NCBI RefSeq assembly: GCF_016433145.1
Contig: NC_058134.1
Span: 107,961,791-108,025,790, forward strand
DNA from: Gracilinanus agilis
Lineage: Eukaryota
Direction of reading: 5' to 3'
DNA length: 64,000 nucleotides
Part shown: in pieces, positions 1 through 64,000 of the stretch
Layout of the letters: each line of letters starts with the position of its first letter
Numbering within the stretch: the first letter of the stretch is position 1
Position numbers and translations under genes: made by a program
Notes under the pieces: generated by a model
What the model saw: only the letters and a program-made list of their open reading frames with translations
What the model was told of the DNA's origin: nothing
Databases searched by the model: none

Positions 1-160
1 ACTATTCTAACAATAAATGCTACCTGATCTTTATTGAGCTCTGAAGAATTCAGGTCAATTTCCCCACCCGGCTGGGGGCTGCTGACTTGACTACCTTCCT
101 TCCCTTCCTCTGGCTTTCCCTTCCTTCTCCTATCCTACCTTCCTCCTATCACCCATCGTC
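1..160 (+). mobile_element. 3' end of an LTR, apparently the same family as the solo LTR at 41425-41880
   Basis: Pyrimidine-rich U5-like tail ending ...catcgtcaca. 'ttccccacccggctgggggct...ctaccttcc' resembles the reverse complement of 41430-41540. Confidence 0.45.
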
Positions 161-574
161 ACAAAGCAATGAAGAGAGCGATCATTCCAGATAAAAGTGC
201 ACCTTTCTTAATAGCAGCAACAACCCCAATTTCTGACCAACTGCCACAAATTGGCAATTAAGTAAAAAGAGTTTGAGAAACAGCAATCCCACACTCCATA
301 TCACTAATCCTGCTTCTAGTCCAGACCCCATAGCTATCATCCCAAGAAACAATTACTTTTGAGATGATTCCTAGAAACCAGAACCGTAGTTGCTACAGCT
401 ACATCCTATCTGAAGACCCCAAAAAGTGAATTTCTAGCTGACCAGACCTTGACTATGAAATATCTCATTAGAAATTGATAAGATTTTATCAGTGGAAAGG
501 AACTTAAAGACAAGGGACTACTATTTTGTTGCTGTGCCTGTAAACATTCTAGAACCTTTATATCATCTCTAATT

Positions 575-1558
575 AAGAGGCATGATCTTTAGAAGGAGAA
601 CTAGAGAAAATTTGGACAGCATACTAAAAAGCAGAAACATGACCTTGATGACAAAGGTCCATATAGTCAAACCTATGTTTTTTCTGGTAGCAACTTATGG
701 CTATGAAATTTGGAATATAAAGAAAGTTGAGTGTTACAGAATGTTTTGTTCTTCAAATATTCACATATCTGACTCTTCATAACCTTGTGGATCATAGCAT
801 GCCAGTCCCTTCTTTCTCTATGGAGTGAAAATTAGTGTATTATTCTCAATGTATTTTTGACTGGCAATAGAAACTCCAAGTAGAGGTTAAGTTTAAATCA
901 TTAGCTTAATTACATACAGTTTTGCTCTTCTTTTACCCTTGCCCTTCCCAGTCTTTCACACAAACCTTTAATTACTACTCTTTTACACCAGTGGAGGGTA
1001 TTATATTAGTTTCCTATAAATTGGGGAGTTCACATGTATCTTTGGGTCTCTGATTTAAACACACCGTCCTGGTTCTTTGTATTATAAGCAATAAAGCTGC
1101 ATCTGTCTGCATGCTATCCTGGCCTCTCTGATTATTTGGGTGATTAAATGGGGTGCATCTTGCTATATTAAGACCTCCACCCCAAATTCCAACTCTTAAC
1201 AATTCCTCCAAGTGTCTCTCAAAGTCTGTCACTGTCAAACCCTTACAAATTATGGTGCTGGGGAAGACAGCAGTGAGTCCCTTGGATAGCAAGGAGATAA
1301 AATCAATCAAAAGTCAAAGAAAACAATTCAAAATATTCACTAGAATGTCTAATACAGAAGCTGAAACTTAAATAACACTCTGATACTAGGAAAGATTGAA
1401 GGCAAAAGGAAAAGAGGACAGGCAGAGGATAAGATGGATAGATAGTGTCGTAGAAAAAACAAACATAAACTTGGATAGACTTTGAGAGATAGTGGAAGAA
1501 AGAAGGGCCTGGCATACTATGATCTGTGAGATCACAAGTAGTTGACTGAATAATGACA
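575..1558 (+). mobile_element. BovB-like RTE LINE 3' fragment (575-760 and 1238-1558), interrupted
   Basis: Translates NLDSILKSRNMTLMTKVHIVKPMFF, matching BovB NLDSILKSRDITLPTKVRLVKAMVFP. Resumes with ...ggaaagattgaaggcaaaaggaaaagagg... and an RTE-type 3' tail. Confidence 0.85.
821..1201 (+). mobile_element. probable solo LTR nested in the RTE
   Basis: TATA-like cctataaa near 1013, AATAAA near 1090, ends ...cttaaca. No clean TSD found. Confidence 0.45.
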
Positions 1559-1607
1559 AATATCTCATTTGGGACTAGAAGTTCCCATATAGGTTGCCAC
1601 AACCTAC

Positions 1608-1730
1608 TAAAATGTGAGCTCATTGAAAAATGAAATTGTTTTAATTTTCTGAATTTATGCCTAGTACTTAATCCAGTGTTTTGCACATAGTAAATAATTC
1701 ATAAAATCTTTTTCATTCATTGATTCATTT
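1608..1730 (+). mobile_element. L2 LINE 3' end
   Basis: aatgtgagctcattg...gcacatagtaaataattc...ttcattcattgattcatt resembles the L2 terminus. Confidence 0.5.
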
Positions 1731-3599
1731 ACCACCTGCTAGGCAAAGCAACTTCTTTGATTTTTCGTCCCTTCTCTTCCCTTAACAGAATTTCTATTAT
1801 ACAAAGTCACGTCTTTGCTAAACTCAAGCTGCTAAAGCACTGACAAACTCTTATAGTGAATAGCCACCCCTGTTCAGGTGCTGAGAAAGTGTTAGGCTTT
1901 TGGGGCAAAATATATTATTAGAGTCCAAAACAAATTTAAAGGTAATATTTTTCCTTTTCCTTCTCCCTTTCTTAACATATAAAAGTCAATATAGGAAAAC
2001 AGACATAGCTCTGAGAATTTTCCACTCAAGCTGGAGATGACACTAGAAGTTAACAATATGCAAATATAGGTCTTCAAACAGCAAATGATTTTCCTTTTTA
2101 TTCATATTTCAGTAGTTGTAAAGCTGGCTTCAATCACTTTTTGAACTCAGCCTTTTGCCAATCAATCTGCTCTAAACAAAGCAATATCCCTCCCAAATAG
2201 CATAGCTACCAGAAAGATATCTGTAGTTGTTTTGCTATTTATCAGTTCAGCTCATAACAGTTTCTGTTTATCTTCTGTAAATGCTTCCTCATACTGATTT
2301 CTAGTTCTTCTGCCCCAACTTCTCTTTCACTCAGCTTCTGTTTGTCACTCTAAATCATGATGCGAAACTCAAAGAAAAAAAATTCTTTCAGATTTAACCT
2401 CAACAATTGTTATGGCTTTTAGCAGTCCCAAAATAGTTATTTGATTTATAGTTTTACAATTATCTCCTTAGGAATTCTGGAAATAATAATATGTAAGTGA
2501 CGTTATGAACTACCAAGGGTTGTAATTATTTTTAACTTGGTGCTTTTACTAGGAACAGGGTCTTTCAACACATTCTTCACCTCCCATTTTCGTTCTATGT
2601 CCCCTTCAATTCTCTCTTTATTCTGTTCTTTTTTCCTCTCCTTCTTTCCCCCTTCCCTGCAAGTGGCTTCCAATTCTTATTTTTAAAAGGCTTCTATAGA
2701 AAATGGGAAAGTTATAGAGGATGAACACAAAAGTGGAGGAAAGGTACTTTAGGAAGAGTTTCAGGAGCACTAAAATTCAAAATGAGTTGAGGGAGGTACT
2801 AAATTCATTGGAGGATTTCACATGGAAGGTGAAGAACAAAACTTAAGCAATAATAGCACAAATCAATTGATTATTAACATGATCAATAAGAAAATGATAA
2901 AGAATTTATCTTAATCTTCTCAATAATAAAGATTAAGCAGCAATATATAATTAAAGAACCAGGGCCTCTGATTTCATTGGCATAGGAAACTCTTGGACTA
3001 GGAACCAACCTCTGATGATGTAGGTCAATATCTTCTTTGATACTCTAAGACAGAGCACATTAGTGAACTGAGAGGTAAATGGTCACATAATCTGGATATG
3101 CCAAACACAACAACTGAGCCCAGATTTCTGGTCTGAAGGCAACTCTCTCTCCTTTCCACCATATTCATCCTTGATTGATAGCAGAGTGTGATGCAAAAGG
3201 AACTAAATATTCTACCTGAATGTTTATGTTTCTTTAAATTTTCTACTACATTGTATATCCCATCATCAGTCAAAATTAAAAGACTAATTAATGGTCATTC
3301 AATTAATTTGGCATTTCATCAGTACCCCACTCTGGGTGAAGTTCCTTTACCCTTCCATTCTGCATATGACACTGCCCCTTCTCCTCAAAAGAGTTCAATA
3401 TCAGAAATCAATAAGGTTTTATTCAGGAAAATGACACTAAAGAAAGTATGTTACAAGCTGCCTAACTGATGGACTTAAGGATTTACTAATTTACTTCATT
3501 CTAACTTGCAACTGAAACATGGGTTTTATCAATCCCTATTGGAATATGTTTGGGAATAGGACTGTCTCACCCTTATACTTGTTTCTCCAATACATACAT

Positions 3600-3800
3600 A
3601 TAAGTGCCATTTCATTCATTCATACATTATCTCACTTGATCCTTACAATAGTCCTATAGAGTAGGTGCAGTTAGAATCCTGAGACTCAAAGAGGTCAAAT
3701 AACTTTTAACCTGTTACACTGATATTAAGCATCTAAATCAGGATTTAAATTCATCTCTTTCTAATCTCAAATCCAACATTCTTCCCCTGGATCATGCTGC
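3600..3800 (-). mobile_element. MIR SINE upstream of copy 1 (paralogs near 26630-26810, 35335-35515, 55050-55230)
   Basis: attatctcacttgatccttacaat...gagactcaaagaggtcaaataact...ggatttaaattc is a reverse MIR core. Confidence 0.7.
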
Positions 3801-3926
3801 TTCTCCTTCTGGTTAGGTGGCATGTAATCCTAAATTCTCTGTGGAACTGCAACCTTTTGGCTTTCAAACACTAAACATTTTATTCCATGTGACTATGACC
3901 CCTCCCTTCTCTATGTCACTGCACTG

Positions 3927-3934
3927 ATTTGCAT
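3927..3934. promoter_or_regulatory. octamer motif ATTTGCAT (POU2F site), -291 from the copy 1 ATG
   Basis: Exact octamer, at the same relative position in all five units. Confidence 0.55.
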
Positions 3935-4217
3935 CTCAGCAAAGAGCTGCTCAGTCTTTTCTCTCATCAACTCCATGTAGTGCCTGGACACCAGAAATAC
4001 CAGTAGACCTTCTTGGGAAAAATCAGGATAATTACTGTAAAGCTGGTCATAAGGATTTCTGAACCCTTTCTGGCCAGTGGCAGAGGCACTCCCAAAGGCT
4101 AAGAAGATAAAAACACCACCAGAGTAGAGCAGCAGGTATTTCTGTCTTCCTGACCCCAGACAGAGAAGATAAAACATAGAAAGTGAGCCAGTCAGGATTC
4201 GCTGTCCTTCTATAGAC

Positions 4218-5144
4218 ATGCTGAATTTAAGCCAAGTTGGGGTTTTGTTTGTAGTCTCCACTGAATTGTTTCTGGGAACTTGGCTAAATGGATTCATTGT
4301 GTTGTTGCACTGTATCACTTGGGTCAGGACTAGGAAAATATCTTTGTCTGACTTCATCATCCTGAACCTGGCTCTTTCCACATTCATCCTGCAGGGGATA
4401 CCAATAATGGACATTATTTTACAAGTTTTCTATCCCCATTTCCATGGCCTAAACACATTTATGAGAATTATTGATATTTTCTGGATATTTACCAATAATC
4501 TTAGCATCTGCCTGACTACTTGCCTCAATGTCTTCTACTGCCTGAAGATTGCCAACTTCTCCCATCAAACTTTCCTCTGGCTCAAGTGGAGGTTTTCCCA
4601 TGTGGTTGTCTGGAGTCTTCTGGGCTCTGTGCCCTATTCCTTCTTCAGCACACTGGCATTGATCCTGAAGTTTAATGTTTATTCTAACCTCAATCAAATA
4701 AAACTCTTAGGAAACTGCACTGAAGATGACAAAAGAAAGACAATTGGATATTTTGTCATGTATATTCTTAGTGCCCTCTACTCAGTCATTCCCCTCTTCT
4801 TGTCCCTGTTCTCCTCTGTCCTTCTGATCCTTTCCCTGATGAGACATACCAGGCAGATGCAACATTATGCCAATGGCACCAGGGACTTGAGCACCACGGC
4901 CCATGTGAGAGCCACCAAAGCCATCCTTTCATCTCTCTTGTTCTTACTTGGATACTTCCTTGTCTTCTTTCTTGCTATGTCTAGTCATTTCTTGCCAGAC
5001 CCTAGTATGGCAGGAACAACTAGCATACTGATTTTTGCTGCTAATCCCTCTATTCAAACTTTTGTTCTTATCCTGGAAAACCAGAAGCTAAAGCAAGCAT
5101 TCCTAAGGATGTTCCAGGTCAAAAAGTGGAGGCTGAAATGTTAA
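4218..5144 (+). CDS. TAS2R3: Bitter taste receptor, TAS2R3-like copy 1 (308 aa)
   Basis: Intact single-exon 7TM ORF with TAS2R motifs SLSDFII.NLAL, YCLKIANFSH..FLWLKWR, LILSLMRHTRQM, RDLSTTAHVRA, and an ECL2 sequon NCT. Confidence 0.9.
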   Translation: MLNLSQVGVLFVVSTELFLGTWLNGFIVLLHCITWVRTRKISLSDFIILNLALSTFILQGIPIMDIILQVFYPHFHGLNTFMRIIDIFWIFTNNLSICLTTCLNVFYCLKIANFSHQTFLWLKWRFSHVVVWSLLGSVPYSFFSTLALILKFNVYSNLNQIKLLGNCTEDDKRKTIGYFVMYILSALYSVIPLFLSLFSSVLLILSLMRHTRQMQHYANGTRDLSTTAHVRATKAILSSLLFLLGYFLVFFLAMSSHFLPDPSMAGTTSILIFAANPSIQTFVLILENQKLKQAFLRMFQVKKWRLKC

Positions 5145-5284
5145 ACCTTGGAAACTTTCATTTAAGTCTTGAGAAAAGAATTGCACTGTCTTTCAACCTG
5201 TCTCGAGTCTAAGTGATTTTATTATGTTCTTCTCCTGTCTCTTCCCCTTGCATAACACTATTTTCTGCTTTGATAAAAATTAAG

Positions 5285-5465
5285 AAGGTACTGTGATATC
5301 CTGGAAAGAGTCATACAATTGGATCCAAAAGACTTGGATTATTGTCTCTGCTTAACTTCATGATATTGAACAACTTATTTTACACCTCTGAGCCTTAATT
5401 CCATTTTCCACAAAAAGGTTATCTTGGATGAGATGATCCCTAAAGTCTCTTGCAGTTTTCAAACC
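5285..5465 (+). mobile_element. MIR SINE in the 3' UTR (paralogs near 14735-14900, 28290-28470, 36995-37170, 56735-56910)
   Basis: ggaaagag...ttggatccaaaagacttggatt...ctctgagcctt...ttggatgagatgatccctaaagtc. Confidence 0.65.
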
Positions 5466-5676
5466 CAATTATTGTAACTTCTTAGGAAAGAAACATGGAT
5501 TCAACCCATTTCATGCTCTCTCTTCCTTCCAATGCATCTAACCGTTGTTGAAGTCAAAACTTGCCAGTGATTCTGCATGTATTTTAGAATCAACAAAAAC
5601 ACAAACTCCCACTCTCTAGAACACTTTGACGTAACCAAATTTCTAACTCTCTGTTCATTGTCTTTAGTCATATGTG

Positions 5677-5682
5677 AATAAA
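5677..5682 (+). terminator. candidate polyA signal of copy 1
   Basis: AATAAA 533 nt after the stop, in a 'tttagtcacatgtgAATAAA' context shared with copies 3, 4 and 5. Confidence 0.5.
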
Positions 5683-5805
5683 TCACATTTTTAAAAAAAA
5701 TTATAATATAGCCACATTAAGATTTTTACCAGCTCCAACCAGTTCTGTTTAGGCTGAGAGAATTGACAGACTACAGCTCAAAGTTACTTTAAAAGTCAAC
5801 TAGTC

Positions 5806-5908
5806 TGTGTGCAAGTCACTTGACCCCCATTGCCTATCCTTACCACTCTTCTGCCTTGGAGCCAATGCACAGTATTGACTCCAAGATGGAAGGTAAGGGT
5901 TTAAAAAA
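5806..5908 (+). mobile_element. 5'-truncated SINE1_Mdo-like SINE
   Basis: gcaagtcacttgacccccattgcc...ggaaggtaagggtttaaaa with a 15-bp TSD aaaagtcaa(c/t)tagtc at 5791-5805 and 5909-5923. Confidence 0.85.
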
Positions 5909-6989
5909 AAAAGTCAATTAGTCCAACAACCTAACTGAACAAAGAGAATAATGGAAATCAAGGAATTTAAGTAACTTATTTAAGATCATACAGCTAGTAG
6001 GCATCAAAGGTTGCATTTGAACTCAATTCTCTGATGATAGAGCCATGAAGTATAAAGACTCTTTCTTCCATATGTCAAGGAACTCTTGACTTTAGCCTTT
6101 AATTGTAGCCTCTTGACTTTAATTGTACTTTTGTCAAGACTGTTATGCTTAATGAATTGATAAAATCATTGTCCCCACAGGAGATGAGATTAAAACTTAG
6201 CTCTCCCTTTCTCCTTCTTTCTCATTGCACTTAAGTGCAAACATGGATCTCTAGAGGGAAAATGAATTCTGATGGGTGAGCATGGGTTTGAAAAGGATAA
6301 AATTCATTAAAGGGGAATGGCTGCTATGGAATTGGGCAAGTGGCATCTTCTGATTCTCAAATTCTATTATTCCCACACTAGAGTCAGGAAGATCTGTTAC
6401 CTCCAGATAAACTAAGAACAATTTTCTTAATGTCCTCCTATTTCCCAAGTAGCACCATTGTTATCCAGATAAAGCAGCAAATACACTAATGGCTGACAAA
6501 TGACATCAAGACTCACCTACTAGAAACAAAGCAGAGCTACACCTGAGAACCAAGCCATGCAAAGAAGTTCACATTTGAAAACAGCCCAGCAATGATGTCA
6601 GCTGATAAGAGTATGAAACAGAGTCCCAATAAGATCCCATTATATAAAGTAATCATCACATTAGGATTTTAAGAGTCAGTGAGGGTTTTGTGGAATGTGA
6701 TGTCACTATAATATTTATAGATATTTCTCTGATTCTTCCTGATTTTTAATTTAAAATTTTTCACACATGTAGGCACACTGAAATTTCTGACTAAACAAAA
6801 TATATCACTCAGCACACAGAAGTTTTGCTGTTGATCGCTGTGTATAATTAGTTATATGTAATGAACAATGGTTTTAAATTAATTGATAATTCACAAAGTG
6901 TCTTAAATCTGGAATAGCTTTCTGTAGGCTTGTGTGTTAGGGGGACTCTAGATGCTACATGTACAATAACCACAAGTATGTAGTTTACT

Positions 6990-7098
6990 TTTTTTTTTTT
7001 TTAAACCCTTGTACTTCGGTGTATTGTCTCATAGGTGGAAGACTGGTAAGGGTGGGCAATGGGGGTCAAGTGACTTGCCCAGGGTCACACAGCTGGGA
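6990..7098 (-). mobile_element. 5'-truncated SINE1_Mdo-like SINE
   Basis: poly-T then aaacccttg...gggcaatgggggtcaagtgacttgcccagggtcacacagctggg. Confidence 0.8.
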
Positions 7099-7292
7099 AG
7101 TTTTACTTTTGTATATTATACCTGTTAAATGCTAACTACTGTCATTAATTTCAGAGCATCCAGTGCATGATTTCTTTAATTCTTTCTTAAGATGCATATA
7201 AAGATATATTTGTTTCTTAGAATTTTGCAGCTACAACTGATGTTCTTTCTCACTCTGGAGAACATAAATTTTAAAAATATTGCTTGCTCTAG

Positions 7293-7320
7293 AATATATA
7301 TATATATATATACATATATA
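7293..7320. repeat. (TA)n microsatellite
   Basis: Direct reading. Confidence 0.9.
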
Positions 7321-8144
7321 TTTTAAGAGATATATTAATATTTAAAGCCTTTCTTCTTATTAAGATCTTTGTGTGTCTAAAGACTATTATTTATCCCCTA
7401 CAGAATCAGAGTTAGTATTCACATGTAGAATCCCAAGAGGAAAATCCATAAATATCTCCTTAAGGTTTTTTGATAGTCACTCTGAGAAAATGACAAAGGC
7501 CATTTTACAAACCTTAGTATTTGTCACACAAGTTCAGAGACTGAACTCCCTGGGAACACTGATGTCTATATACATTGGTTAGAACCCTACAAGTGTTCAT
7601 TGTCTCTGAATTTTTTTTCACTTCTAGAACCTTCAGAAGTTTCCCACTTTTTGCCCCAAAAATAACTTCAAGGATAAATGTCCATTTGGGCCTAAATGCC
7701 CCCATAGCACCTGATATATAGACAAGACCTTCTATATCCTCTGATTTACCCACGTTGAATAAATCAGGAAACATTCCAATGTCATACTTTTATTTCCTTC
7801 AACCAAATTCTGAGCTCAAAGATGCCAACACTTAAATTTGCAAGAAGAGGAAGGAGATAAAACCTTACTTCTTCAAAGTATCCTGTAACCCTTCAAAATA
7901 AGGCATATTCCTAACACATTGAAGATGGGGTTTATGCCATACAAAAAGGAAAGCTGAGAAGCCATTTGGAACTGCGGTATCACCATGGCAATAAGGGAAT
8001 TGCCACTCCATCATTCCATTCTGGAAACAAATTTGTGGATCTGAAGTATCCCCGTCTTATCTCCAGAATATGATAGAATATCCTTTAATAAATCACTTTG
8101 GGACACAGCATTTATGTATGGGTTTCCTTTCCCCCTCTTTAATG

Positions 8145-8673
8145 TGTGATCTGCAAGCATTCAATTCACATTCGACAAAAATAAAAGAGCAGCTTTTAAC
8201 AATTTTAATTTTAATGAAAATATAGTAAAAGGGGAGAAATATAGGAAAGAGGTAGAGAAAAAAATTGCCCATAACTCTCTAGATCTGCCTATAACTTCCA
8301 TTAGAAAAAGTCTAGCTGATCACCCTTCAGCTCAACTCACTAGGCAGAATATATATATATATATATATATATATCCCAACCACCAAATAATCACCAACCC
8401 ACAACACCAGCAACAACCCACAATGACCAACTACCAACAACCAACTACCAAACTACCAAACACTCCTAACCCAAAAAAGGTCAAAAAGCCAAAAGTCCCT
8501 CTCAGTCTTTCTGCAGGCCTTTTATATCCCCTTCTTAACTCACTTCCTGTCTCTCTGGTTTCTACTTCCTTTCACAGTGGGCTAGTTTATTTTTACACAT
8601 GTCTATGGTAAAAGGACCTCCAGGTCCCCAGTTAAATTAAAAAAAAAAAAAAGATTAAGAATTCCCTTTTACA
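8145..8673 (-). mobile_element. solo LTR with internal (TA)n and caacca repeats; related to 62958-63693
   Basis: tgtgatc...ttttaca termini, minus-strand TATA (ccttttatat), and a 'cacttcct.tctctggtttctacttcc' block shared with about 63370. Confidence 0.6.
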
Positions 8674-9039
8674 ATGCTATCTATTTGTTAAGGCATTTAT
8701 GCTAGGCATTTTTTAAAATACCTATGTGATATTAAATATTCTAAACCTCATTTGAATTGTATTTCTAAATACAATTTCCTGATTTGTACTTTGATGTAAG
8801 ATAAGTAAAACATTATTCCCACTAAAGATAGCTCAGGATAGAGATCCTGAATTTACCAAGTAGGGAGAGAAAAAAGAACTTAAAAAATGCTGAGACTTTT
8901 CTAAAGACTCTTTATACTCATTCCAAAAGTTCCTTAGTTTTGCCTCTTGAGCAAAGGACAAAAGATTTAAGAAAGTGAGTAGGAAGATATGGTGACAACA
9001 GGTTTGCCAAAGTTTTAATGTGCCAGTAGAGAGTAATAA

Positions 9040-9492
9040 AGTAGAGAATGATTAGATCAATGAAATGGGTATGCAATTTAAAAAATTAGAAAAGCACAAA
9101 ATAAAAATCCTCAAATAAATACTAAATTGGAAATCCTAAAAATTAAGGGTGAGATCATTAAAACTGAATGTAAGGAAAATATTGAATTAATAAATAATAC
9201 TAACAATTTTTTCTGCAAAGACCAGTAAAAAATTAATCATTGTTTAAGATGATTTTTTAAAAGAGAAGAAAACAAAATTGCTAGCATCAAAAATGAAAAA
9301 GGGTGAATTAACCATTAATGAAGAAGAAATCAAAACAATTATTAGGAGTTATTTTTCCCAATTATATGTCAATGAGTTTAATAATTTAAGTAAAATGAAT
9401 GAATGTTTACAAAAATATCAATTACATAGACAAATATGGGAGGTAATAGAATATTTAAGTAAAGCTTTTAGAAAAAAGAAACTGAATAGACT
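9040..9492 (+). mobile_element. L1 ORF2 fragment (paralog 61340-61775)
   Basis: KKGELTINEEEIKTIIRSYFSQLY matches L1 ORF2 KGEITT..EIQ.IIR.Y...LY. Confidence 0.85.
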
Positions 9493-9835
9493 ATATATTG
9501 TCAGTTTTGATGGGTAGGTGATTCTTGGTTGTAGACCCAATTCTCTTGCCTTCCTGAATATCATATTCCAAGCCTTGCAATCCTTTAGTGTGGTAGCTGC
9601 CAGATCCTGTGTAATCATGACTGGGGCTCCTTGATATCTTAATTGTCTGTTTCTGGCTGCTTGCAATAGTTTCTCCTTGAACTGGAAGCTCTTGAATTTG
9701 ACCATTAGATCCCTGGGGATTGTCTTCTGAGGATTTAATGTAGGGCGTGATTGATGAACTCTTTCATTGTCTATTTTGCCCTCTCATTCAAGAATATCAG
9801 GATAATTTTTCTTGGATGATTTCTTGTAGTATAAT
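9493..9835 (-). mobile_element. L1 ORF1 C-terminal fragment, inverted
   Basis: KEKLLQAARNRQLRYQGAPVMITQDLAATTLKDCKAWNMIFRKARELGLQPRITYPSKL is typical ORF1p. Confidence 0.9.
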
Positions 9836-9865
9836 GTCATCACACTTGTAGTATAATGTCATCAC

Positions 9866-10020
9866 ACATAGATTGGCTAAAATGATAAAAGGGCAAAATG
9901 GCAGATGCTATAGTGGATATAGAAAAATAGGGACTCTAATATATTGTTGGTGGAACTGTGAACTGATTCATGGAGAGCAATCTGGAATTATACTCAAAGA
10001 GTTATAAAACTATATATACC
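9866..10020 (+). mobile_element. L1 ORF2 C-terminal fragment
   Basis: gattggctaaaatgataaaa...ttgttggtggaactgtgaactgattc..ggagagcaatctggaatta. Confidence 0.7.
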
Positions 10021-10023
10021 AGA

Positions 10024-10198
10024 GGGGAGTCAGGCAGCTCAGGGGATAGAGAATCAGGTCTAGAGACAAGAGGTTGTGGGTTCAAATCTGGCCTCAGACA
10101 CTTCCTAACTAAATGACCCTGGGTAAATCCCCATTAATCCCCATTGCCTAGCCCTTATTGCTCTTCTGCCTTTGAATCAATATACAGTATTGATTCTC
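10024..10198 (+). mobile_element. SINE1_Mdo-like SINE
   Basis: tRNA-like head with B box ggttcaaatc, then ggcctcagacacttcc, ccattgcctagccctta. Confidence 0.75.
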
Positions 10199-10329
10199 TC
10201 ATGGTAAGTCAAACCATGATGAATAGGAAGGGTTCAAGAATGACTTAGCACTGAAGAAATAAACAGAAATTATTTTGATGAAGAGAAAAAGAGGGTACTG
10301 TCTAGAGACCAATATAATGTCCAATTTAA

Positions 10330-10490
10330 ATGTTTTTGTTCAAAGATATTTTATTTTCCCAATTGCATGTAATTACAATTTTCAACATGTATTCTGGAAT
10401 TATAAGATCTAAATTGTCTCCACCTCTCTCTCCCCTTCCCCCTCTTGGAGATGGTAAGCAATTTGATCTGGGTTGTATATCTAACTTTAA
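10330..10490 (-). mobile_element. L1 3' end, reverse
   Basis: ttttattttcccaattgcatgtaa...aagcaatttgatctgggttgtata, the same motif as the other minus-strand L1 tails here. Confidence 0.6.
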
Positions 10491-11284
10491 TTTTAAAAGC
10501 ATATTTAGAAAATGGGTGGGGACGAGGTGGGGGGGGGAGGAATGGAGGGAGGGAGAAGCCAAAATGGCAGCATAGTAGCAGGAGCCTTCTGAACTCCTTT
10601 CAACCAATCATTATAAAGCATCTCAAAAGGACAGAAATCAAAACCAGATGAGTAAAGGGGCTCTCCCACTGGATGTAGCATTAAAGGTAGGCAGTGAGTG
10701 GTGATTCTTATGCTATGAGGGTACAAAACTGTACTAATCGAAGCTCAAGCTGATCACACCTCTCCCACACCACAGTTAGAGCAAGGGTGGAGGCAATCTC
10801 TAAATTCTTGGAGGCTTCCTGAAAAAAGCACAGACTTACCCCTTGAAGGCAGTGCAAGGCCTTTGCCTCAAGACTCAAGGCTGAAGAGCATGAAGCTTGG
10901 GCAGAAACATAGCCAAGGGAGCAAGGGCTAGAAAAAGCCTCAGGGAAAAATGAGAAACAAGGTAAAGCTATATAAGAAGAACTCAAAAGTAAAAGCAAGG
11001 TACTATGGGAAGAGTTTCAGGAACATCAAAGTTCAAAATGAGTTGAGAGAGGCACCAATTCATTAGTGTGGATAGCCATCAGCTGGTAATGAAGAAAACT
11101 CTTTATTATATATGGTTTGGATTCAATGGCATCTAACTCTGTCTAACAACCTGTGAAGCTATAGCATCAAACTGTTATTTCCATGTAGAAAATGAACTGA
11201 TCTTATTCTCCTTGGTCCCCAAAAATTAAAAATAGGATAAATGTGTAAAAAATATAGAAAGACACATTTCAATTTCATATGAGA

Positions 11285-11460
11285 GAAATTTTTCTCAATT
11301 ACTTTGTTCAAAAGTAGAATGGGTAGCTTCATAAGGTAATGAATTCTGCACCACTGGAAGTCTTCTAGTGAAAATTAGGTGAATATTTGTCAGCGATAAT
11401 GTAGAAGGAATTCCTCTTCATATACTGATTTAACTAAATGACCACTGAAGAACCTTCCAG
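11285..11460 (+). mobile_element. L3/CR1 3' remnant
   Basis: ccactggaagtcttc...atgtagaaggaattcct...actaaatgaccactgaagaaccttccag. Confidence 0.55.
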
Positions 11461-11544
11461 TTGTTAATATGAAAAATGATAAAGGCTGTGATAATAATAT
11501 AAATTAGTATTTTAATTAAAGCCATGTTGATAGATAAAATCATT

Positions 11545-11762
11545 CGACCACGCGCTTGTAAGCATTCAAAACTGCCGCCTCCATTTTGCCTCCTCTTTCC
11601 TGGCCATGGCCTACTCGCAAAAGAGACCACTCCCTCCTAACCCACGAGATTTAAGCTCTCCCCTGCGTCAAGAGGTCGGAAACGGAAATCAGTTGGACCA
11701 TGTTGGATCACGGGAAATGTAGTTTTATACATTTCCCAAATTTCACAGTTTTGATATTCTCG
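11545..11762. promoter_or_regulatory. CpG-rich housekeeping-type promoter element
   Basis: 11 CpGs in 218 bp. YY1-like gccgcctccattttg at 11574-11588, TGCGTCA at 11664-11670, tandem CGGAA at 11677-11689, inverted pair of ZNF143-type sites gggaaatgta-gtttta-tacatttccc at 11712-11737. Confidence 0.6.
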
Positions 11763-12324
11763 AATATGAACACCAAAAAAAAGGCAAGTGATTCCACAAA
11801 AAAACCACCAGATGAGTTAATTCATACAATTTCTGAAATTAAACAATAAAAATGATTAAATAATAATAATGTGTAATGGGGCTAAGAACTTTGTGATTTC
11901 ATTTCTATAAGATAAGGATAAGGAATCTATCTCTGCCTATGCAGGTCAACATCTTCATTGCAATTAGGATACTTAGAGAATTGAGAGGTTAAGGGTCACA
12001 CAACATGGATGTGTCAAATGAAACACTTGAACATAGATATCCCTTGGTCTGAGACCAGCTCTCTAACCTTTCCCCAATATTGTCCTTTGATGAAGAACAA
12101 TTAAAATATAAAGTGGAAGCTCCTGCATTGAACTCAGATGTTTACATTTCTTTAAATTTTGTACTTAATTGTATATAACCTTTTAAGTCAAAATCAGAGA
12201 CTAAGCAATATTGATTCCATTTTTTTGGTATTTCATCAGTAACCCCTTCTGTGTGACATTTATCCTTCCACTCTGTCTGACACTGTCCCTTCTCCTCTCT
12301 TTCTGGCAATTTATGTATATACTT

Positions 12325-12455
12325 CCTATAAAACACTTCTCCACTGGAGAAAGAAATGGCAGACCACTCCACTATTTTTGCCAAGAAAATCCTTTGGATA
12401 ATACGGTACATGAGATCACAAAGATGTGAACACAACTAAAAGACTGAACAACAAA
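12325..12455 (+). mobile_element. SINE/LINE fragment with BovB-type tail, MAR1-like (paralogs near 26020-26130, 34790-34900, 54440-54555)
   Basis: actggagaaagaaatggcagaccactccactatttttgccaagaaaatcc...gactgaacaacaa. Confidence 0.7.
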
Positions 12456-12679
12456 ACCTATGGAATACTAAATCTACCTCTCTGTGTATTTGACACAAAA
12501 GCCCACATTTTGAGTAAAATGATACCACATTCTCCTTAATGATTCTGGGTTCTCTCTTTAATGTATCTCTTCCACACCTTGACATAATGACTCCCCATCT
12601 CTGAACAACTCTATAGAAATAATAATTTTAACATATAGTTTAATGGTTTTCAGAGCTTAAGCACATTATTCTTTTTAAC

Positions 12680-13310
12680 TTGGAAAGATGTACACAATAT
12701 AATGAAAAGTGAAATGAGTAGAATCAAGAAAATATTGAATAAAGATACAGAATTAATATGTGCAGAAAATGTGCAAACACAGGAATAATATGAACACAAT
12801 TACAAAACACTTTTCACACAAATAAAGTCAGATCTAAATAATTGGAAAAATTCTAATGGCTCATGGGTAGGCCAAGCTAATATGATAAAAATGATAATTC
12901 TACCTAAATTAATTTACTTATTCAGTGCCATACCAATCAAACTACCAAATAATTATTTGATAGAACTAGAAAAAGTAATAACAAAATTCATCTGGAAGAA
13001 TAAAAGGTCAAAAATATCAAGAGAACTAAAGAAAAAAAGATATGAAAGAAGGTGGCCTAGTATTACCAGATCTCGAACTGTACTATATAGGAACAATTAT
13101 GAAAATAGTCTGGTACTAGCTAAGAAATAGAATGGTAGATCAACAGAGTAGATTAGACATACAATATACTGGAGTAAATGACTTTAGCAACCTAGTGTTT
13201 GATAAACCCAAAGACCTCTTGGAATAAGAACTCACTCTTTAACAAAAACTCCTGGAAAAATTGGAAAACAGTATGTCAAAAACTAGATATAGCCCAATAT
13301 CTCACACCTT
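12680..13310 (+). mobile_element. L1 ORF2 fragment ending about 360 bp upstream of copy 2
   Basis: IKMIILPKLIYLFSAIPIKLP..YLIELEKVITKFIWKNKR matches L1 ORF2. Confidence 0.9.
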
Positions 13311-13380
13311 TTGACTTTCATACACAACACTTTCTTCCATTTGATTCTGTCCCCTCCCTTCTCTATGTCACACTGCACCA

Positions 13381-13388
13381 ATTTGCAT
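13381..13388. promoter_or_regulatory. octamer motif ATTTGCAT, -293 from the copy 2 ATG
   Basis: Exact octamer at the conserved position. Confidence 0.55.
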
Positions 13389-13673
13389 CTCAGTAAAATG
13401 CTGCTCAGTCTTTTCTCTTATTAACTCAATGTAGGATCTGGATACCAGAAACACCAGTAGACTTTCTTGGGGAAAATCAGGATAGTTGCTGTTGGGTTAG
13501 CTTCAAGGATTTGGTGGCTCTTACTGGACAGTGACAGAAACCTTCCCAAGGCCAAGAAGAGAAAATCACTACCATAGTAGAACAGCTAGTATTTCTGTCT
13601 TCCTGACAGCTTTCAGAGAATTTATAGAAAAGCAAAGAGAACTAGAGTGAGAGTTTTCTGTCTGTCCACAGAC

Positions 13674-14624
13674 ATGTCAAGTTTACAGGTAATGGTTGTA
13701 TGTGTAATCTCCACTGAGTTCTTTCTGGGAACTTGTTTAAATGGCTTCATTGTGTTGCTGCACTGTATCATTTGGGCCAAGACCAGGAAAATTGCTTTGT
13801 CTGACTTCATCATTCTGAATCTGGCTCTCTCCAGGATCATCCTACTTGGGATAATAATGTTTGATATTATTTTATCCGCATTCTATCCCCATTTACATAA
13901 TGCAGGTATATTGATGCAAATTATTGATATTTTCTGGATGTTTACCAACAACTTAATCATCTGCCTGACCACCTGCCTCAATGTCCTCTACTGCCTGAAA
14001 ATTGCCAACTTCTCCCATCAAGCCTTCCTCTGGCTCAAATGGAGGGTTTCTCATGTGATTTGGGGCATTTTTCGGGGCTCTGGGCTCTATTCCTTCTTCA
14101 GCACACTGGCACTGATTCTGAAATTCAGTGATTATTCTGACCTCAATCAAGTGAAACTCTCAGGAAATGTCAGTGAAGAAGTCAAGAAAAAGTTAACTAA
14201 TTATTACATCTTACATTTTTTGGGTCTCCTCTGGTCAGTTATTCCTCTCTGTGTGTCTCTGCTCTCCTCTGTCCTGCTCTTTCTCTCCCTGGGCAGACAT
14301 TCCAGGCAGATGAAGCATCATACCAGGGGCACCAGGGACCTGAGCACCATGGCCCATGTAAGAGCCACCAAAGCCATTCTCTCTTCTTTCATACTCTTCA
14401 TTGGATACTTCCTAAACTTATTTCTTGTCATGTCTAATCATTTCTTTCCAAAACCCATTCTGGCAGTGATGACTTGGGGACTGTTTTTTACTGCTTATCC
14501 CTCTATTCAAACCTTCGTTCTAATCCTGGAGAACCAGAAGCTAAAACAAGCATTCCTCAGGATGTTCCAGGTCAAAAAATGGAGGCTGAAATGTAGGTCT
14601 AGGGAACTTTCATCCAAACCTTGA
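13674..14624 (+). CDS. TAS2R3: Bitter taste receptor, TAS2R3-like copy 2 (316 aa, longer C-tail)
   Basis: First ATG at 13674 (the ORF track starts at an upstream GTG). HNAGILMQIIDIFWMFTNN, VLYCLKIANFSHQAFLWLKWRVS and LSLGRHSRQM closely resemble human TAS2R3 as I recall it. Sequon NVS. Confidence 0.92.
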   Translation: MSSLQVMVVCVISTEFFLGTCLNGFIVLLHCIIWAKTRKIALSDFIILNLALSRIILLGIIMFDIILSAFYPHLHNAGILMQIIDIFWMFTNNLIICLTTCLNVLYCLKIANFSHQAFLWLKWRVSHVIWGIFRGSGLYSFFSTLALILKFSDYSDLNQVKLSGNVSEEVKKKLTNYYILHFLGLLWSVIPLCVSLLSSVLLFLSLGRHSRQMKHHTRGTRDLSTMAHVRATKAILSSFILFIGYFLNLFLVMSNHFFPKPILAVMTWGLFFTAYPSIQTFVLILENQKLKQAFLRMFQVKKWRLKCRSRELSSKP

Positions 14625-15196
14625 GAAAAGAACTGCACTGTCTTTCAAATTGTCTCACAACTGAATTCTTTCATCATTTTCCTCCTCTTTCTCTTCCCTT
14701 CCCAAAACACCACCTTATGCTTGGAAAAAATTAAGGAAGTACTTTGATATAATGGCAACAGCCCTGGAATTGGATCCAAAAGACTTAGATTACTAAATCT
14801 GCTCACCTTTGAGACCCTAGAAAAGATATTTCACTCCTCTCAGCCTTCATTCCCTCATCCACAGAATAGCTGTCTTGGATGAGGTTTTCTCTAAGGCTGC
14901 TCACAAATTTAAATTGATTATTGTAACCACAATAAGAAAGCTATAAATGATTTGCCAACACCCAACTCTCTCTTTGTCCTTCTTCAGTCCCATTGCCTTT
15001 ATATGCAAAAGTGAATCTCTAGAGGGAAGATGAATTCTAATAGATGAATCTGTGAGCATGAAAAGGATAAAATTCAACAAAAAGGAATCTCTGATCCTGC
15101 ACAAAGGCAAGTGGCAAGCTTCTGATTCCCAAATTTCATTATCCCCAGACTAAAATGAGAGACTTGTCACCCCCAGTCACACTAAGAACAATGCTC

Positions 15197-15384
15197 TTTT
15201 TTTTTAACCCTTAACTTCTGTGTATTGGCTCCTTGGTGGAAGAGTGGCAAGGGTGGGCAATGGGGGTCAAGTGACTTGCCCAGGGTCACACAGCTGGGAC
15301 ATGTCTGAGGGCAGATTTGAACCCAGGACTGGACCTCCTATCTCTAGGCCTGACTCTCAATCCACTGAGCTACCCAGCTGCCCC
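15197..15384 (-). mobile_element. near full-length SINE1_Mdo-like SINE
   Basis: Ends ...ccactgagctacccagctgcccc. TSD taagaacaat(g/a)ctct at 15183-15197 and 15385-15399. Confidence 0.9.
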
Positions 15385-17077
15385 TAAGAACAATACTCTT
15401 GATGTCCTCCTATTTCTTCAGTAGCACCATAGTCAACAAGATAAAGCAACAAATTCAATAATAGCTGAGAAAGGACATGAGGATTCAACTACTAGAAACA
15501 AAACAGAAACACGCCTGAGAGCCAAGCTATGCAAAAGAGTTCACAGTTGAAAACAACCCAGCAATGATATCATTTGAGAGAGTATGGAACAGCAGCTTGT
15601 CTCATCTAAGATTCAAATGTAAAAGAGGATTGTCACACTATGATTTGAATATTCAGTGTGGGATTTTTTGGAATGTGGTGTCACTATAATGTTTATAGAT
15701 ATCTCTCTGGTTCTTCCTGCTCTTAAATGAATTTAAGTAATATTTTTTGCATACATTTAGAATCATTGAGGCTTTTCACTAGTCAAAATATAGCACCAAA
15801 GCATTCAGGGTTTGCTGCTAATAACTATGTATAATTGTTATTTATGATGAGCAATGATTTTGAATGGATGGATGACTCAGAGATTATCTCAAATTATCTC
15901 AAATCTGCAATAGCTTTCTGCAGGCTCACTCTTAGTGGAACTCTGGATATTACATGTACAACAATCACAAGTTCTTTGTGTATTGTTGTATACTGTACCT
16001 ATAAAACTCTGACAACAGCAATTCCTTTCATAGCATCCAGTTCATGGTTTCCATAATTCTTTCTTAAGATGCATATCAGGATATATTTGCATCCTAAATT
16101 TTGTAGCTACAAGTGCTGTTTTCTCTTACTCTGAAGAATAACAATTTAATAAATATAGCTTGCTACAGTAAATATACCAATAGTCAAACACATAATAATA
16201 CCGTAAAGCCTTTATTTATCCTGAGGATCTTTGTGTATTGGAAAGTTATTCCCCATCTACTATAGAATCATAGAAAGCATTCATTTGTAGAATCCCCCCC
16301 CCCCCAGAGGAAAACTCTTAAACACCACATTAAGGCATTTGATACTCACTCTGAGAGAATGAACAAACACCATTTTACTAACTTTTTTACTTGCCAAGAA
16401 AGTTTAGAAACTCAACTCCCTAGAACATGTATGCCCATATCTATGGGTTAGTATCCTGTTAAGTGTTCATTGTATCTGTATTTCTTTTGTTTTCACTCCT
16501 AAAACTTTCTGAGCTTTCCTCCTTTCTCCCTCAATAAAAACTTCTTAGATAAATGTCTGTCTGGGCCTAAATGCACTTATAGCACCTGACTTGTGGAAGA
16601 GACCCTTTATATCCTCTGTTTTAGCTAACTGAACAAATCAGGAAACATTACAAACTCATACGTTTATTCCTCTCAACTAATTACTGAGTTCAAAGATGCA
16701 AATTCTTACATTTCAGGAAGAAGAAGCAGATAACAGTTATCTCATCCTGAAACCCTAGAAAAGAAGGAACATTTCTAATACTTTAGAGATAAGATTTAGC
16801 CTATAAAAATGGAAAGATGAGAAACTATCTTTGGAATTACTGTATCATCACTCCAGTAAGGGAACTGGCATACTATTATCCTTCTCTGAGCACATATTTG
16901 TCAGTCTGCAGAATCCCACTCTCATCTCCAGAATACAGCAGAATATCCTTTAACAAATCTCTAGCACATCCTTCTCTTTTATGTGGATGCTGAGTGATCA
17001 CATAAACAATATTCAAAGAGGTATTTGCCCCCAAAAGGAATTGAAATGGGTAAGAGAAACTTATAGATTCTTTTTCT

Positions 17078-17840
17078 TATCTTATTAGGACTTAATTTTT
17101 CCCAATTACATGTAAACAAGAATTTCAACCTTTATTTTTAAAACTTTTGAACCCCAAACTGTCTCCCTCCTTCTGTTCCTTCACTCCTCATTGAATGAAG
17201 GCAAGCAATTTGATATAGGGTATGCATATAGTCAGGCAAAGTATATTTTCATATTATTCTTGTTGTAAAAAAAACCCACAACCTTTCCTCACAAAAAAGA
17301 AAATAAAGTTTTAAAATAGTATGTTTTGGAAAGCACTGAGACTCCAACAGTTCTTTCTCTGGAAGTGGATAGGATTGTTCATCATGAGTCCTTCGGAATG
17401 GTCTTGGATCATTGTTTGGCTGAGAATACCTATCCATCCACAGTTAATCAGTGTACAATATTGCAATTTCTGTTTTCTATGGTTACCTGGAACTACTCAT
17501 TTCACTTTGTACCAATTCATGAGTCTTTCCAGGTTTTTCTGGGAGCATCCATTTTTTATAGCTCAATAATATTCCATCACATTCATATAACACAACTTGT
17601 TCAGTCATTCTCCAATTGATTGATATTCCTTCCATTTCTAATTCTTTCTACCACAAAAAGAGGTATTATGAATATTAATATATATTTCTTTTGTGTGTTT
17701 TTGTATCTCTTTGGAACAAACTTAGTGGTATAACTGAGTCAAAGAGAATGCACACTTTTAAAGATCTCTGGGCATTGTTCCAAATTGCTCTCCAGATTAG
17801 TTGGATCAGTTCACAATTCTAAAAACAATGCTTTAGGGTT
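17078..17840 (-). mobile_element. L1 3' end, reverse; shared by units 2, 3 and 4
   Basis: ttcccaattacatgtaa...gcaatttgatatagg...ttcagtcattctccaattgat. Homologous at 32470-33166 and 49225-49998. Confidence 0.8.
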
Positions 17841-18855
17841 TCAAACATATAGCTAGCTTTCCTTTCTTTTAAAGGTATATAATAAATTCAACACATAACC
17901 TTCAAAACTTCATTGCTTATCTTTTTCCTTCTGAACTTCCTTCACTTCTCTTCAATGCAATGTTTAAATATGAAACTAATAAATGAAATAAAAAAGAAAA
18001 TGAAATCTACTAAAATAATGGGCAAAAGCAGGAATAACTAGAGCATCTACTCAATAGAAGCAAATTGTAGGACTAATAAAAATAGTACAGTTCACCCATG
18101 AACTTCTGATCTGTTGGAGAGCATGTGAACACAGATATAAACCAAGCAGAGAGGTGAATGAGTAGGGAAATCCCTATATCTGAAGTCACATCTGATCCTA
18201 AATAACAAGCCTTCTTGTCCTCTGTATGTTTAGAGAACCTGTATCATTCCAAAAAATATCCCCTGTGAATAAGGGGTCAATCATCCTCACAAACTGATAT
18301 TCAAATAACACCTTGGAATTACACAAGCCAACCTAAAAGAATCACCATAAGCTCTGAGAGGCAAGAGAAAATATGTGCCAGAAGAATTAAACCATCCAAC
18401 ATTTCCTCTCATACCTAGATGGAAACTATCTAAGACTGTGAATACTGAAGCCTTGAGAATAGCAGTATCTCCATGAACCCTGGAATTACCTTTCATCTCA
18501 GATCTTACTTTTCTTAAAAGCAACAACACACATTGCTGATCAACTGCTACCAAATAGCAGTTAAGATCAAGAGTCTCAGAAATGGCAGCAACCCTCCTTT
18601 CCCCAAAAAATTACTAATCCTACTTCCAGTCCAAACCCCAAAACTGCTATCCCAGGAAGCACCTACTTTGAAGATGACGCCTGGAAACTATAGCTAAAGA
18701 TGCCATAGCTACAATCTATGAAATACTCAAAAAAGAAATTTCCAGCCACCAATACCTTGACTGTAAAATGACATTAAAGACACAGGATTACCAACTACTT
18801 TGCTGCTGTGCCCTAAGGGCTATGGTACCTTTATAAAATCTCTAATTTAAAAATC

Positions 18856-19378
18856 TTGCTTCTTGGAAGGAAAGCTATAGTAAATCCAAACAGCATACTA
18901 AAAAGCAGAGACATCCTGTTGTTGACAAAGGTCCAGATAGTCAAACCTAAAGCTTTTCCAGTATGTATTGTTGTAGGAGTTGGACTATGAGGAAAGCCGA
19001 GAACTACAAAGACAATGTTTTTGAGTTGTGGTGCTGGAGAAGACAGTTGTGAATCCTTTATAATGCAAGAAGATCAAACAAGTCAATACTCAAAGAAAAT
19101 AATTCAGACTACTCTCTGAAAGGTCAAATACAGAAGCTGAAACTTAAATACTTTAGCCACATAATGAGAACACAGGATTCTGGAAAAGACTCTGAGCTTG
19201 AGAGACATTGAAGGCAAAATGAAAAGAGGATGGTAGAACATGAGATGGATACATGGAGTCATGGAAACAATGAACATGTATTGGACAGACTTTGAGAGAT
19301 AGTGTAGATAGAAGGGCCTGGTTGCATGGCCCAAGGAGTCATAAAGAGTTGAATATATTTGAATTAGTGAACAATAAC
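18856..19378 (+). mobile_element. BovB-like RTE 3' fragment
   Basis: ggaaggaaagctatagtaaatccaaacagcatactaaaaagcagagacatc (GRKA..N..SILKSRDI) through gagttgtggtgctggagaagac to the RTE tail. Confidence 0.9.
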
Positions 19379-21374
19379 CATAGGAGTCTCATAATGGATA
19401 GTAAAAATTCAAAGTTCAAAACACACATTAATTCAAAAGTTATTTGTAAATAGATTTCTGCTTCACTTTAATTTCTGAAACACCCAAGTATCCAATTAGA
19501 TTTTCTAATAAAACTGATTTACCTATTATTTTAAAACTTTTGTCTTTCCCATGAATCGGGAAAGAGTTAACACAAAATATAAAGTAATTTTTATTTTACT
19601 TCACTGTCACTCCTTAGAACTTCTCTCTAATTAGAAAAATAACCTTCTGTTTTTGCCTGCAAAAGAATGATTCTGAGGCATGGGAAATGCTCTCAATTCC
19701 TTTAAAACAAATTCTAATGCATGTTAAAACCAAAACTGACTAGAATATTTAAGCATTTCATAAAAACCCATTTAAACCATGATTTGTAAATTCACAAGAG
19801 TGATCTTTCATTTTAGACACAAACTCAGTTTCTAAATAGTTTATGATGAGAAAACATGTAATCTAAGGGAAAAGATTCTCTTATTTCTTATCTATCTTTC
19901 CCTCCTCACTATCTAAAACTGACTCATATTTTGGAATGTAAGAAGGAGAGATTTGTGGTTAAAGCTTAAAGAATTTTTTTTTAATTTTCCATCTAGGTTA
20001 CATGAACACATGATTCTAAAAACAACCACAATAAAATGACATAGGCAGATCACGTACAGGCCCAGTTATAAACATACAGCCGTGAGTACCAATATTTCTT
20101 TACTGCTGAGGCTATAGTTACCAACCTTAATTACCTCCCCCATTAAAAGAAAGCATTTGCTGGTTCATTTTAACTCATTAACAATCTTTACATATTGCCT
20201 TATATAATCTACTACTGCACACCTTCCTCTCTCAAACACATACTAAACAAAGTTGCTCTATAATTTTTTATCTTCCTAAAGACCTTGCTGACTAGAGAAC
20301 AATGTTGTAGTATGTCACTAAGCCCCTAAGTCCAATTTGAAGCAAGAAATGGACTGAAAACAAGACACCATTCCAGGTGAAAATATATCATTTCTTCAAC
20401 CCTACTTCCCAACAAAAAAAAATTTGGAGAGCATCACACAGGAGCAAATCAAAGTATACGTGGTTAGGAAAACAGGACTTTCTTCTTTGGAACTTCAGAA
20501 AATGTCAAATGGCAAGCTCTTCCTCTACCATCCAAAAAAAAAAAGAAATGAAGGTCTTCATTGGAGATTAAAAACACATTTTATATCTCAGTGAATATCT
20601 TTCAATCCTGGGAAGAGAGATCTTTGAAGGATGAATTACTTTCAAAATATGTCCCTGGAAAAGTAGCAGCTTTTAAATATTGCCAATTATTTACAAATCT
20701 TATAACTTATAAACATATAAACTAGTACACAAAACAAATACAAAAGAGTACATACAAAATTATTCACTCACCTGCTTTCACTTGAAGAAAAAATGATTGG
20801 AGAGAGCCAAACTACAGCAATAGAATCCCTAATAGAATATCTCCATTTGTGCAAAATTATAACACTTGAGCCCTATAGAATAGGGGAGGTCTTGATAAAG
20901 ATCTGGACTGTAGCACTTCTTTTCCTGACTTCTATCTTGATCTATCACTTTTAAAATCTAACAAAAAGAAATCCTGTGGCAAATCCCTGAGCAAAATAAC
21001 ATTTATTTCATTATTGAGTCAAGCTCAATGTCAATAAATGGGTCAGAGGCTTGCTCCCATTTATGCCAAAGACCCCAACCAAAACAATAATTCTCCTGTT
21101 TTATGTTTTGAGAAGTAAAGAACAAAAAACAGGACTGGGTAGATAATATCAAGGGATTAAAGGTAGCATGACTGCTTACAAAGCTAAAGTATAACTAACA
21201 TTATTGGTTGGAAGTCTGATAATCTGCTAGCTATGATCCTACCTTCACTTCTTCTCTCATAAAAATGAGAAGTACTCAATACTTGAGTGCAAGTGTGAGA
21301 TAGTGGTCTAGACTTGAGGTCAGCAATCCAGAGATCCTTGACCAGTAGCTGCTTGTATAAATATGCAAGGCCCA

Positions 21375-21572
21375 GAAGTGGCAAAATAGCTCAATGGATT
21401 GAGAGCCAAGCTTGGAGATGAGAGGTTCTGGCATCAAATCTAACTACACAGTTCTTATCTTTGTGATCCTGGGAAAGTCACTTAACTCTCACTGCCTAGC
21501 CCTTCCCACTCTTCTGTCTTGAAACCAAAACACAGAATTGATTCTAAGACAGAAGGTAAGGGTTGAAAAAAA
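21375..21572 (+). mobile_element. older SINE1_Mdo-like SINE (paralog 53302-53500)
   Basis: agctcaatggattgagagcc...gggaaagtcacttaac...gaaggtaagggttgaaaaaa. Confidence 0.75.
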
Positions 21573-21792
21573 TATATGAGGCCCTTTGGGTTCACCTCCT
21601 CCCTGAGATGAGCTAAATTCCTTGCAGCAAGAACAAATCAGTGACTAACAAGAGAGATGGATTTCTAAAATTAACCCATTATAAGCCATCTGAATTCTGA
21701 ACTAAGTTCAGAGACAAGGAACTAAGATTTAAACAATTATAAGATAAAAGCAGCTAAATGACAAAATCAATTACTTGTAAAAAGAATCAACA

Positions 21793-22712
21793 GATCTCCT
21801 AAGCAAATTGGCTGCCACCATCCAATGTCAACCAGATGGACAAATTTATCTCCACCTACCCAAGAGATCTCTAAAACACCATTCCATTTCATTTTTAGAC
21901 CCATGTAGTGAGGAACCATTATACCAATCAACTGACAACATCTATAAGATTCCTGATGATATTCCTGATTACGTGTGGGCTAAAAATTCAAATGAGGTGG
22001 ACAGAATTTTATCAGCAGAATCAGTAAAAAATAGAGGTAAAAGAAGGTTTACCTCCAAGAATTCCTCAGTTCAGACTTAACTAAGAGGCGATAGAGGGAG
22101 TGAAACCCATCATAGAGAGATTATTAAAGCAGAGTATATTAAAATATGGCTTTTCACAATATAATACACCAATCATGCCAGTAAAGAAAGCCAAATTATC
22201 TCCTGATGGGAAGACTCAATGGCGTTTAGTACAAGATCTCAGAGCAATAAACAACCATGTGCAAAAGACCTATGCCATGGTACCAAGTCCATCACAAATC
22301 ATAGAAGCAATACCACCTGAAGCTGCTTGGTTTACTGTTCTGGACATGAGCTCTGTGTACTTCTCTGTTCCCCTGCACAGAGACAGCCAGAAGCTGTTTG
22401 CTTTCACATGGGAAGGCAAATCCATCCAATGGACCCATTTGCTCCAGGGTTTTTCAGATTCAGCTTTGGTCTACTGTCAAATCCTACAAAGAGACCTTGA
22501 GTTGATCACTTTCCAAAACAGCAAAATGGTACATTATGTTGATGACATCCTGCTAATGCCACCATCTGCTGAAGTCTGTTATAAAGATAGTGTACACTTA
22601 ATAAAAGAGCTAGGCAAAAGGGGCCATAAAATTTCAAAATAAAACTTCAATTTGTGAAAACCAAAAAAAAAAAAAAGAAAGAAAAAAGAAAGAAAAAAAA
22701 GTAGATTATTTA
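21793..22712 (+). pseudogene. pol: ERV pol fragment (protease end and reverse transcriptase N-terminal half), disrupted
   Basis: NTPIMPVKK, WRLVQDLRAIN, FTVLD, FAFTWEG, LLQGFSDS, YVDD. Frameshift near 22030, stops at 22082 and 22640, A-tract expansion 22663-22700, then VDYL. Confidence 0.92.
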
Positions 22713-22714
22713 GA

Positions 22715-23113
22715 ATTGATCCTTGGTTCCATGTCACTCATGTCAAGCCAGCAAAAGACATGTCCCAACAACAACCACGAGACCCAGTTATTATACAGCA
22801 CAAAGATCAACTAGCACCAACCAATCAGTCAAATATAGCCTCAGAAAGTCCACAATCTATACATGAGATCACAGAACCAGAGCAGCAATCAGAACTACAA
22901 TCAGAGCATGAATCAGAACCAGAATTAGACCAAGAATCAGTTAACAATCAGATAGTACACCAAATTTTCTACCCAAATGATTATCCCAATCCCAATTACC
23001 ACTTAGAAGAATCATCCGTATACAATTATGACAATGAAAAAGAATCAGCGACAGAAGACACAACATTTGATTTGCAATCAATCAAAGACCTAGAAAATGA
23101 TATTGATGAATAA
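22715..23113 (+). pseudogene. ERV integrase C-terminus with a long acidic extension
   Basis: IDPWFHVTHVKPAK (retroviral IN W.H.SHVK motif) is in frame with ORF 22760-23113. Confidence 0.7.
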
Positions 23114-24359
23114 ATGAAAGCACAAAGACTATCATGAACTCTTTTATTGCCTATAATAATCTTTACTAAACAGCAAAGAAAAAAGAAAGAAGAAAAAATT
23201 AATCACATTTGATAGACATTTAAACTTTGTTCCTGACATAAGTCAACACACTAGAACATCAGTTCCAGTGCAAGATGACAAGCGCAGGATTACATCAAAC
23301 GACACAAATGAGGCATTGTTGACTTCACAGATTATCACGAGGACAGCAAACCTGAGAACTACAAAAGACATCCATGACCGAATACACCGATTGTATGGGA
23401 CAACAACCACAGTGTGAAGAGGAGCATTGGATCAGTATTGGACCCATGCATTTGAAGAACATAACTTACACCCAACAGAATTCTCACTGCATCCAACACT
23501 TTAGATTCCATCCACACAGTACATACACTTTGCAGAAGAATTCCGGTGGAGTAAGTATGTAGCACTTCATTACACATATAGGTCACACTAGACAACACAT
23601 AGAACATTTTCTAACTTCACATCTACATGTGAAATACCAAACTTACACTTAAGAGAGAAGCTTGTCTGCCTTAGTATAGTTTTTCCTCTTACTTTGGTTC
23701 AGACACCTTCTACTCAAATCACCTGACATTTCTTGTAAAAATGTAAATATGTATATTTTGCTTACTAACCCTTAGCAATAAGTTTTACTAACATACAGGG
23801 ACATCTAGTCAGTTTAATAAGTTAGAACAGGGACAGAATTTTCTAAACTTTCTTTGCATATAGCATAAGTCTATGGTTTAACCGAAAGACTTTCAAATAA
23901 TTATAGTCTTACTTAGTCTTACTAACGTTTCTAACATAGCCATAAGTGTACTAACATATTCATATACTAATTTTAGAAAATGAATTAATATTTAGTAGCT
24001 TCAATTGCAGAATTTTTTTAGTTAATATTTTTCTTGTTAGTTCATAAAATTAGATAGATACATAGATAGAATTTATTACTTTGTTTTAGTTAACAAATGC
24101 AACCTTTAAGAATGTTTGTGAATGTTTGCATTTAATCTATTTTTCCTTTCAGTTGAAAATTTTTGCAAAACTCAAAACCCCCATTCCTTTCCTATGCCTT
24201 TCCCATAACCCATCTTAGTATTAGTTTAGTCTAGTCTTAGCATAGTTTAGGGTAAGTAAACCTTTTCTTATTTTGGGAAACTTAGTTAGGGATAAAAGCT
24301 TAGTCAGAATTCAGCTTAGAATAAGAGTAGTAACCCCGTAGATTTTAGGAACCAGAAAA

Positions 24360-25484
24360 TGTTACAAACTGCAAATTTTCGAAAGACAAATGAGCAGATT
24401 GTAATGCAAAAGATGCAAGAGAGGGTTTGCTCTTGCTGGGGGACCAACTGAAAACTTGGGGCAGTTGAGTCTTAGAATTCTGGGAGAAAGATCAGTTGGT
24501 CCCTGAGGTTTGAAAAGAGCGGAAGGATCAACCAAAGCTCTATTTTGGCTTTCAGTTTGCTTTTGCCTGTGCCTTGCCTTTGGATAATTTGAAACTAGCT
24601 AATTTTTCTGGACCTCTTCCTGACCTTCTCCATATTATTTCCCTGTTTTCCCTGCCTGTGTTCCCGAGGCTCTGGGAGGCAGGGTGGCTTTGGGGTTTTT
24701 ACTGAAAAGACCTTGTGGGTTTAGTTTTCCCCAAAAGGCAAGTAGGACATCCTTGAATTCAAATTATCCCTTTAGTATACCCTCTACCTTAAAGCAGCCA
24801 AGTCTTCCTCAGCTGAGAGAGCAGGCTCTCTCTCAGTCTAACCCATTCCCGAGACCCTCCCCGATCTTGAGTTTCTCCCTAGAAGTTGTTAAAACCCCAA
24901 TCCCCTCTCTCCTTCCAGACCACCCAGAAACATTAATAAAACCCTTGGTTACCTAATTAGACCCTCTGGAGAATCTTTGTGTTGAAGAAACTAGGCAAAG
25001 ATGAAGTGGAAGGAATAATTATCTTTTCTTTCTTGAGGGAAACTAGAGGCATCCACCTTGGGAGGAAGTACTTGCCCAATGCTAACTCCTGTATTCCTTC
25101 AGTTTCACTGACAGGGAGGAGGCTTGTGATTACTCCTTTGAAGACTTGAGAAACTGACAAGAAAACCCTCAAGTCAGATACAAACCATTTTTGTCTGGCC
25201 CTGTTCCTTGTGTCTGTAAAAGTACCTTTCCTGCCTGGATGGGTTCAGTCTATTACCCCAATATCCTCTGTCTCTAGCCTGAGTGTCTAGTCTGTGTCAG
25301 CTGCCTCTCCTGAACACCTCACCTGTACCCTTATCATCCTGATACCACCTTATCCATTCCTCCCTAAATCCAGCCATCCCTTTCATTCCTCTCCTATTAC
25401 CTCAATCACCTTTTACCCCTCTGTCACTCAGTAAAGGAAGGAGATCACCCCAAACTTCAGCGTACCCTCATTTTATCCATAACA
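24360..25484 (+). mobile_element. 3' LTR of the truncated ERV (5' boundary uncertain)
   Basis: tgtta...taaca inverted termini, AATAAA near 24935. The right end coincides with resumption of host sequence. Confidence 0.55.
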
Positions 25485-26931
25485 CCAGCTATAGGACGAA
25501 ATCAATTAGTTGTAAAAAGAATCAACAAGAAGATGATACAGAAAATATCTCAGTCTCCTCAACAAGAATTAAGTCATTTTTCACAATAGGGCTAAGAACT
25601 TGGATATATGATTTCATTGGTCCGGGACATTCCTGGACAAAGAACCACTTTCTGCATGTGCAGGTCAGCATCTTCTTTACTTAGAGAAAGTAACCTACAG
25701 TACCAAGATGTTAAGGATCACACAACATAGATGTGTCTAACATAACACTTAAACCCAGATTGTCCTGGGTCTGAGCCCAGCTCTCTCTCCTTTTCACTTG
25801 CTCCTTGATTGATAACAAAGTGGATTGTAGAAACTCCTAAATTCTGCCTGTAAGTTTATGTTTCTTTAATTTTGTACTAAATTGTGCTTTGTTTTTATAT
25901 CAAAATTGGATACTAATAAATATTCATCCCTTTGTCTTGGTGTATCATCAATACTCCACTCTGTGAATAGTAATGTATCTTCTACTCTCTTTATGGCATT
26001 TACCTATGCCTCCTATGGAATACTTCTCCACTGCAGAGGAAAATGGCATCCCAGGATCTTTGACAAAAAAATCCAATGAACTGTATGGTACGTGGAGTCA
26101 CAAAGAGATGGACACAGCTAAATGATTCAACAAGCATCTATGCAATACAAAATCTACCTTGTTGTGTATTTGACACAAAAGCCTATTTCTTATAGTAAAA
26201 TGAGATCTCACTCTTTTTTAATGTTACAATTTTCTCTCTTCACTGTGATTACTCCATACCTTGAAATAATGATTCCTCATCTCTCAATGGCTCTAAGAAA
26301 ATAATCATTTTTAATGTAGTGCTCTTGGGTTTTATTCAGAACATTTTGTTGTTCTTATCCTCAAAATCATTGAGTTCGTCGACACCATTAAAATAGTTAT
26401 TAGAAAAATATGAATTTAATTCATGGAAATGATACTAGAGAAGATTTATTAGAAGTTGCCTAGCTTGCCAACCTAAGGACCACTGAACTTTTCCTTCTAT
26501 CTGACTTGCAATTGAAACCTATGTGTTTTAACTCTCCCTATTGGAATAAACTCTCCTTGAGAATAGAACTTTCTCACATTTATGCTTGCATCTCCAGCCC
26601 TCACATGCTATGTGCTCTTTCATTCATTGATGTATACATTATCTCATGGATCCTTACAACAACCCTATAAATGAGGTGCAATTATTATCCTGAGACTCCA
26701 AGAGTTTAAATAACTAGCTCAGTGTCACACAAATAATAAGCATCAGAAGCAGGATTTGAAATCAGTTCTTCCTTATCTCAAGTCCAACATTCTATCCAGG
26801 GCCATGAAGTTTCTCCCTCTGAACAGCTGGCATGGAAACCTAATTTCTGTGTGGAACTGCAACCTTTGGATTTCAAATAATAGTTTCTTCCCTGTAACTC
26901 TGTCCCCTCCCTTCTCTGTCACACTGCACTA

Positions 26932-26939
26932 ATTTGCAT
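26932..26939. promoter_or_regulatory. octamer motif ATTTGCAT, -294 from the copy 3 ATG
   Basis: Exact octamer at the conserved position. Confidence 0.55.
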
Positions 26940-27225
26940 CTCAGTAGAGAGTAGCTCAGCCTTTTCTCTGATCAATTGAATGTAGGGTCTGGACTCCAGA
27001 AACACCCTTAGATCTTCTTAACCTGGATAAATCAGAATTATTATGTAAAGCTGGTCACAAGGACTTCTGGACTTTTTCTGGCCTGTGACAGAAGAACTCC
27101 AAAAGCTGAAAAGGGAAAATTACCATCACAGTAGAACAGCTGGTATTTCTGTCTTTCTGATAGTATCCAGAGTATATAGAAAAGAAAGGAAAAGCAGAGT
27201 AAAGGTTTTCCATCCATCTGCTAAC

Positions 27226-28149
27226 ATGCCGAGTTTAAGTGAACTTGTAGCCTTTGTTGTGACCTCCATCATGTTTTTTCTGGGTGCTTGGATAAATGGC
27301 TTCATTGTGTTGCTGCACTGTATCACTTGGGTCAGAAATAGGAAAATTTCTTTTTCTGACTTCATCATTCTGAATTTGGCTCTCTCCAGAATCATCCTGC
27401 AAGGGTTACCAATGGTTGGTGTTGTGTTCATGGTTTTTTATCCTCATTTATTTCATGTAGGTTTTTATGTGAAATTTCTCGATATTTTCTGGTGGTTTAC
27501 CAACAACTTAAGCATCTGCCTGACAACCTGCCTCAGTGTCCTCTACTGCCTGAAGATTGCCAACTTCTCCAACCAGGCCTTCCTCTGGCTCAAGAGGAGG
27601 GTTTCTCATGTGGTTGTCTGGATTCTTGTGGGATCTGTGCTCTATTCCTTCACTATATTGGCATTGACTCTAAAATACCACGTTTATTCTGCCATGAATC
27701 AAATGAAACACTCAGGAAATTACACTAAAGAAGTCAAAAGAATGAGAACTCATTATTATCTGTTGAATTTTCTTGGTACTCTCTGGTCACTCATTCCACT
27801 CTCCTTGTCCCTGACCTCATCTGTCCTGCTCATTCTCTCCCTGGTGAGACATACCAGGCAGATGAAACATCATTCCATTGACATGAGGGACCTGAGCACC
27901 ATGGCCCATGTGAGAGCTACCAAAGTCATCCTCTCCTCTTTCATACTCTTCATTGGATACCTCCTAGCCTTCTTTCTTGCTAAGTCTACTTATTTCTTTC
28001 TAACCACCAAGATATCAGAGATGATTTGGTCACCAATTTTCATAATTTATCTCTCTATTCAAACTTTCATTTTAATCCTGGAAAATCAAAAGCTGAAGCA
28101 AGCATTCCTCAGGATGTTTCAGGTCAAAAAGTGGTGGCTAAAATGTTAG
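27226..28149 (+). CDS. TAS2R3: Bitter taste receptor, TAS2R3-like copy 3 (307 aa)
   Basis: First ATG at 27226 (the track's start at 27085 is a GTG). Intact 7TM ORF with TAS2R motifs and sequon NYT. Confidence 0.9.
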   Translation: MPSLSELVAFVVTSIMFFLGAWINGFIVLLHCITWVRNRKISFSDFIILNLALSRIILQGLPMVGVVFMVFYPHLFHVGFYVKFLDIFWWFTNNLSICLTTCLSVLYCLKIANFSNQAFLWLKRRVSHVVVWILVGSVLYSFTILALTLKYHVYSAMNQMKHSGNYTKEVKRMRTHYYLLNFLGTLWSLIPLSLSLTSSVLLILSLVRHTRQMKHHSIDMRDLSTMAHVRATKVILSSFILFIGYLLAFFLAKSTYFFLTTKISEMIWSPIFIIYLSIQTFILILENQKLKQAFLRMFQVKKWWLKC

Positions 28150-28683
28150 ACATTGGGAAATTTCCATATAAGTTTGAGGAAAAGTTACTTACTTTCAAAC
28201 TGTCTCAGGAATGAATTGAATGGGTTCTTTCATTATTTTCCTCCATCTTTTCTCCTCCATTATATTACTTTGTCCTTGAACAAAATTAAGGAAATAATAT
28301 GATTTAATGGAAAGAGCCCCAGTATTGGATCCAAAGAACTGGATTACTCCCTCTGCTTATCTTTTAGAACTTGTACAAGTTATTTTACACTCCTCAGTCT
28401 TCATTCTATTATCCACAAAAAAGATAATCTTTGATGATAGGATCACTGAATTCATTGAAGTTTTAAAATATAATTATTATAACCTCCTAAGACATAGATA
28501 GGGATTCCACTTCTTTCCAGCTCTCTCTTTCCACCAGTGAATCTCACCCTCAGTGAAGTCCAAATTTATCAATGATTCTATATGGACTTCAGTGTGCATG
28601 AAAATAGAAATTCCCATATTCTGGAAAAAGTCCTTGATAGCAACAAAATTTATAACTCCGTACATTGTCTTTAGTCACATTTG

Positions 28684-28689
28684 AATAAA
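28684..28689 (+). terminator. candidate polyA signal of copy 3
   Basis: AATAAA 535 nt after the stop, in the conserved context. Confidence 0.5.
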
Positions 28690-28794
28690 ATTGTTATTTA
28701 ATGAAAACCATTGTGTTATGGTCATATTGGGAATATTTATATATACAGATCATAGTTCTGACTGGGCTAAGAAAGGGTTGATCGACAAAAATAC

Positions 28795-28970
28795 TTTTTT
28801 TAAAAAACCCTTAATTTTTTTTTTTTTAGAAACAATACAAAGTATAGCTTCCAAGGTAGAAAAGTGTCTTGAAGAAGCCAATGAAAGTCAAATGGTTTGC
28901 CCAAAGTCAAAGAGCAAGGAATTGGCTGTGGCCAGATTTGAACCCAAGAAATCCTGTCTCAAAGCTTAGC
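28795..28970 (-). mobile_element. old SINE shared by units 3, 4 and 5 (near 37500-37720 and 57290-57455)
   Basis: aaacccttaa...ccaaggtagaaaagtg...gtcaaatg...ggccagatttgaacccaag. Confidence 0.65.
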
Positions 28971-29308
28971 TTGGAAGGAAAATGGTAGTCAAGCCATTTC
29001 AGTGACTTGTTTGAAATTTCATAGGCTTTAATCATGGAGAGAACATTTGAAATCAGTCCTTTGGCAATGGAGCCATGGATTATGAAGACCCTTTCTTCTG
29101 TGCCTCACTGAACTCAAACTTCAGTCATTCACTTTCATTGTACTGAAGTCAATGCATAGGGCTGTTATGTTTTATGAACTGACAAAATCATAGCATGTAC
29201 TGGGGATGAGATTAATAGTTAGTAGAGATTATTGACAGATTGAGGACAATTGCATAATTGCATCCAAATGTTTATGCAAAATAAGATGAAAAATAATAAG
29301 ATGCATAG

Positions 29309-30376
29309 AGTTATGATCATTGAGGCAGTTGATTATAATGATGTAATTGTTAGGAAAGGTAAAGCAGAGAGCCCCAGATGAGAAAGGAGCTTTAAACCTT
29401 CTTTAGGTATAAACAGGATATCAGATAACACAACTAAACTTACTGTAGAATCCCCTTATCAATCACAGTGTGTTTTTTCAGGAAGACTAGCCTCCTGGCA
29501 CCAATTGATGTTTAATTATTGATAAATAAATCAATAATATTAGAATAACAATGATAATCAATAACACATCTGACTGTTGATATTAATAATGGTAGTTAAC
29601 TCTCTCAACTTCAGGGAGTAAGACTGGATCCTCCTCTGACCTTTCAACTTGCCCCAGAACTTGCTTGAGGCTGACCTGTGGCCAAGTCAACCAACAAACG
29701 GTCAGTAGCTGGATTGAATTTTATGAACAAAACTTTTATTTGTGTTAATCAAACAAGAAGGGAAACTTATAGAAGGGAAGAGGATTTTTAGGAATACCTA
29801 AATGAAGTTTGATCTTAGCTCTAAGAACCAAATCTAACAGCTTCAGAATGTTGATAGCTGAGCTAACCAGGCCCACTGGCCCAGTCAGGCCATTGGTCAA
29901 TCTGGTCTGCTTTAGAGGACACTGTTTGCCTATAGACAAATTAGATAGCAGTTTTATTGAAGATAAGTATGATGAATAGATGCTCAGCTGCTGACCCAGA
30001 GCTAACAAGCCCTGGGCCAGATGGTGATGTTTAGTTGGTTGAAATATATTTTTGTTCCCCAAGAGATTGTTGGGCTTGTCAATGAGATGTTGCTATTGGT
30101 CAGCAAAGATAGATAAGCCTACCTCTCTAAGGAATATAAACTCATATCCCTCTTCCCTCTACCCAGAGTTGATTAACCTCAACCACCCTGGATTCATGGC
30201 TCCAAAATGAGTCTCAGGGTCCAGTCTCTGCCTCCCTTATATAAGGCAGAACCCAAGCAACCATTGGTCTCATGCCCCAGGATGGCAGCAGGAATCTCTC
30301 AAGATTCCAAGTGTCCAACTGTAAACCCTGCCCACAGGCATGGCTTCTTGCAAATCCTTGCAAAACTTAACTTACA
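29309..30376 (-). mobile_element. solo LTR (possibly composite) specific to unit 3
   Basis: Absent from the unit 4 paralog. 4-bp TSD ATAG at 29305-29308 and 30377-30380. Ends ttaca. Minus-strand AATAAA near 29735. Confidence 0.75.
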
Positions 30377-32176
30377 ATAGTCCTATGTCAGTTCCTGGAT
30401 AAGCAAATGGAGGGATAGTCTCAACAATAATCAGAAAATTATAAACGATTTTGCCAGGACCCAACTCTCCTCTTCTACTTCTTTCCCATTGCATTTAAAT
30501 GCAAAAATAGATTTCTAGAAGGAAGATGAATTCTATTAGGTAAGTCCCTAAGCATTCTCCAACAAAAAGGAATACCTGATCTAGTACTACCTCAAGTGGC
30601 ATCTTCTGATTCTCAAATTCTATTATCCACTAACTTAAATAAGAAAGACCTGTCGCCTCCATATACACTAAAAATTATGCTCTTAATGCCCTCCTGTTTC
30701 CTTGGTAGAACCATAGGTAACAAGATAAAGCAATAAATCATCTACTGGCTGAGAAAGGACATGAAGGACATTCATTCACTCACTGGGAACACAAGGCTAC
30801 CCCTGAGAGCCAAGCTATGCAAAGAAGGTCATAGTAGAAAACAGACCAGCAAAGCTATCAGTTAAGAGAATAGAGTTGTCTCATCTAAGATTCAGATATA
30901 CAAAAGAATAATCATAATAGGATTTGAATATTCAATGTGGAAGTTTGTGGAATGTGGTGTCACCATTATGTTTCTAGATATTTCTTTGCTTCTTCTTCTT
31001 TTTAATATTTTTTTTACTCATATTTAAGAACACTGAGGCTTTCTGCTTGCTAAAATATAGAACCAAAGCACTCAGGTTTTGCTGCTGCCAGCTCTGTATA
31101 ATTCATCATTCATGAGGAGCAATAGTTTTGAATGAATGAAAGGCTTACAGAGTATCTCAAATCTGGAATAGCTTTCTGCAGGCTCACAATTAATGGGATT
31201 CTGCATACTTCATGTACAACAATCACAAGTTCACTGGGTACTCTTCTATACTATACATATAAAACTCTGATGATAGTCAGTCATTTCACAGCATCCAGTC
31301 CATGGTTTCCATAATCTTTTCTTCAGATGCATATGAGGATATATTTGCTTCTTAGAATTTTGTAGCTACAATATACATCAATAAACATTGCTTGCACTAG
31401 TATACATACATCAATAGTCAAGCACATATCATGAATTAGAAAGTTATTCTCCATCCACTACAGAATCATAGAAAGCATTCATATGTAGAATCCCAAGGGA
31501 AAAACCCTTAAACACAACTTTTAGGCTTTTGATACTCACTCTGAAAGAATGAACAAAGCCTATTTTACTAACCTTGTTACTTGTTAAGAAAGTTTAAAGA
31601 CTCAATTCACTGGGTATATGCATGTCCATATCAATTGTCTAGTATCCTGTCAGTGTTTATTGTTTCTGAATTTTAGTTTTCACTCCTAAAAGTTTTTGTG
31701 CTTTCCTCCTTTTTTTCTCAATTAAAAACTTCATAGAAAAATATCTGTCTGGGTCCAAATGCCTCCATTACACATGACTTATGGAAGAGACCTTATATAT
31801 CCTCTGTTTTAGCTTACCTTGAGCAAATCAGGAAAAATTACAGTTCCATGTATTTATTCCCTTCAACCAATTACCAAGCTCAAAGATCAAAAATTTCACA
31901 TTTCAAGAGGTAGCTGATAACACTTAGACATATATAGCATCCTGGAACTCCTACAAAAGAAGAAGCATTTCTAACACTTTGGAGACAGGACTTATCCTAT
32001 ACAAAATGGAAAGATGAGAAGCCTTCTTTGGAATTGCTGTATAACCATTCCTAGGAAGGGATATGGCATACTATCATCCCTCTCTGGGCACTTATTTGTC
32101 AATCTGCAGTATCCCACTCTCATCTATAAAATATATAAAATAGAAGATTCTTCAATAAATCCCCTTAGGATAGTAG

Positions 32177-32346
32177 GTTTTGTTTTTGTTTTAAAACCCT
32201 TACCTTCCATCTTGGAGTCAATACTGTGTATTGGCTCCTGGGTGGAAGAGAGGTAAGGGTAGACAATGGGGGTCAAGTGACTTGCCCAGGTCAGATTTAA
32301 ACCTAGGACCTCCTGTCTCAATCCACTGAGTTACCCAGCTGCCCCC
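32177..32346 (-). mobile_element. SINE1_Mdo-like SINE with internal deletion
   Basis: TSD taggatagtag at 32166-32176 and 32347-32357. Confidence 0.9.
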
Positions 32347-32469
32347 TAGGATAGTAGTTTTATCTCTCTTTAATGTAGATGCTGAGTGATCACATAATCA
32401 ATATTTGAAGAGGTATTTGGCTGCAAAAGGAATTTAAATGAGTAGGAGAAACTGATTGATTCTCTTTCT

Positions 32470-33166
32470 CATTTTATTTTATTTGGATTTTATTGTTCCC
32501 AGTTGCATAAAATTTTTAATCTTCATTTCTATAACTTTTGAGTTCCAAATTATATCTCCCCCACATTTCATACTTCAGTGAGAAGGCAAACCATTTGATA
32601 TAGGGTTAGGCAAATAAAGTCAGGCAAAATGTATTTACATATTATTCATGTTGTGAAAGAAAATACAATGTCTACCTGGGGAAAAAAATACAGGTTTTAA
32701 AAAGTGTGCTGTGGACAGCATTCAGCTTCTATTTGTTCTTTCTCTGGATGTGAATAACATTGTTGATTATGAGTCCTTCAGAATTGTCTTGGACCACTGT
32801 ATTGCTGAGAATATCTTAATCACTCATAATTGATCAGTGTACAATATTGCTATTACTGTGTACTATGGTCACCCAGTTCTTTCATTTCACTTTGCATAAG
32901 TTCATTGAAGTCTTTCCAGGATTTTCTGGGAACATCCTACATGTCACTTCTTATAGAACAATAATATTCTGTCACATTCATATGACACAATTTATTCAGT
33001 CATTCTCCAATTGATTGATCTGCCTTCAATTTTATTGCAACAAATAAAAGCAGATAAAAATATTTTTATACATATACTTCTTTTTTATATTTTTGATATC
33101 CTTTTAGGATATAGACATGGTGTTATTACTGAGTCAAAGGGTATGCACACTTTGAAAGTCCTTTGG
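32470..33166 (-). mobile_element. L1 3' end, reverse; ends at the N
   Basis: Homologous to 17078-17770. Confidence 0.8.
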
Positions 33167-33167
33167 N
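33167..33167. other. ambiguous base, probable assembly join
   Basis: The single n lies exactly where homology jumps from the 17770-equivalent to the 19485-equivalent. Confidence 0.7.
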
Positions 33168-35639
33168 CAAATATCCAAATAGATTTTCTAATAAAACTGA
33201 TTTACATGTTATTCAAAAACTTTTCTCTTTTCCCTTAACCAGAAAAGAATAAACACTTAAAATGTAAGGTGAAGTTATTTTTACTTTACTTCAGTTTTAC
33301 TCCTTATAAACTCCTCTCTAATTAGAAAAATGACTTCCTTTCTTGTTGATTAAACAATCATTCATGGGCATAGGAAATGCACTTAGTTCCCTTAAAACAA
33401 CTGCTACTGGACATAAACCCAAAACTAGGTAGAATATTTCAGCATTTTGTAAAAACCCTTTTAAGCCACAATTTGGAAGTTCATAATAGAGAACTTTGAT
33501 TTTAGTCACAAACTCGGTTTCTAATAATAAGTTTGTGATGAGAAAATATTATGTAATCTTAGGGAAAATATTCTCTTATTATAAAGACTATCTTTCCCTC
33601 ATCACTTTCTAAAACTTCCTCAGAGAAACTTGGTGATAAAGGCTTAAAGAAATTTTTTAAATAGATCATAAGGTACAGAGAGGTTTTTATTTTCCTCCTA
33701 ATTTATATGCATGCATGATTCTAAAAGCAACCCCAATAAAATGGCATAACAGATCACATGCAGACCCAATTGTAAATATACAAAGACAAAGAAACAGATA
33801 GATATGAGAAACCCAATATTTCTTTGCTCCTGAGGCTATTGTAACCAGCCTTAATTACCTCTTCCATTAAAAGAAATCACATTACTCTATAATTTATCAT
33901 TTTCCTGAAGACTTTGGTGACTAGACAACAAGGTTATAACATACCACTAAGCTCCAAGTCCAATTTGAAGCAAGAAAAGAACTAAGAACAAGACACATTC
34001 CTAGGCTAAAATATATTATTTTTTCACCCTATCACCCCCCAACAAAAAAAAATTAGAGAGAATCACACAAAAGCAATTCAAAGTATACATGGATAGGAAA
34101 ACAAAACTTCCTCTTGCTTCAGAACTTCAGAGAATGTCAAATGGCAAGCTCTTCCTCTACCATAAAAAAATAAATCAAAGATCTTCATTGAAGACTAAGA
34201 ACGCATTTCATGTCACACTGAATAGCTTTCAATCCTGGGAGGAGAAAACTTTGAAGGATGAATTATGTTCAAAACATGGTTTTAAAAATGTACAGTTTTA
34301 AATATTGCCAATTATTTACAAATTTAAAACTTGTATCCTTCTAATACAAACTAGGACATGAACAACAAACACAAAAGAGCACATACAAAATTCTTCACTC
34401 AACCTCTTTTTCCTGCAGAAAAAAATTGACTGTTGGGAATCTGGAGAGAACCAATCCGTAGCCAAAAGACCCTAACAGAAACTGTCCATTTGTGCAAAAT
34501 TATAATACTTGAACCCTATAAAATAGTGGAGGTCTTGATAAAGATCTGGACTGTAGCACTTCTTTCCCTCTCTGACCTCTACCTTGATCTATCACTTTTT
34601 CAACTTCACAAAAAGAAACCCTGAAGCAAATTCCTGAGCAAAATAATATTTCTTACACAGCCATGCTCTGTGAAAATAAATGGGTCAGAGGCTGGACCAC
34701 ATTTATGTCAAAGACCCAACAAAACAACAATTCTCTTGTTTATGTTACATTTATGTTACATATGTTCCATATGTTTATGTTATGTATACTTCTCCACTGC
34801 AGAGGAAAATGGCATTCCAGTATCTTTGCCAAAAAAATCCAATGAATTGTATGGTACATGGAGTCACAAAGAGATGGACACAGCTAAATGATTCAACAAG
34901 CATCTATGCAATACAAAATCTACCTCGTTGTGTGTTTGACACAAAAGTCTATTTCTTATAGTAAAATGAGATCTCACTCTTTTTTAATGTTCCAATGTTC
35001 ACTCTTCACTGTGAATACCCCATATTTTGAATCAATGATTCCTCATCTCTGAATGGCTCTAAGAAAATAATCATTTTTAATTCATAGCTCTAAGGTTTTC
35101 AGAACTTTTTGTTGTTCTGATTCTCAAAATCAATGTGTTGGGCACCATCAAAATGGTTAAGTTATCAGAAAAATATGAAGTTTTATTCATGGAAATATAT
35201 ACTTAGTTTGACAACCAAAGGACCACTGAGCTTTTCCTTCTATATGACTTGTAACTAAAACCTATGTGTTAACTGTCTCACTTTTATGCTTCTATCTCCA
35301 GCCCTCACAACCTAAGTACTTTTTCTTTCACTGATGTATATGTTATCTCATTGATCCTTACAATAACTCTATAAAGTAGATGGAATTATTATCCTGAGAT
35401 TCTGAGAGTTTAAATAACTAGCACAACATCATATAGATAGTAAGCATCAGAAGCAGGATTTGAATTCACTTCTTCCTGATCTCAAGTTCAACACTCTTTT
35501 GGGGGCCATGATGCTTCTCCTTCTGAATAGCTGGCATGGAAACCTAATTTCTGTGTGGAACTGCAGCCTTTGGATATCAAATAATAAATAGTTTCTTCCC
35601 TGTGACTCTGTCCCCTCCCTTCTCTGTCACACTGCACTA

Positions 35640-35647
35640 ATTTGCAT
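35640..35647. promoter_or_regulatory. octamer motif ATTTGCAT, -296 from the copy 4 ATG
   Basis: Exact octamer at the conserved position. Confidence 0.55.
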
Positions 35648-35935
35648 CTCAGTAGAGAGTAGCTCAGTCTTTTCTCTGATCAATTGAATGTAGGGTCTGG
35701 ACTCCAGAAACACCTGTAGATCTTCTTAACCTGGATAAATCAGAATTATTATGTAATGCTGGTCACAAGGACTTCTGGACTCTTTCTGGCCAGTGACAGA
35801 AGAACTCCAAAAGCTGAAAAGGGAAAATCACCACCACAGTAGAACAGTTGGTATTTCTGTCTTTCTGACAGTATCCAGAGAAGATATAGAAAAGGAAGGA
35901 AAAGCAGAGTGAAGGTTTTCCATCCATCTGCTAAC

Positions 35936-36859
35936 ATGCCGAGTTTAGGTGAACTTGTAGCCTTTGTTGTGACCTCCATTATGTTCTTTCTGGGTGCTTG
36001 GATAAATGGCTTCATCGTGTTGCTGCACTGTATCAATTGGGTCAGAAATAGGAAAATTTCTTTTTCTGACTTCATCATTCTGAATCTGGCTCTCTCCAGA
36101 ATCATCCTGCAAGGGTTACCAATGGTAGATATTGTGTTAAAGATATTTTATCCCCATTTACATCACATAAATTTGTATGTGAAAATTCTCGATATTTTCT
36201 GGTGGTTTACCAACAACTTAAGCATCTGCCTGACGACCTGCCTCAGTGTCCTCTACTGCCTGAAGATTGCCAACTTCTCCAACCAGGCCTTCCTCTGGCT
36301 CAAGAGGAGGGTTTCTCATGTGATTGTCTGGATTCTTGTGGGATCTGTGTTCTATTCCTTCACTATATTGGCACTGATTCTAAAATACCATGTTTATTCT
36401 GCCATGAGTCAATTGAAATTCTCAGAAAACTATACTGAAGAAGTCAAAAGAATAAAAACTCATTATTATTTCTTGCATTTTCTTGGTACTCTCTGGTCAC
36501 TCATTCCACTCTCCTTGTCCCTGACCTCATCTGTCCTGCTCATTCTCTCCCTGGTGAGACATACCAGGCACATGAAACATCATTCCATTGGCATGAGGGA
36601 TCTGAGCACCATGGCCCATGTGAGAGCTACCAAAGTCATCCTTTCTTCTTTCATACTCTTCATTGGATACCTCCTAGTCTTCTTTCTTGCTATGTCTACT
36701 TATTTCTTTCTAGCCACTAAGATGTCAGAGATGATTACCTTACTGATTTTCACAATTTATCCCTCAATCCAAACCTTCACTCTAATCCTGGAAAATCAGA
36801 AGCTGAAGCAGGCATTCCTCAGGATATTCCAGGTCAAAAAGTGGAGGCTAAAATGTTAG
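35936..36859 (+). CDS. TAS2R3: Bitter taste receptor, TAS2R3-like copy 4 (307 aa; closest paralog of copy 3)
   Basis: First ATG at 35936. Intact ORF with sequon NYT and TM7 YPSIQTF. Confidence 0.9.
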   Translation: MPSLGELVAFVVTSIMFFLGAWINGFIVLLHCINWVRNRKISFSDFIILNLALSRIILQGLPMVDIVLKIFYPHLHHINLYVKILDIFWWFTNNLSICLTTCLSVLYCLKIANFSNQAFLWLKRRVSHVIVWILVGSVFYSFTILALILKYHVYSAMSQLKFSENYTEEVKRIKTHYYFLHFLGTLWSLIPLSLSLTSSVLLILSLVRHTRHMKHHSIGMRDLSTMAHVRATKVILSSFILFIGYLLVFFLAMSTYFFLATKMSEMITLLIFTIYPSIQTFTLILENQKLKQAFLRIFQVKKWRLKC

Positions 36860-37383
36860 ACATTGGGAACTTTCATCCAAGTCTTGAGAAAAAGTTCACT
36901 AACTTTCAAACTCTCTCAGGAATGGGTTCTTTTATTATTTTTTTCCATCTTTTGTACTCCATAACATTACTTTTTCCCTGATAAAAATTAAAGAGGTAAT
37001 ATGATATAATGGAAAGAGCCTCAGAATTGAATCCAAAGAATTGGATTACCCTCTCTCCTTATCTTTGAGAACTTATACATGTTATTTTATACTCCTCAGC
37101 CTTTGTTCCATCAGCTACAAAAAAGATAATCTTTGATGATAGGATCATTGAATTCATTGAAGTTTTAAAATACAATTATTATAACCTCTTAAGACACAGA
37201 TAAGGATTCAATCTCTTTCCATCTCTCTCTCCTCCAGTGAATCTCACCCTCAATGAAGTCCAAATTTATCATTGATTCTATATGGAACTCAGTGTGCATG
37301 AAAATAAAAATTCCCATATTCTGGAAGAAGTCCTTGATAGCAACAAAATTTATCATTCTGTACATTGTCTTTAGTCACATGTG

Positions 37384-37389
37384 AATAAA
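37384..37389 (+). terminator. candidate polyA signal of copy 4
   Basis: AATAAA 525 nt after the stop, in the conserved context. Confidence 0.5.
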
Positions 37390-39800
37390 ATTATAATTTA
37401 ATGAAAACCATTGTAATATGATCATGTTGGGAATATTTACATATGTAGGACATAGTTCTGACTAGGCTAAGAAATGGTTGATAGAACGATATCTCAAAAA
37501 TATTTTTTTTTCAAAAAACCCTTAACTTTTGAGAAAACTTCTAACTTTTTGAGGAAAAAAAAGCCCTTAACTTTTATTTTTATAAACAAAACAAAGTATA
37601 GCTTCCAAGGTAGAAAAGTGGTTAGAAGAACCCAATAGAGGTCAAATGACTTGCCCAGAGTCACAGAGCTAGGTAAGCATTGGCTGTGGCCAGATTTAAA
37701 CCCAGGAAATCCTGTCTCTAAGGTTGGCTTGCAAGGAAAATGGGAGTTAAGTCATTTCAGTGACTTGTTTAAGATTTCATAGTCTTTAATCATTGAGAGA
37801 AGCATTTAAAATCAGTCCTCTGTCAATGGAGCCATGGACTATGAAGACCCTTTCTTCTGTGCCTCACTGAACTCGGTCACCCACTTTCATTATACTATAG
37901 TCAATCCATAGGGCTATTATGTTTGTTTTATGAATTGATAAAACCATATCAATTACTAGAGATGACATTTATAGTTAATAGAGATTATTGACAGATAGAG
38001 GAGAATTACATAGTTACCCAATAATTACCCAAGTGCTAATGCAAAGTAAAATGAGAAATAATAGGATGCTTCCTCTGTTAATTCCTGGATGGACAGATGG
38101 AGAGATAGTCTCAACAATAATCAGAAAGATATAAATTATTTTGCCAGTATCCAGCTTTCCTGTTCTCCTTTTTCCTTCCTTTCCTTTGCATTTACTTGCA
38201 AAAATAGATTTCTAGAAGGAAGATGAATTCTGATAGGTGAGTTTGTAAACAATCCTCCAACACAAAGCAATCCCTGATCTAGTACTAGTTCAAGTGGCAT
38301 ATTCTAATTCTCAAATTCTATTATCCCCTAGTACCATAGGTACCTAGATAAACAGATAAATTACCTACTGGCTGAGAAAGGACATGAAGATTCACCCACT
38401 GGGAACAGAAGAGAGTCATGCCTGAGAGCCAAGCTATGCAAAGAAGGTCACAGTAGAAAGCAAGCCAGCAATGATATCAGTTGAGAGAATTTGGTGTCTC
38501 ATCTAAGACTCAGATATAAAAAAGAATCATCACAATAGGATTTGAATATTTAGTGTGGAATTTTGTGGAATGTAGTATCACCATTATGTTTATTGATATT
38601 TCTTTGCTTCTTCTTGTTTTAATAAAAAAAATTCACAGTACCAGATCTTAAAACTGTAGTAAAGCAGTGGTCATCAAAATAATCTGGTATTAAAAGATAG
38701 AAGGGTGGATCAATGGAATAGACTGGTGGTAAATAACCTCATTAATCTTGTGTTTGATAAACCCAAAGATACCAGCTTTCAGCATAAGAACCTACAATTT
38801 GACAAAAACTGCTAGGAAAATAAAAAAACAGTATGGCAAAAATTAGGCTTAGATCAATATCTTATACTCTATACCATCAAGTTCAAATGGGTTTATGATT
38901 TAAATATAAAGAATGATATTATAAATAAATTAGGTGAACATGAAATAGTATACTTGTCAGATCTATGGAGAAGGAAAGAATTTAAGATCAAGCAAGAGAT
39001 AGAGAATATTACAAGATATAAAATGAATAATTCTGATCATGTTAAATTTAAAAAGTTTTGTACAAACAAAACCATTGCTACCAAAATTAGAAGGGAAACA
39101 AACTGGAGAAAATATTTATAACAAAATTCTCTGACAAAAGTCTAATTTCTCAAAAATACAAAGAATTAAGTCAAATTTATAAGAAATCAAATCATTCCCC
39201 ATTTAACAAATGGTCAAGGGATATGAATAGAGAGTTTTCAGATGAAGAAATCAAAGCTATCAATAATCATATGAAAAAATGTTCTAAGTTCCTCCTGATT
39301 AGAGAAATGCAAATCAAAACAACCCTGAGGTACCACCTGACACCTAGCAGAGTGGCCAATATGACAGTAAAGGTAAATAAATGTTGGATGGGATATAGTA
39401 AACTTGGAACATCAATGCATTGCTGATAGAGTTGTGAATTGATCCAACCATTCTGGAAGGCAATTTGGAATTATGTCCAAAGAGCTTTAAAAGAATACTT
39501 GTCCTTTTATCCAGCAATACCTCTACTGGGTTTGCATTCCAAAGATATAAAAAAAAATGGGAAAGGTTCTATTTGTACAAAAATATTTATAGCTGCCCTT
39601 TTTGTGGTGTCTAAAAATTAGAAAATGAGTGGATGTCCCTTGACTGGGGAATAGCTGAACAAATGGTGGTATATGATTGTGATTGTGCTATAAGGAATGA
39701 TAAACTGCTTGATTTCTATAAGAACTGGAAAGACTTACATGAACTGATGCAGAGTGAAATAAGCAGAACTCAGTAATTAAAACACTGTGGGGAAAATAAA

Positions 39801-40137
39801 TTTTTTTTTAAGATTTAAATATTTTATTTTTTTTAGAAAAATTTTCCATGGTTACATGACTCATGTTTTTACTTTCCCCTTCACCCCCCTTCACCCCCCT
39901 CCACATCCAACACACATTTCCACTGGTTTTAACATGTGTCATCAATCAAGACTTATTTACATATTATTGATAGTTGCATTGGTGTGGTCGTTTTGTGTCT
40001 ACAACCTCAATCATGTCCTCATCAACCCATATGTTCAAGTGGTTGTTTTTCTTCTGTGTTTCCATTCCTACAGTTCTTTCTCTGAATGCGGGTAGCGTTC
40101 TTAACCATAAGTCCCTCAGAATTGTCCTGGGTCATTG
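39801..40137 (-). mobile_element. young L1 3' end nested in antisense
   Basis: poly-T then agatttaaatattttattt...ggttacatgactcatg...cccctcagaattgtcctgggtcattg. Confidence 0.75.
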
Positions 40138-40295
40138 GGAAGATCAAATGTAATGGACTTCTCTACTAAGCAGCAATACAATGATCCAGGACAACTCTGA
40201 GGGACTTATGAGAAAGATGCTACCTACATTTAGAGAAAGAACTGTGGGAGTAAAAAACCAGAAGAAAGCATAAGATTTATTACTTGTTTATATGA

Positions 40296-40465
40296 TGTAG
40301 TAAGGAGATTAGGAAATACTTTGATTAAGTATTGATAAGATAAGAACTTTGAGAAAGGGGTTTCTGAGGCTGCAGTCAGGGCAGAGTGCTGTGTATGAGA
40401 TCAGAACATGGAAGAAGGGAAACAGGAAAGATTCTGAGAATTGGTTACAGCTTCTGGGAATGAAT

Positions 40466-40512
<47 letters not shown>

Positions 40513-41114
40513 GGTGAAGACAGGCAAGCTCAGACCTTGCTCTGCGCTGTATTTAGGGAAGAGAGAACTTTAAACCATCCGAAGAGGTTTTCTATCTTCC
40601 TTACCATGAAAAATTATACTGGAGAAGTTGAAGGCCTGTTTGCCTGGTTTCTGGGCCATCTCAGGGTTACCATTTGGTCAGCCAGGCTCTGTCATATTGG
40701 ACTGACTGACTCTGTGTTTACTTGGAGACATCTTTGACAATATTAAGTTAATTTTAATAAGAATCATAGTTAGGTTCTAGTCAGATAGTGTTTTGGGGTT
40801 TTTTAGTAAGTGCTAAGCAGGTTTAGAGTAACTTAAAGACACAGAAGAGTTTGCCGTGAGGCAAACATAGGAAAGTGAGTGGACATAATTCCCTTTTGGT
40901 TTTAAGGCTTTCCTTGTTACTAATCCTTATGTTTATATCTGTTAAATATAAATAGATTTTTTTTAAATAAATATATAGTCTCCAAGTAAGTTACATACTG
41001 GCCTGGTGAAGGGTTTCCTTCAGAGGGGAAAGCTGAAAGATACTTTTGTGAACAACAAAGTTTTTTACCATAACATCCTCCTCAACAACATCCATAATAA
41101 TCTCCACTATTTCA
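40296..41114 (+). mobile_element. solo LTR nested in L1, with (TC)n at 40468-40508
   Basis: tgtagt...atttca termini, near-TSD atga/atgg, TATA-like tataaa and aaataaa near 40950-40972. Confidence 0.65.
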
Positions 41115-41424
41115 ATGGGTACATGATTTGGGTTTTGGCTTTAAAAGATTACTCTATTACAAAAATGAATAATATAGTAATGGGATTTGGGTGATGATGA
41201 TAATATATGTATAAACCAGTGAAATTTCTTGTCAACTCTTAGAGGAGGGAGGGAAAAGGGAAGGGGGACCACAAGAAATATGTAACCATTGAGAAAAATT
41301 TTTAAAGATTTTTTTAAAATTTTACTTTATATTTAAGAATACTGAGGCATTACACTAGCTAATATATAGAACCAAAGCAATCAGGTTTTGCTTCTGCCAA
41401 CTACAAATTATTCAACAAGTATAA

Positions 41425-41880
41425 TGAGCTGTGTGTGGTGAAAAGTGAAGGGAGGAAGGTAGGATGGATGGGAGAAAGGAGAGAGGAAGGTAGAGCAAGG
41501 GAAAGGAAGGTAGCTGTCCCAGCCCCAGCGGGGGAAATTGATCAGAGCCCCTAATGAAATGATCAAAGAGCAACTTTAGGGTTTGAATAGCTAGGTTTTA
41601 TTTTAATTAGAAAGGGAAAGGTCTAGGGAAAACTACGAGGTAGGAAGAAAGGGTAAAAGGTGCTGAGAGAGGTCAGTGTTCAGGGTAGAGAGCCCTGCTT
41701 CCAGAGTGGAGAAGAGACCCTCCTGGGTAGAGAGAGAGTGGAGCTCAGGGTTGATAGAGGGAAAAGGTGCCAAACTTTCCCTTTTATCCTTTCCCTGACA
41801 CCCCCCCCTGAGAAAGTGGGAGGTGTCGGGGAAGTTGTAGCAGAGAGAGTCCTGGAAGATGTAATCTTCCAGGGCTTACA
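41425..41880 (-). mobile_element. solo LTR
   Basis: TG...CA termini with 4-bp TSD ATAA at 41421-41424 and 41881-41884. Minus-strand AATAAA near 41597. Confidence 0.8.
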
Positions 41881-42188
41881 ATAATTTCAAATGACACAGA
41901 GCAATGGTTCTGAATGAATGGAAGGCTTACTGAGAATCTCAAATCTGGAATAGCTTTCTGCAGGCTCACAGTCAGTGGGATTCTGTTTACCTCAGGTACA
42001 ATGATCACAAGCTCATTGGGTACTGTTGTATACTACACTTTGTGATAATGAGATTAAATCTACCTTGCCCATTCTTAAATCTAATCCCCAAAAGTGTAAA
42101 CAACTCCACTTAATTCTCAAGTGGAGAGGTCTGTGACCCACGTTTGCAAAAATGGGTGATGAATCAGAATTGACTGACTGCCCCTTAC

Positions 42189-42975
42189 TGCTGTGAGGAG
42201 AATTACTTAGTTATTATGTAAGAGACCTAACAGGAAGGGCTGGAGAATTCCAAATGGAATGGGGAAGCAGGAAGTGTCTCTCTCTGAGGCAGACTCCATG
42301 GTGGTTGGGACAAGCTGTAACTGACCCTGGGAGACCTCAGAGCTAGTGGAGTTGTACCCTGATTCCCTGGTATCCTGGAGAGAGGTGAAGGTTGAAAGCA
42401 GAAGACATCAATCCTGCAAAACAACACTTGAGTAGGGAAGTGGCCTGTGATCTGGTGGACAGCTTGCAGACTTCTCTCCCTACCTGGCTACTTTGGATCA
42501 TCAGTTGTGGAAGAGTTGGCTCCTGGCATCCTGAAAACATCTCTGGAATAGTTGTGAGACCCCAAGTTCAAGCCCTCTTCCTCAGGCCCTTAGCCAAGCT
42601 GTCAAAACCTGGCAGAAGCCAGGTTGGCTAGGGATCTTACTCCTTTTGACTCCAGTACTGGGTTGTTAGTCATAGTTTTACCTAACCCCCTTTTCAATCC
42701 CCTCATATTATAATTAAATTGATTCCCTGTGTGTTTTTATTACCTTAAAGTCCTCATTGTGTGTATGTAATAATCTGGAATTAATTCAGCCTGGGTGGGG
42801 CAGAGTGATAGTTAGTCAGGCTTAACTGCCATTTCAGTCAATGGTCATTCCTCCTATAGTTAAACCTGGTTCCCTGGCTTGTAAAGTCTCACCCATTGTC
42901 CCTTCCTGTCTCCTATCCACGCCACTGAGCCCACATTTAATATTTAAGTCAACTTCCTTGATTTTCCCCATCATA
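42189..42975 (+). mobile_element. solo LTR nested inside the 5' LTR
   Basis: Absent from the 3' LTR copy. Near-TSD ttac/ctac. Confidence 0.7.
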
Positions 42976-44218
42976 CTACACAGTCCTAAGAAAAGCATCT
43001 GTTGTGATTGGACATGTAAACTAAGAGGAAGACACAGAAAGTGATGAAAGAAATGGCCTGGATAAATTAAGAGAACTTCTGGGGCTCGGCCCTTTTGGCT
43101 CTCTTCTCTTTCATGTCTTGGACCTGAAGAAACTCTTCTTGTTCATGACTTGGACCAGGAGGAACACTGGCTGAGACCTTAGACTAGATGAGAATGCTCT
43201 TAATCTCTCCCTTGGAATTACACTGCTGAGTGTAAAGAATAAATATTCCTGGATTCTGTGAAGGGCCTCTCCTTTCAAGAGAGGACCAGAGACTGAAGCT
43301 TTTGCTCATTCATCCCTGGCCCTCAGGCCTAAGGGACTCTCAGCTCAGCTTTCTCCAATTAAGGACTAGTTAAATCTGCCTGGGTTGAGCCAGGGGCCAA
43401 GGCAAATTACTTAGTGTGTTAGATCACTTGTCCTATCTTATTCACTCTCTAATTTTCTTACTTTCTCTCTCTCTCATTTGTAAATTAACTTCTCTAAAAG
43501 TCATTTTGACTTGAGGTTATTCTTTAATAGGGGATTGATAATTATTCAATTCCCTGGCAACCAAACATTTTAATATTCACCCAGTCAAAAACTCTTTTCC
43601 CCATTACATTTGGCAACCTGAAGGTTGTGCTACCTACCCTCAGTCTTCTGAAATATTCTTAACTCTTCTTTCACTCTGTAAACCTCAACTCACACAGTTG
43701 CTAGATAAAAGGTAAGTTCAATTTTTTTTCCTTAAAATAAATAGCACACAGCCATTTTAATTTTAGTGGCAGGGTCCTAAAACCCAACCTGGGGAAGCTG
43801 TTTCTCCTTATCAGCAGCAGCTGCTTTTTTTTCTTAACTGGCTGTGAAGGCTGAACCTGAGGAAAAGGTTTTCAATCCCTTTCAGAAGGGAAGTAGCCCT
43901 GCTCTATGCCCAAACAGAATTCCATCTTGCAGCCAAATAAAATCTCCAGCTCAGGTTCTTGTTATTAGGGAGAGTGATTGGTAAGTTGAAATTAACTAAG
44001 TTTTTACCTTGTTTTACTCCTAAAAACCTTTCTTTTTTCTAAGCCCAAGTCTCTACAATTAAGTTAAGTAAGAAGTGAAACCTGGGGAAATTAGTCAGGA
44101 AGAGCGGCTTTAAAGTAAAAAACAAAACAAAACAAAAACTGGCCCTTTTTTCCTTGAGAAGCTTTTAGAGCCCTAAAAAGGGAAAAAGTAATTTATAAAA
44201 GTTCCTTTTGCCCTAGAC

Positions 44219-44451
44219 CAGGGGTTGGCAACTTATGGCTCTCAAGCCATATCTGGCTCTATTGAGGGCCAGAAATGGCTCTTTCTGCAGGAGCCATAAA
44301 GTCAATTTTTTTTCAGGCGCTGTTACAGGAGCACGCACTGTTATAGGAGCGTGCACTGTGAGCACTGTACAGCTCTCAAGAAATTACATTTTAAAAAATT
44401 AAAAAATGCGGCATTTATGGCTTTCATGGCCAGAAAGGTTGCTGACCCCTG
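44219..44451. mobile_element. hAT-superfamily MITE (233 bp)
   Basis: TIRs caggggttggcaac and gttgctgacccctg. Perfect 8-bp TSD ccctagac at 44211-44218 and 44452-44459. Confidence 0.92.
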
Positions 44452-47285
44452 CCCTAGACCAATTCAGAAAAGTTTCATTTTACCCAAAAGAGGAAACACA
44501 TGCTTAGGAACCACATGGGTTCTAGCATTTTTTACCCTTAGCAGCTACTTAATCCTATACTTAACCTCAGACAAAAGGTTCCCAGCCTGCCCTCCATCCA
44601 AAAGTTAATTAAATAGTGAGGTGTGACATACTTAAAAATGCAAAGTACTTAAAGGGACCACATCCTTACCTGTAAATTCTCATACCTTGACCTTAACCAC
44701 TAGCCCTCATAAGCTAGTCAATACCACCATCTGCTGGCAAAAACCAGAATTACAAACAATCTAATAATTAAATTTAAACATGATAAGAAAACCATTCAAA
44801 ATGATTTTTGATAGAATTTCCCAAGCTGAAGTAACATTGTTTCTTTGGCATTTAAATTAACTCATAATCCTAGATAATATATCACAGTGGATATACTTAA
44901 TACTGTTCCTGGGTATGCTTATGATAGCAGGATTTGTAGCCATCCATCTGTCTCTCTAAGAGAAGACTGACAAACAGTCTGAATAATCTGCAACACATCC
45001 AATATGGGGTTTGTACACACTTTGCTCAGTGCTGGTATGGAGATCCCCAGAGTTGTAACCAAAGCAAATTTAGATGGATGATGATACCGAGGAGGAGAAG
45101 GAAATTTAAAGAGTCTGGAGGTGATCTTTAAGCCTTTTCAGACACCATTGTTTTATTAATGTTAACTCTTTTCAGTTTTGTTTCCCCTCCATAACAGTGA
45201 ACAAGTCTTTTTAACATGGCCATTGGAATGAAGAAAAGGACTCTGGAATACAGTGCCAATCCCATCACATATATTGTATTTGCTGATTGTTTTAAGATTT
45301 AATTTTGTTTGTTAATCATCACACATATGATGGATGGACTCCCTCAAACTGGTTACAACCTCTATACAACCTTTGTAGAATTTAATGACCTAATAATTTA
45401 AATTATTTTAAGGGGCCTTCAGAAATAATTTTTAGATATGTAGTAGCATCCACTACCTCTGATGATTTGCCTGCCTCTGATTTTTTTGTAACAAGAGATA
45501 AAGGTTCATTTAGTAGTTGAAGTGATTTATTATATATACCCCACCTCCACATCTGTAAAAATGTAATGGATGAGATATATAACAGTCTCATACAAGAGAA
45601 GCTGGGAAGATGTTCCTAGGTCATGGTACCCCTGGATGGCTCACAAGAGGGAGCATCTTGCAGGAAGTCTAAATACCTTTCTGCATATTTTTTTAACCCT
45701 TCTGCTTATTTTACTCTACTTCTCCACCAGAATGATCTAAATTCCTGGTGACATTTTAGACCCAAAAAAGGGTTTTCATTAATAGTACAGAGGTTTTTTT
45801 GTTTGTTTGTTTTTTCTGGGGTCCTCTGCCACATTTGATGTGTTGGCAGTAACAGATTTATTAAAAATATTTCAGCCAAGGTTGAAAGATTTGCTATATC
45901 TGTAGAACTCGTGATAAGTATTCATGAGTTCATAGGATGTTGTTTTTTTTAAAGTCACATGCATTGAATATAATAATTCATAGAAAAGTGGACACTGTTT
46001 TTGGAGAACACATTGAATTTCTAAATTTTTATTATTGTTTATCCTTTTATTTTTCTAATAGAATATTTGGTTTTTTCCTTTTTTTATTTCTTGTACTTAA
46101 AGTATGTGTAATCAATATTAATCTTTTTTTTTATTTTACAGTAATATAAGCTTAAAATATATCTGTTCTAACATTAATTCATACCCAAAAAGCTTTAGAC
46201 TATGGGAACCTGTCATTTATTGATAAATGTTATGAGACTGTGATTAATGTTTGTGCCTGAGCCCAGGAAAAGGGAACAAAAGAGCCATTATATAGTGCCA
46301 AGAAGAACAAGTTCAAGGAAACCAACCAATCCTGATGGGATTGATGAGAATCTGCACAGTACCTAAGAGCACAAAGGTTAAAAAAAAAGACCAAGCCAAT
46401 CCAAGCAGGATTGTTGAACTTCTATACCAATTATAAAGGACTTGACCTAGTGTGAGACTCAAATGCTTGACATATGTTAAGATGTAGGAGGCTTCGTACC
46501 ACACTGTCAATCAAGTACCAAAGGTTGGCCATCATCCTGGCTCACCCTATCCCTGAGAGTGAAGGTAAATCAGACCAAAGAATGACACTTCCCTTGCACA
46601 CAAAAATCTGGTCCTCTTTTCTTTCTTATAGCATAGCAACTTCCTGTAGTGCTGGCTGCAAATGAGTGAGTACAATATTACTGCATTTTGTCCAGATTTA
46701 TGGGACAGAATTTACTTTAATTTGATCCTATTACAAGGGCCTGTTAGAAATTACTTAAATTGTACACTAATAAAAGGGCCTGGTGTTAATTTATTCTTGT
46801 TTACTTAAAAATGTATATATACATAGATTTTTGATATTTTGATTCTTATTTGAATTTTTTTATTTCTCCCAAAGTTTAATTTTTCTTCTTTTTGTTTTTC
46901 TTTTTATGTTTTATGCTTTTCTTTTGATAATTGACTAATACACCCCATAACTCAATGACATATTTTGAATTGATCTGGGTGTTGGTCAACACCCTCTTCA
47001 GCAGGGATTGTATTTTTGTAAAATTCCAAGATTTAAAATTTTGTTTGAGAAAAAATTTTCAGGAAATTGCTAATGCTAATACCTTGAATCCTGAAAATGG
47101 ACTATTTGGAGAAAGATGCCTGTAGAAACCTACACTGATTCAAGACAATCCAGAATGAACTTTGGCATGCAATTGATTGAACTTAAGGGGATTGAACAAA
47201 ATTATTTTGAATTCTAAACTCTTATGCCAAAGGAGATTGCCCCCAATTGGATTTTTGTCAATGGGTCTAGCAAAACATTGTTTTT

Positions 47286-47286
<1 letters not shown>

Positions 47287-47327
<41 letters not shown>
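47287..47327. repeat. (TC)n microsatellite
   Basis: Direct reading. Confidence 0.9.
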
Positions 47328-47329
<2 letters not shown>

Positions 47330-49224
47330 ATTCTTCTCTTATCTCTAACTATTGTAGTTAGAAGATTTTTAGGGGTATAAGATGATTACATCAAATGATC
47401 AATTGGGGAGATGAATCTCCCTAATGATCACAAGGGGGATTGTGATAATGAGATTAAATCTACCTTGCCCATTCTTAAATCTAATAACCAAAAGTGTATA
47501 CAAATCCACTTAATTCCCAAGTGGGGAGGTCTGTGACCCACATGTGCAAAAATGGGTGATGAATCAGAATTGACTGACTGCCCCCTACGCAGTCCTAAGG
47601 AAAGCATCTGTTGTGATTGGACACATAAACTAAGAGGAAGGCATGGGAAGTGATGAAAGAAATGGCCTGGGTAAATTAAGAGAGCTTCTGGGGCTCAGCC
47701 TTTTGACTCTCTTCTCCTTTGTGTCTTGGATCTGAAGGAGCTCTTCTTGTTTGTGACTTGGACCAGGAGGAGCACTGGCTCCTGGGACCCTGAGACTTTG
47801 GTGAGACTGTTCTTAAATCTTCCCCTTAGAACTACACGTGATGAATGAAGAAGACTGACTACCTTAGCCTCCAGAGGGGCCCTTGATTGGGAGAAGCCCT
47901 CATGACTAAACCCCTTGTTAATTGACTTTTAGGCTCTCTGGCTGGGCCTCTGGGGCCCTGCTGGAGTAAAGCCCAGACTTGAATACAAATCTAATTCATT
48001 AAGTTAGATTTCTTACTTTATCCCCTTCTCATTTTCTTTACTTCCATTCTCTCCTATATTTTGTAAATAAATTACTAAAATCATTTTAGGAATTGGTATT
48101 TATTCAGTTCCTTGGCGACCACACCTTTAAATATTAATACATCCCTTCAAAACCCCCTTTTTTCCCTCTTACACCCATAAAACTCTGGCTACAATCATTC
48201 ATTGCACAGCATCCTGTTCATGATTTCCATAATCCTTTCTTAAGATATATATGAGGATATATTTGCTTCTTAGAATTTTGTAGCTACAATATAAATCAAT
48301 AAACATTGCTTGCACTAGTATACATACATGAATAGTCAAGCACATATCTTGTACTAGAAAGTTATTCTCCATCCACTACAGAATCATAGAAAGCACTCAT
48401 ATGTAGAATCCCCAAAGGAAAATCCATAAACACCACCTGAAGGCTTTTGATACTCACTGAGAAAATGACCAAAGGTTATTTACTAACCTTGTTACTTGCC
48501 AAGAAAGTTTAAGAGACTCAATTCACTGGAAACATGCATACTCATATCAATTGGCTAGTATCCCATAAGTGTTGATTGTTACTGAATTTCTTTTGTTTTC
48601 ACTTCTAAAACTTTATGAGCTTTCCTCCTTTTTCTCTCAATAAAAACTTCATAGAAAAATATCTGTCTGGGTCTAAATGCCCCCATTACACATGACTTAT
48701 GGAAGAGACCCTATATATCCTTTGTTTTAGCTTAATTTGAGCAAATCAGGAAACATTACAGTCTCATACATTTATTCCCCTCAAATAATTACCAAGATTA
48801 ATGATAAAATAATCTTACATTTCAAGAAGATATAGCAGATAACACTTAGACACATATAACATCCTGGAACCTTACAAAAGAAGGAGTGTTTCTAACACAT
48901 ACTTTGGAGATAGGACTTATCCTATACAAAACTGAAAGATGAAAAGCCATCTTTGGAATTGCTGTATAACCATTCCAGGAAGTGATTTGGCATATTATCA
49001 CCTTTATTTGGGCACATATTTGTCAGCATGTAGTATCCCACTCTCGTCTCCCAAAATACATACAATTGAAGATCATTCAATAAATCTCTTTGGGGTACTT
49101 AATTTTTGTGTATGGATTCCTTTTATCTCTCTTTAATGTGGATGCTGAGTGATCACATAATCAATATTTGAAGAGATATTTGCTCCAGAAGGAATTTAAA
49201 TGGGTAGGAGAAACTGAATGATTC

Positions 49225-49998
49225 TCTTTCTCATTTTATTTTATTTGGATTTTATTGTTCCCAATTATATGGAAAAAAAAACAAATTTTAGGCTTCATTT
49301 TTAGAACTTTTGAATTCCAAATTATCTCCCTCCTTCTCTGCTCTCACTCTTCATTGAGAAGGCAAGCCATTTGATATAGGTTAAGCAAATACAGTCAGGC
49401 AAAATATATTTGCATATTATTCATGTTGTGAAAGAAAACATAACTTCTACCTGGAAAAAAATGAAAAATACAGTTTTAAAAAGCCTACTTTAGACAGCAA
49501 TCAGATTCCATAGTTCTTTCTCTGGAAGCAGATAGCATTGTTCATCATGGGTCCTTCAGAATTGTCTTTATTGCTGAGAATACCTAATCCTTCACAGTTG
49601 ATCAGTATACAATATTGCTATTACTGTGTACTATGATCTCCCAGTTCCAGCCATTTCACATTGCATCAGTTCATTTAAGTCTTTCCAGGTTTTTCTGGGA
49701 ACATCCTAACACATAATTTCTTATAGAACAATATTATTCCATCATATTCATATAACACAATTTGTTCAGCCATTTTCTAATTGATTGATTTTCCTTCAAT
49801 TTCTAATTCTTTGTTACCACAAAAAGTAGCTATAAATATTTTAGGCATATATTCCTTTTTTATGTTTTGGTGTTGCTTTGGGATATACATCTAGTGGTAT
49901 GGCTGAGTCAAAGTGTATGCACACCTTTAAAGCATTGTTCCAAATTACTCTCCAGTCTGGTTGGATCAGTTCACAACTCTAAAAACAATGCTTTGGGG
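49225..49998 (-). mobile_element. L1 3' end, reverse; paralog of 17078-17840
   Basis: Continuous homology by eye. Confidence 0.8.
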
Positions 49999-50831
49999 TT
50001 TCAAACATACAGCTAGCTTTCATTTATTTTAAAAGTATATAATAAATTCAACATGTCACTTTCAAAACTTCATTTCTTCTCTGTTTTTTTCTTCTAAACT
50101 TCCTTCAGTTCTCTTCATTGCAATGCTTAAATATGAAACATCTACTAAAATACTAGACAAAAGCAGGAATAACTAGAGCATCTACTCAATAATAGGAATA
50201 ATAAAATAAGCAAGGGACCAACCATCCCCAAAAACTGATAATCAATTACCACCTATGAAATAAACAAGTCAGCCTAGTAAATCACCAAAGAACTCTGAGA
50301 GGCAGGAGAAAGGACGTGCCAGGAAAATTAAAACATCTAACATTTCCCCTCAAACCTGGACAGAAACTGCCTAAGACCCTGAATACTGGACCCTTGAGAA
50401 TAGTGGTATCTCCCTGACCACTGGAATTAACTTCCATCCCAGATATTACAGTAAGTACACTGTCCTTTAAAGTAAAAATATAAATTGCTGATGAACTGCT
50501 ACCAACTGCCAGTTAAGGTCAAAAGTCTCAGAATTGGCAGCAGCCCTCCCCTTCCTCCAAAAAAAAAAAAAAACAAAACACTAATCTTGCTTCCAATCCA
50601 AACTCCTCTGCTACTATTCTAGGAAGCACCTACTTTGAAGATGATGCCTGGAAACTACATCTAAAAATGCTATAACTACAACCTATTGGAAATTCAAAAA
50701 ATAAATTTGCAGTCATGCAGACCTTGATTGTAAAATATGATTTTATCATCTGAAGTGACATTAAAGACAAGGGATTTGCTTTGTAGCTGCTGCTCCCTAA
50801 GAAATTTGTAAAATCCCTAATATAAAAATCT

Positions 50832-51292
50832 TTCTCCTTAGAAGGAAAAATATAACAAATCCAGACAGCATACTAAAAAGCAGAAACATTCTCTTGTTGA
50901 CAAAGGTCCAGATAAAGCTGAGAACTACAGAGCCAATGATTTCGAGCTGTGGTGCTAGAGAAGACTTTTGTGGATCCTGTAGAAAGCAAGGAGATCAAAA
51001 CGATCAATACTTAAAGAAAATAATTCAGAAAATAAAGGTTAACAGAAGCTGAAGCTTAAATACTTTGGGCACATAATGAGAACACAGGATTCTGGAAATG
51101 ACCCTGACATTGGAAGACATTGAAGACAAAATTAAAAGAGGATGGCAGAGCTGAGATAGATACATAGAGTCATGGAAACAATGAACATGTACACTCATAG
51201 ACTTTGAGAGATAGTGGAGGTAGAAGGGTCTGGTTGCATGGTCCATGGGGTCATGAAGAGTTGGGTACAACTGAATTAATGTAAAACAATAA
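50832..51292 (+). mobile_element. BovB-like RTE 3' fragment; paralog of 18856-19378
   Basis: ccagacagcatactaaaaagcagaaacatt...gagctgtggtgctagagaagac...gtccatggggtcatgaagagttggg. Confidence 0.88.
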
Positions 51293-53301
51293 CCACAGGA
51301 CTCTTATAATAGCAAAAATTCAAAGTTCAAAACACACACTAATTCAAAAGTTATTTGTAAATTGATTTCTGCTTCATTTTAATTTCTGAAACATCTAAGT
51401 ATCCAATTAGATTTTCTAATAAAATTGATTTACCTGTTATACAACTTTTCTCTTTTCCTATGAACCAGGAAAGAGAACACTTAAAATATGAGGTGAAATC
51501 ATTTTTATTTTGCTCCAATGTTACTCCTTACAAACTCTTCTCTAATTAGAAAAATGACTTTCCTTTCTTGCTTGTGAAACAACCATTCCTGGGCATAGGA
51601 AATGCTCTGAATTCCCTTGAAACAGATTTTAATGGATGTAAATTTCAAACTAGCTAGAATACTTCAACATTTTGTAAAAACTCATTTAAGTTATAATTTG
51701 GAAACACATAATTGAAAACTTTCCTTTTAGTCACAAACTCAGTTTCTAATTAATCATGAAAAAAAATTACACAATCTGAGAGAAAACATTCTCTTATTTC
51801 TTATCTATCTTTCCCTCCTCACACCCTAAAACTTCCTCAGAATTTGGATGTAAAAAATGAAGACTTCATGATGAAGGCTTAAAGAGCTTTTAAAGAATAG
51901 ATCACAAAATACAGAGAGATTTTTATTTTCCTTCTAAGTTACATGCACACATGATTCTAAAAGGAAAATGACACAACAAATCAAATACAGAACCAGTTAT
52001 AAATATACAGACAAACAAACAGACAGTTATAAAAGTTCCAATATTTCTTTACTGCTGAAACTATAGTTACCAGTTTTAATTACCTCTCTGCAAAAAAGTA
52101 TTTACTGGTTCAAATTAACTCATTAAGTCTTCACATATTGCTTTACACAGTCTGCTACTGCATACTTCTCTCTCCCAAACACACATAAAACAGATTTGCT
52201 CTATAATTTCTCATTTTCCTAAAGACCTTGCTGACTAGAGAACAAGGTTGTAACATCACTAAGCCCCTAAGTCGGACTTCAAGCAAGAAAAGGACTCAGA
52301 AGAACACTACCTACTCCTAGGCTAGAATATATAATTTATTCAACTTCCACCGCCCAACAAAAAATAATTTTGAAGAGCATCATACAGGAGCATTTCTAAG
52401 TATATATGGATAGGAAAACAGGATTTCCTCCCTCTAGAACTTCAGAGAATGTCAAATGTCAAGCTCTTCCTCTATCCTCCAAAAAAAATTAACGTCTTCA
52501 TTAAAGACTAAAAGCTCATTGTATGTCTCAGTAAATATCTTTCAATTCTGGGAGGAGAGATCTTTGAAGGATGAATTCTTTTCAAAAGATAGTTCTAAAA
52601 ACGTACCAAGTTTTAAATATCGCCAATTATTTACAAATCTTGTAACTTATAATCTTCTGATATAAATTAGGTTACAAAACAAATACAAAATTAAACATAC
52701 ATTATTATTCACTCACCCTCTTTTGCCTAGAGGAAAAAAAAAGATTGTTGGGAATCTGGAGAGAAATAATCCACAACCAAAAGTACCTAACAGAAACTCT
52801 CCATTTGTGGAAAATTATTCCCCTTGAGTCCAATAAAATAGGGGAGGTCTTGATAAAGATCTGGAGGGTGGCACTTCTTTCCCTATCTGACTATCACTAT
52901 TAAAACTTAATAAAATGGAACCCTGAAGTAAATCTCTGAGCAAGAGAACATTTATTACATGGCCATGCTCTATGTCAATAAATGGGTCAGTGGTTTGCTT
53001 CCATTTATGCCAAAGGTCCCAAGCAAAAGAATACTTCCCCTTTTTTATGTTTTGGGAGTAAAGAGCAAAAAACAAGACAGGGTAGATGACATCATGGCTG
53101 CTAACAAAGGTGAAGCATAGAGAACATGATTGGTTGGAAGTTTGGTCATGTGTGCTAGCAAGGACGCTACCCCTCTTCTTCTGTCATAAGAATAAGAAGT
53201 GTTCATTACTTGAGTGCAAGTGTGAGATAGTGGTCTAGACTTGAGGACAGCAATGCAGAGATCCTTGAAGGATAGCTCCAAGTGTAAAGATATGAGGCCA
53301 A

Positions 53302-53500
53302 GGAGCAGCAAAGTGGCTCAATGGTTTGCAAACCTGGCTTTGGAGATGTGAGGTTCTGGTATCAAATCTAGATTCAGACACTTCCTAGCTGTGTGGCCCT
53401 GGGAAAGTCACTAAATTCCAATTGGTTAGCCCTTACCATTCTTCTGCCTTAGAACCAATATTGTATTGGTTCTAAGGCAGAATGTATGGGTGGAAAAAAT
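53302..53500 (+). mobile_element. older SINE1_Mdo-like SINE; paralog of 21375-21572
   Basis: gtggctcaatgg...cagacacttcctagctgtgtggccctgggaaagtcact. Confidence 0.75.
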
Positions 53501-53884
53501 ATATATAAGGATGATCTCTCTTTGTGTTTCCCTCCCCCCAAGATCAGCTAAATTCCTTGCAGTAAGAATAGATCAGTAACTAGCAAGAGAAATGGATTTC
53601 TAAAATTAGCCCTTTAAAAGCCAGCTGAATTCTGAACTAAGTTCAGAGTCAAGAAACCAAGACTTAAAGCAATTTTAAGATTGAAGGGGCTACAGGACAA
53701 AATCAATTACTTGTAAATTGGTTCAACAAGAAAATGATACAGAATGGATTTCAATCTTCTCAACAACAAAGATTAAGTCATTTTTCACAATAGGGCTAAG
53801 AACTTGGATCTATGATTTCTTTGGTATAGGAAATTTCTGAACAAGAAACCACACATGGTCTATGCAGGTAGTTCTCTTCTATTT

Positions 53885-54063
53885 TTTTAAACCCTTAACT
53901 TCTGTGTATTGGGTCATAGGTGGAAGAGTGGTAAGGGTGGGCAATGGGGGTCAAGTGACTTGCCCAGGGTCACACAGCTGTCTGTGTCTGAGGCCAGATT
54001 TGAACCTAGGACCTCCCATCTCTAGGCCCTACTCTCAATCCACTGAGCTACCCAGCTGCCCCC
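53885..54063 (-). mobile_element. SINE1_Mdo-like SINE specific to unit 5
   Basis: TSD ttctcttctattt at 53872-53884 and 54066-54078. Confidence 0.9.
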
Positions 54064-55351
54064 TCTTCTCTTCTATTTAGAGAGAGTAACCTACACAACT
54101 GAGGTATTAAGCGTTAATCAGCCTAGATGTGTCAAATATAACACTTGAACCCAGGTCTTCCTGGGTCTGAGACCAGCTCCCTCTCCTTTTCATTTGCCCC
54201 TTGATTGATAACAAAGTGAATTGTGGAAGCTCCTGAATTTTACCTGTAAGTTCTTATTACTTTAAATTTTGTAATAAATTGTGTCTTATGTTATAAGAAA
54301 AAAATCTAAAGATTCAGAGATATTATGTTATAAGAAAAAAATTGGATCCCATTATTTCGGTATATCATCAATACTCCACTCTGTGAATAACAATGTGTCT
54401 TCTCCTCTCTTTATGGTATTTACCTATGCCTCCTATGGAATACTTCTCCACTGCAGAAGAAAATGGCATTCCAGTATCTTTGCCTACAAAATCCAATGAA
54501 CAGTGTGATACATAGAGTCACAAAGAGATGGACACAACTAAATGACTGAACAACAACCACCAATAGAATATGAAATCTACCTCCCTGTATGTTTGACCCA
54601 AAAGCACATTTCTTAGAGTAAAATGAGACCTCAGCTTTTTAATGATTTGATGCTCTCTCTTCACTGTGGTTCTCCTGTACCTTGAAACAATGATTCCTCA
54701 TCTCTGAATGGCTCTAAGAAAATAATCATTTTTAATGTAGTACTCTAAGGTTTGCAGAGTGTTTTGTTATTATTCTCAAAATCAATGTGTTGGGCACCAT
54801 CAAAATGGTTAAATTATCAGAAAATTATGAAGTTTTACTAATATAAATAATACAAAAGAAGATGTATTAGAATTTCTCTTGCTTGCCAACCTAAGTACTA
54901 CTGAATTTTTTCTTCTATCTGACTTGAAACTGAACCTTGTGTGGTTTTTCTGTCTATCAGAATATTCTTTCCTTGAGAATAGAATTGTCTCACCTTTCTA
55001 CTTGTATCTCCAGCCCTCATATGTTAAGTGCTTTTTTATTCGTTGATGTCTACATTATCTCATTGATTCTTACAACAACCCTATAAAGTAGGTGCAATTA
55101 TTTTCCTGAGATTCAGAGAGCTTAAATAACTTGCACACTATCACACAGATAATAAGCATCAGAAGCAGAATTTGAATTCATTTCTTCCTGATCTCAAGTC
55201 CAACACTCTATCCTGGGGCCCTGATGCTTCTCCCTCTGGATAGCTGGCATGGAAATCTAATATCTGTGTGGACCTGCAACCTTTGGATTTCAAATACTAA
55301 TACTTTCTTCCCTGTGACTCTGTCCCCTCCCTTCTCTGTCATACTGCACCA

Positions 55352-55359
55352 ATTTGCAT
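55352..55359. promoter_or_regulatory. octamer motif ATTTGCAT, -297 from the copy 5 ATG
   Basis: Exact octamer at the conserved position. Confidence 0.55.
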
Positions 55360-55648
55360 CCCAGTATAGAGTAGCTCAGTCTTTTCTCTGATCAGTTGAA
55401 TCTAGGGTCTGGACTCCAGAAACACCTGTAGATCTTAATCTGAATGAATCAAGATAGTTGCTGTAGAGCTGATCACAAGAACTTCTGGGTCCTTTCTGGA
55501 CAGTGACAGAAGCATTCCCAAGACTAAGAAGGGAAAATCACCACCATAGTTGAATAGCTGGCATTTCTGTCTTCCTGACAGTATTCAGGGAAGATAGAAG
55601 AAAAAAAAAAGCAAGGAGAACCAGGGTGAGGTTTTGCCATCCACAGAC

Positions 55649-56575
55649 ATGACAAATCTTATATTAGTAGTAGTAATTTTGTTTGTGACCTTCATTATTT
55701 TCTTTCTGAGTACTTGGATAAATGGCTTCATTGTGTTGCTGCGATATATTACTTGGGTCAGAGACAGGAAAATTTCTTTGTCTGACTTTATCATCCTGAA
55801 CCTGGCTCTCTCCAGGATCATCCTGCATGGGATACCAATGATGGTTTTCGCTGTAACCATATTTTATCCCCATTTCCATCACTTGGATATATTTTTGTAT
55901 ATTGTTGATATTTTCTGGATGTTTACCAACAACTTAAACATCTCTCTGACCTCTTGCCTCAATGTCTTCTACTGCCTGAAGATTGCCAGTTTCTCCCATA
56001 AGGCTTTCCTCTGGCTCAAGAGAAAAATATCTCATGTGGTTGTCTGGATTCTTCTGGGATCTCTGCTCTATTCCTGCTTCAGCACACTGGCATTGGTCCT
56101 GAAATTCCATGTTTATTCTGACATGAGTCAAATGATACGCTCAAGAAACGACACTGAAGAAATCAGAAGAATAAAAACTCACTATTATCTCTTGCATTTT
56201 CTTGGTACTCTCTGGTCATTCATTCCATTCTCCTTGTCCCTGCTCTCCTCTGTCCTGCTCATTCTCTCCCTAGTGAGACATACCAAGCAGATGAAGCATC
56301 ATTCCACTGGCACCAAGGATCTAAGTACCATGGCCCATGTGAGAGCCACCAAAGTCATCCTCTTTTCTTTCATACTCTTCATTGGATACCTCCTCACCTT
56401 CTTTCTTGCTATGTATAGTTTTTTCTTTCCACATTTTCTGCTGGTAATGATTTTGTCACTAATTTTCACAGTTTTTTCCTCTGTTCAAACCTTTACTCTA
56501 ATCCTGGAAAATCAGAAGCTAAAGCAAGAATTCCTCTGGATGTTTCAGGTCATAAAGAGGAGGCCAAAATGTTAG
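55649..56575 (+). CDS. TAS2R3: Bitter taste receptor, TAS2R3-like copy 5 (308 aa)
   Basis: First ATG at 55649 (the track's start is a TTG). Intact ORF with LALSRI, FYCLKIASFSH, LSLVRHTKQM, KDLSTMAHVRA and sequon NDT. Confidence 0.88.
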   Translation: MTNLILVVVILFVTFIIFFLSTWINGFIVLLRYITWVRDRKISLSDFIILNLALSRIILHGIPMMVFAVTIFYPHFHHLDIFLYIVDIFWMFTNNLNISLTSCLNVFYCLKIASFSHKAFLWLKRKISHVVVWILLGSLLYSCFSTLALVLKFHVYSDMSQMIRSRNDTEEIRRIKTHYYLLHFLGTLWSFIPFSLSLLSSVLLILSLVRHTKQMKHHSTGTKDLSTMAHVRATKVILFSFILFIGYLLTFFLAMYSFFFPHFLLVMILSLIFTVFSSVQTFTLILENQKLKQEFLWMFQVIKRRPKC

Positions 56576-56919
56576 GCCTTGGGAACTTTCATCTGAGACT
56601 TGAGAAAAGAGTTCACAAATTTTAAATGTTTCAGGAATGTGCTCTTTCATCACTTTCCTCCATCTCTTACTCTTTATAACTATAACAATTCTATAACAAA
56701 CTCTATAATATTTTGTGCTTGATAAAAATTAAGGATGTAATATCATATAAAGGAAAGAGCCCCATAACTGGATCCCCAAAACTTGGATTAATTTCTCTAC
56801 TTATTTTTGAGAGCTTGAAAAAGTTATTTTATGCTTCTCAACCTTCATTCTATTATCCACAAAAAGGCAATCTTGGATCACCAGATTACTAAATTCCCTT
56901 GAAGTTTTAAAATACAATG

Positions 56920-57000
56920 CAATAATTAATTAATACAATACAATAATTAAAATACAATAATTAATTAATACAATACAATAATTAAAATACAATAATTATA
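56920..57000. repeat. 35-bp AT-rich tandem duplication in the copy 5 3' UTR
   Basis: caataattaattaatacaatacaataattaaaata repeated about 2.3 times. Confidence 0.8.
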
Positions 57001-57198
57001 ACCTCTTAAGACACAGATCAGAATTCAACCTCTTTCCTGATCTCTCTTTCCACCAGCAAATCTAACTCTTGGTGAAGTCTAAACTTATCACTGACTATGA
57101 TCCCCAGTATTCATAAAAACACAAAGTCTCATTCTTTGGAAGAAGTCTATGACAAGATCAAAATTTCTAATTCTGTCCATTATATTTAGTCACATGTA

Positions 57199-57204
57199 AA
57201 TAAA
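57199..57204 (+). terminator. candidate polyA signal of copy 5
   Basis: AATAAA in the conserved tttagtcacatg context. Confidence 0.5.
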
Positions 57205-60200
57205 ATTACAATATGGCCATATCAAGGTCATAAGAGTACAGTTCTACTTAGGCTAAGAGAGGGCTGAAACACCTACAGCTCAAAGCTATTTTATTATTAT
57301 TTTTTAAAACCTTCATCTTTTTTCTTAGATTCGATATTAAATATAGGTCTAAGGCAGAAGAGTTGTAAGAGCAAACCAACAGCAAACTTGCCCAAGATAG
57401 CACAGCTAGGAATTGTCTGAGGTCTGAGGTCTGCACGACCTTTTGTCTCTAGGATTGTCTCACAAAGAAAATGGGAGTCAAGCTATTTAAGTGACTTGTT
57501 TAAGATCTCATAGGTATTAATCATTCGGAGAAGCATTTGAAATCAGTCCTCTGACAATGGAGCCATGGACTATAAAGACCTTTTCTTCTATATTTCACTG
57601 ACCTCAGACCTCAGTCATCCACTTTAGTTATATTGCATAGTGTTATTACGTTTTATGAATTGATGAAGTCATAGCACTCACTATTGATAGCTTGGGTTGA
57701 ATTATATAATCTCATGCAAGTGCTTAAGCAAAATAAGATAAGAAATAGTAGGATGCTTAGTCCTGTATCAATACCTGAATGGTGAGGAGGGGAGTACTCT
57801 CTTGCAAGAGACTATATAGGAAAGATATAAATGATTTTACCAACACCCTACTTTCTTGTTCTCCTTATTCCTTCCTATTGCATTTACATGCAAAAATGGA
57901 TCTCTAGAAGCAAGATGAATTCTGATTAGTGAGTCTATAGGCATCCCTCCAACAAAGATCTGGCATCAGGGCAAATGGCATCTTCTGATTCTCAAATTCT
58001 ATTTTCCCCAAACTGGACTCAAGGAAACCCACCACTCCCAGACAAAGAACGATGCTTTTAATGTCCTCCTGCTTCACTAGTAGTACCATTGGCACCCAGA
58101 AAAAGCAATAAATCCCTTAATGTCTGGGAAAGAACATGAAGATTCATCAACTAGAAACAAAACAGAGCCATGCCTGAGAGCCAAGCTAGACAAAGAAGTT
58201 CATAGCTGGAAAAAGCCCAGCAGTGGTGTCAGTTGTCTCATCTAAAATTCACATATAAAAAAAAAAAACAATCATCTTACCAAGATTTGAATACTTGGTG
58301 TGGGACTTTGTGGAATGTGATGTCACTATACTTTTTATAGATATTTCTCTGGTTCTTGCTATTTACTAGGCAAAATATGGTACCAAAACACTCTGATTTT
58401 GTTGCTGACAGCTATATATAATTAGTCATGTAAAAGGAGCAATGAATGGTTGAATGAGGGGATGATTAAACCTGGAGTAGCTTTCGGTAGATTTACAGTT
58501 AAGGGGGCTCTTGAGTGCAACGTGTACAATAATCACAAATACATAATGTACTGCTGTTCAATATACCTGTAAATCTCTAACTACTATAATTCATTTTATA
58601 GCATCCAGTTCATGGCTTCTATAATGCTTTCTTAAGTTGAAAATTAGGATATATTTGTTTTTTTGGAATTTGTAGCTACAAGTGTTGTTTTTTTCTTACT
58701 GAAGAACATAAATTAATAAATATTACTTGCTATAGAATATAGCATATAAAGGATATTTATGCATAGAGTCAAACATATTCAATTTAAAACCTTTTTCTCA
58801 TTAGGATTTTTGTCTATTAGAAAGCTATTCCCCATCCTCTACAGAATCAGTTAGCATCCATGTGTAGAATACTCAGGAGAAAACCCATAAACACTGAGAG
58901 AATGATCAAAGGCCATTTTACTAACTTTGGTATTGCCAAGCAAGGTTAGGGCCTAAATTCCCTGAGAACATTCAAGTTCATATCAGTTGACTAGTATCCT
59001 ATAAGTGTTCATTGTTTCTGAATTTCTTCTGTTTTCAGTCATAAAAACTTCTGAGGTTTCCCACCTTTTCAAATAATAATAACAACTTTATAGATAAATG
59101 TCTGTCTGGACCCAAAAGACCTCATAACACCTGTCATTTGGACATGACTCTATGGCTTCTTTTTTTTTGTTAACTGAACAAATCAGGAAACTTTCCAATA
59201 TCATACTTTTAATCCGCTCGACCAATTACTGATCTCAAAGATCTCAAAACTTGAATTTGTAAGAAGAGGTAGGAAATAACATCTTACACTGCCATAGCAT
59301 CCAGAAATTCAACAAAAGAAGGAGCATTCCTAATATGTGGAGATGGGATTTATCCTCTTAATTAAGGAGTCACCTTTGGAATTCTGCCTCATCATCCCAA
59401 TTAAGAATTGCCACACCATGATCACATTGTAGGAACACTTTTATGGATCTCACTACCATTTCTATATTGTGATAGAATATTCTTTAATAAATCTCTTCAA
59501 GACACATAACTCATGTGTTTGGATTCCTTTTCTTCTCTTTAATGTTAGTGCTAGTGGCTACATATTTAATATTTGAAAAAGTATTTGACCCCAAAAGAAG
59601 GAATTGAAAGAGGTAGGAGAAAATTATTCTTTCTCATTTTAAACTCCTGAAATTCACAGTCCCTATTCCAATTGTTTGCAGAGAATGGTCCAAAATTTGG
59701 AAGGGATATATAACAAGTCATTTAATTTTTCTATTCCTCCCTTTACTCATATGTAAAAACAGAAGTACAGTCTACATGATTTGATGTGCTCCTTCCACCT
59801 CTAAAATTTCATGATTCTAATTAAATACCTATGTATTGGCACTAGATCCATTTAACAAGCATATTGTCTTTTAAATACCTATGTGACATTAGGTGTTTTA
59901 AACATGATTTTAATTGCATTTTTAAATGTGTTCCTGATTTAGAAGTTGATAAAGTAAGTGAAACATCATCCATTCCCACTCAGGATACCAAGAGACACTG
60001 AAATTGCCAAGTAGAAGAAGAAAAGAAAAGAACTAAAAATTCTCTGAGATCATTCTAGAAACCCTGCCTGTTAATTCCCAAAGTCCCTTAGTTAATTAAT
60101 CCCTTTGGCAAAAAGCAAAAGATTAAAAAAGGTGAATAGGAAGAGATGCTGGCAACCGGTCTTCCAGATATTTAATATGGCATTAAATTAAGGGCTGTTA

Positions 60201-60399
60201 ACCTTTTTACTGGAGTCACAGAACCTTTGGGTAGTCTAGACTCCTGTAAATAATGTTTTTAAATGTGTGAAATAACTCATAAGGGTTACAAGGAAAGCCA
60301 ATCATATTAAAATACATTTGTTACCATATTTTTTTAAATTTACAAGTCAGGTTAAGAATACCTGTAGGAAAGAAACACACTTTAAAACGAGATCCATGG

Positions 60400-61775
60400 A
60401 GTAAAAATAAAGGGCTAGAGCAGGGTATACTATGTCTTAGCTAATACAAAGAAAGCAAGAGTAACCATCATAATCTCTGACAAAGTTAAAGCCAAAATAG
60501 ATTTAATCAAAAGAGATAAACAGAGAAACTATATTATCTAAAAAGGTACCCTAGATAATGAAACATTATCAGTATTAAACCAATATGCACCAAATATAGA
60601 GCATCCAAATTTTTCAAGGAAAATCAAAATGAGTTACAAATAGACAAGAAAAAATAATTGTGGAGGATTTCAATTTTCCCCTCTCAGAACTAGATAAATC
60701 TAGCAGAAATGAATATTTAAAAAGTCAAAGAGATGAATAGAAACTTTGTTAAGTTAAATATGATAGATATCAGGAGAGAAATGAATAGGAATAGAAAGGT
60801 ATATGTCATCTTCTCAACAGTGTATGGTACTGTGACAAAAATTGAGCATATATTAAGGTATAAAAGCATTATAATTAAATTCAGAAAAGCAGAAATATGT
60901 ATCCTTGTCTAACTAATGAAAAAAATTCTATATAAAGGACCATGGAAACATGAATTTAAAAATAATTGAGACTAAAGAACTTAATCTTAAAGAATAAGTG
61001 GATTAAGAGACAGATAAGTAGCTGAATGAATAGAGAGGCAGGCCTGGAGATGAGAGTCCCTGGGTTCAAGTCTGACCTTACATTCCTAATTGTGTGCTCC
61101 TAGGCAAGTCACCTAACCCCAAAAGCCTGGCCCTTAATACTCTTTTGCCTAGGAACCAATATTTAGTATCTATTCTAAGACAGAAGATAAAGGTTTAAAA
61201 AATGAGTAAGTTAAAATAACAAGTCATTGGAACAATGAGTAATTTAGTTAAAGAGAATGATAATAAGGAAACAACACATAAAATTTATTAAATATAGTAA
61301 AAACAATAATTAGAGGAAAATATATATTAATAAAATAGAAAGAATAGATGAATGAATTAGAATTGCATTTTAAATAATAGAAAAAGAATAAAATAAAAAT
61401 CCTCAAACACCAAATTGGAAATCCTAAAAATCAAAGGTAAGATCCATACAATTTAATATAAGAAAACTGTTGGATTAATAGAAGTTGGTTTTATTTTTAA
61501 AAATCAACAAAATAGATAAGCCATAGGCTAATATGATTTTTTAAAAGAGAGAAGCCATATTGCTATTATTAAAGATGAAAAGGGTGAATATACCACCAAT
61601 GAAGACTAAACCAAAGCAATCATTAGGAGTTACTTTGCCCAATTATATACCAACAAATTTAACAATGTAAGTGAAATGAAAGAATATTTACAAAAACATA
61701 AACTGCCTAGACTAACAGAGGAGAAAATAGATATCTAAATAAAACTTTAAGAAAAAGAAATTGAATAGGCCATAA
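60400..61775 (+). mobile_element. L1 ORF2 endonuclease and linker region, degraded
   Basis: gtaaccatcataatctctgacaaagttaaagcc...aaccaatatgcacc (I.ISDK, N.YAP motifs). The distal part is paralogous to 9040-9492. Confidence 0.8.
61010..61203 (+). mobile_element. old SINE nested in L1
   Basis: gggttcaagtctgacc...ggcaagtcacctaacccc...aaggtttaaaaa. Confidence 0.7.
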
Positions 61776-62519
61776 ATGCCTAAAATAAATGCATAAAAGG
61801 CCTAAAAAACAAGAAGAAGCATCATTAGGAGCAAATAGATGTAAACCTACCTATCTATCTACCAAATTACTCTCCAAACAACTTTGATATAATACCTCAA
61901 AAAATATTTTGAGCAGAACTTACAAAAGGACATGTCCAAAACAACTTAGAAGGCTAGCATGAAAGATCTATCACACTTAGGTTGAAGTGGAGTGCAAAGG
62001 AGTACATTAACACAGGCTCTACTTTGGCAAGCCAACACAAGCCTTGGAGGCAGCTTAATCAATAGCAAAGCCTCCCAGAGCTGTATATACACCAACTGTA
62101 AAAGGGGGTAGGACAATTTCTCAGTAGGAAATTACTGGGGTTCCTTTGCAGGCTCTGGGTATAAAATTTTGTCACATTGTCCATAGGTAAATAGAAGTCA
62201 CAATCCTGAGTTGTGGTTTCAGTGTGAGCACACACCAGCACTTGGGGTCAGAGGGGTGGCAAGGAACTTTAGTCACAATTTTAAGGCAAAAAAAAAGTGC
62301 TTGTGGAGACTCATAGACAAGAGCTCAGTTCAAGAGATATTAAACATACTTCTCCTTATACCATACCACCTTGAAAGAACTGAAAACTTCTAGATCCCAA
62401 GAGCTAGTTCTAAAGAGAGTTGAATAAAGAATCTGAAGCTTAGAACAGTACTCCTTTCACCACAGGAATGGAACCCCACAGTACCGATTTTTTAAAAAGT
62501 AAAAACCATGAAAAAGACT

Positions 62520-62722
62520 AGAAAATGAACAAATAAGAGAATCAAACAAAAAACTAATAGAAATAATTAACAACTTCAGCAAAGTTGCAGGATACAAAAT
62601 AAGCACATATAAATCATCAGCACTTCTATTTACTCCCATCAAAGTTCAACAGCAAGAAATAGAAGAGAAATTCCATTCAAAATAACTCTAGATGATATAA
62701 AATAGCAGGGAGTAGACCTACC
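62520..62722 (+). mobile_element. L1 ORF2 RT-region fragment
   Basis: ctaatagaaataattaacaacttcagcaaagttgcaggatacaaaata reads INNFSKVAGYKI. Confidence 0.85.
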
Positions 62723-62957
62723 AAAACAAACACTGTGAGGAGAACCAGGGGCCTCCATTGAGCAAAGTTCTGGAAAGTCTAAAGACCCCCCACCGCCACC
62801 ACCAGCAGCAAAGTTCTGGGGTAGCCATGGTCCAGCTAAAGCCAAATGCATAGTTCACTCCTCACCTGAAGCTTTGACCCCTCCTTTTCCTCCCTCTTTG
62901 TTGAAACTTGTAAGAGCTAAAATTGGTTTTGGTCAAATTAAGAGTTATAAAAAGTTG

Positions 62958-63693
62958 TGATCGCCATTTATAAAAATTAACTCAGGTCACGAGGCTATTA
63001 GTAGCTTTATTACAGCAAGGTAGAGATAGTAAAGGGGGAAATGTAGGAAGGAGGTAGAAAATATTGCCTAGCTAAATTCCCTAAGTCCAGATCCAAGTGC
63101 CTCACCAAAGAGAGCATCCCACCGAAGACAGGAGAAGAGCCAAAAAGCCAGTGTCTCTGGCCAGGGTCTTCTCAATCCAAGTGAGTCATCGAAGCCGAAC
63201 TCCTTGAGCCAACAACACAGAATCTCCAACACAGAATGAAATGCAATGCAGAGACACCCACACAGTAGAATCCCTCCAACACAGAATTCCTACAACACAA
63301 AAGTAGTGCCTCCAATGCAGAAGTGCCTGTTCAGCTCTCTAGTCTCGCCTTTTATAGCCTTTTTCCATGTCACTTCCTATCTCTGGTTTCTACTTCCTTT
63401 CTCTGTGAGCTAGTCTATCACATCTCAGGAACCATGTAATGGGTGATAATGTAGTGGATAATATGATACTGACAGTAAATGTGAGTCACCAGGGGCCTGG
63501 GAGCCTGTAACTAAACTAGCAGGAGATTTGGATCTATCAGTGATGAGCAGCCTCAGCTGTGGTGCCCAGTCAATCTCCACTGCTAGGCTCCTTTAAGGTG
63601 TTAAGTGGGTGGCCCCTCCCTGTAGAAGTAACTGCCTTCCTCTTGGGTGAGAGCAGAACCCAGCAGGAAATGGGACTCAACTTCCTGGTTACA
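62958..63693 (-). mobile_element. LTR related to 8145-8673, with internal 'caacacagaa' repeats; probably nested in another LTR
   Basis: tgtgatc start, minus-strand AATAAA near 63007, minus-strand TATA ccttttatag near 63350. Right boundary uncertain. Confidence 0.5.
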
Positions 63694-64000
63694 ATGGAGG
63701 TTTAGCCTCCACTTCTCAGTAACCTCAACTTCTTAATATTCTTTCCTCTCTTCAGTCTCTTTAGCCTTGGTGATGTTGAAGGCATTACAGGAACTCACAG
63801 ATTTAGGCCAAGGGATTTATTTTAAACTGGAAAGGGAAAACTGAGGTAAGAGGGTTCAAGGTCTTGTGAAGCTGTTGCTAGGGGCAACTGGCAAGTGTTG
63901 GCAATGGATCTATAAGGTAAAGTCAGGCTGAGGGAACCAGCCCTCAGCCAGAGATAACTTGTTACTGGCCTGATGTTATTTGATCACCAGCTAAACAAAT

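What the first reader, a model, noticed from the sequence alone, without database searches (positions are those of the whole stretch)
4218..56575. Five intact, diverged TAS2R3-like genes in tandem
Seen: five same-strand single-exon ORFs of 307-316 aa, none with a stop or frameshift, all keeping an ECL2 N-x-S/T sequon (NCT, NVS, NYT, NYT, NDT). Established: this glycosylation site matters for TAS2R surface expression, and human has a single TAS2R3 next to TAS2R4 and TAS2R5. Inference: a marsupial-lineage expansion of TAS2R3. Five of five intact copies amid heavy TE traffic suggests selection for a diversified bitter repertoire.
Basis: partly seen in the sequence, partly recalled or inferred. 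Interest (0 to 1): 0.7.

Follow-up and report, generated by a model that had tools for sequence, protein, structure and literature searches.

The report
Opossum bitter-taste receptor gene array
Five working-looking bitter-taste receptor genes sit head-to-tail in this opossum window; they are one branch of the TAS2R3-type gene expansion already described in the laboratory opossum, so the finding is real but ordinary.

Summary
The window has exactly five + strand single-exon ORFs of 307-316 aa. Each is a full-length TAS2R (Pfam E 1e-75 to 1e-83) and each carries one N-x-S/T site in extracellular loop 2. There are no further TAS2R fragments.

The window is most likely Gracilinanus agilis, an American opossum. 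In an ML tree, all marsupial "TAS2R3-like" proteins form the sister clade of eutherian TAS2R3. The five genes fall in a didelphid-only subclade (99/94) beside a clade with one gene per Australian or Chilean marsupial. Four of them pair with Monodelphis genes (T2R3F, T2R3H and two others). Most duplications therefore predate the split of the two opossums. This expansion is already on record as Modo-T2R3A-J.

Staying intact is not chance: random substitution would keep all lineages open with P about 3e-8, and the only coding indels are in frame. Omega is 0.35 in the cytoplasmic half (p = 2e-9) and 1.3 in the extracellular half (not significant). That is the usual TAS2R pattern.

Whole 8-19 kb units were duplicated. 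Each carries a conserved upstream block with an invariant ATTTGCAT 291-297 bp before the ATG.

Synteny, expression and ligands could not be tested.

The parts
4218..5144 (+). g1: intact single-exon TAS2R3-type gene, 308 aa. It has the longest branch and no Monodelphis partner among the hits.
13674..14624 (+). g2: intact TAS2R3-type gene, 316 aa with a 9-residue C-terminal extension. Orthologue of Modo-T2R3F (84% identity, 100/100).
27226..28149 (+). g3: intact TAS2R3-type gene, 307 aa. Nearest to G. agilis P0014 (92%), then Modo-T2R3H.
35936..36859 (+). g4: intact TAS2R3-type gene, 307 aa. It is 88% identical to g3 and pairs with Monodelphis P0013 (100/81).
55649..56575 (+). g5: intact TAS2R3-type gene, 308 aa. 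Orthologue of Monodelphis P0018, which NCBI labels 'LOW QUALITY PROTEIN' (100/100).
4713..4721 (+). ECL2 N-glycosylation sequon NCT of g1. The others are at 14166-14174 (NVS), 27718-27726 (NYT), 36428-36436 (NYT) and 56147-56155 (NDT).
3927..3934 (+). Invariant octamer ATTTGCAT inside a conserved upstream block, 291 bp before the ATG of g1. The same motif lies at 13381-13388 (-293), 26932-26939 (-294), 35640-35647 (-296) and 55352-55359 (-297). The block runs about 30 nt upstream and 45 nt downstream of the octamer.
26020..29304 (+). g3 duplication unit, collinear with the g4 unit 34786-38069 (85.6% over 3.4 kb). Flanks have 17 gap events and the CDS has none.
34786..38069 (+). g4 duplication unit, partner of 26020-29304. 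It is also collinear with the g5 unit 54440-56918 (79%).
15384..21792 (+). Spacer after g2. It is homologous to the spacers after g1 (6201-8146), g3 (30434-34746), g5 (56982-59641) and before g5 (48173-53728). Whole units, not just genes, were duplicated.
21793..25487 (+). Retroelement insertion that interrupts the g2-g3 spacer relative to the homologous g4-g5 spacer. An ORF at 22100-22642 has a reverse-transcriptase domain.

Best explanation
The five ORFs are functional bitter-taste receptor genes (class T GPCRs). They form part of a tandem array that grew by unequal crossing-over of 8-19 kb units in the American-opossum (didelphid) lineage. All derive from a single gene of the marsupial ancestor, and Australian and Chilean marsupials still hold that gene as one copy. 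That gene was itself one of at least four marsupial co-orthologues of the single eutherian TAS2R3. At least three of the duplications (giving g1, g2, g5 and the g3/g4 stem) predate the Gracilinanus-Monodelphis split. The g3/g4 duplication is close to that split. Each unit took along its own roughly 385-bp upstream region with a conserved octamer-bearing block, so each copy can be transcribed on its own (inferred). Selection keeps every copy open and keeps the cytoplasmic, G-protein-facing half nearly unchanged. The extracellular, ligand-facing half changes at or above the neutral rate. The likely result is a set of receptors with different tastant ranges that signal through the same pathway (inferred, not shown).
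For: Family: full-length Pfam TAS2R in all five. The AlphaFold model of g4 has 7 TM helices plus helix 8 (pTM 0.74), and its 20 best PDB fold matches are all TAS2R14/46/4/16 (TM 0.69-0.80). Clade: careful ML tree and a reduced tree. The didelphid clade has support 99/94 and 100/99. Orthologue pairs are g2-Modo_T2R3F 100/100, g5-P0018 100/100 and g4-P0013 100/81. Eight australidelphian species have one gene each. Unit duplication: collinear self-matches of genes and spacers. Selection: omega is 0.80 overall, 0.35 in the inner half (LRT p=2e-9) and 1.33 in the outer half (p=0.08). P(all stay open) is about 3e-8, and about 34 indels are expected against in-frame gaps only. On the young g3 and g4 branches, 16 of 19 and 12 of 17 replacements lie in the outer half. 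Upstream block: 77% of columns are invariant against 54% at third codon positions (p=3e-5), with an invariant octamer at -291 to -297. Origin: the window's proteins sit on a contig of 313,333,276 bp, the same length as the contig that holds the annotated G. agilis T2R3-like proteins P0025 and P0058.
Against: There is no expression evidence: no RNA run holds the stretch. No ligand data exist for any marsupial T2R3-type receptor that I found. Whole-gene omega (0.80) is not significantly below 1 (p=0.05), and Biopython YN00 gives pairwise values of 0.75-1.19, so amino-acid constraint is weak overall. The inner/outer split rests on halving the helices of a medium-confidence model (pLDDT 76). The outgroup holds only T2R7/8/25-type proteins, so monophyly with TAS2R3 was not tested against all TAS2R families. 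g3 has radical changes at otherwise conserved sites (M253K in TM6, P276L in TM7, G219D). The Monodelphis partner of g5 is flagged 'LOW QUALITY', so this lineage may be decaying in the sister species.
Confidence: 0.85

Rival explanations
1. Assembly artefact: the 'copies' are haplotypes or mis-joined duplicates of fewer real genes.
For: One further G. agilis protein (P0014, 92% identical to g3) sits on contigs of only about 7.9 kb, so the region is not perfectly assembled. Short contigs of run X1 carry variant letters at about 2% of places on the g3 unit.
Against: The copies differ by 7.5-23% in coding DNA and 10-30% in flanks, far beyond allelic divergence. Four of them have separate orthologues in Monodelphis. 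The spacers differ by independent insertions. The X1 variants change g3 residues to those shared by g4 and P0014, which fits paralogue contigs laid on g3. If anything, the assembly misses a copy.
Confidence: 0.02
2. One or more of the five are open but no longer functional: young pseudogenes that have not yet acquired a stop.
For: g1 has the longest branch (0.27) and no Monodelphis partner. g3 has M253K, P276L and G219D at conserved positions. g3 and g4 lack the pyrimidine-tract-plus-AG that directly precedes the ATG in g1, g2 and g5. The short g3 and g4 branches would stay open by chance with P 0.19-0.34. TAS2R families turn over fast: 19% of opossum T2Rs are pseudogenes (PMC2646699).
Against: The long terminal branches of g1, g2 and g5 would stay open by chance with P of only 0.02-0.05 each. 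On the g3 and g4 branches, N/S counts of 19/14 and 17/8 give omega of roughly 0.5-0.7, and replacements avoid the cytoplasmic half. The upstream block is intact in all five.
Confidence: 0.15
3. The genes belong to another TAS2R clade (for example T2R7-like), and 'TAS2R3-like' is only a naming artefact of automatic annotation.
For: Only T2R7/8/25-type proteins were available as outgroup. Identity to eutherian TAS2R3 is modest at 44-50%. The numbat paper lists only TAS2R1, 2, 4, 38 and 60 as shared marsupial-eutherian orthologues (PMC9650251).
Against: Every eutherian hit down to E 1e-56 is TAS2R3, and T2R7 starts at 1e-54. TAS2R3 plus the marsupial clade has 100/100 support against T2R7/8/25. 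PDB TAS2R14/43/46/4/16 are much more distant.
Confidence: 0.04
4. The receptors work mainly outside the mouth (gut, airway or thymic tuft cells) rather than in taste.
For: The invariant upstream octamer is the kind of site bound by POU2F3, the master regulator shared by tuft cells and type II taste cells (established knowledge; papers listed). Mouse Tas2r clusters are expressed in non-gustatory epithelia (title of PMC5670347).
Against: Nothing in the sequence separates oral from extra-oral use, and the two are not exclusive. No expression data exist.
Confidence: 0.1

Closest known systems
Monodelphis domestica Modo-T2R3F, Modo-T2R3H and two unnamed T2R3-like genes (P0004, P0012, P0013, P0018)
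   Same: They are direct orthologues of g2, g3, g4 and g5 (80-86% identity; support 100/100, 91/46, 100/81 and 100/100). They have the same length classes, including the 316-317 aa C-terminal extension of g2/T2R3F. They belong to the same didelphid-only clade.
   Different: g1 has no Monodelphis partner among the hits. The Monodelphis partner of g5 is flagged LOW QUALITY, whereas g5 is clean. G. agilis has an extra g3-like copy (P0014).
Eutherian TAS2R3 (single gene next to TAS2R4 and TAS2R5 on human 7q34; established knowledge)
   Same: It is the sister clade of the whole marsupial T2R3-type clade. It shares the single-exon layout, a length of about 316 aa, the ECL2 sequon and the invariant family residues.
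   Different: Identity is only 44-50%. The relationship is many-to-one, not one-to-one. Synteny was not tested.
Koala TAS2R41 and TAS2R705 tandem expansions (Johnson et al. 2018, as summarised in PMC9650251 and PMC11641376)
   Same: They are also lineage-specific tandem duplications of a bitter receptor within one marsupial order, read as dietary adaptation.
   Different: They belong to a different TAS2R clade (the TAS2R16/41/60 group) and a different marsupial order. Some koala copies have been deorphanised; no T2R3-type marsupial receptor has been.
Paralogue diversification pattern of mammalian TAS2Rs (higher dN/dS in extracellular than in cytoplasmic regions; Shi et al. 2003, from memory)
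   Same: Omega is 1.33 in the outer half against 0.35 in the inner half.
   Different: The excess over 1 in the outer half is not significant here (p=0.08), and only five sequences were available as DNA.

Membership tests
TAS2R / class T GPCR (Pfam PF05296) | Full-length match to the TAS2R profile above the curated cut-off | tested here: met
   All five score 253-279 bits against a cut-off of 22.2, covering profile positions 1-4 to 302 of 303.
TAS2R / class T GPCR (Pfam PF05296) | Seven-helix fold closest to solved TAS2R structures | tested here: met
   The g4 model has 7 TM helices plus H8. Foldseek ranks 1-20 are TAS2R14/46/4/16 at E 1e-10 to 2e-7, and class A GPCRs appear only from E 3e-5.
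TAS2R / class T GPCR (Pfam PF05296) | Intronless coding region of about 300 aa with a very short N-terminus | tested here: met
   The ORFs are uninterrupted at 307-316 aa, and TM1 starts at residue 4.
TAS2R / class T GPCR (Pfam PF05296) | Family-conserved residues (TM1 Asn, TM2 Arg, TM3 Trp/Asn and the LxxxYxxK motif, TM5 Ser/His, TM6 His/Ala) and the ECL2 N-x-S/T site | tested here: met
   Columns N24, W89, L103, Y107, K110, S205, H209, D222, H228 and A231 are invariant in 71 sequences including the five. R55, N93, N165 and T167 are at least 90% conserved. The sequon is present in all five.
TAS2R / class T GPCR (Pfam PF05296) | Expression in type II taste cells and a response to bitter compounds via gustducin | not testable with these tools
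TAS2R3 orthologous group | Closest eutherian family is TAS2R3, and the genes form a clade with it to the exclusion of other TAS2Rs | tested here: met
   See the hit list and the tree with 100/100 support against T2R7/8/25. Other TAS2R families were compared only through PDB E-values.
TAS2R3 orthologous group | One-to-one orthology with eutherian TAS2R3 | tested here: not met
   The 46 marsupial sequences in at least four old lineages are jointly sister to eutherian TAS2R3. These are co-orthologues.
TAS2R3 orthologous group | Conserved synteny next to TAS2R4/TAS2R5 and SSBP1 | not testable with these tools
Didelphid T2R3F/H-type tandem array | Nested in a clade holding only didelphid genes, with orthologue pairs between Gracilinanus and Monodelphis | tested here: met
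   The clade has support 99/94 and 100/99, with three well-supported orthologue pairs. A Gracilinanus-only origin of g3/g4/P0014 is not rejected (p-AU 0.38).

The most novel reading that the evidence does not exclude
The roughly 75-bp upstream block with the invariant ATTTGCAT octamer, at a fixed 291-297 bp before each ATG, may be the core cis-element that switches TAS2R genes on in POU2F3-dependent cells. It would travel with every duplication unit.
Probability: 0.3. Interest if true: 0.55.

Novelty: new member of a known kind. Interest (0 to 1): 0.2.

Why it matters
As a gene-family finding it adds little. It shows that the opossum T2R3-type expansion known from Monodelphis is shared with Gracilinanus, and so dates to before these two didelphid genera split. 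It also shows that Australian and Chilean marsupials kept this particular lineage single-copy. That gives a clean set of 4-6 young paralogues against one orthologue, which could be used to ask how ligand range changes after duplication. The more useful by-product is regulatory. Five paralogues whose coding DNA has diverged by about 20% keep a short upstream block with an octamer at fixed distance. That is a small, directly testable candidate for the poorly understood transcriptional control of TAS2R genes.

Tried and rejected
- **Chromosome context:** This left no Monodelphis DNA, no orthologue dN/dS, no chromosome coordinates and no synteny with SSBP1 or TAS2R4.
- **Reads:** only one public run (X1, short Logan contigs) holds the g3 unit, and no RNA run does. 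Laying it down showed cover over the whole 3.8 kb plus variant letters. These match residues shared by g4 and P0014. This is cross-laying of paralogue contigs, so it is inconclusive for copy number, collapse and expression.
- **Pairwise dN/dS:** NG86 gives 0.44-0.58 and YN00 gives 0.75-1.19. They disagree, so I relied on the ML codon model instead.
- **Timing of g3/g4:** the AU test cannot tell a duplication before the species split from one after it (p 0.38).
- **Other ORFs:** a Pfam scan of ten other ORFs of at least 90 aa found only one reverse-transcriptase hit. No non-TAS2R host gene was seen.
- **Koala genome paper:** it is not held in the library, so the marsupial orthologous-group names for these genes could not be looked up.
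- **Not used:** the large protein-representative search and the protein atlas, because the family is clear.
- **Housekeeping:** the single N at 33167 was left as it is.


Full report
**Observation**

The window has five ORFs of at least 200 aa, all on the + strand. From the first ATG they are:

| Gene | Coordinates | Length (aa) |
|---|---|---|
| g1 | 4218-5144 | 308 |
| g2 | 13674-14624 | 316 |
| g3 | 27226-28149 | 307 |
| g4 | 35936-36859 | 307 |
| g5 | 55649-56575 | 308 |

Each has only its terminal stop. All five match Pfam TAS2R (PF05296) over the whole profile, with E 5e-75 to 5e-83. tblastn of the five against the window finds no sixth copy or fragment.

In an AlphaFold model of g4 (pLDDT 76, pTM 0.74) the sequon lies between a short helix (152-161) and TM5 (168-216), which is extracellular loop 2. 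It aligns with the N-x-T of human TAS2R43. The model's 20 best PDB matches are all TAS2R structures.

This Asn/Thr pair is at least 90% conserved in 71 T2R3- and T2R7-type proteins. It is a family feature and says nothing special about these copies. Its role in human TAS2R function comes from Reichling et al. 2008, which I know from memory; the reference is listed in PMC12703716.

**Source organism**

The window's five proteins (P0001, P0003, P0015, P0010, P0016) are on a contig of 313,333,276 bp. The contig that carries two annotated Gracilinanus agilis T2R3-like proteins has exactly that length. A third G. agilis protein, P0014, is 92% identical to g3. The window is therefore most likely from G. 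agilis, an American (didelphid) opossum.

**Which TAS2R**

The nearest proteins are marsupial 'taste receptor type 2 member 3-like' entries at 61-70% identity. Next come eutherian TAS2R3 (44-50%, E 1e-60 to 1e-76), and T2R7 only from 1e-54. Human TAS2R14/43/46/4/16 in the PDB are further away.

I built a careful ML tree of 71 proteins (IQ-TREE, LG+C20, T2R7/8/25 as outgroup). It shows the following:

- Eutherian TAS2R3 (100/100) is sister to an all-marsupial clade of 46 sequences (98/89). Together they have 100/100 support.
- The marsupial clade holds at least four old lineages that each include both didelphids and australidelphians.
- The five window genes all sit in one of these lineages (18 rows, 100/100).
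- In that lineage eight Australian or Chilean species have one gene each (99/97). The didelphids form their own clade of ten (99/94; 100/99 in a reduced tree).
- Orthologue pairs are g2-Modo_T2R3F (100/100), g5-P0018 (100/100), g4-P0013 (100/81) and g3+P0014-Modo_T2R3H (91/46).
- g1 is the earliest and longest didelphid branch and has no Monodelphis partner among the hits.

AU tests do not reject a Gracilinanus-only origin of g3/g4/P0014 (p 0.38), nor g1 as sister of g2/T2R3F (p 0.26). So at least three duplications lie between the didelphid-australidelphian split and the Gracilinanus-Monodelphis split. The g3/g4 event lies near the latter split.

The marsupial expansion is confirmed but is narrower than stated: it is didelphid.

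**Prior knowledge**

The Monodelphis orthologues are already named Modo-T2R3A, F, H and J in public records. Dong et al. [quoted passage not shown] Reviews place Didelphimorphia second among marsupial orders in Tas2r number (PMC11641376). I found no paper on Gracilinanus taste receptors. These are therefore new members of a known expansion.

**How the array grew**

Self-comparison shows collinear direct repeats that include both genes and spacers:

- The g3 unit (26020-29304) matches the g4 unit (34786-38069) at 85.6% over 3.4 kb.
- Both match the g5 unit at about 79%.
- The spacers after g1, g2, g3 and g5 and before g5 are mutually homologous at 66-86%.

This is what unequal crossing-over of whole units would produce. 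Later insertions broke the spacers. Segment 21793-25487 interrupts the g2-g3 spacer relative to its g4-g5 homologue and holds a reverse-transcriptase ORF. Segment 38.6-48.1 kb has no counterpart elsewhere and holds LTR-like direct repeats. Homologous spacer sequence continues to both sides of the outermost genes, so the array may extend beyond the window.

**Selection**

- *Coding versus flanking divergence.* Coding DNA is hardly more conserved than the flanks. For g3/g4, K is 0.079 in the CDS against 0.106 and 0.145 in the flanks. For g4/g5, K is 0.198 in the CDS against 0.172 in the 5' flank.
- *Indels.* The flanks carry 16-17 gap events per pair. The CDS alignments carry between 0 and 3, all whole codons.
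- *Simulation.* With the ML branch lengths, random substitution would leave all seven branches free of stops with P about 3e-8. At the flank indel rate about 34 indels would be expected.
- *Codon model.* A GY+F3X4 model gives omega 0.80 for the whole gene (p=0.05 against 1). For the extracellular halves of the helices plus extracellular loops it gives 1.33 (p=0.08). For the cytoplasmic halves, loops and helix 8 it gives 0.35 (p=2e-9).
- *Young branches.* On the g3 and g4 branches, 16 of 19 and 12 of 17 replacements are in the outer half.

The genes are thus kept open and keep their signalling side, while the ligand side drifts or diversifies. This is the usual TAS2R picture. Positive selection is suggested but not shown. 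The inner/outer partition is approximate because it comes from a medium-confidence model.

**Haplotype or collapse rival**

The copies differ by 7.5-23% in coding DNA, have separate Monodelphis orthologues and differ by independent insertions. They cannot be haplotypes.

The one public run that holds the stretch consists of short contigs. These cover the g3 unit and carry variant letters that turn g3 residues into those shared by g4 and P0014. That fits paralogue contigs laid on g3. It settles nothing about copy number. If anything the assembly lacks a copy, since P0014 sits on a 7.9-kb contig.

**Regulation (by-product)**

Aligning 600 bp upstream of the five ATGs shows homology in all five from about -385 to the ATG. 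In g2 the homology ends at about -385.

Within this region a block of about 75 bp is 77% invariant across the five genes. Third codon positions are 54% invariant (p=3e-5). The block holds an invariant ATTTGCAT at -291, -293, -294, -296 and -297. A 12-nt invariant run, CCCTCCCTTCTC, lies about 20 nt upstream of the octamer (17-19 nt between them).

I tested the idea only on this window, where it holds. POU-type motifs are enriched in open chromatin of mouse type II taste cells, and control of Tas2r expression is called poorly understood (PMC10239704). Binding by POU2F3 is inference.

**Limits**

Synteny with TAS2R4/SSBP1, Monodelphis DNA and orthologue dN/dS could not be done.
- No RNA data were found.
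- The outgroup sampling is narrow.
- The single N at 33167 was left untouched.

**Verdict**

The finding is an ordinary, already described kind of lineage-specific bitter-receptor expansion.

Noticed in passing
window 3895-3975, 13350-13430, 26900-26980, 35610-35690, 55320-55400 (approximate blocks around the octamers): There is a conserved upstream block with an invariant ATTTGCAT at -291 to -297 of each ATG and an invariant CCCTCCCTTCTC about 20 nt before it (17-19 nt between them). The block is more conserved than third codon positions (77% against 54% invariant, p=3e-5). In g2, homology with the other units ends about 385 bp upstream, just beyond this block.
   Followed up: partly
window 4193-4217, 13649-13673, 55624-55648 versus 27201-27225, 35911-35935: g1, g2 and g5 have a pyrimidine tract ending in AG two bases before the ATG (…TATAGAC, …CACAGAC), which looks like a splice acceptor for a 5' non-coding exon. 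g3 and g4 read …CTGCTAAC there, without the AG.
   Followed up: no
window 21793-25487: A retroelement insertion has boundaries set by the break in homology between the g2-g3 and g4-g5 spacers. An ORF at 22100-22642 has an RVT_1 domain (E 2e-15).
   Followed up: partly
window 38630-48170, with direct repeats 42040-43239 and 47440-47852: The g4-g5 spacer is about twice as long as the others. About 9.5 kb of it has no counterpart in the other units. It includes an LTR-like pair of direct repeats (88-94% identical, about 5.4 kb apart; the first copy is interrupted by about 790 bp) and a GC-richer stretch at 40-44 kb.
   Followed up: no
protein P0014 (G. agilis, contigs of about 7.9 kb; not in the window): P0014 is a sixth member of this didelphid clade, 92% identical to g3. 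Its differences from g3 cluster in extracellular loop 2, where P0014 resembles Modo-T2R3H while g3 resembles g4. This hints at gene conversion between g3 and g4, or at an unplaced copy of the array.
   Followed up: partly
window 14598-14624 (g2) and Monodelphis P0004, P0018: g2, Modo-T2R3F and the Monodelphis partner of g5 read 9 residues past the ...LKC end used by the other copies. The position of the stop has therefore changed more than once in this clade.
   Followed up: no
window 56907-56998: A short AT-rich tandem repeat (periods 19 and 35) lies directly downstream of the g5 unit, at the point where homology to the g3 and g4 units ends.
   Followed up: no
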